UHGV virus genome: UHGV-0103744 | Length of the DNA: 14,629 nucleotides | DNA from: a virus | Strand: one strand, 5' to 3' | Shown: one piece after another, positions 1 through 14,629 of the stretch | Numbering within the stretch: the first letter of the stretch is position 1 | Layout of the letters: each line of letters begins with the position of its first letter | Notes under the pieces: generated by a model | What the model was told of the DNA's origin: nothing | What the model saw: the letters and a program-made list of their open reading frames with translations, nothing else | Databases searched by the model: none | Made by a program: the position numbers and the translations under genes

Positions 1-35
1 GAAGGTCGTAGGTTCGACTCCTATTATCGGCACCA
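1..35 (+). tRNA. thrW: 3' portion of a tRNA gene (T-arm, acceptor stem, CCA end), probably tRNA-Thr thrW; left prophage junction (attL) is expected to overlap it
   Basis: Sequence gaaggtcgtaggttcgactcctattatcggcacca has a GGTTCGACTCC T-loop motif and ends in CCA; matches my memory of the thrW 3' end, a known P22 and CP4-6 integration site. The integrase stop codon lies 14 bp downstream. Window begins inside the gene, so partial. Confidence 0.75.
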
Positions 36-49
36 TTAAAATCAATAAG

Positions 50-1213
50 TTACACATCATTAGTACCTTCCTTATTTTTTGACTGGGACAAATTTGGGAC
101 CGATGGGTTTAGGATCGAGTCTATTTGCCGTGCGTGTTCGGTAAGGTGATTAGGTGCAAGGTGAGCATATCGACGAACCATTTCGATAGACTCCCAGCCT
201 CCCATTTCCTGTAACACTGACAACGGGACTCCGGCTTGAACCAGCCAACTTGCCCAAGTGTGTCTCAAGTCGTGAAATCTGAAATCATCAATACCAGCCC
301 GTCTCAGCGCCGCTTTCCAGGCTGTGTTTGCGTCATACCGCATCTTCCTGACTGTTGGCGCTTTCGTTCCGTCTGGTTTGGTACAGCTTTCCTTGTACAC
401 AAATACCCAACGGTGATGATTCCCGATTTGTTTTTTCAATACGCGACATGCAGTATCATTCAGCGCAACGCCAATTGCGCGGTTTGATTTACTCTCTTCC
501 GGGTTTATCCATGCCACCCGGCGCTGCATATCTATTTGTTGCCATTCAAGGTTGATGATGTTCGAGCGTCTTAAGCCTGTTGCCAGTGCAAATTCAACAA
601 CAGACTTTAATGGCTCCGGACATTCATCAATCAGCCTTTGTGCTTCATGGGGCTCCAGCCAGCGGATCCGTTTATTCTTTGGTTGAGGCACTTTAATAAT
701 TGGTGCCTTATCCAGCATTTTCCATTCACGCTCTGCGGCTCTTAGTAGGGCCTTTATAAATGAAAGATGCGTAGCCTTCGTTGCAACGGACGCTGGTTTT
801 GGCGTGTATTCTGGAACAGGTTTCCCTTTTTTTCTGCATGCTTCTGCCCTGAGTTTCCAGTTTTCCTCATGACGCCGGTTCGTCATTTTCTGCATTGCTG
901 AATAAATTTTTGATTCAGTGATGTCTCTTAGTTGCATCCCTGCGAAATGTTGAAGCCAGAATCCGATCCGGCTTTTGTCATCGTCCAGTGATTTCTTATG
1001 TGCTTTCTCTTCGAGCCACCTGACACACGCTTCCTCAAACGTCATATCAGGTATTTCACCAAGTTTGCTGACCCGCCATGCTTCAGCCTTTAGCTTGTCA
1101 TGGAGCTCTGTCGCCTGCCTTTTGTCCTTTGTTCCAAGAGACTGTTTAAATCTTTTACCGTTCGGCAATGTGAAACTGGCGTACCATATTTCACTTCTGC
1201 GGAAGAGTGACAT
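50..1213 (-). CDS. int: Tyrosine site-specific integrase, P22 Int-like (387 aa)
   Basis: 387-aa ORF with the C-terminal catalytic signature [39 protein letters not shown] (tyrosine recombinase R..HxxR..Y); length and sequence match my memory of P22 Int; sits next to the tRNA as expected for an attL-proximal int. Confidence 0.93.
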
Positions 1214-1440
1214 TTTCTTTCCTCTGTTATGCCATCACCCGCGCTCACCTTGATAGTATGCAGCGGAGACTGAAGCGCCGCAATGCAGGCTTGCCGTGTT
1301 GTGAGGTAAGGAGATTTTGGCTTGGTTGGATCTTTACGTGTTGCCTGTAGGCGGCCTGTTCGTATCCAGTTGGTGGCGGTTGGTCTGGATATCTTAAGAA
1401 ACTGACAGGCCTCATCGAGTGTGAGGCTGTATGATTCCAT
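1090..1440 (-). CDS. xis: Excisionase, P22 Xis-like (116 aa), overlapping the 5' end of int
   Basis: Using the internal ATG ([31 protein letters not shown]...) gives 116 aa; directly upstream of and overlapping int. The longer 126-aa ORF in the track is probably an N-terminal over-extension. Confidence 0.8.
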
Positions 1441-1690
1441 GGTTACCTCTGCTTTTTGAACGCATGTCACGTAACTTCTTAATGTGTTCTGCCGTTTCGA
1501 TCTCTTCTGCTATCCGATCTGCATCAGCTTTATTCACAGGTTCAAAGTCATGATTAAAGCGGAACATGCTGGCGATACATGTTCTGCCTTTTCGGATGTA
1601 GTGAACTTTGTTGTGGGTAGAACGCAGGATTTTGCAGGGAGTGCCGTGGTGGTCGACGTACCAGGTGTTAGGAAAAATGATTCTGAACAT
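1412..1690 (-). CDS. Hypothetical early-left (b-region-like) protein, 92 aa
   Basis: ORF with ATG start preceded by GAGGTG (reverse complement of 1691-1705) at RBS distance; same orientation as the operon and overlaps the xis start by 29 nt. No family recognised. Confidence 0.5.
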   Translation of the reverse strand: MFRIIFPNTWYVDHHGTPCKILRSTHNKVHYIRKGRTCIASMFRFNHDFEPVNKADADRIAEEIETAEHIKKLRDMRSKSRGNHGIIQPHTR

Positions 1691-1737
1691 TTTTACACCT
1701 CAGTTGGACGATGTTGAAATTTGCTGCTTTGAGGCCA

Positions 1738-1956
1738 TCACAGTCCCCATTGTTTGTTCTTAAGTTCGATCTCCTCCTGGCAACTCGCACAAGTCCGACA
1801 ACCCTGAACAGCCAGGCGTCTTCGCTCATCTATCGGATCGCCACACTCACAACAATGAGTTGCGGATACAGTCTGGTAGTTCAGACGACGCATTTTTATT
1901 GCTGTATTGCGCTGTAATTCTTCGATTTCTGATGCTGAATCAATGATGTCTGCCAT
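1738..1956 (-). CDS. TraR/DksA-family C4 zinc-finger protein (72 aa)
   Basis: Two CxxC pairs (CCECGDPIDERRRLAVQGCRTCASC) spaced as in the DksA/TraR zinc finger; phage TraR-like proteins of this size are common in lambdoid early-left regions. Confidence 0.7.
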   Translation of the reverse strand: MADIIDSASEIEELQRNTAIKMRRLNYQTVSATHCCECGDPIDERRRLAVQGCRTCASCQEEIELKNKQWGL

Positions 1957-2011
1957 CTTTCATTAATCCCTGAATTGTTGGTTAATACGCTTGAGGGTAA
2001 ATGCGAATAAT

Positions 2012-2033
2012 AAAAAAGGAGCCTGTAGCTCCC
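2012..2033 (-). terminator. Candidate intrinsic terminator on the - strand inside the leftward operon
   Basis: Perfect 5-bp stem GGAGC / GCTCC with 5-nt loop (2018-2032), followed on the - strand transcript by U6 (+ strand A6 at 2012-2017). Confidence 0.5.
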
Positions 2034-2054
2034 TGATGATTTTGCTTTTCATGT

Positions 2055-2270
2055 TCACCGTTCCTTAAAGACGCCGTTCAACATGCCGATCGCCAGGCTT
2101 AAATGAGTCGGTGTGAATCCCATCAGCGTTACCGTTTCGCGGTGCTTCTTTAGTACGCTACGGCAAATGTCATCGACGTTTTTATCCGGAAACTGCTGTC
2201 TGGCTTTTTTGATTTCAGAATTAGCCTGACGGGCAATGCTGCGAAGGGCGTTTTCTTGCTGAGGTGTCAT
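2055..2270 (-). CDS. Small lambda-like early protein (lambda orf61 region equivalent), 71 aa from internal ATG
   Basis: MTPQQENALRSIARQANSEIKKARQQFPDKNVDDICRSVLKKHRETVTLMGF... resembles, from memory, the small ORF downstream of orf63 in lambda. Start chosen at the internal ATG (2268-2270); the 93-aa version starts in the intergenic region. Confidence 0.55.
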   Translation of the reverse strand: MTPQQENALRSIARQANSEIKKARQQFPDKNVDDICRSVLKKHRETVTLMGFTPTHLSLAIGMLNGVFKER

Positions 2271-2346
2271 TGAACAAGCCCCATGTCGGCAAGCATAAGC
2301 ACACAGAATATGAAGCCCGCTGCCAGAAAAATGCATTCAGTGGTTG

Positions 2347-2538
2347 TCATACCTGGTCTCTCTCATCTGCTTCTGCTTTCGCCACCATCATTTCCAGCTT
2401 TTGTGAAAGGGATGTGGCTAACGTATGAAATTCTTCGTCTGTTTCTACTGGTATTGGCACAAACCTGACTCCAATTTGAGCAAGGCTATGTGCCATCTCA
2501 ATACTCGTTCTTAACTCAACAGGAGATGCTTTGTGCAT
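2347..2538 (-). CDS. Lambda orf63-like small protein (63 aa)
   Basis: 63 aa; strong RBS (GGGAGG) upstream of the ATG on the - strand; sequence and position (just after the orf60a-like gene) match my memory of lambda orf63. Confidence 0.65.
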   Translation of the reverse strand: MHKASPVELRTSIEMAHSLAQIGVRFVPIPVETDEEFHTLATSLSQKLEMMVAKAEADERDQV

Positions 2539-2699
2539 ACCGCCTCCCGTTTATTATTTATCTTCTCAGCCAGCCGCTGTGCTTTCAGTGGATTTCTGAT
2601 AACAGAAAGGCCGGGAAATACCCAGCCTCGCTTTGTAACGGAGTAGACGAAAGTGATCGCGCCTACCCGGATATTATCGTGAGGATGCGTCATCGCCAT
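2511..2699 (-). CDS. Lambda orf60a-like small protein (62 aa)
   Basis: [50 protein letters not shown]... immediately downstream of exo with start overlapping the exo stop, as for lambda orf60a. Confidence 0.65.
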
Positions 2700-3370
2700 T
2701 GCTCCCCAAATACAAAACCAATTTCAGCCAGTGCCTCGTCCATTTTTTCGATGAACTCCGGCACCATCTCGTCAAAACTCGCCATGTACTTTTCATTCCG
2801 CTCAATCACGACATAATGCAGGCCTTCACGCTTCATGCGCGGGTCATAGTTGGCAAAGTACCAGGCATCTTTTCGCGTCACCCACATGCTGTACTGCACC
2901 TGGGCCATGTAAGCCGATTTTATTGCCTCGAAACCACCGAGCCGGAATTTCATGAAATCCCGGGAGGTAAACGGGCATTTCAGTTCAAGGCCGTTGCCGT
3001 CACTGCATAAACCATCGGGAGAGCAGGCGGTGCGCATATTTTCGTCGCGATAGATGATCGGGGATTCAGTAATATTCACGCCGGAAGTGAATTCAAACAG
3101 GGTTCTGGCGTCGTTCTCGTACTGTTTTCCCCAGGCCAGCGCCTTAGCATTAACTTCCGGAGCCACACCGGTGCAAACCTCAGCCAGCAGGGTGTGGAAG
3201 TAGGACATTTTCATGTCAGGCCACTTCTTTCCTGAGCGGGGCTTTGCTATCACGTTGTGAACTTCTGAAGCGGTGATGACGCCGAGCCGTAATTTGTGCC
3301 ATGCATCATCCCCCTGTTCGACAACTCTCACGTCGATCCCGGTACGCTGCAGGATAATGTCCGGTGTCAT
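2690..3370 (-). CDS. exo: Lambda-type 5'-3' exonuclease Exo (Red alpha), 226 aa
   Basis: Near-identical over its full length to lambda Exo as I remember it ([15 protein letters not shown]...GFVFGEQWR); start overlaps the bet stop (ATGA-type coupling). Confidence 0.95.
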
Positions 3371-4152
3371 GCTGCCACCTTCTGCTCAGTGGCTTTCTGT
3401 TTAAGGAATCCAAGAGCTTTCACTGCTTCGGCCTGTGTCAGTTCTGACGATGCGCGAATGTCGCGGCGAAATATCTGGGAACAGAGCGGCAATAAGTCGT
3501 CATCCCATGTTTTATCCAGGGCGATCAGCAGAGTGTTAATCTCCTGCATGGTTTCATCGTTAACCGGAGTGATGTCGCGTTCCGGCTGACGTTCTGCAGT
3601 GTATGCAGTATTTTCGACAATGCGCTCGGCTTCATCCTTGTCATAGATACCAGCAAATCCGAAGGCCAGACGGGCACACTGAATCATGGCTTTATGCCGT
3701 AACATCCGTTTGGGATGCGACTGCCACGGCCCCGTGATTTCTCTGCCTTCGCGGGTTTTGAATGGTTCGCGGCGGCATTCATCCATCCACTCGGTAACGC
3801 AGATCGGATGATTGCGGTCTTTGCGGTAAATCCGGCATGTGCAGGATTCGTTGTCCTGTTCAAAGTCCATGCCGTCAAACTGCTGGTTTTCGTTGATGAT
3901 GCGGGACCAGCCATCAACGCCCACCACCGGAACGATGCCGTTCTGCTTATCAGGGAAGGCGTAAATTTCTTTCGTCCACGGATTAAGGCCGTACTGGTTG
4001 GCGACGATCAACAATGCGATGAACTGCGCATCGCTGGCATCACCTTTAAATGCCGTCTGGCGAAGAGTGGTGATCAGTTCCTGTGGGTTGACAGAATCCA
4101 TGCCGACACGTTCAGCCAGCTTCCCAGCCAGCGTTGCGAGTGCTGTACTCAT
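3367..4152 (-). CDS. bet: Lambda-type single-strand annealing protein Bet (Red beta), 261 aa
   Basis: 261 aa, [66 protein letters not shown]... matches lambda Bet; lies between gam and exo. Confidence 0.95.
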
Positions 4153-4157
4153 CCGTT

Positions 4158-4454
4158 TTATACCTCTGAATCAATATCAACCTGGTGGTGAGCAATGGTT
4201 TCAACCATGTACCGGATGTGTTCTGCCATGCGCTCCTGAAACTCAACATCGTCATCAAACGCACGGGTAATGGCTTTTTTGCTGGCCCCGTGACGTTGCA
4301 AATGATCGATGCAGAGTGATTCAAACAGGTGCTGGGGCAGACCTTTTTCCATGTCGTCTGCCAGTTCTGCCTCTTTCTCTTCACGGGCGATCTGCTGGTA
4401 GTGACGCGCCCAGCTCTGAGCCTCAAGACGATCCTGAATGTAATAAGCGTTCAT
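4158..4454 (-). CDS. gam: RecBCD inhibitor Gam (GamS form, 98 aa)
   Basis: [60 protein letters not shown]... matches lambda GamS; 5 bp upstream of bet. Confidence 0.9.
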
Positions 4455-4529
4455 GGCTGAACTCCTGAAAATGGCTGTGAAAATATCGCCCGCGAAATGC
4501 CAGGCTGATTAGGAAAACAGGAAAGGGGA

Positions 4530-4820
4530 TTAGTGATTCAGGCCGTTACCGCGTCCGTCGAGAAAAACTTCCACGAGCAAATCACGGGTATAAGTGCGCT
4601 CGATGCCGCGATGCAGATATAGCCGTCCGCGTAAATTAGCTGATGCAGTCCAGGTACCATCTTTGTGTTTGACCAGCATTCCTGGCATGACCGCACCTCG
4701 ATTAACGGTCTGCGTTCCATAATGTTGATGAACCATAAAAACTCCTGCCCGTAAGCTGGGCTGCTGAACATATAGAGACTTCTGCGCGTATTCAGGCGGT
4801 GGATGGCCGCCGGTTGTCAT
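4530..4820 (-). CDS. Hypothetical PL-proximal protein (96 aa from the first ATG; the 136-aa ORF in the track begins at a TTG)
   Basis: GC-rich ORF occupying the first-gene position of the leftward operon (where N/cIII/kil sit in lambda) but with no recognisable similarity to N, cIII or Kil. The annotated 4940 start is a TTG; the first ATG (4818-4820) has GAGG about 10 nt upstream. The true start is uncertain. Confidence 0.4.
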
Positions 4821-4999
4821 AACTAAGTCGCCTCGTTGAAGCGACTGAGGTATGAAGTGTTGAGTTGATTTCAGCTGGTCACACCGACGTTCACGCGTCC
4901 GCTTCACCCCTCGCACTCCCCGGAGCCTGCTGAAATTCAAGCTGCGGATCTAAGCGGTCATCGCAACGGTGAATCAGGTGATTGCCGTATCGTTGTGTT

Positions 5000-5090
5000 G
5001 TTGCGATGAATTCATTTAAAACTATAGTTGTTTTATCGTCAACAACAAAAGTTGTTTTATTGGTTGTTTTAGATATAACTGGTTGTATTT
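5000..5090 (-). promoter_or_regulatory. OL/PL-like leftward promoter with repeated repressor operator half-sites
   Basis: On the - strand: TTGTTGACG (-35; + coords 5037-5042), 17-bp spacer, TAAATG (-10; 5013-5018). The spacer (aaaacaactatagtttt, 5018-5034) is 16/17 identical to the PR spacer. Further AACAAC/GTTGTT-containing repeats at 5041-5058, 5061-5070 and 5077-5090. Confidence 0.6.
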
Positions 5091-5180
5091 AGGATGGATT
5101 TATTTTGTGACTTGCATCGCATAGCGATAACCGAAGCGGGGTTGTGGTGGTTTTTTGAACGGTGTGTGATGAGGGGAGGC

Positions 5181-5208
5181 AAAAGAAAACCCGGCACGAC
5201 GGCCGGGG
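5181..5208 (-). terminator. Intrinsic terminator ending the repressor-proximal (cI + 287-aa gene) transcription unit
   Basis: On the - strand, GC-rich hairpin CCCGGC-cgtcgt-GCCGGG (5190-5207) followed by UUUUCUUUU (+ strand 5181-5189); begins 4 bp downstream of the 287-aa ORF stop. Confidence 0.7.
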
Positions 5209-5211
5209 AAA

Positions 5212-6075
5212 TCATTTCGCATCTACAATAAATAACCTGTTTATCTGGCCTTTTTTAACAGTAGCCTTTGCGGTTATAGTGAATACTGCAGATGGATCAC
5301 CTTTGGTTGATATATATGCACTAAGAGCTCTAATATACGGGTTATTCTTCTTTCCTGCAGCTGGATCGCTAATTTCAGCAGTGATTCTCTTTTTTGAGTC
5401 ATCACCATCTAAAATTATTTTAGCTGTCATATTTTGTGCATCAAATTCTGTAAGAAAAGCACGATACTCACGAAGACCGAGAACTTCATCATCATCAAGC
5501 CTATCAATTTCAGCTTTATCTCTCTCGTTAACTTTTAGAAGGCAGCCGTCAACATTTGTTGCAACACTTATCTGATCGCAAGTATTACCAATAGGTGATA
5601 CTGCCTGCCTTACAGAGGGGCGAAGCTCTACAGCCATTCGGTCAATCAAAGAGATCAACTTATCAATGGTTCCAGCATCCTTGTTTCCTAGTGCCTCTAT
5701 GGCCTTTTCAAGTGACTGCTGCAAAGCTTTCATTTCATCTTTCTTGTTAGAATTTCTCGCAAAAATATATTGTAGTATTGCGCCAAGTATAGTTGCGGCG
5801 ATCCCCGAGAACAACTGGTTCTGAGTGGCGAAGTTAAGAACTGCTTCAAGAGTAAAGCAGTTAGCTTTTGCTTCGCGTGCGTAAACCTTAACTTCCTGAT
5901 AATTAATGTATTTACTATATTTTTGTGTAACAGAGAAAGAAGCTGCTGTTGAGAGAACTTTAGAAAAACCCTTTAGGGATTCTCCTAGGCAGTTCAAATC
6001 TATTTCATGATTTAAAGCATCTTTTCCGTCATACCTAAAAGAGATTTTTATATCCTGTAAAGCGTCACAATCCAT
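5212..6075 (-). CDS. Orphan 287-aa protein in the rexAB-equivalent slot (downstream of and co-oriented with cI); one predicted hydrophobic helix; function unknown
   Basis: Long uninterrupted ORF; visibly AT-rich relative to flanking phage genes; lies between the cI stop (6142) and a strong terminator (5181-5208); hydrophobic segment [19 protein letters not shown] followed by a charged, helical-looking region. No family recognised. Confidence 0.7.
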
Positions 6076-6141
6076 AAATCGCTCTCGTCTAATTCTAATT
6101 AAATTTACTATCCCCTAAACGACTCATCAGCACAGTACTGA

Positions 6142-6831
6142 TTATCCATGTTTCCTGTACGTCTGGGGCATGCTCCCAATAACCTTACCGAAGATGAACA
6201 CCCGGTTCATCTCGTCTTTCTCGATCGGGTCCCACGGTGAGTAGCTCTTGTTATCAGAGATAACCAGCAGCTTATCCTTCATCATTTGCAGGCGCTTTAC
6301 ATGGGCGGTGTCGTCGTACAGAAACGCATAGATGCCATCACCGTCGAAAGATTTAACCGTGATATCAACGAACAGCAGATCACCTGGTTCGATCGTTCCT
6401 GACATGCTGTCACCACGCACGTTAATGATGCGGATATTTTCTGCCTTCCTACCATCGAACATGTGACGAGCATCGTCAAACGAGTACTCAACCGAGCGTA
6501 GAACTTCTACAAACTCACGGTTGATGACTCCCGGCCCGGCACTCACTTCTATATCAAGAACGTCAATCTTAAAGTATTTGGAATGGCTGACAGTTGATTG
6601 TATTGGTTGCACTGTACTGTCTGACATATTTCCAACGCCAGAAGATAACCATTCTGCGCGCACACCCAAAGCGTTCGCGATCTCCACGATTTTAGTTGTT
6701 TGGTTAGCTTTCCCTGTTTCGATTTTCTGAATAGCAGCTTGGCTAACCCCGACCAAATCCCCAAGCGCCTTTTGTGTAAGGCCTCGCGCTAATCTGGCTT
6801 CTTTAAGTCTTTCTGAGAGTGTTGTTTTCAT
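6142..6831 (-). CDS. cI: CI-type prophage repressor: N-terminal HTH (XRE family), C-terminal LexA/S24 autopeptidase domain
   Basis: HTH region LTQKALGDLVGVSQAAIQKIETG; S24 signature GDSMSGT (catalytic Ser) and downstream Lys (VKRL). Divergent from the cro-like gene across an operator-rich 104-bp region. Start taken at MKTTL (6829-6831), because the longer 251-aa ORF would begin inside the PR operator. Confidence 0.85.
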   Translation of the reverse strand: MKTTLSERLKEARLARGLTQKALGDLVGVSQAAIQKIETGKANQTTKIVEIANALGVRAEWLSSGVGNMSDSTVQPIQSTVSHSKYFKIDVLDIEVSAGPGVINREFVEVLRSVEYSFDDARHMFDGRKAENIRIINVRGDSMSGTIEPGDLLFVDITVKSFDGDGIYAFLYDDTAHVKRLQMMKDKLLVISDNKSYSPWDPIEKDEMNRVFIFGKVIGSMPQTYRKHG

Positions 6832-6935
6832 AGTCCAAATGTACAACCAAGGTTTTATTTCATCAAACGAAAATGGTTGTTGACTAAAAACAACCATAGT
6901 TTTAATCTTGATTCAAATTAACCACGGAGGTTGTT
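6832..6935 (+). promoter_or_regulatory. OR region: PR promoter, operator repeats and presumably PRM on the opposite strand
   Basis: TTGACT (-35; 6880-6885), 17-bp spacer, TAATCT (-10; 6903-6908), then GGAGG RBS before the cro-like ATG at 6936. Operator-like repeats: acaaccaaggtttt (6843-6856), inverted repeat atggttgtt / aacaaccat (6873-6881 / 6889-6897), and aaaacaaccatagtttt (6887-6903). Confidence 0.7.
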
Positions 6936-7166
6936 ATGAACCCAGCTATCAAAACAGCGATCAATATCGTTGGTTCACAAAAGAAACTGGGCGCTGCCTG
7001 CGAAGTTTCACAGCAGGCCGTCTATAAGTGGCTTCACAACAAAGCAAAGGTATCCCCTGAACATGTCGGCAGCATTGTTACGGCTACTGGTGGAGTAGTG
7101 AAGGCATACCAGATTCGCCCGGATCTTCCGAAGTTGTTTCCACACACCGAAAAGAACGCAGCTTAA
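6936..7166 (+). CDS. Cro-like HTH regulator of the YdaS type (76 aa)
   Basis: Small HTH protein (GSQKKLGAACEVSQQAVYKWLHN) transcribed divergently from cI off PR; resembles Rac YdaS-type Cro analogues from memory. Confidence 0.75.
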   Translation: MNPAIKTAINIVGSQKKLGAACEVSQQAVYKWLHNKAKVSPEHVGSIVTATGGVVKAYQIRPDLPKLFPHTEKNAA

Positions 7167-7235
7167 ATTTCCATTTCACGCTCTTTAACAATAAGCAATC
7201 AACTTAACAGTCAATTCAAACTAAAGGAGTCAATT

Positions 7236-7775
7236 ATGCAACAACTTATATACCAACAGACTAGCGGATTTAGCCCGACTGCGGTGATAAATCGTTCTCA
7301 AACAAAACAGGTGCCAGGCCACGAAAAAATCCGTGATGCCGTCCGCGCCTGGTCGGCTGAAGATAATCAGGATGTCGTTGCCACACTCATTGTGAATGAG
7401 TATCGGGAGCAGGGCGGCGGCACCATCGATTTCCCTGATGATGTCAGCCGTGCACGCCAGAAGCTGTTCCGCTTCCTTGATAACAAATTCGATTCTGAAA
7501 AATACCGAAATAACGTGCGTGAACTGACCCCGGCAATTCTGGCGGTACTACCGCTGGAATATCGCGGCCACCTGGTTGAGCAGGATATCTTCATGGCTCG
7601 GCTGGCTGAAATGGAAAAGGAACTCAGTGAGGCAAAGCAGGCGGTCATTCTCAACGCCCCACGCCACCAGAAACTGAAGGAGATGAGTGAAGGCATTGTG
7701 TCGATGTTTCGAGTGGACCCGGATCTGGCTGGTCCATTGATGGCGATGGTCACCACCATGCTGGGGGCAATATGA
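7236..7775 (+). CDS. YdaT-like protein in the cII position (179 aa)
   Basis: Strong RBS AAGGAG; motifs IRDAVRAW, QKLFRFLDNKFD and LTPAILAVLPLEYR parallel those I recall in Rac YdaT (PF06254-type); the gene order cro-like then ydaT-like is conserved with Rac. Confidence 0.6.
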   Translation: MQQLIYQQTSGFSPTAVINRSQTKQVPGHEKIRDAVRAWSAEDNQDVVATLIVNEYREQGGGTIDFPDDVSRARQKLFRFLDNKFDSEKYRNNVRELTPAILAVLPLEYRGHLVEQDIFMARLAEMEKELSEAKQAVILNAPRHQKLKEMSEGIVSMFRVDPDLAGPLMAMVTTMLGAI

Positions 7776-7861
7776 CAGGTTCAAAAATGGCGAAAGTCGG
7801 TCTGCGGGAACAGAACCGACTTTCAGGTGCAAATCGTAACACACTCATTGCGGGAGGAATT

Positions 7862-8791
7862 ATGGCAAACACTGCTGAGATATTCAATTTTCCTGTGCCG
7901 GATGCGGCACAAAAGGAGCCGCGCGTGGCAGATCTCGATGATGGTTATACGCGCATTGCAAATGAGTTGCTGGAAGCTGTAATGCTGGCCGGATTAACAC
8001 AGCACCAGCTTCTGGTCTTCCTGGCTGTCATGCGCAAAACATATGGCTTTAATAAAAAACTGGATTGGGTGAGCAACGAGCAACTTTCCGAGTTGACCGG
8101 GATATTGCCGCACAAGTGTTCTGCTGCAAAAAGTGCTCTGGTAAAGCGTGGGATTTTTATTCAGAGCGGGCGGAATATAGGCATTAATAATGTGGTCAGT
8201 GAATGGTCAACATTACCCGAATCAGGTAAGAAAAATAAAGTTTACCTGAAAGAGGTAAATTTACCTGAATCAGGTAAGAAAAGTTTACCCAAATCAGGTA
8301 AAGGCACTTACCCGAATCAGGTAAACACAAAAGACAAACTAACAAAAGACAATATAAAACCTTATTCGTCCGAGAATTCTGGCGAATCCTCTGACCAGCC
8401 AGAAAACGATCTTCCTGTGGTGAAACCGGATGCTGCAATTCAGAGCGGCAGCAAGTGGGGGACAGCAGAAGACCTGACCGCCGCAGAGTGGATGTTTGAC
8501 ATGGTGAAGACCATCGCGCCATCAGCCAGAAAACCGAATTTTGCAGGGTGGGCTAACGATATCCGCCTGATGCGTGAACGTGACGGACGTAACCACCGCG
8601 ATATGTGTGTACTGTTCCGCTGGGCATGCCAGGACAACTTCTGGTCCGGTAACGTGCTAAGTCCGGCCAAACTCCGCGACAAGTGGACCCAACTCGAAAT
8701 CAACCGTAACAAGCAACAGGCTGGCGTGACAGCCGGAAAATCAAAACTCGACCTGACAAACACTGACTGGATTTACGGGGTGGATTTATGA
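7862..8791 (+). CDS. O: Replication initiator O (lambda O-like), ori iterons embedded in the coding sequence
   Basis: N-terminal domain VADLDDGYTRIANELLEAVMLAGLTQHQLLVFLAVMRKTYGFNK... parallels lambda O; contains an iteron-encoded linker (LPESGKK repeats) and is followed by an overlapping P gene. Start taken at the ATG with GGAGG RBS (7862); the track's 7772 start is probably an over-extension. Confidence 0.85.
   Translation: MANTAEIFNFPVPDAAQKEPRVADLDDGYTRIANELLEAVMLAGLTQHQLLVFLAVMRKTYGFNKKLDWVSNEQLSELTGILPHKCSAAKSALVKRGIFIQSGRNIGINNVVSEWSTLPESGKKNKVYLKEVNLPESGKKSLPKSGKGTYPNQVNTKDKLTKDNIKPYSSENSGESSDQPENDLPVVKPDAAIQSGSKWGTAEDLTAAEWMFDMVKTIAPSARKPNFAGWANDIRLMRERDGRNHRDMCVLFRWACQDNFWSGNVLSPAKLRDKWTQLEINRNKQQAGVTAGKSKLDLTNTDWIYGVDL
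8213..8360. repeat. Origin of replication: five 17-bp palindromic iterons plus an adjacent A-rich tract
   Basis: TTACCCGAATCAGGTAA (8213-8229), TTACCTGAAAGAGGTAA (8242-8258, degenerate), TTACCTGAATCAGGTAA (8261-8277), TTACCCAAATCAGGTAA (8285-8301), TTACCCGAATCAGGTAA (8308-8324); followed by acaaaagacaaactaacaaaagacaatataaaacc. Same layout as lambda ori inside O. Confidence 0.8.
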
Positions 8792-9489
8792 AAAACATCG
8801 CCGCACAGATGGTTAACTTTGACCGTGAGCAGATGCGCCGGATCGCCAACAACATGCCGGAACAGTACGACGAAAAGCCGCAGGTACAACAGGTAGCGCA
8901 GATCATCAATGGTGTGTTCAGCCAGTTACTGGCAACTTTCCCGGCGAGCCTGGCTAACCGGGACCAGAACGAACTGAACGAAATCCGCCGCCAGTGGGTT
9001 CTGGCTTTCCGGGAAAACGGGATCACCACGATGGAACAGGTTAACGCAGGAATGCGCGTAGCCCGTCGGCAGAATCGACCATTCCTGCCATCACCCGGGC
9101 AGTTTGTTGCCTGGTGCCGGGAAGAAGCATCCGTTACCGCCGGGCTGCCAAACGCCAGCGAGCTGGTTGATATGGTTTACGAGTATTGCCGGAAGCGTGG
9201 CCTGTATCCGGACGCAGAGTCTTATCCATGGAAATCAAACGCGCACTACTGGCTGGTTACCAACCTGTACCAGAACATGCGGGCCAATGCGCTTACTGAT
9301 GCGGAATTACGGCGCAAGGCTGCCGATGAACTGTCCTGTATGACCGCGCGAATTAACCGTGGTGAGGCGATACCTGAACCAGTAAAACAGCTTCCTGTCA
9401 TGGGCGGTAGACCTCTAAATCGTGCACAGGCTCTGGCGAAGATCGCAGAAATCAAAGCTAAGTTTGGGCTGAAAGGAGCAAGTGTATGA
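8788..9489 (+). CDS. P: Replication protein P (DnaB helicase loader), 233 aa
   Basis: Essentially matches lambda P as I remember it over the full 233 aa (MKNIAAQMVNFDREQMRRIANNMPEQYDEKPQ...); start overlaps the O stop. Confidence 0.93.
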   Translation: MKNIAAQMVNFDREQMRRIANNMPEQYDEKPQVQQVAQIINGVFSQLLATFPASLANRDQNELNEIRRQWVLAFRENGITTMEQVNAGMRVARRQNRPFLPSPGQFVAWCREEASVTAGLPNASELVDMVYEYCRKRGLYPDAESYPWKSNAHYWLVTNLYQNMRANALTDAELRRKAADELSCMTARINRGEAIPEPVKQLPVMGGRPLNRAQALAKIAEIKAKFGLKGASV

Positions 9490-9779
9490 CGGGCAAAGAG
9501 GCAATTATTTATTACCTGGGGACGCATAAGAGCTTCTGTGCGCAGGACGTTGCCGCGGTAACAGGCGCAACAGTAACCAGCATAAATCAGGCTGCGGCTA
9601 AAATGGCGCGGACAGGAATCTTAGTTATTGATGGTAAGGTCTGGCGAACGGTGTATTACCGGTTCGCTACCAGGGAAGAACGGGAAGGAAAGGTGAGCAC
9701 GAATCTGATTTTCAAGGAGTGTCGCCAGAGTGCCGCGATGAAGCGGGTGTTGGCATTTTATCGCGGCAATTTTCAATAG
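9486..9779 (+). CDS. ren: Ren-like protein (97 aa)
   Basis: MTGKEAIIYYLGTHKSFCAQDVAAVTGATVTSINQAAAKMARTGILVIDGKVWRTVYYRFATREEREGK... matches lambda Ren from memory; start overlaps the P stop. Confidence 0.85.
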   Translation: MTGKEAIIYYLGTHKSFCAQDVAAVTGATVTSINQAAAKMARTGILVIDGKVWRTVYYRFATREEREGKVSTNLIFKECRQSAAMKRVLAFYRGNFQ

Positions 9780-9815
9780 ACTATGTACATAAAAATATCA
9801 TTTTTTAATACATGT

Positions 9816-10007
9816 CTAATTATTGGACGAAATTGGTTTTTGCTTTGGTTTAGTTAGCCTAGCAATCAAGCCAGAGGCAATAATGATGATCCAAGCAATT
9901 TGATGCAATGCTACTCCAATATAAGAACCTTTATAGATAATAAAGGCATAGATCGCTAGAAACGAAATAAATATCCATAACGAAAGTTGATAAATTTTGG
10001 CGCGCAT
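9816..10007 (-). CDS. Possible small hydrophobic membrane protein (63 aa from first ATG), opposite strand, in AT-rich cargo
   Basis: Two hydrophobic stretches (LSLWIFISFLAIYAFIIY and IAWIIIIASGLIA); AT-rich context; the track start (10022) is a TTG and no convincing RBS is seen, so this may not be a real gene. Confidence 0.3.
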   Translation of the reverse strand: MRAKIYQLSLWIFISFLAIYAFIIYKGSYIGVALHQIAWIIIIASGLIARLTKPKQKPISSNN

Positions 10008-10263
10008 ATTTAATCCAATCAATCAGAAAGACGAGTAATCATAGAGGTACTATCACCCGGGTAACTATTGCTATTATGAACGGATAGGATAGAGGCTTCA
10101 ATAACATATGCATCAAGTATGATGGAATATGTAGATGAAAATGACTTGTGTCAAATTTGTGGAAATGAGTACCATGTTTCTCTGAAATTGATGTCGTTAA
10201 TGGCTAGTGATAGTGAACTTTTTTACTTTATAATTCCTTTGGTTATAACAATAAGGTAAATTT

Positions 10264-10824
10264 ATGAAGAAGATAATATTATTAGCCATGATTATTGGTT
10301 CTTTAACAGGTTGCGCTAGTGTGCCACCATTGAATTTTTCAACACCTAACGTGGGAGTTAGCCAGAAAAAAATAGATGCTGAAATTAAGTCATTAACGGT
10401 ATCACTTGCTCGTCCAGATGAGCAGAAAGGGGATATCACTGCTGGTATGGAGGCTATAACTCCAATTTGGCGTGAATCTTTGCAGGAAGCACTCGACCGA
10501 ATGACTATTTTTCGTGATAGTTCACCAAATACGGTTAGCTTAAATGTTAAAGTGTTGGCTCTTGACGTTCCTGCTTTTGGTGTTTCAATGACAACTAAAG
10601 CAATTGCAAGGTATGAAATAATCAACCGTGCGAATGGTGATATTATATATACGCAGGATATTGAGTCTACCGGCACTGTTCCAGCCAGTTACGCATTCTA
10701 CGGTATTGTTCGAGCACGCGAATCTGTTAATCGCGCGGTGCAAAACAACATAACGCAGTTCTTGCAAGCATTAGAAAGTGTTGATCTTTCTCGTCCAATG
10801 TTTCCTGTTAGGGTAGCTAAATGA
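10264..10824 (+). CDS. Predicted lipoprotein (186 aa), cargo gene 1
   Basis: Signal peptide with lipobox MKKIILLAMIIGSLTG-C; AT-rich codon usage; stop overlaps the start of the next lipoprotein gene (ATGA). No family recognised. Confidence 0.7.
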   Translation: MKKIILLAMIIGSLTGCASVPPLNFSTPNVGVSQKKIDAEIKSLTVSLARPDEQKGDITAGMEAITPIWRESLQEALDRMTIFRDSSPNTVSLNVKVLALDVPAFGVSMTTKAIARYEIINRANGDIIYTQDIESTGTVPASYAFYGIVRARESVNRAVQNNITQFLQALESVDLSRPMFPVRVAK

Positions 10825-11273
10825 AGCGATTATTCGTAATTGCTCCACTCTTAGTGTTGGTTGGATGCGCACAAAATATATCGCCAAATAGTTATTCTGT
10901 TGGCTCTGTGGGCATGGTTAATCGAACTATCGCTGGTACAGTTATTAGTGCCAGGGGGGTTGATATCAGTGGGACTTCCGCGTTAGGCGGGACTGCTGGG
11001 GCTGCCGTGGGGGCAACCGCTGGTTCTGCGCTTGGTGGGGGAGTTCGTTCTAATATCGTTGGTGCCGTTGGTGGTGCAGTCATTGGTGGTATTGCCGGGG
11101 CAGCAATCGAATCTTCAGCAACAAAACAAACAGGCATGGAATATGTTGTCGAAACTGAGAATGGGAATTTAATGACCATTGTTCAAGGCAAAGATCCGTT
11201 ATTTACTCAAGGAAGTAAGGTCCTTGTTTTATACGGAAACCCTTCTCGCATAATAACAGACCCGCGTCACTAA
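10821..11273 (+). CDS. Predicted glycine-zipper lipoprotein (150 aa; SlyB/Pcp-like architecture), cargo gene 2
   Basis: Lipobox MKRLFVIAPLLVLVG-C; long Gly/Ala-rich zipper GTSALGGTAGAAVGATAGSALGGGVRSNIVGAVGGAVIGGIAGAAI typical of Gly-zipper outer-membrane lipoproteins; translationally coupled to the upstream gene. Confidence 0.7.
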   Translation: MKRLFVIAPLLVLVGCAQNISPNSYSVGSVGMVNRTIAGTVISARGVDISGTSALGGTAGAAVGATAGSALGGGVRSNIVGAVGGAVIGGIAGAAIESSATKQTGMEYVVETENGNLMTIVQGKDPLFTQGSKVLVLYGNPSRIITDPRH

Positions 11274-11313
11274 CATACCTTTTGATTTTGTAAAATCAAT
11301 TCGTAATAATAAA

Positions 11314-11342
11314 GTCATCGGAGCTTGAACAACTCCGGTGAC
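11314..11342. terminator. Long hairpin after the lipoprotein pair; candidate (possibly bidirectional) terminator
   Basis: 10-bp stem gtcatcggag / ctccggtgac (one G-U) with 9-nt loop; flanked by an A-rich tract on the + strand upstream (T-rich on the - strand) but with no T-tract on the + strand downstream, so + strand termination efficiency is doubtful. Confidence 0.35.
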
Positions 11343-11463
11343 TTCTGCGCTAAACGGGGACGTTTATGCGCACATACAATCCAAACTCTCTTCTCCCTTC
11401 ACAGATGCAGAAATGCACCTGCGATTTTTTGTATCCTGCGTTTGACCTCTGCGGAGGTGAAGC

Positions 11464-11919
11464 GTGAACCTCCCACAAGACGGCATCAAATTACATCGCG
11501 GCAACTTCACCGCTATCGGCCAGCAGATCCAGCCTTATCTGGAGGACGGAAAATGCTTTCGCATGGTGCTTAAACCGTGGCGCGAGAGACGCAGTCTTTC
11601 CCAGAATGCACTCAGCCACATGTGGTACAGCGAAATCAGTGAATACCTCATCAGCAGGGGTAAAACGTTCGCCACTCCAGCTTGGGTAAAAGATGCTCTC
11701 AAACACACATATCTCGGTTATGAAACCAAAGACCTGGTTGATGTCGTAACCGGTGATATCACCACTATCCAGTCGTTACGCCATACCTCCGATCTTGATA
11801 CCGGAGAGATGTATGTCTTCCTGTGTAAGGTTGAAGCCTGGGCGATGAATATTGGCTGCCACCTGACTATTCCGCCGAGCTGCGAGTTCCAGCTGCTGCG
11901 CGATAAGCAGGAGGCGTAA
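11464..11919 (+). CDS. ybcN: YbcN-like DUF1367 protein in the ninB position (151 aa, GTG start)
   Basis: Matches my memory of DLP12 YbcN ([19 protein letters not shown]...[20 protein letters not shown]...); GGAGGTG RBS before the GTG; followed by ninE, ybcO and rusA in DLP12 order. Confidence 0.7.
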
Positions 11920-12089
11920 TGGCTACACCGCTTATTCGTGTCATGAACGGACACATCTACAGAGTACCAAATCGTCGTAAGCGTAAACCTGAGCTGAAGC
12001 CATCCGAAATACCAACACTGCTCGGATATACCGCCAGCTTGGTTGATAAAAAATGGTTGCGACTGGCAGCAAGGAGGAGTCATGGCTGA
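11919..12089 (+). CDS. ninE: NinE-like small protein (56 aa); not in the supplied ORF track because it is under 60 aa
   Basis: My own translation from the ATG at 11919 (overlapping the ybcN TAA): [56 protein letters not shown]; matches my memory of DLP12 NinE; overlaps the ybcO start. Confidence 0.65.
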   Translation: MATPLIRVMNGHIYRVPNRRKRKPELKPSEIPTLLGYTASLVDKKWLRLAARRSHG

Positions 12090-12372
12090 TTTGAGAAAAG
12101 CAGCGCGTGGTCGGGAATGCCAGGTAAGAATCCCTGGCGTATGTAATGGCAACCCTGAAACGTCTGTACTGGCACATATCCGGCTGACTGGATTGTGCGG
12201 CACCGGTACGAAACCGCCAGACCTGATTGCCACCATTGCATGTTCTGCCTGCCACGACGAAATCGACCGCCGCACGCATTTTGTTGACGCTGGATATGCA
12301 AAAGAATGCGCGCTGGAAGGTATGGCGAGAACGCAGGTTATCTGGCTGAAAGAGGGGGTAATTAAGGCGTGA
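12082..12372 (+). CDS. ybcO: YbcO-like DUF1364 protein (96 aa), Cys/His-rich putative metal-binding nuclease
   Basis: [62 protein letters not shown]... with AGGAGG RBS; the track's longer 109-aa ORF is probably an over-extension. Confidence 0.8.
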
Positions 12373-12731
12373 ATACTTACCACATCACACTACCCTGGCC
12401 TCCGAGCAATAATCGCTATTACCGCCATAATCGCGGGCGCACGCACGTCAGCGCAGAGGGGCAGGCATACCGCGATAACGTCGCCCGAATCATTAAAAAC
12501 GCAATGCTGGATATCGGCCTGGCTATGCCTGTGAAAATCCGTATTGAGTGCCACATGCCGGATCGCCGTCGCCGTGACCTGGATAATCTGCAAAAAGCCG
12601 CTTTTGACGCACTCACCAAAGCAGGTTTCTGGCTGGATGATGTTCAGGTCGTTGATTACCGTGTTGTGAAGATGCCCGTTACCAAAGGTGGGAAGCTGGA
12701 GCTGACCATCACTGAACTGGGGAATGAATGA
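12369..12731 (+). CDS. rusA: Holliday junction resolvase RusA (120 aa)
   Basis: Near-identical to E. coli RusA as I recall it ([41 protein letters not shown]...[22 protein letters not shown]..); GTG start overlapping the ybcO stop. Confidence 0.93.
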
Positions 12732-12868
12732 TGTTTGAGTCTTATATGGCAGAACGTCTTCGCCACCGCTGGATGCGCCTGCGCTTATATCGTTTCCCCG
12801 GTTCTGTTTTGACCGATTACCGGATACTGAAGAATTACGCCAAAACACTGAAAGGAGCTGCCGCATGA
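12728..12868 (+). CDS. ylcG: YlcG-like small protein (46 aa); not in the supplied ORF track
   Basis: My own translation: [46 protein letters not shown]; overlaps the rusA stop and the Q start (ATGA); same position as DLP12 ylcG. Confidence 0.6.
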
Positions 12869-13554
12869 ATACCCAATATTTACAGTATGTCCGCGAGCAA
12901 CTCATTGTGGCTACTGCTGATTTGAGCGGAGCAACGAAAGGCCAGCTTGAAGCCTGGCTGGAGCATGCACAATTTGATACTGGTACATATAAACGAAAGA
13001 AGCCGCGCATTCTGGATGAGGTAACGGGCAAGATGATTACGCTGGATAATCCGCCGATTTCCGGTAAACAGTCGTACGCAAAAGGTTCATCTGTCGCCCT
13101 GATCAGTCCGGTCGAGTTTTCAACCTCTTCATGGCGCCGCGCTGTTCTGTCTCTCGATGAGCATCAGAAAGCATGGTTGCTGTGGAGTTACAGTGAAAAT
13201 ATTCGCTGGGAGCATCAGGTTGCCATAACGCAGTGGGCATGGAGCGAGTTTAAGACTCTGTTGGGTACCAGAAAAATTGCAGGTAAGACACTGGAACGCC
13301 TGAAGAAGTTGATCTGGCTGGCGGCACAGGATGTGAAGAGCGAACTGGCAGGGCGTGAGGCTTATGAATACCAGGAACTGGCGTCACTGGTGGGAGTGAC
13401 ATCAAAAAACTGGTCTGAGACATTCACTGAACGCTGGGTTGCAATGAAGCACATTTTTCTACAGCTTGATAGCGAAGCTTTATTGCTTCTAACGAGAACA
13501 CGTTCAAAACAAAAGGCGACATTTTCACAGCAAAATATTGCAAAACTGGATTAA
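12865..13554 (+). CDS. Late-gene antiterminator Q-like protein (229 aa)
   Basis: Position (last gene before the PR'/tR'-like region and lysis genes) and size fit the larger Q family of lambdoid prophages; sequence is not lambda Q. Assignment is positional plus weak family recall. Confidence 0.55.
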   Translation: MNTQYLQYVREQLIVATADLSGATKGQLEAWLEHAQFDTGTYKRKKPRILDEVTGKMITLDNPPISGKQSYAKGSSVALISPVEFSTSSWRRAVLSLDEHQKAWLLWSYSENIRWEHQVAITQWAWSEFKTLLGTRKIAGKTLERLKKLIWLAAQDVKSELAGREAYEYQELASLVGVTSKNWSETFTERWVAMKHIFLQLDSEALLLLTRTRSKQKATFSQQNIAKLD

Positions 13555-13735
13555 AAAGCATATATTTCATATAAATCTGATATTTTGCCAATGTTGTACG
13601 CACTGGCAGTAATCCAAATTCAAGCTCGAGGTTTAAAGCCTTGGGCTTTTCTGTTTCTGGGCGGTGAGTATCCTTCCAACGTACCCCAGCCAGGGTGTCT
13701 TCAGCTGTTGAGTTGATATTGCTTAACCCTCTGTT

Positions 13736-13760
13736 GCCAGCTACATGCTGGCTTTTTTAT
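13736..13760 (+). terminator. tR'-like intrinsic terminator between Q and the lysis genes
   Basis: Hairpin GCCAGC-tacat-GCTGGC (13736-13752) followed by TTTTTTATT; located in the 310-bp Q-holin intergenic region where lambdoid phages carry PR', qut and tR'. Confidence 0.65.
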
Positions 13761-13863
13761 TCCAGGCTTGCGGGGAGCATCAACTCCGTGCTTTGTCGTT
13801 AAATTACCCCGTGAGCCTGATTTCTGACATTTAACGTCCCGGCCTTTTGTCGGCGGCGAAACA

Positions 13864-14181
13864 TTGGCTATTCATATGCACGAAAAAGAGAGCCTTGCCG
13901 GAGCGTTCTGGCTCGTTTTGCTGATCATCGCAGGTTGGGGCGGTCTGGTCCGCTACCTGATAGATGTGAAGCAGAGCAAGGCAACATGGAGCTTGATCAA
14001 TGCTCTTGCCCAAATGGTGGTTTCAGGGTTTACCGGCGTTATTGCTGGCCTGGTGAGCATTGAAAGCGGACTGAGCATTTACATGATTCTGGCAACCGCG
14101 GGGATAAGCGGAGCGATGGGCTCCGTAGCGTTGACCTATTTCTGGGAACGTCTGACGGGGATTAAAGATGCAAATCAGTAA
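13864..14181 (+). CDS. S: Holin, lambda S / P22 gp13 family (105 aa), possible dual-start motif
   Basis: Three hydrophobic segments (FWLVLLIIAGWGG; MVVSGFTGVIAGLV; IYMILATAGISGAMGSVAL), charged C-terminal tail ending KDANQ like P22 gp13; two Met codons at residues 1 and 5 (MAIHMHEK); immediately upstream of and overlapping the endolysin. Confidence 0.75.
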   Translation: MAIHMHEKESLAGAFWLVLLIIAGWGGLVRYLIDVKQSKATWSLINALAQMVVSGFTGVIAGLVSIESGLSIYMILATAGISGAMGSVALTYFWERLTGIKDANQ

Positions 14182-14617
14182 TAACGGTATTGCGCTGATT
14201 AAGCGATTTGAGGGTTGCAGGTTAACTGCATATCCCGACCCGGGCACCGGCGGTGGTCCCTGGACGATTGGCTACGGCTGGACGGGGAAAGTAGACGGAA
14301 AGCCTATCAAGCCCGGAATGAAGATTGACGACGCAACGGCGGATCGCCTGCTGCGCACTGGCGTGGTGAGCTTTGACCAGGCGGTAAGCAAGATGCTCAA
14401 GGTCTCCGTTACCCAGAACCAGTATGACGCGCTTGTGTCGCTGGCCTACAACATCGGTACGCGAGCGTTATCTACATCAACGCTGATGAAGAAGCTGAAT
14501 GCAGGTGATGTGAAAGGTGCCGCTGACGCATTCTTGAGCTGGAACCGTTCAGGCGGCAAGGTAATGGCTGGCCTCACCAATCGTCGCAAGGCAGAGCGGG
14601 AAGTCTTTTTATCGTGA
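14168..14617 (+). CDS. R: Endolysin, GH24 T4/P22-type lysozyme (149 aa)
   Basis: N-terminal catalytic region IALIKRFEGCRLTAYPDP...TIGYGWTG and ending REVFLS closely parallel P22 gp19 lysozyme from memory. Confidence 0.9.
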   Translation: MQISNNGIALIKRFEGCRLTAYPDPGTGGGPWTIGYGWTGKVDGKPIKPGMKIDDATADRLLRTGVVSFDQAVSKMLKVSVTQNQYDALVSLAYNIGTRALSTSTLMKKLNAGDVKGAADAFLSWNRSGGKVMAGLTNRRKAEREVFLS

Positions 14618-14629
14618 ACACGGGGAACC

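Follow-up and report, generated by a model that had tools for sequence, protein, structure and literature searches.

The window, a stretch of 14,629 nt analysed over its whole length, is the end of a metagenome contig (ENA ERZ1303607 NODE_698, coverage 3.9x) that stops 12 nt after an endolysin gene, so that the late genes are not included. Its features are listed in Table 1.

Table 1 Features of the window and the evidence for each.
Feature	Position	Strand	Evidence or remark
tRNA-Thr (thrW) 3′ end, att core	1..35	+	Identical to P22 and SfI attP cores and E. coli S1 thrW 3′ end
Tyrosine integrase, P22/SfI type	50..1213	-	89.9% protein identity to P22 Int over 387 aa
Excisionase (HTH_17), P22 type	1090..1440	-	88% protein identity to P22 Xis; Pfam HTH_17
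DUF4222 gene	1412..1690	-	Pfam DUF4222, 1.9e-19
Lambda-type left-arm block, orf73 to gam	1738..4454	-	96.8% DNA identity to lambda over 1761-4536
TraR-like orf73	1738-1956	-	
orf61-like	2055-2336	-	
orf63	2347-2538	-	
orf60a	2511-2699	-	
exo	2690-3370	-	97.3% protein identity to lambda
bet	3367-4152	-	99.2% protein identity to lambda
gam	4158-4454	-	98.0% protein identity to lambda
KilR-type FtsZ inhibitor, 68 aa	4530..4737	-	NCBIfam PRK11354, 6.6e-17; phrog_294 Kil
pL/oL region	5010..5075	-	Motif TTGTTGAC-N-AAAACAAC-N-ATAGTTTTAA common to pR; inverted repeats I1, I3, I7
Intrinsic terminator after cI-cargo operon	5190..5207	-	6-bp all-GC stem, then T-rich tail
Cargo 1, DUF7946+DUF7947 protein, 287 aa, in rexAB position downstream of cI	5212..6075	-	Pfam 1e-54, 1.4e-18
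cI-type repressor (HTH_3 + Peptidase_S24), 229 aa from second ATG	6142..6831	-	Pfam
oR/pR	6873..6905	+	25-bp palindrome ATGGTTGTTGACTAAAAACAACCAT overlapping promoter
Cro equivalent, YdaS family, 76 aa	6936..7166	+	Pfam YdaS_toxin, 4.1e-17
CII equivalent, YdaT family, 179 aa	7236..7775	+	Pfam YdaT_toxin, 9.7e-30; phrog_163 CII-like
Replication initiator O, 309 aa from M31	7862..8791	+	67% identity to lambda O overall
ori iterons, five copies of TTACCYGAATCAGGTAA in O	8213..8329	+	Repeat families D1, D2; inverted repeats I1-I8
Lambda-type P	8788-9489	+	98.3% protein identity to lambda
ren	9486-9779	+	89% protein identity to lambda
Cargo 2 cassette, GC 0.40	9755..11279	+	Hydropathy, lipoboxes, SlyB match
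68-aa ORF, two hydrophobic segments	9816-10022	-	
186-aa lipoprotein	10264-10824	+	Lipobox read from translation
150-aa SlyB-like lipoprotein	10821-11273	+	SlyB (PDB 7ojf) match, E 1.3e-14
Perfect palindrome TTGATTTTGTAAAATCAA, nin block left edge	11282..11299	+	Overlaps -35 element annotated in phage 82
nin block, phage 82 / DLP12 type	11366..12868	+	96.5% DNA identity to DLP12, same gene order
ylcH	11366-11467	+	
ybcN	11464-11919	+	
ninE	11919-12089	+	
ybcO	12082-12372	+	
rusA	12369-12731	+	
ylcG	12728-12868	+	
Late antiterminator Q, phage 82 type	12865..13554	+	95.2% protein identity to phage 82 Q; Pfam Phage_antiter_Q, 1.4e-96
Candidate late promoter and terminator region (pR′/tR′)	13538..13790	+	Consensus scans only
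Promoter-like site	13538-13566	+	Consensus scan
Terminator-like hairpins	13622-13648, 13736-13752, 13769-13790	+	Consensus scan
Holin, LydA family (Phage_holin_3_3)	13876..14181	+	Pfam 1.2e-20
GH24 endolysin, 149 aa, Klebsiella-prophage allele	14168..14617	+	Pfam Phage_lysozyme, 6.7e-46

The window begins within the thrW tRNA gene, which is annotated as a tRNA in related loci; ARAGORN found no tRNA in the window because only part of the gene is included. An earlier sequence-only reading had placed a P22-type int/xis pair at a thrW-like tRNA end, and the att core and protein identities agree with this. DNA identity over 1–1457 was 80.6% to P22, while the integration module was about 98–100% identical to that of Shigella phage SfI, which has the same att core and retains 98–100% identity over 1–2252. 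The integrase and excisionase would act at the thrW 3′ end. Public assemblies list the exact integrase protein in 5293 blocks, and in the six places shown it lay at proA–thrW. The DUF4222 gene had no tblastn match in lambda, P22, Rac, or DLP12 and is common to SfI and E. coli thrW prophages (98–100% DNA identity to SfI and relatives).

The block from orf73 to gam encodes proteins 87% to 99% identical to those of lambda, which confirms the claim that exo, bet, gam, and orf60a/orf63 are close to lambda. The KilR-type protein shows 35% identity with Rac KilR; its identification as lambda Kil was rejected, since lambda and P22 kil gave no match. tblastn searches after pL with lambda N and cIII and P22 24 and c3 were all negative, and the search for an early antitermination system found none: there was no N gene, Rfam gave no match, and the pL leader showed no RNA structure of significance. 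Some lambdoid genomes lack N (PMC12315714). Judging from lambda biology, which also guides the transcription pattern proposed below, the leftward operon from pL would express the KilR-type division inhibitor, the Red genes (gam, bet, and exo), and small accessory genes.

In the immunity region, the repressor was only 24–25% identical to P22 C2 and matched neither lambda cI nor RacR; RacR was accordingly rejected as its identity. The region 6143–7775 occurs with 96.6–98% DNA identity in five isolated, plaque-forming phages. The YdaS-family protein was 30% identical to Rac YdaS and matched a Cro structure (PDB 3bd1, E 7e-4), and the YdaT-family protein was 36% identical to Rac YdaT and matched CP-933P YdaT (PDB 8bt1, E 1e-3). 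Published work treats YdaS and YdaT as the counterparts of Cro and CII (PMC5917428, PMC9986795). The Rac-type regulators proposed for the cro and cII positions thus hold at the level of protein family, but not beyond it. The Rac prophage (racR-ydaS-ydaT, kilR) has the same families at the cro, cII, and kil positions and also has no N gene, but it lacks DNA similarity to the window, has RacR where the window has a LexA-like S24 repressor, and replicates by ydaU/ydaV instead of lambda-type O and P.

The terminator downstream of cargo 1 forms the left edge of a variable slot, and homology with six of nine relatives stops at 5207. The cassette (5208–6141) has a GC content of 0.38 (0.47–0.53 in the flanks). 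Its protein, for which an AlphaFold model and a fold search were made, was full length in 77 E. coli genomes, and homologs of it follow S24 repressor genes in prophages of Morganella and Vitreoscilla. Mosaic diversity is known to concentrate between cI and N, where rexAB and bstA are found (PMC8585504). The repressor is predicted to be co-transcribed with this one accessory gene, the transcript ending at the terminator.

Lambda-like O, P, and ren had been proposed for the replication module. This is correct for P, ren, and the C-terminal half of O, where lambda DNA identity restarts at 8325 (94.6% over 8325–9754), but not for the N-terminal domain of O and the iterons. The C-terminal part of O is near-identical to lambda, whereas the N-terminal origin-binding domain is far more diverged, and the junction directly follows the last iteron. 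The N-terminal domain and iterons are of non-lambda type and the C-terminal domain of lambda type. Downstream of ren, the lipoboxes of the two cargo 2 lipoproteins were read directly from the translations as LTGC and LVGC. Cargo 2 was found in 280 E. coli genomes, in all of them full length and at least 99% identical. From pR, the rightward operon would comprise the YdaS-family Cro equivalent, the YdaT-family CII equivalent, the hybrid O, lambda P, ren, the accessory lipoprotein cassette, the phage-82-type nin genes, and Q82, and a LydA-type holin and GH24 endolysin would follow Q82.

The palindrome that bounds the nin block on the left occurs in nine retrieved loci, phage 82 and DLP12 among them. 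As had been claimed, ybcN-ninE-ybcO-rusA-ylcG follow the DLP12 order (96.5% DNA identity over 11280–12869; protein identities of 85% to 100%). The block is better described as a phage 82 nin-Q block because it continues into the phage 82 Q gene, with 95.9% identity over the entire record of phage 82 (X92588; 11280–13554, 2275 nt; orf33/ylcH, orf151/ybcN, ninE, orf96/ybcO, rus, orf45/ylcG, and Q82 collinear). Q matched none of lambda Q, P22 gp23, and DLP12 QuuD. The likeness to DLP12 extends up to ylcG; its quuD, nmpC, and essD/rrrD have no counterpart in the window, save a distant lysozyme match (36%).

The comparison of the lysis genes with P22 did not hold. BLASTP aligned the holin with neither P22 gp13 nor lambda S, even with the threshold set at E ≤ 100, and both of these belong to Phage_holin_3_1, a family different from that of the LydA-type holin. 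The endolysin was only 47% identical to P22 gp19, and the GH24 family is the sole item that P22 shares with the window outside the integration module; P22 erf/abc, gene 24, c2/cro/c1, and genes 18/12, 23, and 13 are absent. The exact endolysin protein is listed in 1232 blocks. Positions 14000–14629 were 100% identical to K. pneumoniae CP159144, whose prophage lysis cassette matches the holin 3′ half and endolysin; Klebsiella phage vB_Kpn_RAH1 was 88–89% identical there, whereas upstream of 13947 the Klebsiella elements were only about 68–74% identical or unrelated. Informative sites place the switch within 29 identical nucleotides, and an independent assembly has this junction as well. The holin gene is an intragenic recombinant with a crossover at 13948–13976.

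The closest relatives of the window are E. coli thrW prophages (S1, AR_452, PEC408, and VG1046-3E9) and the phages PhiR47_2, PhiR26_1, PhiR5_1, PhiR34_1, and IdasGreatGrand, with the same backbone and gene order and 94–100% identity over shared segments. They share P22-type int at thrW (prophages), lambda Red, KilR-type kil, the cI/YdaS/YdaT immunity, hybrid O, lambda P and ren, phage-82-type nin and Q, and a LydA-type holin. In contrast, the cassettes at the variable slots differ, with an adenine methylase where the window has orf63; HipA+DUF3037, GevAT, or a BamE-like lipoprotein in place of DUF7946; SIR2, NACHT, PD-lambda-1, or emrE-ybcK in place of the lipoprotein pair; and a different holin 3′ half and endolysin allele. 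Lambda itself has the same functional gene order and matches from orf73 to gam and from the C-terminal half of O to ren, but differs in the origin-binding domain and iterons of O, and its int/xis, N, cIII, kil, sieB, ral, rexAB, cI, cro, cII, ninB-I, Q, S, and R are absent from the window.

Alignment with nine relatives located recurrent breakpoints at the cargo edges (5207/6142 and 9752–9761/11277–11294). The sequence-only reading had put the module junctions at the two cargo insertions; both low-GC cassettes do lie at recurrent breakpoints, but further junctions were found at 1457/1461, 1761, 4536, 8325, and 13948–13976, two of them inside genes (O and holin). In a 200-nt identity profile, long 100% stretches matched differing E. 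coli isolates (VG1046 over most of 1–2600, PEC408 over 4601–9600, and S1 and AR_452 over 9801–11400). Beside the observed gene content, identities, and breakpoints, lambda biology suggests that the patchwork was built by repeated rounds of homologous recombination between lambdoid phages, both co-resident and incoming, with crossovers probably in conserved sequence around interchangeable cassettes and some within genes, where short stretches are identical or domains meet.

Taken together, these results identify the window as one half, from integrase to lysis genes, of a common E. coli lambda-like prophage that sits at the thrW tRNA gene. We put at roughly 90% the probability that it represents the half between attL and the endolysin gene of a lambdoid prophage from E. 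coli, integrated in thrW downstream of proA, with a standard lambdoid layout built up by recombination; no evidence against a lambdoid prophage was seen in the analysis. Module-by-module comparison gave DNA matches to lambda, P22, and DLP12 and none to Rac. The early region consists of modules with differing closest classical references, exchanged at cassette boundaries, and the mosaic described by the sequence-only reading is real, with most of its module assignments standing.

Alternating long 100% blocks from different isolates would also be expected if the mosaic were partly an artefact, a chimeric metagenome assembly of co-existing E. coli prophages and a Klebsiella prophage end joined via shared k-mers. 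The coverage of the contig and its final 650 nt, 100% identical to K. pneumoniae prophages after a switch within the 29-nt identical stretch near the contig end, fit such an assembly. However, one or more isolate genomes extend across each junction up to 13947 (VG1046 over 1–9761 save an IS1 insertion, PEC408 over 2546–9761, and AR_452 over 6142–14174), and S1 carries both cargo cassettes. The holin junction is supported by two other metagenome contigs and by no isolate genome. Two other assemblies, from other samples, contain the identical hybrid holin together with a lys149-type lysozyme; one of them, L028, has the same crossover point with its own downstream substitutions. The contig is also indexed in three samples. 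We therefore regard a chimera as improbable.

Less probable still is that the window is an already described phage or prophage, such as SfI, PhiR47_2, or a Lambda_ev phage, with no new combination. SfI matches 1–2252, 2536–4536, and 8325–9754 at 96–98.5%, PhiR47_2 matches 1461–5207, 6143–9752, and 11281–14174 at 94–97%, and the immunity type is shared with the five isolated phages, but the immunity of SfI is of lambda type, including N and rexAB, and PhiR47_2 has a different integrase, endolysin, and cargo at both slots. No single record matched the whole window collinearly: the best phage record, PhiR47_2, covered 70% of it, and the best complete E. coli genome, S1, covered 92% in four pieces at 97% identity.

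The recombination-built lambdoid prophage favored here is a real but ordinary patchwork of known phage modules, in a group long known to be mosaic. Lambdoid mosaicism and the hotspot downstream of cI are already described in PMC8585504 (citing Degnan et al. 2007) and PMC12315714. The claim of a new mosaic is only weakly true because, although no record matches the whole window, the backbone at thrW recurs in 16 complete E. coli genomes (at least 80% of the window covered), the immunity region is found in five phages, and the junctions up to 13947 are spanned by isolates. The backbone is also present in several isolated phages.

We compared the P22, lambda, Rac, and DLP12 references with the window module by module using blastn and tblastn, and the whole window was searched with megablast. 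The approximately 30 genes, placed by an ORF map and family assignments, follow the classical lambdoid order (att–int–xis, recombination, repressor, cro/cII equivalents, replication, nin, Q, and lysis), which is the same in annotated relatives. Of the 5,426 complete E. coli genomes, 5,416 gave matches, as did 436 phage records, and the window backbone was present at a coverage of at least 80% in 16 complete E. coli genomes. The sequence-only reading had proposed a new mosaic and had named, as the observation that would speak against it, one known phage collinear with the whole window at high identity. Megablast found no such phage, and no full-length collinear record was present among the complete E. 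coli genomes or phage records. The top genome match was E. coli S1 (92% of the window covered at 97.2% identity, in four pieces), and the top phage match was the related phage PhiR47_2 (70% covered at 96.4% identity); with these as the best coverages, the possibility that the window is an already described phage was rejected. The proposed mosaic is largely real and its outline was right, but several of its module attributions were wrong. The present combination of cassettes is absent from the collections searched, whereas the phenomenon itself is ordinary: judged by sequence identity, the backbone modules are all in databases already (94–100%). That lambdoid phages are modular mosaics is textbook knowledge, resting on Botstein's modular theory and the comparative work of Hendrix and Casjens. 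It has been restated in recent papers (PMC12315714, PMC9986795). As a mosaic, the window matters little, being a further case of the recombination-driven modular architecture that defines lambdoid phages; its practical value is a clean map of exchange points for a thrW prophage lineage that is very common in E. coli.

The element adjoins proA and tRNA-Thr in all annotated E. coli relatives. Alignment showed that positions 1–35 are the 3' end of tRNA-Thr (thrW) and coincide exactly with the attP cores of P22 and the related phage SfI. No tRNA was found by ARAGORN because thrW is cut by the window start, and the alignment settled this point. The assignment of a P22-type int/xis pair at thrW was thus borne out by this att core and by the Int and Xis identities (90% and 88%, respectively), although SfI is much nearer than P22 for this end, with 98.5% DNA identity over 1–2252. 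The lambda Red module was also confirmed, with exo, bet, and gam in lambda order and protein identities to lambda of 97.3% for Exo, 99.2% for Bet, and 98.0% for Gam. Homology to lambda ends left of gam, where kil encodes a KilR-type FtsZ inhibitor (35% identity with Rac KilR). Lambda N, cIII, kil, ea10, ral, and sieB had no match in the window. Between orf61 and orf60a, a small slot (2350–2536) is variable: it holds orf63 (DUF1382) in the window, lambda, and the prophages of E. coli S1 and VG1046, and an N6-adenine methyltransferase gene in AR_452, PEC408, OW1E2, and ANT.

Modules and exchange points of the window, with their nearest references or contents
Feature	Position	Description
int/xis	1-1457	P22: 80.6% DNA; Int 89.9%, Xis 88% protein
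DUF4222 gene	1412-1690	no counterpart in lambda, P22, Rac, or DLP12
Lambda left arm	1761-4536	lambda: 96.8% DNA; TraR-like orf73, orf61, orf63, orf60a, exo, bet, gam
Immunity region		S24/LexA-like repressor, 76-aa YdaS-family and 179-aa YdaT-family proteins
Cargo 2 genes	9816-11273	68-aa ORF with two hydrophobic segments (-); 186-aa lipoprotein; 150-aa SlyB-like lipoprotein
Breakpoint	2350/2536	orf63 vs adenine methylase
Breakpoint	5207/6141-6143	cargo 1 slot
Breakpoint	9752-9761/11277-11294	cargo 2 slot
Breakpoint	12869	Q type switch
Breakpoint	~14000-14174	lysis genes
Ends of homology	1761, 4536, 8325	vs lambda and SfI

Among lambdoid phages, an O whose N-terminal half is specific for the origin and whose C-terminal half is specific for P is a classical hybrid, and the O of the window is of this kind. 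It is 67% identical to lambda O overall; its C-terminal part is nearly identical, while the N-terminal origin-binding domain has clearly diverged. Five iterons, TTACCYGAATCAGGTAA, at 8213–8329 are not those of lambda, and DNA identity to lambda resumes at 8325. P and ren are 98.3% and 89% identical in protein to their lambda counterparts. Therefore, the description of O, P, and ren as lambda-like applies to P, ren, and the C-terminal part of O, but not to the N-terminal domain of O or its iterons. As in lambda, O would bind its own iterons and DnaB would be recruited through the lambda-type P.

The nin block had been assigned to DLP12, and this agreed with a DLP12 match at 96.5% DNA identity over 11280–12869, in which the order ylcH–ybcN–ninE–ybcO–rusA–ylcG is kept. 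The rusA nin blocks are classically common to DLP12 and phage 82 (record X92588). Along its entire length, the phage 82 record matches 11280–13554 at 95.9%, including the phage 82-type Q (Q82; 95.2% in protein). Since DLP12 quuD has no match in the window, phage 82 is the better reference for this module. Downstream of Q82, a promoter-like site and three terminator-like hairpins were found as consensus matches only; by analogy with lambda, late transcription into the holin and endolysin genes would be antiterminated by Q82. Relatives have additional points of insertion; in PEC408, a DUF3800 gene lies between Q and the holin gene (L008 16793–17596).

A perfect palindrome, TTGATTTTGTAAAATCAA (TTGATT-N6-AATCAA), is located at 11282–11299, exactly where the homology of relatives resumes after cargo 2 (the lipoprotein cassette between ren and the nin block), and overlaps a -35 element annotated in phage 82. 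The chance expectation for the window is only ca. 0.001 sites of this kind. It occurs in nine of the fetched loci (L001, L002, L006–L010, L012, and L015), with conserved half-sites and a variable spacer. TTGATT-N6-AATCAA is the operator consensus of CP-933P YdaT (PMC9986795). Any link between the palindrome and YdaT is putative because the similarity of the YdaT of the window to the CP-933P protein is weak (E 1e-3). The interval separating the cro and ydaT equivalents was rejected as a YdaT operator site, as the CP-933P consensus has no good match there and its sole perfect copy is the one at the nin-block edge.

Breakpoints were defined as recurrent ends of blastn homology between the window and nine relatives. 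The junctions had been read as coinciding with the edges of the two cargo insertions; four of them do, but at least five lie elsewhere, and two of these are inside genes (O and holin). In a 200-nt identity profile of the window, stretches of 100% identity to different isolates were observed: VG1046 for most of 1–2600, PEC408 for 4601–9600, and both S1 and AR_452 for 9801–11400. Such long stretches mark homologous exchange that took place recently among members of one prophage lineage.

The lysis genes had been described as P22-like, which holds for the endolysin at the level of the family but not for the holin. The endolysin is a GH24 (T4-type) lysozyme with 47% identity to P22 gp19 over 149 aa (E 6e-41); the two share a family only, and the endolysin is not P22-derived, its nearest DNA being in Klebsiella prophages. 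The holin belongs to Pfam Phage_holin_3_3 (LydA type), whereas P22 gp13 and lambda S belong to Phage_holin_3_1, and no BLASTP alignment to either was obtained at E<=100. Therefore, a P22-like holin was rejected. Site-by-site comparison showed that the holin gene (13876–14181) is an intragenic recombinant, carrying the allele of E. coli thrW prophages up to 13947 and that of Klebsiella prophages from 13977, with the crossover within 29 nt of identical sequence (13948–13976). From 13977 to the window end, including the endolysin gene (14168–14617), the DNA is 100% identical to K. pneumoniae CP159144, as are the last 650 nt taken by themselves. The exact endolysin protein was found in 1,232 blocks of public assemblies, and the ten places listed were all lambdoid-type prophage contexts.

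The final 10,754 nt of an ENA metagenome contig, ERZ1303607 NODE_698 (36,635 nt, coverage 3.9), match positions 3876–14629 at 100% identity. This contig ends exactly at the window end; the window is therefore its 3' end. Because its coverage is low and it stops 12 nt after the endolysin stop codon, we considered whether the contig is an assembly chimera. However, the same 101-aa hybrid holin accompanies a lys149-type lysozyme in two other assemblies from other samples; one of these, the independent metagenome contig L028, was compared site by site and shares the crossover point while carrying downstream substitutions of its own. All other junctions are spanned by isolate genomes. A chimera is thus quite improbable. 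The holin crossover may document a recent exchange between Escherichia and Klebsiella phages. In S1, the prophage is truncated after the holin gene.

The cargo genes, rather than the mosaic, deserve experimental attention. The slots downstream of cI and between ren and the nin block hold known or candidate defense genes in sister prophages and uncharacterized genes in the window. According to PMC8585504, which cites Degnan et al. 2007, the interval from cI to N is a hotspot of mosaic diversity and holds rexAB and bstA. Cargo 1 (GC 0.38) occupies this rexAB/bstA slot directly downstream of cI, encodes a DUF7946+DUF7947 protein (5212–6075, minus strand), and lies between the cI stop codon and an intrinsic terminator (5190–5207). 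It forms one unit with cI, closed by the terminator. Given this placement directly behind cI and a terminator of its own, expression of cargo 1 in the lysogen would be expected. In prophages of Morganella and Vitreoscilla, homologs with 49–53% identity directly follow the S24 repressors; the Vitreoscilla homolog adjoins a SIR2_2 gene, and a Serratia homolog is in an island adjoining an Abi_2 gene. Sister prophages in E. coli carry HipA+DUF3037, GevAT, SIR2_2, or a BamE-like lipoprotein in the cargo 1 slot, or have it empty. The AlphaFold model of the protein (pLDDT 76) has a helical N-terminal part, one hydrophobic 19-mer, and a C-terminal beta-barrel. Foldseek with this model gave sub-threshold OB-fold matches only (best E 0.013), which indicate no function, and a PDB sequence search gave nothing. 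PADLOC returned only a marginal PDC-S42 hit (E 5e-4). Our literature searches on DUF7946 and GevT yielded nothing useful, and no described function was found for a DUF7946+DUF7947 protein.

A defense or exclusion role of cargo 1 is plausible but putative. Its position behind S24 repressors is kept across Escherichia, Morganella, and Vitreoscilla prophages that are not otherwise related, it is swapped with known defense or toxin cassettes (HipA+DUF3037, GevAT, and SIR2) in sister prophages, and it has one hydrophobic segment with a weakly OB-like C-terminal barrel. On these grounds, the protein may be an uncharacterized single-gene superinfection-exclusion or abortive-infection protein, a tentative assignment to which we give somewhat less than an even chance.

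Cargo 2 (GC 0.40) runs from the 3' end of ren to a promoter-like palindrome that precedes ylcH. Its 186-aa lipoprotein (lipobox LTGC) had no family match outside PHROGs, and the 150-aa lipoprotein (lipobox LVGC) has a glycine zipper and is a SlyB homolog (PDB 7ojf, E 1.3e-14). In 280 complete E. coli genomes, the cassette is conserved at 99% identity or higher and invariably adjoins ren; PADLOC gave no hit for it. In S1, an outer-membrane protein gene (L001 12949–13677) splits ren.

In the immunity region, the repressor has HTH_3 and Peptidase_S24 domains, and the YdaS- and YdaT-family genes are divergent from it (Pfam YdaS_toxin, 4.1e-17; YdaT_toxin, 9.7e-30). YdaS and YdaT have been treated as Cro and CII equivalents (PMC5917428, PMC9986795). 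The view that these regulators are of Rac type was correct for the families occupying the cro and cII positions, but derivation from Rac was rejected: YdaS and YdaT of Rac share only 30% and 36% protein identity with those of the window, no Rac DNA match was present, and RacR had no hit. The cI–cro–YdaT region is 96.6–98% identical to five isolated phages. pL (ca. 5044–5017, minus strand) and pR (ca. 6877–6905) have a common 30-nt operator/promoter motif, TTGTTGAC-N-AAAACAAC-N-ATAGTTTTAA, which carries GTTGTT/AACAAC half-sites. Extrapolating from lambda, cI would repress both promoters, and the YdaS-like and YdaT-like proteins would take the roles of Cro and CII, respectively.

For early antitermination, lambda N and P22 gp24 had no tblastn hit at E<=1, and no N or cIII gene was found between pL and kil (4738–5075, minus strand). 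The absence of N has precedents among lambdoid phages (PMC12315714). An Rfam search at E<=0.1 found no known put, nut, or OOP-type RNA, and a put-like RNA in the pL leader was rejected since the fold of 4738–5012 was not significant (z = -1.4). HK022 gave only three short DNA matches (68–90% over 50–183 nt), none near pL or pR. A boxA-like sequence, CGCTCTTTAAC, is present after the cro equivalent (7181–7191, within the plus-strand interval 7160–7236), and both pL and pR are followed by two short sequences, CGCAGCTTRAATTTC and AATCAACTYAACA, whose order is the same in the two places.

Follow-up and report, generated by a model that had tools for sequence, protein, structure and literature searches.

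At the head of the early-left operon of lambdoid phages, several control systems have been described. In lambda, N and nutL (boxA and boxB) are placed directly downstream of PL. HK022 has no N: a structured RNA, put, which suppresses termination in cis with no need of protein factors, stands at the start of its PL transcript, and it occurs in paired PL and PR copies. The Rac prophage of E. coli K-12 carries kilR early in its PL operon, near the recombination genes and with the sRNA KilS upstream; Rac KilR is known to block cell division (FtsZ ring) when expressed (PMC12482147). Finally, in hok/tisB type I toxin mRNAs, in the coat-protein operator of RNA phages and in lambda cIII, the initiation region is locked in a hairpin.

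Here we analyse the region 4530-5042 of a 14,629-nucleotide stretch of virus genome UHGV-0103744, called the window throughout. It is probably the PL operon head of an N-less lambdoid (Bievrevirus-like) prophage. In the position that N and nutL take in lambda, it holds an untranslated leader of ~270 nt, between the predicted transcript start and kil. As in HK022, structured RNA stands at the start of the PL transcript; unlike put, the element described below is present in a single copy and has another stem architecture. Our main reading, drawn from sequence comparison, is that a KilR/phi80-type kil follows a non-coding leader, which carries a conserved RNA element whose stems co-vary and whose loops are fixed in part. 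We give it a probability of about 0.75, and of about 0.9 when what the comparisons show is taken on its own.

The first gene of the leftward operon

Homology identifies the gene that opens the leftward operon as a Kil of the KilR/phi80 type, with its conserved start at ATG 4736 (Table 1). The sequence-only reading had seen no kil homologue at this place, but the ORF itself is one: it matches phrog_294 (PHROGs profile search, E 1.4e-38) and is 36% identical to K-12 KilR (BLASTP, E 9e-13) and 41% identical to phi80 kil. It also aligns with profile positions 1-70 of 73 of NF008465 (NCBIfam, E 1.8e-17); the score of 63 bits stays below the curated cutoff of 92 bits, and the protein is therefore a member of the family and no Rac KilR equivalog. 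The clear homology is thus to a non-regulatory protein. Rac KilR has 73 aa against 68 aa here, and lambda Kil shows no sequence kinship with the window protein. Homologues (n=149) are mostly 67-68 aa long, are named 'cell division inhibitor protein' and have PF27398. The gene as such is routine, its name being already in RefSeq, where PGAP calls the same 207-nt gene 'phage encoded cell division inhibitor protein'; the annotations of Perceval, 4A7 and HK225 also give Kil for it.

Table 1 Features of the PL region and leftward operon in the window (coordinates count from its first nucleotide)
Feature	Position	Strand	Remarks
Strong intrinsic terminator in the leftward operon	2016..2034	-	8-bp stem, then six T (TTTTTTATTATT)
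kil, 68-aa KilR/phi80-type cell-division (FtsZ) inhibitor, by homology	4530..4736	-	stop codon TAA at 4530-4532
Leader ORF from AUG 4818-4820	4737..4820	-	in frame with kil, 28 codons upstream of its Met1, no stop
hp3 and kil SD	4742..4761	-	GCCC-AGCUUAC-GGGC (4747-4761), then AGGAG (4742-4746)
hp2	4795..4811	-	GGCGG-CCAUCCA-CCGCC; stem and 7-nt loop nearly invariant
hp1, irregular 16-bp hairpin	4817..4855	-	UCAUA.CU.AGUCGCUUC-AAC-GAGGCGACU.AG.UAUGA
Middle leader	4858..4957	-	rich in G, further on rich in C and poor in G; TTG 4940 and the 'arginine-rich' codons lie here; read as non-coding
5'-terminal stem-loop of the PL transcript	4958..5009	-	10-bp closing stem UCAUCGCAAC/GUUGCGAUGA, 32-nt interior
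PL promoter	5014..5042	-	-35 TTGACG (5037-5042), 17-nt spacer, -10 TTAAAT (5014-5019); read from the sequence
OL operators	5016..5056	.	AAAACAACTATAGTTTTAA (5016-5034) and palindrome AACAACTTTTGTTGTT (5041-5056); repeats with OR
Intrinsic terminator ending the cI-DUF7946 transcript	5190..5207	-	six GC pairs, then TTTTCTTTT; just upstream of PL

Two starts had been considered for this ORF, TTG 4940 and ATG 4818, and the conserved one is a third: Met 4736 aligns with position 1 of NF008465 and, in a start-to-end alignment, with Met1 of K-12 KilR. Its SD lies five nt upstream and is unpaired in predicted folds. The ORF had also been called GC-rich, of which a slight excess remains, marginal at 50.3% against 47.7% for the window. 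As the first gene after PL, kil lies directly 5' of gam-bet-exo in the early-left operon, and Perceval, 4A7 and an O157:H7 prophage share this arrangement. Searches of Pfam, PHROGs and NCBIfam matched no window ORF to the N family and gave no match to cIII in the window at their sensitivity, so that the stretch from PL to gam holds neither, as the sequence-only reading had it.

The PL transcript and its leader

The PL-like promoter proposed earlier is borne out by its two boxes and by operator repeats common to the PR region. Its layout resembles that of PR (TTGACT-17-TAATCT) and predicts a transcript start at ~5007-5009; PL is not among the matches of a simple consensus promoter scan. The OL operators pair as inverted repeats with the OR region at 6862-6905 (I1, I3 with 95% complementarity, and I9), and the direct repeat D5 also links the two. 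Further along the operon, the terminator placed earlier at 2012-2033 is real, with its stem and T-run at 2016-2034: its RNA reads AGGGAGC-UAC-AGGCUCCUU followed by UUUUUU, and it separates an orf61-like gene from the dksA-like, xis and int genes.

The leader had been described as structured, which holds for its 5' stem-loop and for the fold at 4793-4855; the part between them folds no better than shuffles (z +0.29). The perfect 10-bp inverted repeat (4958-4967 / 5000-5009) is present as read, and the stem-loop that it closes (-15.1 kcal/mol, z -3.58) is beaten by 0 of 200 shuffles. Of five promoter/immunity contexts, four retain this closing stem in full or for the most part and the fifth has only 5 bp of it; for two promoter types, the predicted +1 is where the stem begins. 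The stem-loop would probably shield the 5' end of the transcript. The palindrome nested in it (4972-4983) exists here and is not conserved: the commonest relatives break it with AACCA or AACTA.

The middle leader is found only in this phage group and matches no family in PHROGs; the stretch 4845-4874 has more C than G and is rut-like in composition. Both the ORF 4530-4940(-), opening at a TTG, and its in-frame ATG 4818-4820 are present in the sequence and in the ORF list, and the TTG frame begins LNFSRLRGVRGVKRTRERR... As protein, this arginine-rich reading does not survive comparison. One variant, carried by 27 loci, interrupts the extension with an in-frame TAG, and one relative breaks the frame by a 1-nt insertion. 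Variable sites fall at codon positions 1/2/3 as 10/4/8, without codon bias, and the substitutions include radical ones (R>W, R>C). Residues 1-68 have no match in PHROGs, none of the 40 E. coli genome entries listed has a CDS annotated under 4737-4880, and PGAP never calls the TTG-4940 ORF in the E. coli genomes examined. Judged by these comparisons, the extension is no gene but non-coding.

At the 3' side of the leader, the 6-bp-stem hairpin noted earlier at 4826-4846 (4826-4831 / 4841-4846) is present and extends into a longer, covarying hairpin, hp1, in a larger fold (-25.8 kcal/mol, z -4.85). In minimum free energy structures, hp1 pairs both an SD-like GAGG (4831-4834) and the AUG of the leader ORF, the helix that buries them amounting to roughly -17 kcal/mol. 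Inspected by eye, neither the region around the kil start nor hp3 pairs consistently with the hp2 loop. As for hp3, it probably belongs to the conserved leader element as well: its stem alternates between GCCC/GGGC and GCGC/GCGC in 5 of 15 sequences, weak evidence since the stem has just 3-4 bp.

Covariation and spread of the element

The element formed by hp1 and hp2 (4793-4855, ~60 nt) is detected once in the window by its covariance model, with 79.3 bits on the minus strand, a score that is not independent, the window sequence being part of the seed alignment; for independent members the model gives 40-82 bits. Its consensus is an irregular hairpin flanked by CAUAC, with a UUYAYNGAG apex and a GUUAUG or GUUAUC closure, then GGCGG-CYAUCCA-CCGCC. 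Degenerate gapped pattern scans returned mostly chance matches and were filtered by folding.

Among 22 hand-picked variants, 93.7% of cells are paired, against 82.7% in shuffles, with 36 compensatory cells against 9.9. In an alignment of 67 distinct variants, which was fitted to the covariance model and is thus tilted towards structure, there are 165 compensatory cells (46 +/- 6 in controls), the covariation score reaches 0.378 (0.03-0.09 for slid controls), and double changes affect 12 of 21 pairs; in hp1 alone, 10 of 16 pairs are changed on both sides. In Siccibacter, Citrobacter and IMG/VR contigs the stem sequences of hp1 are wholly different, and hp2 is unchanged in lineages with diverged hp1. 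The sense strand is the one on which the element acts, since in the opposite strand its U.G pairs would be C.A mismatches.

It is the structure, rather than the leader ORF, that is conserved. In 11 of the 67 variants AUC replaces AUG, and a C-to-G change in the opposite strand of hp1 compensates for it; length, frame and stop of the ORF vary freely. The in-frame fusion to kil is kept in about 64 of 66 close relatives (about 95%); in other relatives the ORF stops after 10-45 codons, in varying frames. A conserved leader peptide ending in polyproline, MTTGGHPPP, was considered and rejected: hp2 is kept while being read in three different frames (GGHPPP, RRPSTA, PAAIHR), and the end of the ORF varies. 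Likewise, a locked start codon was downgraded as the conserved feature once a scan anchored on hp2 revealed the AUC clade with its compensating change.

Just 5' of cIII, between ea10 and cIII, the model matches lambda and HK022 with 27.8 bits each. Their hairpin ACGCUUCACUCGAGGCGU shares the architecture of hp1: CAUAC(C), a hairpin with a UUCAC..GAG apex, then GUUAUG, with a short ORF starting at its AUG as in the window. In contrast, both phages lack hp2 and hp3, the gene behind is cIII and not kil, and the lambda hairpin is followed by a U-run that hp1 of the window does not have. More generally, many lambdoid phages have the element at the head of their kil or cIII gene group, and its carriers differ in antitermination: lambda uses N, HK022 uses put, this phage has neither. 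Elsewhere it usually sits directly after an intrinsic terminator, and it can recur after successive terminators within one operon. The leader stretch around it is present in 2231 of 5426 complete E. coli genomes (41%). The proteins encoded upstream share no common gene such as N, being unrelated accessory ones.

Rfam 15 gives no gathering-score match in the window, and chance-level ones only in 4400-5300 (E >= 3.4). A full-text sequence search found no description of the hairpin as a conserved regulatory element; its single match was a recombineering paper. Of known RNAs, lambda PreS/LPR1 is located at a different site (tL2a, between ea10 and ral), svsR at the 3' end of cI and the Pas sRNAs near structural genes, and none was retained as a counterpart. 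KilS is unlike the leader in sequence: blastn-short against K-12 kilS gave just 7-10-nt matches (E >= 0.16), and the Rac locus holds no match to the covariance model of the leader element (R2). We hold the chances to be about even that the element represents a genuine, uncatalogued family of regulatory RNAs of lambdoid early-left operons, even in lambda.

Possible roles of the element

We propose that the element would be a cis-acting post-transcriptional module, limiting or timing the dose-sensitive proteins encoded behind it. As hp1 pairs the SD-like GAGG together with the AUG of the leader ORF, ribosome entry into the leader would be blocked; cleavage, heat or a factor would open the helix and admit ribosomes. 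The invariant hp2 loop resembles a binding site for a putative partner, and translation of Kil itself would rely on its own SD, which is exposed. The likeness to locked-hairpin systems is that one hairpin ahead of a toxic gene pairs an SD-like motif as well as an AUG, in 56 of the 67 variants. Unlike in those systems, a whole clade has lost the AUG by a compensated change, so the locked reading is not universal; Kil's own SD is exposed, and neither an antisense RNA nor an alternative fold was identified. The specific mechanism alone, a post-transcriptional gate on kil, is tentative, and we rate it somewhat below even.

The best-surviving alternative, though an unlikely one, makes hp1 a signal for RNA processing or termination: either an RNase III site, where cutting would free the kil/cIII mRNA from accessory transcripts upstream of it, or a remnant of a terminator of the lambda tL2b type. 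T7 RNase III sites are helices with internal loops of the kind found in hp1, which has ~16 bp and two conserved 1x1 internal loops. RNase III is said, in work of Altuvia from 1987, to stimulate lambda cIII translation. The place of the element after intrinsic terminators, and its recurrence after successive ones, would also suit such a signal. The lambda hairpin has UUUUU behind it, ~30 nt before cIII and close to tL2b, which we take to map near 33494; the lambda record J02459 has no annotated terminator features. However, outside lambda no U-run follows hp1, and its 3' flank pairs with the 5' flank. Besides, RNase III leaves the fixed apical motif and hp2 unexplained, and in this window there is no upstream transcript to be split from kil.

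A little less probable again is a 96-aa Kil translated from ATG 4818, with the leader ORF as its N-terminus. The absence of a stop before kil, the fusion retained in close relatives, the GAGG 10 nt 5' of this ATG and the PHROG alignment, which opens 9 residues ahead of Met69, all speak for it. Yet SD and AUG are both buried inside the hp1 helix, in relatives with the same leader (L118, L099 and L039) the frame is stopped or shifted, and elsewhere the ORF is absent or ends at least 40 nt before the next gene. Furthermore, named homologues have just 67-68 aa, and Met 4736 has an unpaired AGGAG of its own.

Two readings at the level of transcription are improbable, and equally so. In the first, the structured leader would be a put-like cis RNA that makes polymerase resistant to termination and replaces N. 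A phage without N, nut or put that nevertheless has a strong terminator before xis and int gives it some appeal, as do the two early stem-loops of the PL transcript, in which unpaired bases are conserved. A put covariance model (R1) built from six put sequences, however, recovers HK022 putL (97.5 bits) and putR (56.7 bits) as positive controls and finds nothing in either leader; its best match in the window, 7.4 bits (E 1.5), is at 7889, outside both. No second copy of the element follows PR: the PL side has only two short colinear motifs in common with the post-cro region (I6 and I8). Moreover, lambda and HK022 carry the element and own antitermination systems, and in most phages it lies downstream of a terminator, sometimes repeated in the operon. 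In the second reading, hp1-hp2 together with the 5' stem-loop would form an undescribed cis RNA, working through a recruited factor or on RNA polymerase itself, by which leftward transcription in lambdoid phages without N, nut and put would resist Rho and pass the terminator at 2016-2034.

Slightly weaker still is the view that the near-invariant block is a mere recombination linker at a boundary of mosaic modules, devoid of RNA function. Its flanks are unrelated between phages, the upstream genes are extremely diverse, and it sits exactly where the variable accessory region meets the kil-gam-bet-exo module; T4-type phages, with their mobile regulatory cassettes, offer a precedent (PMC2839356). 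Against this, the helix survives complete turnover of its stem through compensation, including G.U pairs that exist only in the sense strand, and hp2 is fixed where hp1 has diverged.

For practical purposes, the comparative data refute the divergent N-like antiterminator put forward as one option by the sequence-only reading, here taken as a protein that would recognise a boxB-like hairpin of the leader through its arginine-rich N-terminus. Despite RGVRGVKRTRERR directly after TTG, hairpins in the leader and no alternative N candidate in the window, the C-terminal 68 aa are Kil, the uncalled and unmatched TTG frame is broken in relatives as described above, and a search of the PL transcript found neither boxA (no YGCTCTTWA within one mismatch, minus strand 4530-5042) nor boxB (in the leader, no stem of 5 bp carries a G-first, A-rich loop of 5-6 nt).

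A consensus boxA, CGCTCTTTAACAA, does lie at 7179-7191, downstream of cro, with no adjacent hairpin (z +0.5). The window thus represents a lambdoid phage with a consensus boxA after cro and without N, nut or put, which bears on how delayed-early expression escapes termination; if the undescribed cis RNA were real, it would be a third route, after N/nut and put. As for the module proposed above, an element placed in front of toxic or lysogeny-controlling early-left genes offers a testable candidate for a gate on Kil and CIII.

Kil and its setting

The window spans a lambdoid prophage's early region (table), its nearest phages being members of Bievrevirus (4A7 and Perceval, for example) and several ECOR-derived phages. 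The promoter that a sequence-only reading had called PL-like is sound, since its hexamers are overlapped by operators recurring at PR, and the terminator placed downstream, ahead of xis and int, is real. The same reading took the first leftward gene for an unrecognised, GC-rich frame with no kil homologue. The GC excess is marginal (50.3% against 47.7%), and homology identifies the frame itself (4530-4940, minus strand; 136 aa from TTG 4940) as carrying kil of the KilR/phi80 family, at 4530-4736. In PHROGs, phrog_294 ('Kil protein for bacterial septation inhibition') covers residues 60-136 of 136 (E 1.4e-38), and position 1 of NF008465, the NCBIfam FtsZ inhibitor model of Rac KilR, aligns with residue 69, which is ATG 4736, with AGGAG 5 nt upstream. 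A large-database search gave 149 relatives, the majority of 67-68 aa and labelled 'cell division inhibitor protein'. K-12 KilR (BLASTP, E 9e-13, 36% identity) and members of six genera align colinearly from Met1; phi80 kil is 41% identical, and PGAP calls the same 207-nt gene in an O157:H7 prophage. The gene was overlooked because its family shows no sequence relationship to lambda Kil; a known gene accounts for most of the finding as first written.

Read from the TTG, the frame would open with an arginine-rich stretch, noted as superficially N-like. Related phages supplied 24 distinct versions of 4821-4940 for comparison. Their 22 variable sites are spread 10/4/8 over codon positions 1/2/3, and changes include R>W and R>C. 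C>T at 4847 creates an in-frame TAG in a variant found in 27 of the fetched loci, a single nucleotide is inserted near 4910 in one relative, and residues 1-68 have no match in PHROGs at a cutoff as loose as E 0.1. The stretch is leader, not protein.

Elsewhere, downstream of cI, the protein in the rex position combines DUF7946 and DUF7947, with a terminator of its own behind it. In relatives the corresponding place holds SIR2 in O157:H7, a hypothetical plus a membrane protein in Perceval, and an ASCH protein in 4A7; it looks like a variable, defence-like cargo slot. The ~480 nt between ren and the next rightward gene (9780-10263) are without a sizeable plus-strand ORF; a 46-aa ORF and one of 68 aa on the minus strand are all they hold.

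Features of the early region and of the kil leader
Feature	Position	Description
int	50-1213	leftward
terminator	2016-2034	minus strand
exo, bet		leftward, between int and gam
gam	4158-4454	leftward, then the kil frame
hp3	4747-4761	third small hairpin, just before the kil SD
hp2		GGCGG-CCAUCCA-CCGCC
hp1		irregular 16-bp hairpin, UCAUA.CU.AGUCGCUUC-AAC-GAGGCGACU.AG.UAUGA
PL	-35 5037-5042; -10 5014-5019	TTGACG, 17 nt, TTAAAT; operators overlap
terminator	5190-5207	right of the kil frame
DUF7946/DUF7947 gene	5212-6075 (-)	rex position, 287 aa
cI	6142-6897	
YdaS-type cro, YdaT-type cII, O, P, ren, ninB, rusA, Q		regulatory/replication genes

Structure and covariation of the leader

The sequence features listed earlier are all there, at the positions given for them, and the 6-bp hairpin proved to be the core of the larger hp1. 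Neither the region around it (4790-4858; -25.8 kcal/mol, z -4.9) nor the outer stem-loop (4955-5010; -15.1 kcal/mol, z -3.6) was beaten or equalled by any shuffle; the mid-leader, G-rich and then C-rich, and the final 56 nt before kil fold unremarkably (z +0.29 and +0.69). In two different promoter types, the predicted +1 is where the 5' stem-loop begins. Most immunity contexts retain its closing stem, although the interior differs; the commonest variants no longer form its inner palindrome. On the simplest reading, the stem-loop would shield the 5' end.

Starting from a 37-nt match to phage HK225, we found a block of ~62 nt (4793-4855, minus strand) that is near-invariant in at least 120 IMG/VR contigs, with unrelated flanks on both sides. 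The block forms a pair of hairpins, hp1 and hp2 (table). In kil loci of other genera and in further scans, the hp1 mid-stem is wholly different yet paired (AGUCGC/GCGGCU, ACCGCA/UGCGGU, AGGCGUCU/AGAUGCCU, ACAGCA/UGCUGU, AUCUGC/GCGGAU). Covariation was scored in 22 hand-picked variants and in 67 distinct variants aligned by a covariance model of the element (hp1 with or without hp2). In the hand-picked set, 93.7% of cells are paired (82.7% in shuffles), 36 are compensatory (9.9 in shuffles), 7 of 21 pairs change on both sides (by region, 6 of 9 in hp1), and the covariation score is 0.265 against 0.04-0.06 with partners slid. The larger set, whose alignment is fitted to the model and biased its way, gives 93.7% (78.8%), 165 (46 +/- 6), 12 of 21 pairs and 0.378 (0.03-0.09); raw sequences from the scans show the same compensation. 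The unchanging U.G pairs (U17.G25) are valid solely on the kil-sense strand, and the element therefore works as RNA within the PL transcript. The hp3 stem alternates between GCCC/GGGC and GCGC/GCGC, evidence of a weaker kind.

Between PL and kil, prophages of Leclercia and Citrobacter youngae (L128, L136) carry a different structured leader, placed ~230 nt ahead of kil, with a co-varying hairpin (CCGAC..GUCGG vs CCGG..CCGG, loop GGCAUAyGAAkA).

Distribution of the element and antitermination signals

The covariance model finds one copy in the window and, in lambda and HK022, the hp1 part alone, 20-30 nt upstream of cIII; cIII homologues in IMG/VR contigs are also preceded by hp1 without hp2. 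The full hp1-hp2-hp3 leader also stands ahead of other first genes, with kil farther downstream. One operon can hold the element twice, each copy directly 3' of an intrinsic terminator, upstream of which lie unrelated accessory genes. The element is therefore a marker for the head of the kil/cIII gene group, independent of the phage's antitermination system. The window's copy is unusual: it lies ~150 nt after PL rather than after a terminator, and its short reading frame continues in frame into kil. Of 5426 complete E. coli genomes, 2231 contain leader 4737-4880, with no annotation on it among the 40 matches listed; no Rfam family matches the element, and a full-text literature search with its sequences matched only a recombineering paper.

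Double copies in one early-left operon (loci L484, 380-1720; L399, 520-1080; L476, 800-1340; all minus strand) comprise one AUG type and one AUC type, each with the next small group of genes behind it. In many loci, for example L119, L172, L217 and lambda (L151, 826-850), a shared terminator hairpin stands upstream of the element, GCCGCC-UAA..-GGCGGC; since it holds the stop codon of many unrelated accessory genes (...AA-stop), it seems to travel with the element. In L217 (4756-4821, minus strand) and L188, six or seven U directly follow hp2 (GGCGGCCAUCCACCGCCUUUUUUU), which would form an intrinsic terminator overlapping the leader ORF in an attenuator-like layout. In HK022 (L003, 6442-6489, minus strand) the 5' flank CAUAAC is complementary throughout to GUUAUG, and the UGA of a 9-codon leader ORF overlaps the cIII AUG, the classic coupling arrangement.

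The reported absence of N holds, as no window ORF matches an N family. The search for boxA and boxB suggested along with it found neither a boxA within one mismatch nor a boxB-like hairpin on the PL transcript. A put covariance model built from HK022 putL, putR and four relatives recovered both HK022 sites (putL, 97.5 bits; putR, 56.7 bits), and gave noise only on the window. The phage is genuinely N-less and put-less, and on the left also nut-less.

On the right, this N-less phage has a near-perfect rrn-type boxA, CGCTCTTTAACAA, at 7179-7191 (+), 13 nt past the cro stop, with no boxB-like hairpin beside it. Such a boxA is limited to 6 phage records, all of this immunity type, a GC hairpin taking its place in Perceval, and may provide Nus-factor-only antitermination in the right arm. 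The PL leader and the post-cro transcript share two colinear, G-poor motifs, CGCAGCUUrAAUUUC (4932-4946 / 7157-7171) and AAUCAACUyAACA (4858-4870 / 7197-7209). They could be rut-like or nut-like; a chance origin is unlikely, provided only these two leaders are compared.

Proposed role of the element

In 56 of the 67 distinct variants, the window's included, an SD-like GAG(G) is paired with CUUC within hp1, as is an AUG, lying 10-12 nt further downstream, with CAU; the spacer that separates the two is the stretch of stem free to co-vary. Such a pattern would be expected of a locked initiation region. Three findings speak against the leader ORF as the conserved purpose: its peptide is not conserved (hp2 reads as GGHPPP, RRPSTA or PAAIHR), its end differs between phages, and a clade found independently via the hp2 anchor (GAUAC...GUUAUC) has lost the AUG by a compensated C-G to G-C change. 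Conservation therefore lies in the helix, its apical UUYAYNGAG motif and the CYAUCCA loop of hp2, which points to recognition by some partner.

The main alternative is that hp1 serves RNase III processing. A put-like action of the element on polymerase is an interesting alternative of low probability, and a pure recombination linker is unlikely because of the covariation. Our best guess is that the element would act in cis and post-transcriptionally, as a gate on early-left genes that are dose-sensitive. The lasting value of the finding is the conserved leader RNA.

Follow-up and report, generated by a model that had tools for sequence, protein, structure and literature searches.

The window analyzed here (the whole stretch of 14,629 nucleotides from virus genome UHGV-0103744) is, judged from its sequence, the lambdoid immunity region of an E. 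coli prophage. The kil-gam-bet-exo genes run leftward from PL/OL; on the other side lie a terminator, a cargo gene, cI, the PRM/OR/PR region, cro, and a cII-like gene, after which come O and P (Table 1). The cro gene is divergent from cI, and OR1, OR2, and OR3 are located inside the 104-bp gap between the two, while a second operator cluster, OL1/OL2 (5018-5055), is found beyond cI and upstream of kil-gam-bet-exo. The cargo gene fills the variable rexAB-like slot and is outside the switch proper, and the hairpin that follows it is predicted to terminate the cI-cargo transcript just before OL.

The original prediction assigned 230 aa to the repressor, which is essentially right, as we found 229. 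CI matches Pfam HTH_3 at residues 9-62 and Peptidase_S24 at residues 95-218, and candidate autocleavage features are present: an Ala98-Gly99 cleavage site, Ser142 in a GDSM motif, and Lys179. Some phage records annotate a 251-aa cI, whose start is a non-conserved ATG within OR1. The best solved match of Cro is Xfaso1 Cro (3bd1), with no match to 434 Cro, and the recognition helices of Cro (VSQQAVYKW) and CI (VSQAAIQKI) are similar. The protein in the cII position matches YdaT_toxin and PDB 8bt1.

Table 1. Coordinates of genes, operator sites, and predicted transcription signals in the window
Feature	Position	Strand	Description
Cassette OL/PL	5008-5101	-	Immunity block exchanged as a unit in the heteroimmune phage PhiR30_1
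PL -10 (predicted)	5014-5019	-	TTAAAT; 17-bp spacer; TT[A/T]AAT in 12/15 loci
OL1	5018-5031	-	ACAACTATAGTTTT; begins 24 bp from OL2
PL -35 (predicted)	5037-5042	-	TTGACG, from consensus and conservation; TTGAC in nearly all of 15 loci
OL2	5042-5055		ACAACTTTTGTTGT; perfect 5+5 inverted half-sites; final base is the first T of the PL -35
OL3 (doubtful candidate)	5073-5086	-	ACAACCAGTTATAT; single consensus half-site; starts 31 bp upstream of OL2
Intrinsic-terminator hairpin	5190-5207	-	CCCGGC-cgtcgt-GCCGGG, then TTTTCTTTTG
Cargo gene	5212-6075	-	287 aa; DUF7946 + DUF7947; co-transcribed with cI
cI	6142-6831	-	229 aa; HTH at the N terminus (residues 5-68, aligned with 434 repressor); S24 peptidase at the C terminus
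PRM -10 (predicted)	6838-6843	-	TACATT; TAnnTT in 15/15 loci
OR3	6843-6856		ACAACCAAGGTTTT; center -18.5 from the cI ATG
PRM -35 (predicted)	6861-6866	-	TTGATG; TTG conserved; directly abuts OR2; 17-bp spacer
OR2	6867-6880		ACGAAAATGGTTGT (= ACAACCATTTTCGT on the - strand); center -42.5; one half-site consensus, the other weak
PR -35 (predicted)	6880-6885	+	TTGACT; 17 bp before the -10
OR1	6890-6903		ACAACCATAGTTTT; center -65.5 from the cI ATG; the PR -10 begins at its last T
PR -10 (predicted)	6903-6908	+	TAATCT; TAnnnT kept in other genera, inner bases vary
O4 (tentative candidate)	6921-6934		ACCACGGAGGTTGT, ACCAC-GGAG-GTTGT; 31 bp from OR1
cro	6936-7166	+	76 aa; YdaS/P22-Cro-like HTH; Pfam YdaS_toxin

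Promoters and the operator unit

The promoter sequences given in the original prediction, GTTGTTGACGATAAAACAACTATAGTTTTAAATG for PL (- strand, 5013-5046) and GTTGTTGACTAAAAACAACCATAGTTTTAATCT for PR (+ strand, 6876-6908), are present as quoted. Their claimed likeness as a near-identical 35-bp core is real, with an extent of 31 columns: the best local alignment has 29 identical columns, a single mismatch at each of two places, and a 1-bp gap (GAT-AAAAC in PL versus TA-AAAAC in PR). The shared core is composed of the right half of O2, the -35 sequence TTGAC, O1, and the start of the -10, and the two copies are alike because both promoters require identical elements for protein binding and polymerase binding, set in one and the same register. 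The sequences regarded as 17-bp spacers, AAAACAACTATAGTTTT and AAAACAACCATAGTTTT, indeed differ at one base, but neither is the promoter spacer in exact register; the PR 17-mer begins one base inside the spacer and finishes on the T of the -10. Matches to the 17-mer with ≤3 mismatches number 3 in 14.6 kb versus 0.10 expected, all at PL/PR. Likewise, the reading of the PL -10 as TAAATG at 17 bp was incorrect, since TTGACG (5042-5037) followed by 17 bp gives TTAAAT (5019-5014) and TAAATG requires an 18-bp spacer. The choice itself is ambiguous: TTAAAT is without the A at -11, and TAAATG (5013-5018) is without the T at -7.

A consensus promoter scanner made no call of PR, PL, or PRM, and the promoter assignments thus rest on position and cross-genus conservation. 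The PR -10 matches TATAAT at 3/6 positions, and TTGAC is kept at PR as well as PL in the loci compared below. The gap between the PRM -10 and the cI ATG is 6 nt in 11 loci read and 7 nt in one; with a 6-nt gap, the predicted +1 is the A of the cI ATG at 6831, so that the cI mRNA from PRM is predicted to be leaderless. Transcripts from PR and PL are predicted to start near 6915 and 5006, respectively.

No N-like ORF or annotation was found between PL and kil, where a leader of ~270 nt lies instead. The absence of N is not essential to the switch itself, and HK022 and HK639 likewise lack N. HK639 has an annotated putL-like antiterminator RNA after PL, which is not recognizable here: the PL leader resembles it only in the first ~25 transcribed bases, and we rejected a put-like RNA at this place. 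At gathering thresholds, an Rfam scan covering the entire window found no match, and the fold of the PL leader (4820-5005) was not significant (z = -1.6).

The operator unit appears to be a phage-434-like 14-bp site, A[C/A]AAC-N4-GTT[G/T]T. When the window was searched for the 14-bp core ACAACNNNNGTTKT with ≤1 mismatch, 11 strand-hits were obtained versus 2.25 expected, a number that none of 200 shuffles reached, and all 11 were confined to the two control regions. The four sites with perfect half-sites (OL1, OL2, OR3, and OR1) also occur only there. The same was true of PhiR34_1, a complete 44.6-kb phage of the same immunity, which has perfect sites only at OL1, OL2, OR3, and OR1 (4 versus 0.14 expected); no far operators were found elsewhere in this homoimmune genome. 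Of the sites at OR, two are perfect and one is weak with a conserved position; OL has two clear sites and the half-site candidate OL3. The PWM scores of OR2 (6.4) and O4 (7.2) are not above chance by score alone, the median shuffle maximum being 9.2; the assignment of OR2 draws on its position, which is invariant in other loci despite the weak score. The PWM was trained on sites chosen for perfect half-sites, and its information content at the half-site positions is therefore partly circular.

Further half-sites of the AACAAC/GTTGTT type were predicted to flank each promoter. The prediction of several operator sites per region held, whereas not all of the half-sites are operators. AAAACAACA (6820-6831) represents no more than the MKTT codons of cI. 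GCAACAACACAACGA (4990-5004), downstream of PL, was rejected as an immunity-specific site because it is located in a flank that is nearly unchanged in the heteroimmune phage PhiR30_1. ACAACCAATAAAAC (5054-5067) shares 2 bp with OL2 and has half-sites in direct instead of inverted orientation, and it was not counted as an operator. We also rejected an operator-like 14-mer within cI, ACGATTTTAGTTGT (6686-6699; PWM score 7.8), which encodes the conserved TTKIV motif, is not above chance, and lies almost wholly in the part of cI common to PhiR30_1.

Conservation, covariation, and alternative readings

We compared the window with 14 further loci that have the identical CI helix SQAAIQKIE, from 11 other genera (Klebsiella, Kosakonia, Enterobacter, Brenneria, Izhakiella, Providencia, Symbiopectobacterium, Erwinia, Serratia, Morganella, and, for OR only, Xenorhabdus). 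In the 14 loci, the OR sites are centered at -18.5, -42.5, and -65.5 (±1) from the cI ATG, and the OL2-OL1 pair, 24 bp apart (23 bp in one), lies on the far side of a variable cargo region. OR1, OR3, and OL1 keep their half-sites unchanged throughout, and OL2 does so in most loci; the central 4 bp and the spacers are variable, and OR2 is the weaker site in every case. No locus departs from the N4 spacing within a 14-mer. A set of 80 IMG/VR loci with identical CI varied too little to footprint the sites; the common variants are outside the 14-mers, which is only weakly consistent with 14-mer operators. An ACAACC half-site at or near the distance of the candidate OL3 recurs in several other genera.

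The half-sites covary with the recognition helices of CI and Cro. SQAAIQK/SQQAVYK pairs with A[C/A]AAC, SQPAIQK/SQPAVHK (HK639 and Stx1a phages) with ATAAC, and AQPTIWR/AQPTVWR (PhiR30_1, BTP1, Kluyvera, and others) with ATA[C/G][G/C]. In addition, PhiR30_1 provides a natural immunity swap. It aligns with the window at ~90% on both sides of two replaced blocks, 5008-5101 (OL/PL) and 6699-7234 (cI residues 1-44, OR, and cro); the replacement cassettes bring their own 14-bp sites, and local alignment showed that both flanks of 5008-5101 are nearly unchanged. Taken together, the gene order, the domain content of CI and Cro, the cross-genus conservation, and the natural swap all agree, which argues for the reading that several repressor sites are embedded in each divergent early promoter region of a lambdoid prophage and set its immunity type, as originally predicted.

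The proposal that the 17-bp spacer is the primary operator fared less well, as the conserved unit is the 14-bp site that fills the 3' 14 bp of the 17-mer. We consider it unlikely that the whole 17-mer, AAAACAAC[C/T]ATAGTTTT, acts as one symmetric site (AAAAC-N7-GTTTT) occluding both -35 and -10. Its near-identity at PL and PR and its perfectly inverted outer 5 bp would fit such a site, and AAAACAAC also stands 5' of OL2 and recurs at many OL1 sites in other genera. However, OR3 (TGTACAAC...) and OR2 lack the AAA extension, and elsewhere the three 5' bases are only A/T-rich (aat, gaa, taa, tta) next to an invariant 14-bp core. Within the 17-mer, PL and PR differ only at operator position 6, a base that varies between C and T across genera. 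Sites of 14 bp are what the closest solved homologue, 434 repressor, takes (PMC1636474). Occlusion of both elements from the spacer is also contradicted by the layout: the -35 hexamer lies beyond the 17-mer at both promoters, O1 spans only the spacer and 1-2 bases of the -10, and the -35 is touched by the neighboring site (OL2 or OR2).

Two other explanations of the repeats are less probable still. It is very unlikely that the unit is an everted palindrome of facing half-sites bound by one protein or forming a cruciform or an RNA hairpin, although a terminator-like scan did find an inverted repeat with a 9-bp stem on both strands. At PR this repeat (ATGGTTGTT-GACTAAA-AACAACCAT, 6873-6897) is centered on the -35 and spacer, but the facing half-sites are 9 bp apart there and 10 bp apart at PL because of the 1-bp indel, whereas the N4 within each 14-mer never varies in any locus; moreover, OR3 and OL1 have no such partner, and the repeat is upstream of the predicted transcription starts and would thus be absent from PR and PRM RNA. 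The 29/31 identity of PL and PR exceeds what function strictly requires, as would be expected of a recent promoter duplication or gene conversion in which the ACAAC repeats had no role in repressor binding. We give this explanation hardly any credence, given that the PL and PR cores of other loci have diverged in centers and spacers yet kept half-sites and hexamers, that in sister groups the half-sites and the recognition helices of CI and Cro change together, and that exactly these blocks are replaced in PhiR30_1.

Proposed switch and its relation to known systems

The analysis established the sequence anatomy, homology, cross-genus footprint, covariation, and natural swap, and we consider it highly probable that an E. 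coli lambdoid prophage has its immunity switch in this region, with a lambda-like build and 434-type operators. CI binding, cooperativity, PRM activation, transcription starts, and induction are what we infer for its operation, as follows. A CI dimer would occupy the 14-bp operators, its recognition helix S-Q-A-A-I-Q-K reading the outer 5+5 bp and leaving the central 4 bp unspecified; the roles of the helix residues are presumed by extrapolation from the 434 crystal structures. CI at OR1 would overlap the PR spacer and -10, and CI at the weaker OR2 would touch the PR -35, so that both together would silence cro and the replication genes. As OR2 abuts the PRM -35, bound CI probably activates PRM, while OR3, which overlaps the PRM spacer and -10, would let CI repress its own synthesis and give Cro its point of entry. 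On the left, OL2 and OL1 would bracket the PL -35, overlap its spacer and -10, and shut off kil-gam-bet-exo. Cro, with a different fold from CI but a similar recognition helix, would act on the same sites, and RecA-stimulated cleavage at Ala98-Gly99 would lead to prophage induction.

The candidate O4 would be a fourth CI/Cro site at OR, an assignment that we regard as possible but doubtful. It covers about +7 to +20 relative to PR at a distance of three helical turns from OR1, and its non-specified center is the cro Shine-Dalgarno sequence. O4 matches at 9/10 positions here and at 10/10 in Providencia, a Klebsiella sp., Morganella, and Xenorhabdus; scores of 9-10/10 are reached in 11/15 tabulated SQAAIQKIE loci, as well as in Xenorhabdus and Photorhabdus. 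The variants of O4 (GTTGT or GTTTT) are those allowed in bona fide operators, and the ATACG immunity group has its own half-site type (ATAC[T/G]) at the equivalent place beside the cro ribosome-binding site. This possible fourth site, over the cro ribosome-binding site, is the only unusual feature of the switch.

In phage 434, OR and OL each contain three operators of 14 bp, in which the repressor contacts 5+5 bp and leaves 4 bp at the center uncontacted (PMC1636474). The CI encoded here has a homologous DNA-binding domain over its whole length (residues 5-68 align without gaps to positions 2-65 of 434 R1-69; phmmer E 4.5e-9), and it retains the Gln that opens the recognition helix, along with the equivalents of Gln17 and Arg10. 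The operators are likewise 14 bp long with the outer 5+5 conserved and the central 4 free, and OR has three sites. The 434 half-site consensus is ACAA, and the half-site here also begins A-C-A-A. In contrast, the recognition helix is Q-A-A-I-Q-K instead of Q-Q-S-I-E-Q, A is tolerated at half-site position 2, and position 5 has C where 434 has G/T; the differences at positions 2 and 5 point to a different immunity specificity. An imm434 identity is not what we found, the combination of QAAIQK with ACAAC/AAAAC half-sites differing from that of QQSIEQ with ACAA[G/T] and a 434-type Cro. Cro here belongs to the YdaS/P22-Cro family and is no paralogue of the repressor DNA-binding domain, and the site spacing, unlike that in 434, is lambda-like (23-24 bp).

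With lambda, the locus shares the order of cI, cargo, terminator, and OL/PL, a tripartite OR with 23/24-bp center spacing, a weak middle operator directly next to the PRM -35, a TAGATT-type PRM -10, a leaderless cI mRNA (predicted here), and an S24 autocleavage domain in the repressor. It differs in having 14-bp instead of 17-bp operators, a DNA-binding domain of another family, no N between PL and kil, a YdaT-like protein in the cII position, and an OL3 that is only a doubtful candidate. The sister groups (HK639 and Stx1a-converting phages; PhiR30_1, BTP1, ST104, and phage 4A7), whose CI N-terminal domains are 48-58% identical, have the same layout, Cro family, and 14-bp sites ~24-25 bp apart, but different helices (SQPAIQK and AQPTIWR) and half-sites (ATAAC and ATA[C/G][G/C], respectively). 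Rac and CP-933P share YdaS/YdaT family proteins, which work on CP-933P reportedly treats as Cro and CII equivalents, whereas their repressors, RacR and PaaR2, are unrelated to the S24-bearing CI and their operators differ.

The immunity module is present in 1,524/5,426 complete E. coli genomes (~28%) and also in recently isolated temperate coliphages. A literature search with operator strings, RefSeq protein accessions, DUF7946, and PhiR phage names returned nothing relevant and no description of the operators or repressor specificity. The kind of switch is ordinary and known (lambda-type), whereas for this exact switch no earlier description was found, and the finding leaves the general understanding of such switches unchanged. 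If O4 is a true site, the classical switch with three operators would gain a post-initiation block or a site for Cro autoregulation, and O4 and the ACAACC half-site that lies 31 bp upstream of OL2 would together be a hint of auxiliary sites, in phase, on both arms. The table of CI helices, Cro helices, and half-sites amounts to a small natural data set on HTH recognition rules, with the 434 structures as its anchor. With the operators defined, induction-proof or clear-plaque mutants can be designed, dRNA-seq or ChIP data at such loci can be interpreted, and homo- and heteroimmunity can be predicted among very common E. coli prophages.

Repeat at PL and PR and the predicted operator unit

The divergent early promoters PL and PR lie in two stretches, GTTGTTGACGATAAAACAACTATAGTTTTAAATG on the - strand at 5013-5046 and GTTGTTGACTAAAAACAACCATAGTTTTAATCT on the + strand at 6876-6908, which share 29 identities over 31 aligned columns with one 1-bp gap and, as the original prediction stated, a 17-mer with a single base difference. 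The repeat is not due to chance: at ≤3 mismatches the 17-mer occurs three times in the window (0.10 expected), and at ≤1 mismatch the 14-bp core gives 11 strand-hits (2.25 expected), all 11 inside the two control regions. Both proposed stretches are present, but the register of the 17-mer as the spacer was slightly off, and the PL -10 proposed as TAAATG fits only with a longer spacer (Table). A simple consensus promoter scanner called none of PR, PL and the cI promoter PRM.

CI residues 5-68 align without gaps with the DNA-binding domain of the 434 repressor (E = 4.5e-9). Phage 434 has three 14-bp sites per region, in OR and OL alike; contacts are made with the outer 5+5 bp, and the effect of the central 4 bp is purely indirect (PMC1636474). 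The window was read in this 434-type 14-bp frame, giving predicted operators with start-to-start spacings of 24 bp (OL2-OL1 and OR3-OR2) and 23 bp (OR2-OR1). It follows that the PL/PR core consists of the right half of O2 (OL2 or OR2), the -35, O1 and the start of the -10. The lone difference in the 17-mer is at operator position 6, where family members have either C or T. The scores of OR2 and of O4, a candidate fourth OR site, are not above chance when taken alone.

Features of the window, including predicted promoters and operators
Feature	Position	Strand	Sequence or remark
exo, bet, gam, kil	leftmost	-	
PL/OL	5013-5086		
Block swapped in PhiR30_1	5008-5101		OL/PL
PL -10	5019-5014	-	TTAAAT; ambiguous, alternative TAAATG requires 18-bp spacer
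OL1	5018-5031		ACAACTATAGTTTT
PL -35	5042-5037	-	TTGACG; 17 bp to TTAAAT
OL2	5042-5055		ACAACTTTTGTTGT
Intrinsic terminator	5190-5207	-	
Cargo ORF	5212-6075	-	287 aa, DUF7946 + DUF7947
cI	6142-6831	-	229 aa, HTH_3 + Peptidase_S24
Block swapped in PhiR30_1	6699-7234		cI residues 1-44, OR, cro
Control region	between cI and cro		104 bp
OR3	6843-6856		ACAACCAAGGTTTT
OR2	6867-6880		ACGAAAATGGTTGT; weaker
PR -35	6880-6885	+	TTGACT; 17 bp to -10
OR1	6890-6903		ACAACCATAGTTTT
PR -10	6903-6908	+	TAATCT
O4 (candidate)	6921-6934		ACCACGGAGGTTGT; operator-like 14-mer over cro Shine-Dalgarno, 31 bp from OR1
cro	6936-7166	+	YdaS/P22-Cro-like
YdaT/CII-like gene	7236-7775		followed by O and P

Conservation across genera and immunity specificity

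A scan of the CI N-terminal domain against one genome per species yielded 67 loci. We tabulated the window and 14 loci with an identical CI recognition helix, SQAAIQKIE (13 from the scan and one Klebsiella phage), covering Klebsiella, Kosakonia, Enterobacter, Brenneria, Izhakiella, Providencia, Symbiopectobacterium, Erwinia, Serratia and Morganella; Pantoea and Xenorhabdus loci were read for OR only. In the SQAAIQKIE loci, the OR site centres lie at -18.5, -42.5 and -65.5 (±1) relative to the cI ATG, and the OL2-OL1 pair, 24 bp apart (23 bp in one locus), lies downstream beyond 0.6-3 kb of unrelated cargo. The half-sites are invariant at OR1, OR3 and OL1 in all of these loci and at OL2 in most; the central 4 bp, flanks and spacers vary, and OR2 has one weak half in every tabulated locus. 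The PR -10 is kept in place as TAnnnT (TAATCT, TATTCT, TAATAT, TATATT, TATACT and others), and TTGAC is found at PR and PL alike. The PRM -10 is kept as TAnnTT (TACATT, TAAATT, TAGATT and others), 6 nt from the cI ATG in 11 loci read (one with 7 nt), and its -35, TTGnnn, immediately adjoins OR2. No Shine-Dalgarno sequence precedes the cI start codon, the A of which is the predicted +1. This geometry, with OR2 and OR3 at -42.5 and -18.5 relative to that +1, reproduces the one of lambda PRM.

Sister repressors pair other recognition helices with other 14-bp sites. The CI helix, Cro helix and half-site are SQAAIQK, SQQAVYK and A[C/A]AAC in the window group; SQPAIQK, SQPAVHK and ATAAC in HK639 and Stx1a phages; and AQPTIWR, AQPTVWR and ATA[C/G][G/C] in the heteroimmune phage PhiR30_1, BTP1 and Kluyvera, Citrobacter and Enterobacter loci. 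The Pfam family of Cro (YdaS/P22_Cro) differs from that of the CI DNA-binding domain (HTH_3), and the Cro recognition helix mirrors that of its own CI in each immunity group (window and L084-L116), as expected if both proteins read the same half-sites.

PhiR30_1 matches the window at ~90% on both sides, and two blocks are replaced (Table) by blocks containing its own sites; this swap marks the limits of the immunity module. The mosaic breakpoints are at 6698/6699 (within cI, about codon 45) and 7234/7235; here immunity specificity is confined to cI residues 1-44 (helices 1-3), OR, cro and the cro-cII spacer. The CI gene shows ~91% DNA identity with the heteroimmune PhiR30_1, 4A7 and Perceval from the TTKIVEIANALGV motif on. 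By the swap limits, the AACAAC run at 4990-5004 is not immunity-specific.

The whole 17-bp element, originally proposed as the primary repressor operator, is unlikely in this role: it fits neither OR3, OR2 nor other genera, and in the tabulated loci the triplet on the 5' side of ACAAC is conserved only in being A/T-rich, which likewise argues against it; the predicted unit is 14 bp instead. An everted 25-bp palindrome at 6873-6897 was also considered as the binding unit, but its spacing is unequal between PL and PR. Pure duplication as the source of the likeness of PL and PR conflicts with the footprint, with the covariation and with the natural swap.

The O4 candidate is weak in the window (9/10, not above genome-wide chance) and reaches 10/10 in loci of Providencia, a Klebsiella sp., Morganella and Xenorhabdus; in the ATACG immunity group, a group-specific counterpart, an ATAC[T/G] half-site, occupies the corresponding position. 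Recurring across genera over the cro ribosome-binding site, this candidate would be the sole non-textbook element.

Pectobacterium prophages (L093-L105) retain the CI helix, OR3 and OL1, but on the cro side and at the places of OR1 and OR2 unrelated sequence (TTTAAACAAGATTAATA...) has been substituted. No Cro of the YdaS/P22-Cro-like family was found in these loci, which may have a different partner regulator instead.

Gene layout, distribution and cargo

The window corresponds to the early part of a lambdoid prophage of E. coli. Its cI N-terminus and cro segment is present at ≥95% identity in 1,524 of 5,426 complete E. coli genomes, and also in phages PhiR5_1, PhiR34_1, PhiR26_1, PhiR47_2, Turner and IdasGreatGrand. 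The predicted cI start at 6831 (229 aa) is supported by RefSeq, which labels the 229-aa product 'S24 family peptidase', and by the cross-genus alignment. The 251-aa start in some GenBank phage records (PhiR5_1, PhiR34_1), an ATG at 6895-6897 (-) within OR1, was rejected; it is missing in relatives, e.g., a Klebsiella grimontii locus.

Downstream of PL, an untranslated leader of ~270 nt (about 4737-5006, -) ahead of kil takes the place of an N gene. It is nearly unchanged in PhiR30_1, has no Rfam match and shows no significant fold (z = -1.6). At this place the relative HK639 has an annotated putL-like antiterminator RNA, to which the leader is alike in the first ~25 nt only (CATCG-AAC...CGATA).

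Two elements upstream of OL2 (5054-5110, -; L084, L090-L092, L099, L107, L112, L113) are common to many genera: AAAACAACCAAAT(A)AAAC, with ACAAC ~31 bp from OL2 and half-sites direct, not inverted, and, farther upstream, an A-rich block, (A)AAAATAAAT. They may represent a degenerate OL3 or a UP-like element, or bind another protein.

The cI-OL interval is a cargo hotspot (L001-L083). In 80 IMG/VR loci whose CI is 100% identical, its length ranges from 276 bp (empty) to ~1.9 kb and forms at least 10 classes, that of the window accounting for 3 of the 80. The window cargo is PHROG 5147, with only a weak PADLOC match (PDC-S42, E = 5e-4); phages that share this CI have HipA/HipD or GevT/GevA there, or an empty slot, and in BTP1 the defence gene BstA occupies it.

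The predicted switch and its relation to known systems

A lambda-type bistable switch with 434-type operators is the best explanation of these data, and we infer all of its binding and transcription steps. CI dimers on O1 and O2 would block PR and PL, and CI on OR2 would probably activate the leaderless PRM; OR3 would allow CI to autorepress and give Cro its point of entry. RecA-stimulated cleavage of CI, which has Ala98-Gly99, Ser142 and Lys179, would lead to prophage induction.

The region resembles lambda in its architecture and 434 in its type of operator, but its immunity is neither imm434 nor imm-lambda: it differs from 434 in the recognition helix, half-site positions 2 and 5 and the Cro family, and no N gene follows PL. 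A literature search found no paper printing the window operator sites or protein accessions. The predicted switch is a new and very widespread example of a well-known type.

What the first reader, a model, noticed from the sequence alone, without database searches (positions are those of the whole stretch)
5181..6141. AT-rich 287-aa orphan gene in the repressor-linked (rexAB-equivalent) slot: candidate lysogen-expressed exclusion or defence gene
A 287-aa ORF (5212-6075, - strand) starts 66 bp downstream of the cI stop in the same orientation and is closed by a strong intrinsic terminator (5181-5208). This is the architecture of lambda cI-rexA-rexB: genes transcribed with the repressor in the lysogen. 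The gene is visibly AT-rich compared with the adjacent red and repressor genes, suggesting separate acquisition. The protein has one hydrophobic helix ([19 protein letters not shown]) followed by a charged, helical-looking region, and I recognise no family. The slot between OL and cI is a known hotspot for superinfection-exclusion and abortive-infection cargo in lambdoid phages; that this protein is one is inference from location only.
Basis: partly seen in the sequence, partly recalled or inferred. Interest (0 to 1): 0.8.

Follow-up and report, generated by a model that had tools for sequence, protein, structure and literature searches.

The report
Repressor-linked prophage cargo gene, DUF7946/DUF7947
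A 287-residue gene wedged between a prophage's repressor gene and its left operator is a swappable cassette in a known phage-defence hotspot; it belongs to an uncharacterised family also found in phage phi80, and it is probably an untested anti-phage protein made by the lysogen.

Summary
A 287-aa ORF (5212-6075, minus strand) starts 66 bp after the cI stop and ends at a GC-rich terminator. It lies between cI and OL and is AT-rich (38% GC against 47-53% in its neighbours).

"Orphan" is wrong. The protein is Pfam DUF7946+DUF7947 and PHROG 5147, with about 500 clusters at 50% identity. It is 62% identical to phage phi80 gene 40A, which sits in the same slot.

In 71 of 78 IMG/VR loci the nearest upstream same-strand gene is a repressor, and these fall into 23 repressor clusters. 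Beside an identical cI protein (about 1,520 E. coli genomes), the stretch 5208-6141 is a replaceable cassette. Alternatives include HipAD/DS-6 (experimentally validated), the candidates PDC-M11, PDC-M63 and PDC-S42, and empty sites.

The protein, one residue off WP_000340376.1, is listed as a "Predicted novel defense gene" by DefensePredictor (Science 2026) but was not screened there. AlphaFold (pLDDT 91) gives an N-terminal alpha/beta module, a helical region with one marginally hydrophobic helix, and a C-terminal OB-fold. It is unrelated to RexA.

The best reading is a lysogen-expressed single-protein defence gene. Its function and mechanism are untested.

The parts
6142..6831 (-). cI-type repressor gene (HTH_3 + Peptidase_S24). 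The mechanical ORF runs on to the ATG at 6897, but that ATG lies inside the OR palindrome. The protein is identical to WP_000858975.1 as annotated in related prophages.
6873..6905 (.). OR operator palindrome and repeats (ATGGTTGTTGACTAAAAACAACCAT and neighbouring sequence) between cI and the divergent cro-like gene (6936-7166, plus strand).
5208..6141 (-). Replaceable cargo cassette made of the 66-nt leader plus the gene. Homology to prophages with the same cI but other cargo stops at 5207 on one side and resumes at 6142/6143 on the other.
   Evidence: alternative cargoes
6076..6141 (-). 66-nt leader between the cI stop and the cargo start. The scan found no terminator and no consensus promoter on this strand here, so read-through from the cI transcript is expected. 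That expectation is inferred, not shown.
5212..6075 (-). 287-aa DUF7946/DUF7947 protein gene. It differs by one residue (F13 instead of L13) from WP_000340376.1. dN/dS against the Klebsiella copy is 0.06.
5830..6051 (-). N-terminal alpha/beta module (aa 9-82: strand 9-16, helix 27-50, strands 62-66 and 75-82) with the conserved RYDG-DA-H...LG-SL-G motif. The module from aa 8 to about aa 106 is shared with the PDC-S42/LAPAL family.
5758..5814 (-). Hydrophobic helix, aa 88-106 ([19 protein letters not shown]), followed by a K/R cluster. It is only marginally hydrophobic, and the aligned helix carries charged residues in 60 of 116 relatives.
5581..5757 (-). Helical region, aa 107-165 (helices 112-128, 134-150 and 152-158), ending in the conserved P161-x-G163 linker.
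5215..5580 (-). C-terminal OB-fold-like beta-barrel, aa 166-287 (DUF7947), with conserved D237-P238 and Y247.
5180..5207 (-). Intrinsic terminator (CCCGGC-CGTCGT-GCCGGG followed by UUUUCUUUU). It is conserved as backbone in all same-cI prophages whatever the cargo.
5016..5092 (.). OL-type operator repeats, inverted copies of the OR sites (19 nt at 95% complementarity, plus two shorter matches), upstream of the leftward kil-gam-bet-exo genes.

Best explanation
The gene is a mobile cargo cassette in the immunity operon of a lambdoid prophage. The most likely arrangement is transcription from the repressor-maintenance promoter through cI, across the 66-nt leader and into the gene, ending at the shared terminator just before OL. 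The protein would then be made continuously in the lysogen.

It belongs to the uncharacterised DUF7946/DUF7947 family, whose classical member is phage phi80 gene 40A. Its most likely role is single-protein anti-phage defence (abortive infection or exclusion of superinfecting phages).

The proposed mechanism is inferred, not shown. The variable C-terminal OB-fold barrel would act as the specificity or sensor domain, binding a phage-made ligand such as ssDNA, a replication intermediate or a phage protein. The N-terminal alpha/beta module plus helical region is the part shared with the PDC-S42/LAPAL family that occupies the same slot. It would act as the effector, possibly by inserting its marginally hydrophobic helix into the inner membrane, giving a Rex-like outcome.

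Confidence by step:
- Gene, family and cassette architecture: shown.
- Co-transcription with cI: about 0.85.
- Defence function: about 0.65.
- Sensor/effector and membrane mechanism: about 0.3.
For: - The gene is real and under selection: dN/dS is 0.06 against the Klebsiella copy, and the family has 504 clusters with one uniform architecture of about 280 aa.
- The slot is confirmed: the gene lies between cI and OL with a shared terminator. phi80 has the same order, cI, then 40A, then OL/pL/N.
- Repressor linkage is widespread. It holds in Klebsiella, Morganella (four prophages), Vitreoscilla, Neisseria, Erwinia and Enterobacter, with unrelated repressor types. In IMG/VR it holds at 71 of 78 loci, spanning 23 repressor clusters.
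- The hotspot is demonstrated. An identical cI protein occurs in about 1,520 E. coli genomes, but only 77 carry this cargo. Alternatives in the same slot are HipAD/DS-6 (validated; a kinase-dead mutant loses defence), PDC-M11, PDC-M63, PDC-S42 and empty sites.
- There is an independent prediction: WP_000340376.1 is listed as a 'Predicted novel defense gene' with mean log-odds of 6.3 and 7.4.
- There is remote homology to a defence candidate: 36 of 116 family members hit PDC-S42, best E 3e-8. A profile comparison with the LAPAL/PDC-S42 protein gives 86% probability over aa 8-106 only.
- phi80 lysogens do not plate T4 and lower P1 titres 10-fold, and that paper does not identify the responsible gene.
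- The structure has no enzyme-like fold and ends in an OB barrel.
- Published precedent: Owen et al. 2021 describe the cI-n region as a mosaic hotspot holding rexAB and bstA.
Against: - No experiment exists for any member of this family, and DefensePredictor did not screen it. That tool's reported precision is only about 45% at its lenient cut-off.
- Seven of 78 IMG/VR loci and several genomic copies are not next to a repressor: Serratia, Rahnella, a Burkholderiaceae MAG, a Helicobacter prophage and a JGI contig.
- The helix at aa 88-106 is only marginally hydrophobic (simple Hessa-scale sum about +1.6 kcal/mol), and 60 of 116 relatives have charged residues there, so a membrane role is unproven.
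- OB folds bind many kinds of ligand, so the sensor role is a guess.
- Transcription in the lysogen was not measured.
- The phi80 T4 phenotype has not been mapped to gene 40A.
Confidence: 0.65

Rival explanations
1. It is a membrane-anchored superinfection-exclusion protein that blocks genome entry, in the manner of P22 SieA or HK97 gp15. The helix at aa 88-106 would be a true transmembrane anchor, and the infected cell would survive instead of dying.
For: - The segment has a Kyte-Doolittle value of 1.85 and no charged residues in 56 of 116 relatives.
- A K/R cluster follows it in 114 of 116 relatives, which looks like the positive-inside pattern of membrane proteins.
- The gene occupies a lysogen-expressed slot.
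- phi80 lysogens fail to plate T4 at all.
Against: - There is no signal peptide, and the charge pattern would require export of an 87-residue N-terminal domain.
- Hydrophobicity is marginal, and about half of the family has an amphipathic, charged helix at this position.
- AlphaFold predicts this helix as the first of four consecutive helices of about 7-22 residues, with pLDDT above 90.
Confidence: 0.15
2. It is an accessory regulator of the prophage's own life cycle. The OB-fold would bind DNA or ssDNA and so modulate induction, the lysis-lysogeny switch or replication. From general knowledge, lambda RexA is also reported to influence the bistable switch.
For: - The gene is tightly linked to repressors of many immunity types.
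Against: - Prophages with the identical cI and identical flanks lack the gene or carry unrelated cargo, so it is dispensable for that immunity system.
- The gene moves between unrelated repressor families and also occurs away from repressors.
- Its GC content marks it as foreign to the backbone.
Confidence: 0.08
3. It is a lysogenic-conversion or host-fitness factor unrelated to phages, such as an envelope, stress or virulence function, or an addiction-type toxin that stabilises the prophage.
For: - Cargo genes in expressed prophage slots are not always defence genes.
- bstA, which sits in the equivalent slot, was first linked to virulence phenotypes.
- One strain carries an IS1 insertion in the gene, which could reflect a fitness cost.
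Against: - There is no partner antitoxin gene. In the window the gene stands alone between cI and the terminator.
- Most sampled neighbouring cargoes in this slot are defence systems or candidates.
- The only library hits beyond the two Pfam DUFs and the unannotated PHROG family are weak partial matches to the defence candidate PDC-S42 and its NCBIfam equivalent, LAPAL_fam.
Confidence: 0.1

Closest known systems
Phage phi80 gene 40A (PHI80_46, AFV29182.1)
   Same: It is 62% identical over the full length. It has the same Pfam architecture and the same position: cI, then 40A, then the OL/pL operators, then N. phi80 lysogens show unexplained resistance to T4 and interference with P1.
   Different: The cI, operators and phage backbone are all different. 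40A has no assigned function. Its GenBank note 'acetate kinase superfamily domain' was not reproduced for the window homologue, where Pfam finds only DUF7946 and DUF7947. 40A itself was not scanned separately. The 1988 record splits the gene into 40A and 40B.
Lambda RexA/RexB
   Same: It occupies the same slot between cI and OL, in the same orientation as cI, closed by a terminator before OL. The size is similar to RexA (287 against 279 aa). The expected logic is also the same: a lysogen-expressed protein acting against superinfecting phages.
   Different: There is no homology (hhalign probability 0.2%). It is one gene instead of two, and there is no partner like the multi-pass membrane protein RexB. 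The fold differs, with an OB barrel at the C-terminus.
BstA (Salmonella prophage BTP1)
   Same: It is a single defence gene directly downstream of the prophage repressor, with its own Rho-independent terminator. That linkage is conserved across diverse prophages.
   Different: Pfam finds no other domain in this protein, including KilA-N, and there is no PADLOC BstA hit. No self-immunity (aba-like) element has been shown here.
PADLOC candidate PDC-S42, the same family as NCBIfam 'LAPAL motif-containing putative phage structural protein' (e.g. WP_000338655.1)
   Same: It shares the N-terminal module of about 100 residues (hhalign 86% probability over aa 8-106; 36 of 116 family members hit the PDC-S42 model). 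It has a similar length and occupies the identical slot beside the identical cI protein. It is also a DefensePredictor 'predicted novel defense gene'.
   Different: The C-terminal halves are unrelated, and PDC-S42 has no DUF7947 OB barrel. For the window protein the match is weak and partial (E 5e-4). PDC-S42 is itself only a candidate, not a validated system.
HipAD / DS-6 (HipA-like kinase + DUF3037)
   Same: It is an alternative cassette in exactly the same position next to the same cI and the same terminator. It has been experimentally validated as anti-phage.
   Different: The proteins are unrelated. It is a two-gene, kinase-based, toxin-antitoxin-like system.

Membership tests
Pfam DUF7946 + DUF7947 (PHROG 5147) | Scores above the Pfam gathering thresholds for both domains, in the order DUF7946 then DUF7947, in a protein of about 280 aa. 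| tested here: met
   DUF7946 scores 185.8 bits (cut-off 27) over aa 11-191. DUF7947 scores 67.1 bits (cut-off 27) over aa 201-287. phrog_5147 matches positions 1-287 of 287 with E 6e-178.
Lambda RexAB-type exclusion system | Sequence or profile homology to RexA. | tested here: not met
   hhalign of the 116-sequence family profile against lambda RexA gives probability 0.2%. There is no Pfam or PADLOC Rex hit.
Lambda RexAB-type exclusion system | A two-gene unit with a multi-pass membrane partner (RexB). | tested here: not met
   Only one ORF lies between the cI stop and the terminator.
Lambda RexAB-type exclusion system | Location between cI and OL, same strand as cI, terminated before OL. | tested here: met
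Lambda RexAB-type exclusion system | Expression in the lysogen from the repressor promoters, and abortive exclusion of superinfecting phage. | not testable with these tools
   This needs lysogen RNA-seq and plaque or one-step-growth assays.
BstA family | N-terminal KilA-N-like DNA-binding domain and BstA sequence homology (the domain is recalled from general knowledge of the BstA family). | tested here: not met
   No such Pfam or PADLOC hit was found.
BstA family | Position downstream of the prophage repressor with its own terminator. | tested here: met
PADLOC PDC-S42 / NCBIfam LAPAL_fam | Full-length match to the family model. | tested here: not met
   Only aa 10-127 match PDLC05015 (E 5e-4), and only aa 11-121 match NF053583 (25.5 bits against a cut-off of 60). 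A true member scores E 3e-86 over its full length.
PADLOC PDC-S42 / NCBIfam LAPAL_fam | Shared N-terminal module (a superfamily-level relationship). | tested here: met
   36 of 116 relatives hit PDC-S42, best E 3.2e-8. hhalign gives 85.6% probability, E 5.6e-6, over aa 8-106.
OB-fold superfamily (C-terminal domain) | A five-stranded beta-barrel that superimposes on known OB folds. | tested here: met
Single-pass membrane superinfection-exclusion proteins (SieA or HK97 gp15 type) | A genuine transmembrane anchor. | tested here: inconclusive
   The Kyte-Doolittle 19-residue window peaks at 1.85 and the simple Hessa-scale sum is about +1.6 kcal/mol. The flanking K/R bias fits a membrane protein, but 60 of 116 relatives carry 1-6 charged residues in the aligned helix.
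Experimentally validated anti-phage defence systems | Reduced plating efficiency or plaque size when the gene is expressed. | not testable with these tools
   The protein is listed only as predicted in DefensePredictor Tables S5 and S10. It is absent from Tables S6, S7 and S8, which hold the screened and validated systems.

The most novel reading that the evidence does not exclude
DUF7946/DUF7947 would be a self-contained, enzyme-free abortive-infection protein. Its N-terminal module is shared with PDC-S42/LAPAL proteins, which carry different C-termini. That module would be a previously unrecognised effector, for example a helix that is buried in the resting protein and inserts into the membrane on activation. 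The OB-fold would be the phage sensor. The phi80 orthologue 40A would then be the long-unassigned cause of T4 exclusion and P1 interference in phi80 lysogens.
Probability: 0.25. Interest if true: 0.7.

Novelty: new member of a known kind. Interest (0 to 1): 0.5.

Why it matters
If confirmed, this would add a new single-protein defence family with no recognisable enzymatic or known effector domain to the repressor-linked hotspot of lambdoid prophages. It could also explain a published but unmapped phenotype of the classical phage phi80: T4 resistance and P1 interference in lysogens.

The sharply bounded cassette (5208-6141) sits between a fixed cI stop and a fixed terminator. That gives a ready-made natural library of alternative cargoes in isogenic backbones for discovering defence genes.

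The modular pattern of a constant N-terminal module with swapped C-termini (an OB barrel here, a different domain in PDC-S42) offers a direct way to separate sensor from effector.

The idea that this slot holds defence cargo is already established, and this protein has already been flagged by a machine-learning predictor. The advance would therefore be one of mechanism, not of concept.

Tried and rejected
- **RexA homology.** hhalign probability was 0.2%, so this was rejected.
- **Solved-structure relatives by sequence.** Nothing significant was found with either family profile.
- **'Acetate kinase superfamily' note on phi80 40A.** It was not reproduced for the window homologue, where Pfam finds only DUF7946 and DUF7947. 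40A itself was not scanned separately.
- **Obligate transmembrane anchor.** Family-wide analysis weakened this idea.
- **Pfam scans of the three protein segments separately.** They gave nothing beyond the two DUFs.
- **Literature searches.** Searches for DUF7946, DUF7947, PDC-S42, phrog_5147, WP_000340376 in main texts and phi80 '40A' returned nothing. The phi80 genome paper (Rotman 2012) and Brenes & Laub 2025 are not held. A search on 'LAPAL' returned only irrelevant papers.
- **The search for related loci.** It failed with the deep alignment. The genome-contig scan gave only 5 loci.
- **Rfam and tRNA scans.** They found nothing relevant.
- **Internal promoter.** No consensus promoter was found on the gene's strand in the leader or in the 3' end of cI. 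This does not exclude a weak one.

Full report

Yes. The minus-strand ORF at 5212-6075 encodes 287 aa. Upstream on the same strand lies a repressor with HTH_3 and Peptidase_S24 domains (6142-6897 as a mechanical ORF). Its ATG at 6897 sits inside the OR palindrome, and PGAP calls a 229-aa protein from 6831.

The gap between the cI stop and the ORF start is 66 bp. The terminator has a stem of six G-C pairs at 5190-5207 followed by a U-run. Its folding energy is -12.1 kcal/mol, z = -2.36.

Operator-like repeats at 5016-5092 are inverted copies of the OR sites at 6873-6905 (19 nt at 95% complementarity, plus two further matches). The gene therefore lies between cI and OL, the position of rexAB in lambda.

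The gene is 38.3% GC (GC3 29.5%), against 47.1% (GC3 51.7%) for cI and 52.7% (GC3 59.2%) for bet. The thrW claim cannot be checked because the window has no tRNA gene.

**2. It is not an orphan.**

- Pfam finds DUF7946 (aa 11-191, E 1e-54) and DUF7947 (aa 201-287, E 1.4e-18).
- PHROG 5147 matches end to end.
- Phage phi80 gene 40A is 62% identical and lies in the same place: cI, then 40A, then the OL/pL operators, then N.
- Close homologues occur in Klebsiella, Enterobacter, Serratia, Proteus, Morganella, Neisseria and Vitreoscilla.
- A profile search of 1.84 billion representative proteins found 504 clusters, almost all 270-300 aa with the same architecture and no fused enzyme domains.
- dN/dS between the E. 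coli and Klebsiella copies is 0.06, so this is a functional protein-coding gene.

**3. Linkage to repressors.**

Genomic look-ups show the gene directly downstream of a repressor that is divergent from a cro-like gene. This holds in the following, with different repressor families and different neighbouring modules:
- Vitreoscilla.
- Four different Morganella prophages.
- Neisseria.
- A Rac-like Klebsiella prophage, whose repressor is a 131-aa protein without an S24 domain.
- Erwinia.
- An Enterobacter MAG.

In 78 IMG/VR loci, the nearest upstream same-strand ORF is a repressor in 71. Sixty of those loci have an S24-plus-HTH repressor and 11 have a short CI-type HTH repressor. Together they fall into 23 repressor clusters at 80% identity. 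This sample is biased towards relatives of at least 40% identity.

There are exceptions:
- Serratia, where the gene lies near an Abi_2 gene and AlpA.
- Rahnella, with DinI-like genes and an IS3 element nearby.
- A Burkholderiaceae MAG, next to HigA.
- A Helicobacter prophage.
- A JGI contig beside a transposase.
- A few IMG/VR loci beside structural genes.

**4. The slot is a cassette hotspot, shown directly.**

The identical cI protein (WP_000858975.1) occurs in about 1,520 complete E. coli genomes, but only 77 of them carry this gene. BLASTN against prophages with the same cI shows homology ending at window 5207 and resuming at 6142/6143. The variable unit is therefore 5208-6141, set between a fixed cI stop and a fixed terminator.

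Other occupants of the same slot:

| Cargo | Status |
|---|---|
| HipA-like kinase + DUF3037 (PDC-M66) | Exactly the proteins validated as DS-6/HipAD; a kinase mutant loses defence |
| PDC-M11 A/B | PADLOC candidate |
| PDC-M63 A/B | PADLOC candidate |
| 313-aa 'LAPAL motif' protein | Full-length PDC-S42 |
| Two small hypothetical proteins | Unknown |
| Empty site | None |
| IS3 element | Insertion sequence |

The Klebsiella copy carries the last 30 nt or so of the E. coli-type cI together with the leader, gene and terminator. This looks like a relic of transfer of the cassette as a unit. The same cI-plus-gene module also sits in a prophage at icd.

Owen et al. 2021 already describe the cI-n interval as a mosaic hotspot holding rexAB and bstA. 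The hotspot idea is therefore known, and this locus is a particularly clean example of it.

**5. Published status of this protein.**

The window protein differs by one residue (F13 for L13) from WP_000340376.1. That accession appears in DefensePredictor (Science 2026, PMC13092281):
- Table S5 (69 E. coli strains): mean log-odds 6.28.
- Table S10 (3,000 strains): mean log-odds 7.45.

In both it is labelled 'Predicted novel defense gene'. It is absent from Tables S6, S7 and S8, which list the units screened, the plaque counts and the validated systems. It is therefore predicted but untested.

Rotman et al. 2010 (PMC2885432) report that phi80 lysogens, unlike lambda lysogens, do not plate T4 and lower P1 titres 10-fold. 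The responsible gene is not named there. Gene 40A, the only gene annotated between cI and OL in phi80, is a natural candidate. That link is my inference.

**6. Structure.**

With a 116-sequence alignment, AlphaFold2 gives pLDDT 91.2 and pTM 0.74. The model contains:
- An N-terminal alpha/beta module: strand 9-16, helix 27-50, strands 62-66 and 75-82.
- Helices at 87-108, 112-128, 134-150 and 152-158.
- A beta-barrel from aa 168 to 286.

Residues conserved across the whole family are G17, S33, G36, P161, G163, D237, P238 and Y247. This is not an obvious catalytic set.

The hydrophobic helix (aa 88-106) is followed by a K/R cluster in 114 of 116 relatives. However, it is only marginally hydrophobic, and it carries 1-6 charged residues in 60 of 116 relatives. 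An obligate transmembrane anchor is therefore doubtful. A core helix that is buried, or that inserts only under some conditions, is equally possible.

**7. Remote relationship.**

Thirty-six of 116 family members hit PADLOC PDC-S42, best E 3e-8. The family profile aligns with the LAPAL/PDC-S42 protein over aa 8-106 only (86% probability). Two families in the same slot thus share an N-terminal module and differ in their C-termini. This pattern suggests a constant effector joined to a variable sensor, or the reverse.

**8. Interpretation.**

- **Shown:** the gene, the family, purifying selection, the cassette boundaries, the linkage to repressors, the hotspot containing a validated defence system, and the OB-fold.
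- **Inferred:** co-transcription with cI (there is no terminator or consensus promoter in the leader), the anti-phage function, and the sensor/effector mechanism.

Rival readings are an entry-blocking membrane protein, a regulator of the prophage's own cycle, and a phage-independent conversion factor. Each is less well supported, for the reasons given under the rivals. Overall this is a new, untested family filling a known role, so interest is moderate.

Noticed in passing
window 9780-11300: A second AT-rich stretch (GC 0.32-0.40) lies between the replication genes and the NinB-like gene. It holds two lipoprotein-like ORFs (10264-10824 and 10821-11273, both with a lipobox-type signal peptide ending in Cys) and a small membrane ORF on the minus strand (9816-10022). 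It is probably another cargo gene cluster.
   Followed up: no
L026 (E. coli VG1046-3E9), equivalent to window 5988-5996: An IS1 element is inserted in the DUF7946 gene about 26 codons from its start, with a 9-bp overlap at the junction. The flanks are otherwise 99.7-99.9% identical to the window.
   Followed up: partly
L015 5925-6000 (Klebsiella Rac-like prophage), matching window 6171-6076: The Klebsiella copy keeps the last 30 nt or so of the E. coli-type cI gene and the leader upstream of the cargo gene, although its own repressor is an unrelated 131-aa protein. This looks like a relic of the cassette's previous neighbourhood.
   Followed up: partly
L037 1985-2926 (E. coli GMM060): NCBI names WP_000338655.1 a 'LAPAL motif-containing putative phage structural protein'. 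However, it sits in the cI-OL slot, matches PADLOC PDC-S42 over its full length, and is a DefensePredictor predicted defence gene. The 'structural protein' name is probably wrong.
   Followed up: partly
L027 3188-3933 (Erwinia sp. CGal63): Here the slot between cI and the DUF7946 gene also holds a 177-aa protein with a Tlde1 domain (a domain named after a type VI secretion effector), followed by a 71-aa hydrophobic ORF. They may be a toxin/immunity pair inside a prophage immunity operon.
   Followed up: no
L004 7661-9274 (Vitreoscilla sp. C1) and L013 4019-4564 (Neisseria): Directly downstream of the DUF7946 gene lie a 537-aa SIR2_2 protein (PADLOC PDC-S25, E 2e-142) in Vitreoscilla and a HigB/HigA pair in Neisseria. 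The cargo in this slot can therefore be stacked.
   Followed up: partly
window 6831-6897: The longest cI ORF starts at an ATG inside the OR palindrome (ATGGTTGTT...AACAACCAT). The real start is probably M23 at 6831, as PGAP annotates in related genomes.
   Followed up: partly
IMG/VR loci L040-L065: Thirty-three loci carry a nearly identical DUF7946 gene downstream of a repressor whose S24 C-terminal half matches the window cI but whose HTH N-terminal half differs. The same cassette therefore sits behind a hybrid repressor of a different immunity type.
   Followed up: no
L003 (X13065, phi80 early region, 1988) compared with L001 (JX871397): The old record splits the gene into 40A (209 aa) and an in-frame 40B (95 aa), whereas the 2012 genome has one 288-aa ORF. 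The difference is probably a sequencing frameshift in the old record.
   Followed up: no
window 4737-5015: No N-like antiterminator ORF is evident between the OL repeats and kil. The 136-aa mechanical ORF at 4530-4940 matches Kil only over its last 77 residues.
   Followed up: no

Follow-up and report, generated by a model that had tools for sequence, protein, structure and literature searches.

Gene O of the viral genome UHGV-0103744 very probably contains, within its own coding sequence, the replication origin of a lambdoid prophage, arranged in the layout of phage lambda. The stretch of DNA analyzed here, 14,629 nt long and referred to below as the window, brings together the features of a lambda-type origin: an initiator with a PF04492 domain, at least four iterons of 17–19 nt with suitable spacing, an A/T tract, and constraint on the DNA itself. 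The comparison with relatives supports a division in which origin specificity (N-terminal domain and iterons) would be non-lambda and helicase recruitment (C-terminal domain, right arm, and P) would be of the lambda type. The origin, a standard one of the lambda type, belongs to a common non-lambda specificity class; it displays a known modular exchange and no new kind of element, and as such is already known. The location of the origin in gene O, the type-specific pairing of N-terminal domain and iterons, and the exchangeable P-interaction module all belong to classical lambda biology.

Table 1. Features of the O–P region and their positions in the window.
Feature	Coordinates	Strand	Description
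Promoter-like site	7859..7887	-	TTGAAT-17-CATAAT with TG; overlaps the O start; consensus match only
Gene O	7862..8791	+	putative origin-binding replication initiator, 309 aa; start by alignment to lambda O
O N-terminal domain, residues 1-116	7862..8209	+	predicted winged helix-turn-helix
Iteron 1	8213..8229	.	TTACCCGAATCAGGTAA; frame 0, LPESGK
Iteron 2	8242..8258	.	TTACCTGAAAGAGGTAA; frame +2, YLKEVN; most degenerate of the five
Iteron 3	8261..8277	.	TTACCTGAATCAGGTAA; frame 0, LPESGK; perfect 8-1-8 palindrome
Iteron 4	8285..8301	.	TTACCCAAATCAGGTAA; frame 0, LPKSGK
Iteron 5	8308..8324	.	TTACCCGAATCAGGTAA; frame +2, YPNQVN
A-rich tract, presumed DNA-unwinding element	8325..8359	+	ACACAAAAGACAAACTAACAAAAGACAATATAAAA; encodes TKDKLTKDNIK; 25% GC
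Origin right arm, 31-nt conserved island	8365..8395	.	TTCGTCCGAGAATTCTGGCGAATCCTCTGAC; imperfect palindrome around GAATTC at 8374-8379
O C-terminal part, residues 168-309	8363..8788	+	predicted disordered to ~196, helical domain 202-286
Gene P, putative helicase (DnaB) loader	8788..9489	+	overlaps the O stop by 4 nt

The core of the element, at 8213-8360, consists of five 17-nt near-palindromes that fit the pattern TTACCYRAAWSAGGTAA, with start-to-start distances of 29, 19, 24, and 23 nt, and of the A-rich tract that follows them. Around its central base, each iteron shows dyad symmetry at 6–8 of 8 base pairs. When up to two mismatches are allowed, the pattern occurs in the 14.6-kb window at the five sites of the array and at no others; counted by strand, these give eight matches, where 200 shuffles lead one to expect 0.04. 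The array starts 4 nt past the last codon of the N-terminal domain, and iterons and A-rich tract all lie inside a single open frame (7772/7862-8791). Coordinates, symmetry, shuffles, and reading frame thus confirm the claim of an earlier note on this DNA that five palindromic iterons and an A-rich tract are embedded in the O coding sequence, although iteron 2 differs at two positions and iteron 4 at one from the stricter consensus given there. The spacing corresponds to about two helical turns, except for the longer first gap. Because of this 29-nt gap between iterons 1 and 2, and because iteron 2 is degenerate, the five iterons need not all be strongly bound; in Stx phages, strong binding was found at only four of six iterons (PMC7466680).

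Directly after iteron 5, two ACAAAAGACAA units occupy 8327-8356, and over 8320-8359 the GC content falls to 25% with an AT skew of +0.73. The tract is 91% identical to its counterpart in Klebsiella phages. In 11 of the 15 O genes compared, among them those of lambda, P22, and HK97, a ACACAAAAGACA...ACAAAAGA motif (ACACAAAAGA-type A-rich DNA) stands after the final iteron, and variants of it occur in the Yersinia and Morganella phages, phi80, and SPN3UB. In lambda, in-frame deletions of the A-rich region kill the origin while O still complements (PMC6022878). The right arm, which begins just to the right of a mosaic boundary with lambda-type sequence, reaches about 100% identity to lambda and is identical to phi80 at 30 of 31 positions, whereas the rest of the phi80 gene shows 27–83% identity per 30-nt bin, mostly 30–67%.

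The start assigned to O (MANTAEIFNF, against MTNTAKILNF in lambda O) is preceded by GGAGG 5 nt upstream; an alternative ATG at 7772, which gives a protein of 339 aa, is often called in RefSeq records. Phage_rep_O (PF04492) matches O residues 21-115 over its full profile (1-95) with an E value of 5.1e-34. An AlphaFold2 model built from a 16-sequence alignment (mean pLDDT 58) comprises a folded winged-helix domain at residues ~35-117 (pLDDT 75–83), a stretch at 118-196 lacking secondary structure (pLDDT ~30), and a helical C-terminal domain at 202-286 (pLDDT 65–83). Within the first of these, the model places a hairpin at 99-108 and helices at 72-79 and 83-95, of which the second is the predicted recognition helix. 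The best Foldseek matches in the PDB were all winged-helix regulators (CRP/FNR, IclR, MarR, GntR) at sub-significant E values of 0.05–0.3, and a sequence search of the PDB returned no solved relative of O (best E 0.6). From sequence and model, the N-terminal domain is predicted to be the type-specific origin-recognition module. It is 49% identical to that of lambda, 60% to that of P22 gp18, and 79–84% to those of the Klebsiella phages GZ7 and KO-TP1. In lambda, four iterons located in the O gene itself are bound by O (PMC6022878, PMC8022706, PMC7466680); DNA binding resides in the N-terminal part of the protein and P binding in the C-terminal part, with a flexible linker in between (PMC6022878). 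This literature and the predicted disorder at 118-196 both favor the earlier proposal that the iterons here encode a linker between the O domains.

The second half of the gene is lambda-like. In bins of 30 nt, 13–80% of the DNA is identical to lambda as far as about 8360, and 90–100% across the remainder of O; the switch, which takes identity from about 30–67% to about 100%, falls at 8360-8362 (lambda 39154-39156), immediately to the right of the A-rich tract. From 8362 onward, through the C-terminal part of O, the right-arm island, and P, the DNA is approximately 93–100% identical to lambda. The record of lambda itself lists recombination points at 39157 and 39165, equivalent to this boundary. 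At the protein level, 139 of the 142 C-terminal residues of O (98%) and 229 of the 233 residues of P (98%) are identical to lambda, and P matches Phage_lambda_P (PF06992) at E 8e-62. A lambda-like C-terminal domain and P protein had been proposed for this locus, and both are present. The C-terminal part of O is thus, by homology, the putative P-interaction module of the lambda type, the role described for its counterpart in lambda O (PMC6022878); together with the right arm and P, it falls within the P-dependent helicase-loading module of lambda.

The layout as a whole is shared with lambda: the origin sits in O between the DNA-binding N-terminal and the P-binding C-terminal domain, and tandem dyad-symmetric iterons 19–24 nt apart are followed to the right by an A-rich tract and then by a GAATTC-centered right arm. 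The recognition half, however, falls outside the lambda origin class, that of the lambda, 434, 933W, and ES18 iterons. Where lambda has four iterons (39034-39118, spacing 20/24/23), the window has five, the last three distances being 19/24/23. The half-site is TTACC instead of TCCCTC, the predicted recognition helix starts with ILPHKC instead of LPVKRC, and the core reads GAATC, without the A-tract, instead of CAAAAC as taken from the lambda sequence. Alignment against lambdoid O and ori families, which the earlier note had called for, therefore bears out its statement that the iterons differ from those of lambda (TTACCYRAAWSAGGTAA here, ATCCCTCAAAACGAGGGA in lambda): in addition to the iterons, the N-terminal domain, at 49% identity, and the start of its recognition helix are non-lambda.

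The generality of this pattern can be judged from the iteron region of 15 O-family genes, all of which carry their own dyad-symmetric iteron family after a conserved (S/T)(E/Q/D/A)W motif that closes the N-terminal domain. TTACC-N7-GGTAA is found in the window, KO-TP1, and GZ7; TTACC-N5-GGTAA in P22; TTAGC-N7-GCTAA in HK97, SEN34, a Yersinia phage, and a Providencia phage; and TCCCTC..GAGGGA in lambda, 933W, and ES18. The remaining families are TTCCCG..CGGGAA (phi80), GTCACC..GGTGAC (mEp043), AGAGACA..TGTCTCT (Morganella), and ATCCCCG..CGGGGAT (SPN3UB). In the N-domain alignment of these genes, the iteron class goes together with the residues that open the predicted recognition helix. ILPHKC is paired with TTACC-N7-GGTAA, MAPTKC with the P22 iterons, and LPVKRC with all three phages of the lambda class; HHTH occurs in all four TTAGC phages, including SEN34, whose N-terminal domain is otherwise closest to the class of the window. 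This co-variation is indirect evidence that hints at which protein may read the repeats.

The helicase partner follows a different distribution. The iteron class of the window is combined with lambda P here, and GZ7 and a Kluyvera sichuanensis prophage combine it with a DnaC-like AAA+ loader; the lambda class occurs with P or, in ES18, with a primase-helicase; the partner of the HK97 class is a DnaB-type helicase in HK97 itself and P in SEN34. The N-domain/iteron module and the C-domain/helicase-partner module thus assort independently, and the other pairings in GZ7, Kluyvera, and ES18 show that the two modules of O are exchanged. This reassortment and the boundary at 8360-8362 lend support to the proposal of the earlier note, an exchanged recognition domain joined to a conserved helicase-loading interface.

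Among the characterized systems, P22 gene 18 has the closest N-terminal domain, and it shares the TTACC/GGTAA half-sites, a ACACAAAAGACAAT A-tract, and the position of the origin inside the initiator gene (PMC8022706). It differs in that the half-sites are 5 nt apart instead of 7, and in its partner, a phage DnaB-type helicase (gp12) in place of P; its C-terminal part is unrelated, without meaningful similarity (local score 23), so that gene 18 is not a member of the same class. The converse holds for the Stx phages 933W and P27, which have the same C-terminal domain and P as the window (99% identity in the O C-terminal part) but iterons and an N-terminal domain of the lambda type; 933W has six iterons, the last three spacings being 20/24/23 against 19/24/23 here. 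GZ7, KO-TP1, and the Kluyvera prophage share the iteron class TTACCYGAATCAGGTAA and the N-domain type, whereas their C-terminal domain is unrelated and their right arm reads CCCCCTAAATCCCCCC; for KO-TP1, the annotation of the gene downstream of O is that of a putative P-like replication protein.

The number of iterons varies within these families. In Stx phages with six iterons, in-frame duplication of a unit changes the iteron number and lengthens O (PMC7466680); in parallel, a 48-nt unit of two iterons has been triplicated in the Kluyvera prophage, which brings its iteron number to nine. Some E. coli prophage O proteins are in-frame variants that keep only two or three iteron units, and these are rare. 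A scan of 596 Gb of genome contigs for single iterons, in which about 140 chance matches are expected, returned mostly single matches in unrelated phyla; only multi-copy matches are meaningful, and these came from Kluyvera (five exact copies) and Pseudocitrobacter (two). The exact iteron string did not occur in the searchable literature, nor was experimental work on the TTACC-N7-GGTAA class found there.

The coding context makes it necessary to ask whether the repeats act as DNA at all. According to one explanation, they are purely protein-level, a low-complexity linker grown by codon-repeat slippage and devoid of DNA function; three copies do encode LP(E/K)SGK, the region is predicted to be disordered, and its length differs among homologues. 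Yet the LPESGKK-type peptide repeats described in the earlier note hold for iterons 1, 3, and 4 only. Iterons 2 and 5, shifted by 2 nt, encode the unrelated peptides listed in Table 1, and because they sit in another frame, the peptide repeat is best seen as a by-product of the DNA repeat and not the reverse. Each copy is, moreover, a DNA palindrome, which a peptide repeat would not need, and the iterons co-vary with the recognition helix across the 15 phages. Finally, comparison with GZ7 and KO-TP1 shows that third codon positions are 91% identical (29/32) in iterons 3–5 and the A-rich tract, against 54–56% in the folded N-terminal domain; overall DNA identities are 91–92% and 76–78%, respectively. 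The origin sequence is clearly constrained as DNA beyond coding needs. With repeats read in two frames, all of them palindromic, and conserved third codon positions, the DNA itself would be the object of selection, and an origin of purely protein-level repeats is highly improbable. It is equally hard to credit that the palindromes are operators through which the repressor, Cro, or a host factor regulates O and P expression. Dyad-symmetric 17-mers do have the size of operators, but the motif is absent from the cI/cro intergenic region, as from the rest of the window outside the array, and the array occupies the position of the lambda iterons and agrees with them in spacing and in the A-tract alongside. 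It also travels with the O N-terminal domain across different immunity regions and hosts (Klebsiella, Kluyvera).

The surrounding genes follow the order cI-like repressor, cro-like gene, cII-position gene, O, and P. At the position of the minus-strand promoter-like site, lambda has pO, from which the antisense OOP RNA is transcribed (PMC6022878); an Rfam scan of the window returned no family at gathering score and hence gives no support for an OOP-like RNA. A replication module of the Rac type (oriJ) was also considered on account of YdaS/YdaT Pfam matches in the window, but was rejected, as Rac of K-12 has the DUF1376 protein YdaU and the ATPase YdaV instead of O and P.

For a lambda-type origin, the steps of initiator binding, unwinding, and P–DnaB recruitment can be outlined by analogy with lambda biochemistry. 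Rightward early transcription would lead to the production of O and P, and dimers of the winged-helix N-terminal domain of O would bind the five TTACC-N7-GGTAA iterons. The resulting nucleoprotein complex would strain and open the adjoining A-rich tract, and the lambda-type C-terminal domain of O would then recruit lambda-type P carrying the host DnaB helicase, which host chaperones would free for the start of replication. As the origin lies in coding DNA, it would also be translated, yielding a disordered linker rich in K, S, G, P, and N between the two O domains, whose sequence would be set by the DNA sites and not by the needs of the protein.

This allele is one of the most common in E. coli. 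Of 5426 complete E. coli genomes, 2297 (~42%) have the segment 7862-8360 at a coverage of at least 80%, and the exact O protein falls into a 90% cluster of 7825 members that bears the name "replication protein O." The whole gene is 96.7–98.5% identical in 15 phage records (4A7, Perceval, Lambda_4C10, 1W/3W, the PhiR series, and others), some of which name an E. coli host strain; this speaks for a module that functions in live phages. In strain JL05, an identical segment lies in a prophage at the tRNA-Arg gene beside fimZ, the position of DLP12 (argU), together with intD, ybcN, ninE, ybcO, rusA, quuD, essD, and rrrD, and the nin-Q region of the window matches that of phage 82 (record X92588) at 96% identity. 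The window is thus best read as a DLP12/phage-82-like lambdoid prophage, and its origin may for this reason be the long-known origin of phage 82. That origin was reportedly sequenced in 1979–81, in work attributed to Grosschedl and Hobom (1979) and to Moore, Denniston, and Blattner (1981; Gene 14:91). Furth and Yates (1978, cited in PMC6022878) are said to have described the classical lambda/phi80/82 hybrids; lambda–82 hybrids crossing over within O would have a lambda-like C-terminal and a type-specific N-terminal part, the same pattern as in the window. The exchange proposed in the earlier note is therefore upheld, while its novelty was overrated, given the classical hybrid result and the abundance of the allele.

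Kinship with DLP12 raises the further possibility that a genuine lambda-type origin persists here as a relic that no longer fires, in a prophage that has become defective, as DLP12 has in K-12. The argU/DLP12 position that the window takes up in related genomes, the rare in-frame variants with two or three iterons in other E. coli prophages, and the location of the late region outside the window are in keeping with this. Against it, O, P, and all five iterons are intact, the genes from int through Q and lysozyme are all open, and the five-iteron form dominates, with 7825 cluster members against 1–9 for the short forms. We consider a relic unlikely. The question bears on the current activity of the element and not on its identity as a lambda-type origin; the origin may currently not fire in its host, and the completeness of the prophage lies beyond the window.

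A more far-reaching reading, which is doubtful at present, is that lambda-family origins are bipartite at the DNA level and that recognition-helix residues 81-86 set the iteron half-site. The left half, made up of iterons and A-tract, would travel with the O N-terminal domain, and the right arm may be a loader-specific DNA element and more than the first codons of the C-terminal domain. Right arms of the form TTCGTCCGAGAATTCTGGCGAATCC would go with P, CCCCCT-type arms with DnaB- or DnaC-type partners, and ATGTCCGAAAGTGTTCGGAC with primase-helicase partners. If this were true, orthogonal lambda-type replicons would be predictable or designable from residues 81-86, and the TTACC-N7-GGTAA iterons and the TTACC-N5-GGTAA iterons of P22 would form a natural pair differing in dimer geometry.

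The most direct use of the finding concerns annotation, as none of the database records inspected marks an origin at 8213-8360 and many extend O by 30 codons. Beyond this, the correspondence of iteron class, helix motif, and helicase partner could be of help where the incompatibility or the specificity of replicons has to be predicted for lambdoid prophages that share a host, Stx phages among them.

Within the part of gene O that encodes the N-domain, comparison with the O gene of Salmonella phage SEN34 (L006) reveals an uneven similarity over the region compared (7862-7980). In 30-nt bins, identity to the window amounts to 83-97% for the first ~90 nt from 7862, drops to 73% in the bin that follows, and then ranges from 50 to 70%. 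Both the HHTH recognition motif and the iterons of the SEN34 gene are of the HK97 type. The pattern resembles a mosaic junction within the N-domain, narrowing the specificity down to the part that follows residue ~35.

RefSeq and several phage records place the start of O at ATG 7772, which gives a protein of 339 aa and an overlap with the stop of the upstream gene, and both this length and the 309 aa resulting from ATG 7862 are found in databases. We favour ATG 7862, because it matches the lambda O start in the alignment and is preceded by GGAGG 5 nt upstream. For the 30 extra codons of the longer form, none of the O genes compared, those of lambda, P22 and HK97 included, has an equivalent. 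Across this start codon lies a predicted leftward sigma-70-like site, in the position occupied in lambda by pO, the promoter that drives the antisense OOP RNA. Rfam showed no family that matches here, nor was a terminator found.

Iterons of the window's class occur in 2 to 9 copies (Kluyvera sichuanensis prophage L064, 2537-2744; O proteins P0020-P0027). Copy number changes by in-frame gain or loss, in units of 24 or 48 nt, between iterons lying in the same frame, and the short forms are rare, with 1-9 member sequences each.

Features of the window with their positions
Feature	Position	Strand	Description
287-aa ORF	5212-6075	minus	between kil/gam region and repressor; DUF7946 + DUF7947
cro-position and cII-position genes	6936-7775		YdaS and YdaT Pfam families
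sigma-70-like site	7859-7887	minus	TTGAAT-17-CATAAT, extended -10 TG
31-nt island	8365-8395		TTCGTCCGAGAATTCTGGCGAATCCTCTGAC; imperfect palindrome around GAATTC
186-aa and 150-aa ORFs	within 10197-11273	plus	between ren-like gene and nin region
159-aa ORF	within 10197-11273	minus	overlapping ORF in the same interval

The YdaS and YdaT genes, whose family names include 'toxin', belong to families also present in the Rac prophage; there, however, the replication genes are ydaU/ydaV, while the adjoining ones of the window are of the lambda O/P type. This neighbourhood is another mosaic joint. Further upstream, the 287-aa ORF holds the slot of lambda rexAB. It has a weak match (E 5e-4) to the PADLOC candidate defence family PDC-S42, and other defence genes (PD-lambda-1, GevT, HipD) are found at its position in related phages; the ORF may be an accessory gene with an anti-phage role. 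Apart from a weak glycine-zipper match of the 150-aa ORF, the three ORFs that separate the ren-like gene from the nin region matched no Pfam or PADLOC family.

A survey of O genes (loci L002, L003, L005, L010, L011, L012, L013, L015 and L016) distinguished several types of sequence directly to the right of the A-rich tract, which track the helicase partner when DNA- and protein-level constraint are taken together. The GAATTC palindrome accompanies P; CCCCCT..CCCC(..GGGG) is found with DnaB-type helicases and DnaC-type loaders, and ATGTCCGAAAGTGTTCGGAC with the primase-helicases of ES18 and mEp043. The island of the window is identical at 30/31 positions to phi80 gene 15 (L009), against 27-83% per 30-nt bin in the rest of the two genes, and its location coincides exactly with the module boundary and with annotated recombination points of lambda. 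It could be a functional right arm of the origin, a recombination linker, or both.

Follow-up and report, generated by a model that had tools for sequence, protein, structure and literature searches.

The window analysed here is the whole 14,629-nt stretch of UHGV virus genome UHGV-0103744, a lambda-like E. coli prophage, and all coordinates are positions within it. Between ren (9486-9779; an identical protein is named 'protein ren' by PGAP) and ybcN, which starts at 11464 (NCBIfam PRK09741, E 6e-83), lies an accessory segment of ~1.5 kb (~9755-11279). The preliminary description of this DNA had placed the end of ren at 9779 and the start of a YbcN-like gene at 11464, and had reported two lipoproteins between them, with lipoboxes LTG/C and LVG/C and reading frames overlapping by ATGA. 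All of these features are present, the flanking genes being supported by PGAP and NCBIfam PRK09741. The locus is organised as follows.

9748..9779, plus strand: left junction in the last ren codons, where similarity to island-free phages ends (160+ phage records)
9780..10263, no strand assigned: AT-rich leader, GC ~0.32-0.34, specific to the E. coli version of the island
9816..10007, minus strand: orphan hydrophobic ORF of 63 aa (MRAKIY...), from the ORF list; hypothetical in PhiR30_1
10207..10234, plus strand: promoter-like site, GTGATA, 16-nt spacer, TATAAT (score 10/12)
10253..10256, plus strand: Shine-Dalgarno-like AAGG, 7 nt 5' of the ORF1 ATG, as read off the sequence
10264..10824, plus strand: ORF1, 186-aa lipoprotein, lipobox LTG/C, Ala at +2
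10821..10824, plus strand: ATGA start/stop overlap, indicative of translational coupling, likewise read directly from the letters
10821..11273, plus strand: ORF2, 150-aa lipoprotein and SlyB homologue, lipobox LVG/C, Ala at +2, putative glycine-zipper helical hairpin at residues ~55-101
11280..11343, plus strand: right junction in phage-82-type backbone, outside the island, with a putative -35/-10 at 11282-11310 and an inverted repeat at 11313-11343

The limits first proposed for the island, 9780-11345, had to be revised to about 9755-11279. On the left, similarity to island-free phages ceases within the 3' part of ren, at 9748-9761, while on the right homology to other phages, in a backbone of the phage-82 type, starts again at 11280. 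Both the promoter-like site (11282-11310) and the hairpin (11313-11343) are elements of this backbone, upstream of orf33/orf151; the hairpin was considered as a terminator of the island and rejected, as it has no T-run and is part of the backbone. A search of Rfam returned no credible RNA-family match, and the short repeats near the junctions, examined as possible insertion-type repeats, look like chance matches.

The AT-richness attributed to the island is borne out for its left two-thirds, where the GC profile lies at 0.32-0.41 (9750-10800) against ~0.52 in the flanks, and fails for the ORF2 half (10800-11250), whose GC content of 0.51 is due to Gly/Ala codons. The leader (9780-10263), in which PGAP calls no genes, occurs only in the 280 E. 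coli genomes that also carry the cassette. The K. oxytoca cassette lacks it, DNA similarity there covering 10264-11254 only. The 63-aa minus-strand ORF within the leader could encode a small membrane protein or have arisen by chance; it has no match in Pfam, PHROG or PADLOC, and its candidacy as a conserved gene was dismissed, since its sole homologues are near-identical E. coli copies.

The island was found in 280 of 5426 complete E. coli genomes (~5%), and in only one of the 163 phage records that carry this ren. In sibling phages the ren-ybcN slot holds other genes, namely ybcK-ybcL-ybcM, PD-Lambda-1 or Rha-type genes; ybcK, ybcL and ybcM had already been named as unrelated cargo of the same slot. 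The view of the island as optional cargo in a variable position is upheld by these counts.

The earlier label of 'moron' is accurate in part. Presence or absence at a single position and the atypical base composition of the left two-thirds are both observed, but the strict definition (Hendrix/Juhala) fits only partially, because it has no proven promoter of its own and, in the E. coli copy, no terminator either: none is present from the ORF2 stop (11273) to the start of the backbone (11280). The non-phage (chromosomal) copies of the cassette do have their own terminators. The TATAAT noted previously is indeed found at 10229-10234; however, the region contains five promoter-like sites, where 4.7 are expected in shuffled sequence, so that the site at 10207-10234 is a lead only. 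Regulation by PhoP, as for slyB, was considered and set aside, as 10020-10263 contains no PhoP-box-like match and, over the whole window, such matches are as frequent as expected by chance. No other stress-regulon signature was found upstream of the cassette.

ORF2 (phrog_13877, function unknown in PHROGs) bears the signal peptide MKRLFVIAPLLVLVG followed by CAQ, with no inner-membrane retention signal. Its comparison with SlyB, the PhoP-regulated outer-membrane lipoprotein of E. coli and Salmonella (PDB 7ojf/7ojg), covers the full length of the protein at 27-33% identity: phmmer aligns residues 2-149 with residues 3-155 of 7ojf (E 1.3e-14), and hhalign gives a probability of 98.6% over 141 columns. 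The Pfam scores fall below the gathering thresholds (PF05433, 21.1 bits against a cut-off of 24.2; PF13488, 16.9 against 25), and many ORF2 homologues do carry PF13488. The structural model, of medium confidence (pLDDT 70), consists of a strand, a helical hairpin (helices 55-71 and 75-101) and further strands, and its best Foldseek match is SlyB13-BamA (7ojf_A, E 2e-8, TM 0.54/0.58). Judged from these alignments, ORF2 is a full-length SlyB homologue, which strengthens the earlier suggestion that the second lipoprotein is SlyB-like. Both proteins have a lipobox and, in order from the N terminus, a strand region, a helical hairpin of putative glycine-zipper type and C-terminal strands. Unlike SlyB, ORF2 is an extra, horizontally acquired paralogue beside the host's own slyB and has no PhoP box, the PhoP-dependent promoter being a regulatory trait of enterobacterial slyB rather than one that defines the family. 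Furthermore, slyB is monocistronic, whereas the ORF2 gene comes in every case with a partner gene upstream, to which it is coupled.

That partner, ORF1, has the signal peptide MKKIILLAMIIGSLTG followed by Cys, belongs to phrog_12521 (function unknown in PHROGs) and is a member of an uncharacterised family for which no Pfam model exists; ORF1 and 36 family members gave no Pfam match. In the predicted structure, which is confident (pLDDT 86), the fold is a two-helix, four-strand alpha/beta arrangement of the LptE/PqiC/PelC/TraT-core type. Proteins of this fold typically form outer-membrane rings or plugs and bind anionic glycolipids or polysaccharides. The resemblance to LptE, PqiC (DUF330), PelC and CsgG-type outer-membrane lipoproteins does not extend to sequence: identities are 8-13%, ORF1 fits none of the Pfam or NCBIfam models for these families, and the partner genes lptD, pqiAB and pelB are absent from the vicinity of the cassette, the neighbours of which vary across the loci examined. 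The LptE-like core is known from proteins binding anionic oligosaccharides; in TraT it assembles as a decameric ring (PMC12658005).

The database names of the E. coli version are misleading. PGAP names ORF1 as a member of the YajG family (PF03923), but Pfam finds no such domain, and hhalign of the ORF1 family profile against K-12 YajG aligns only 52 N-terminal columns, including the signal peptide, at a probability of 76%. An older name, UDP-N-acetylglucosamine acyltransferase, was likewise discarded: no Pfam or NCBIfam model of the LpxA-type hexapeptide repeat matches, the model is an alpha/beta sandwich rather than a left-handed beta-helix, and a lipoprotein signal peptide is present. The ORF1 family includes a few long variants, none of them fused to a SlyB-like domain. 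In some phage contigs the ORF1 homologue is paired with a different small secreted protein, and ORF1 is therefore not strictly dependent on a SlyB-like partner.

The two genes travel together. Of 59 species-level loci from alpha-, beta- and gamma-proteobacteria, 55 have an ORF2 homologue immediately after ORF1 in the same orientation. Where both reading frames could be delimited (52 loci), both lipoboxes are present without exception (52/52) and the 4-nt overlap is kept in 44, so neither feature is due to chance. The distance matrices of the two proteins correlate (r = 0.89), and the proteins remain 55-85% identical across the three proteobacterial classes and four unrelated phage backbones. 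Compared with K. oxytoca, pN is 0.10-0.14 and pS 0.77-0.85; synonymous sites are saturated, and pN/pS was used instead of dN/dS. Selection on the pair is strongly purifying.

Clustering of flanking ORFs in the 59 loci revealed no third gene conserved across genera, common neighbours being limited to Stenotrophomonas; elsewhere, the neighbouring genes differ from genus to genus. The GC content of the cassette is below that of its flanks in 45 of 53 loci. Most copies lie outside intact prophages and are mostly chromosomal, and many of the chromosomal copies are syntenic across Stenotrophomonas species, like ordinary envelope genes. The island is a conserved two-gene bacterial module that phages have captured repeatedly, not a phage invention. 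A literature search found no paper on the ORF1-ORF2 module, which appears to be undescribed.

Phages have taken up the module in at least four separate ways, with the following layouts.

Layout 1: in the ren-ybcN slot of E. coli prophages
Layout 2: between the tape measure gene and gpM
Layout 3: 42 nt downstream of a cI-like repressor gene, co-oriented
Layout 4: convergent with a repressor gene

In Xanthomonadales prophages, including L104, the cassette sits directly behind the repressor gene, which is the position of rexAB in lambda. Lambda rexAB, PD-Lambda-1 and the ybcKLM genes of the DLP12 type thus follow the same genomic logic as the cassette, in the ren-ybcN slot or behind the repressor. 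The proteins of all three are, however, unrelated to ORF1 and ORF2. Those of rexAB and PD-Lambda-1 work in the cytoplasm or at the inner membrane; ORF1 and ORF2 are predicted outer-membrane lipoproteins.

Here the cassette is co-oriented with O-P-ren-nin, in the early right operon, and in loci L098-L100 it is found among tail genes, co-oriented within the tail operon. With the cassette in lytic operons in both settings, a phage-centred role fits at least as well as one in host fitness. One such role would be that of a lytic-cycle helper, in which the pair, expressed from the early right or tail operon, conditions the outer membrane during infection, perhaps by postponing the failure of the envelope or by preventing progeny virions from sticking to cell debris. 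The orientation in both operons and the missing terminator ahead of the backbone would agree with this, but most copies are chromosomal with terminators of their own, the cassette is repressor-linked in other prophages, and the cassette is missing from 162 of the 163 phage records that share this ren; we regard this helper role as highly improbable. As a separate observation, the repressor-linked layout of L104, in another phage lineage, offers only indirect support for expression from a repressed prophage.

The reading that we prefer, tentatively and with somewhat less than even confidence, is that the island is horizontally acquired outer-membrane cargo encoding a SlyB-type ring complex with an LptE-fold partner, which stabilises or shields the outer membrane. 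The segment at ~9755-11279 would be the acquired cargo, and its working part a self-contained two-gene operon widespread in Proteobacteria. Both products are predicted to be exported and to receive their lipid at Cys17 in ORF1 and at Cys16 in ORF2. As the residue at +2 is not Asp in either protein, their predicted destination is the outer membrane; under the established Lol sorting rule, Asp at this position means retention in the inner membrane. When the envelope is under stress, lipid and outer-membrane proteins become enclosed in SlyB rings (Janssens et al. 2024, as relayed in bioRxiv 10.64898/2025.12.22.696046). By homology, ORF2 would oligomerise into rings, its glycine-zipper hairpins inserting in the outer membrane to enclose lipid or outer-membrane proteins. 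Synthesis of ORF1 would be matched to that of ORF2 by the conserved 4-nt overlap, and ORF1 may form a matching partner layer in one hetero-oligomeric complex; for such a physical complex, linkage and translational coupling are the sole grounds. The complex would act on envelope components that alpha-, beta- and gamma-proteobacteria share, such as LPS, phospholipid or BAM/Lpt-type proteins, and by stabilising or shielding the outer membrane it would give the lysogen a tougher barrier. Its role would then be one in lysogenic conversion, as opposed to the blocking of a particular receptor.

Receptor masking of the kind performed by Cor (phi80, N15) or Llp (T5), by which one or both lipoproteins would bind and inactivate the receptor of the carrier phage, was one of the functions first envisaged, the other being a contribution to host fitness. 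There is precedent for lipoprotein cargo of temperate phages acting in exclusion (bioRxiv 10.64898/2026.03.26.714494), and the cassette does occur among tail genes in L098-L100. Like the cassette, Cor (phi80/N15/T1), Llp (T5) and Bor (lambda) are small phage-borne outer-membrane lipoproteins and optional cargo; they are, however, single genes without sequence or family similarity to ORF1 or ORF2, and no Pfam or PHROG family with an exclusion annotation matches either protein. Cor and Llp target FhuA specifically, whereas proteins 55-85% identical to one another occur here in three proteobacterial classes with unrelated receptors and on four unrelated phage backbones, most copies being outside intact prophages. 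This host range, together with the strong purifying selection, argues against the masking of one specific receptor, and we consider the proposal very unlikely.

A broader form of surface exclusion or defence is easier to entertain, although we still rate it as rather unlikely. In this case the pair would be a TraT-like cork, with an LptE-fold ring on a helical-hairpin ring, that generically blocks phage adsorption or DNA entry, conjugation or contact-dependent attack. Indeed, TraT, the surface-exclusion and serum-resistance lipoprotein of IncF plasmids (PDB 9e2v, 9fs5), holds in a single chain, as a decamer, the LptE-like core and two transmembrane helices that are here split over two polypeptides. 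PD-Lambda-1, a validated anti-phage system, occupies the ren-ybcN slot in PhiR26_1, the cassette takes a rexAB-like position in Xanthomonadales prophages, and it has been captured by phages repeatedly. Some chromosomal copies are close to defence-like genes (HEC-01A-like, PDC-S02-like), and defence systems are known to accumulate in prophage hotspots (bioRxiv 10.1101/2022.05.12.491691). On the other hand, no PADLOC model of known defence systems matches ORF1 or ORF2, many copies are chromosomal and syntenic across Stenotrophomonas, and slow evolution is unusual for an arms-race protein. The likeness to TraT is moreover an analogy and not membership, and holds at the level of the fold only: there is no sequence similarity and no match to the Pfam TraT family, and the structural match of ORF2 is weak (E 0.07, TM 0.29). 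A more ambitious version would make the pair a two-component outer-membrane barrier machine, in which a SlyB-type hairpin ring is capped by an LptE-fold ring as the split counterpart of the TraT cork, mobile among Proteobacteria and phages, conferring broad exclusion of phage, conjugative DNA or contact-dependent attack, and constituting a new class of mobile envelope defence; we think this unlikely.

Finally, the cassette could be a mobile orphan immunity module that protects against toxins active in the periplasm, for instance T6SS effectors or bacteriocins. Periplasmic lipoproteins are common among T6SS immunity proteins, and a Luteimonas locus lies ~4 kb from PAAR/Tle1 genes; however, in no other genus is a toxin gene conserved beside the cassette, and the NCBIfam match to IglE (E 0.04) covers the signal peptide only. 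This explanation strikes us as extremely improbable.

The role of SlyB-type glycine-zipper lipoproteins as stress-induced organisers of the outer membrane was recognised only recently, and these lipoproteins are studied as single chromosomal genes. The cassette presents a SlyB paralogue locked to a dedicated partner, predicted to be of the LptE fold, in a compact module that moves between bacterial classes. With its two genes it is also a small system in which to study what confers specificity on SlyB-like rings. If, as in our preferred reading, the module strengthens or shields the outer membrane, the tolerance of carriers to antimicrobial peptides, serum or bile, or their susceptibility to phages, could change. 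The E. coli carriers include human clinical, animal and environmental isolates.

The segment between ren and ybcN encodes two lipoprotein precursors, as judged by sequence, here termed ORF1 and ORF2, which lie among the following features:

9486-9779, ren; the identical protein is named 'protein ren' by PGAP
10229-10234, TATAAT, with a poor -35 (GTGATA)
10264-10824, ORF1, 186 aa; signal peptide MKKIILLAMIIGSLTG, then CAS
10821-11273, ORF2, 150 aa; signal peptide MKRLFVIAPLLVLVG, then CAQ
11282-11310, promoter-like site
11313-11343, 31-nt inverted repeat
from 11464, ybcN (NCBIfam PRK09741, E 6e-83)

The coordinates, lipoboxes and ATGA overlap of the two frames, as given in the preliminary description, are borne out in the sequence, as is the TATAAT lacking a good -35; promoter-like sites in this region occur at the same frequency as in shuffled sequence. 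Both lipoboxes match the pattern [LVI][ASTVI][GAS]C. Since the Lol sorting rule uses the +2 residue to predict an outer-membrane destination, and this residue is Ala in mature ORF1 and mature ORF2, both proteins would be expected in the outer membrane. The characterization of the island as AT-rich holds for 9750-10800 (GC 0.32-0.41, versus about 0.52 on both sides), yet not for the ORF2 half, where abundant Gly and Ala codons raise the GC to 0.51.

A phmmer comparison of ORF2 with all PDB sequences returned SlyB (7ojf; E 1.3e-14) in an end-to-end alignment, while a profile of 35 ORF2 homologues matched E. coli SlyB with 98.6% probability. The AlphaFold model (pLDDT 70) comprises a strand, a helical hairpin (residues 55-101) and further strands, and its sole significant Foldseek match is the SlyB13-BamA structure; Pfam glycine-zipper models score just under their cut-offs. 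Sequence and model together thus identify ORF2 as a SlyB homologue, in agreement with the earlier proposal that it is SlyB-like. ORF1, in contrast, is matched by no Pfam or NCBIfam model, nor is any of 36 homologues. Its family comprises 512 close matches and 966 representative clusters at E up to 1e-3, and its confident model (pLDDT 86, pTM 0.80) assigns this uncharacterised family a predicted LptE-like fold. Several proteins of the LptE-type fold group assemble at the outer membrane as rings or plugs. The LptE-like fold is described as a common one among binders of anionic oligosaccharides (PMC12658005). PHROGs classes both ORF1 and ORF2 as of unknown function. Two names are in wide use for ORF1 homologues (proteins P0001, P0003, P0021, P0041 and others): 'UDP-N-acetylglucosamine acyltransferase', found in NCBI and UniRef, is a propagated error, and 'YajG family lipoprotein', used in newer PGAP records, rests solely on the signal peptide and first residues; comparisons of domains, profiles and folds support neither.

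Screening a single genome for each species yielded 59 loci, from Enterobacterales, Xanthomonadales, Burkholderiales and other beta-proteobacteria, and several alpha-proteobacteria. An ORF2 homologue lies directly downstream on the same strand in 55 of the 59, and, where both frames could be delimited, the 4-nt overlap is kept in 44 of 52 and both lipoboxes in all 52. The pairwise protein distances of ORF1 and ORF2 correlate (r = 0.89), and further recurring genes are confined to one genus. The neighbouring genes differ widely: umuDC and SRAP genes in K. oxytoca, toxin-antitoxin and IS genes in Bordetella, pgaABCD in Xanthomonas, and a P4-type integrase in Edaphovirga; the GC of the cassette is below that of its flanks in 45 of 53 loci. 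These sequence comparisons indicate that the two genes are obligately linked and coupled within a mobile module. Relative to the nearest non-E. coli copy, that of K. oxytoca (protein identity 83% and 75%), pS is saturated (0.77-0.85) but pN is low (0.10-0.14); the conservation therefore reflects constraint, i.e. purifying selection at the sequence level, and not recent transfer. A cassette with neighbours as in Stenotrophomonas (L030, L032) was also found in an assembly labelled Nocardiopsis yanglingensis A18 (L034, JBJNRH010000001.1); the module is a Gram-negative one, and its appearance in an actinobacterial assembly suggests that the assembly is contaminated or wrongly labelled.

Superinfection exclusion by receptor masking, for which Cor and Llp had been cited as precedents, is quite unlikely, since ORF1 and ORF2 show no family similarity to these proteins and the module occurs in too wide a range of hosts for receptor-specific masking. 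We tentatively favour an envelope-stabilising or shielding complex, carried as lysogenic-conversion cargo, because rings of SlyB reportedly surround phospholipid, LPS and outer-membrane proteins under membrane stress, and slyB mutants are reported to be SDS/EDTA-sensitive (passages of bioRxiv 10.64898/2025.12.22.696046 citing Janssens et al. 2024). ORF2 would form SlyB-like rings, ORF1 would supply a matching layer, and the complex would act on envelope components common to the three proteobacterial classes. The feature is real, and its biology plausible rather than startling. Literature searches on the accessions and on SlyB in connection with prophage retrieved no paper on the pair; what is new is a SlyB-type lipoprotein with a dedicated partner, moving as a mobile module that is compact, widespread, mis-annotated and directly testable.

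In IMG/VR, 38 viral contigs carry an ORF1 homologue, 21 of them of the E. coli type. The pair lies in the tail operon between the tape measure gene and gpM in L098-L100 (GC about 0.52), is convergent with the repressor gene in L101, L107 and L108, and in L104-L106 and genomic locus L027 stands 42 nt behind a cI-like S24 repressor gene on the same strand (GC about 0.65). Judged from these layouts, phages captured the pair repeatedly. In L110-L114 the gene after the ORF1 homologue encodes another small secreted protein; those of L110 (95 aa, 6564-6851) and L111 (143 aa, 6611-7042) are not SlyB-like, so members of the ORF1 family may be able to function with other partners. In Serratia marcescens (L063, 6001-7125), an N-terminally truncated ORF1 and an intact ORF2 precede a fragment similar to the start of the L098 tape measure protein; the locus looks to be a degenerate remnant of the tail-module form. 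The repressor-cassette order of L104-L106 and L027 is that of lambda cI-rexA-rexB, and this rexAB-like position speaks for the main rival reading, a generic surface-exclusion or defence role, as does the architecture of ORF1 and ORF2, which together resemble a two-protein, split version of TraT; we nevertheless consider this role rather doubtful.

The island, previously placed at 9780-11345, is delimited differently by homology. The match to many phages having this ren ends at 9748-9761, within the final ren codons, and that to phage 82 and the sibling phage PhiR34_1 restarts at 11280, so that the accessory segment spans about 9755-11279. The promoter-like site and the inverted repeat were rejected as island parts; they belong to the backbone, and the phage 82 record annotates their counterparts, upstream of orf33/orf151, as a putative -35/-10 and a 'possible regulator-binding site'. 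Conserved with phage 82 and annotated there in 1996, these elements (11282-11343) precede a 33-codon ORF and ybcN, which suggests that the start of the ybcN-rusA block is under regulation of its own. In the window, the stretch from the ORF2 stop to the backbone contains no terminator; in K. oxytoca, Serratia and Edaphovirga, by comparison, each copy of the cassette terminates with a clear hairpin and then a T-run. The AT-rich left arm (9785-10255) is seen only together with the cassette; PGAP annotates no gene in it, and its 63-aa minus-strand ORF has no homologue beyond E. coli. The two copies of an 18-nt direct repeat (83% identical) lie at the left junction in ren (9755-9772) and within the 5' end of ybcN (11490-11507); the match is probably coincidental, though close to the recombination junctions.

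The island is present in 280 of 5426 complete E. coli genomes, strain 042 among them, always as a single chromosomal copy of at least 99% identity; IS5 or IS3 splits two of these copies (NZ_CP098858.1, genome H31; NZ_LR883012.1, genome H64). Carriers came from humans, dogs, cats, gulls, poultry, pigs, a frog and sewage, and their prophages are mosaic, with differing immunity and Q regions. Among 163 phage records with this ren, only PhiR30_1 has the island, and the content of the slot varies, so the segment was rightly called cargo. The ybcK-ybcL-ybcM genes, given for DLP12 at this position in the preliminary description, indeed occupy it in PhiR34_1; PhiR5_1 carries Rha-type and unknown genes, and PhiR26_1, an ECOR sibling phage, the anti-phage gene PD-Lambda-1 (L076, 791-2293; PADLOC E 2e-198). 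With PD-Lambda-1 in it, the slot stands out as a hotspot for defence genes and cargo in lambdoid prophages, and the presence of this gene there is a further point in favour of an exclusion or defence role. A second variable cargo slot, at 5207-6142 just left of the repressor gene, varies among otherwise collinear prophages; the matching position holds a HipA-family kinase and a DUF3037 gene in CP103533, and other genes in PhiR30_1.
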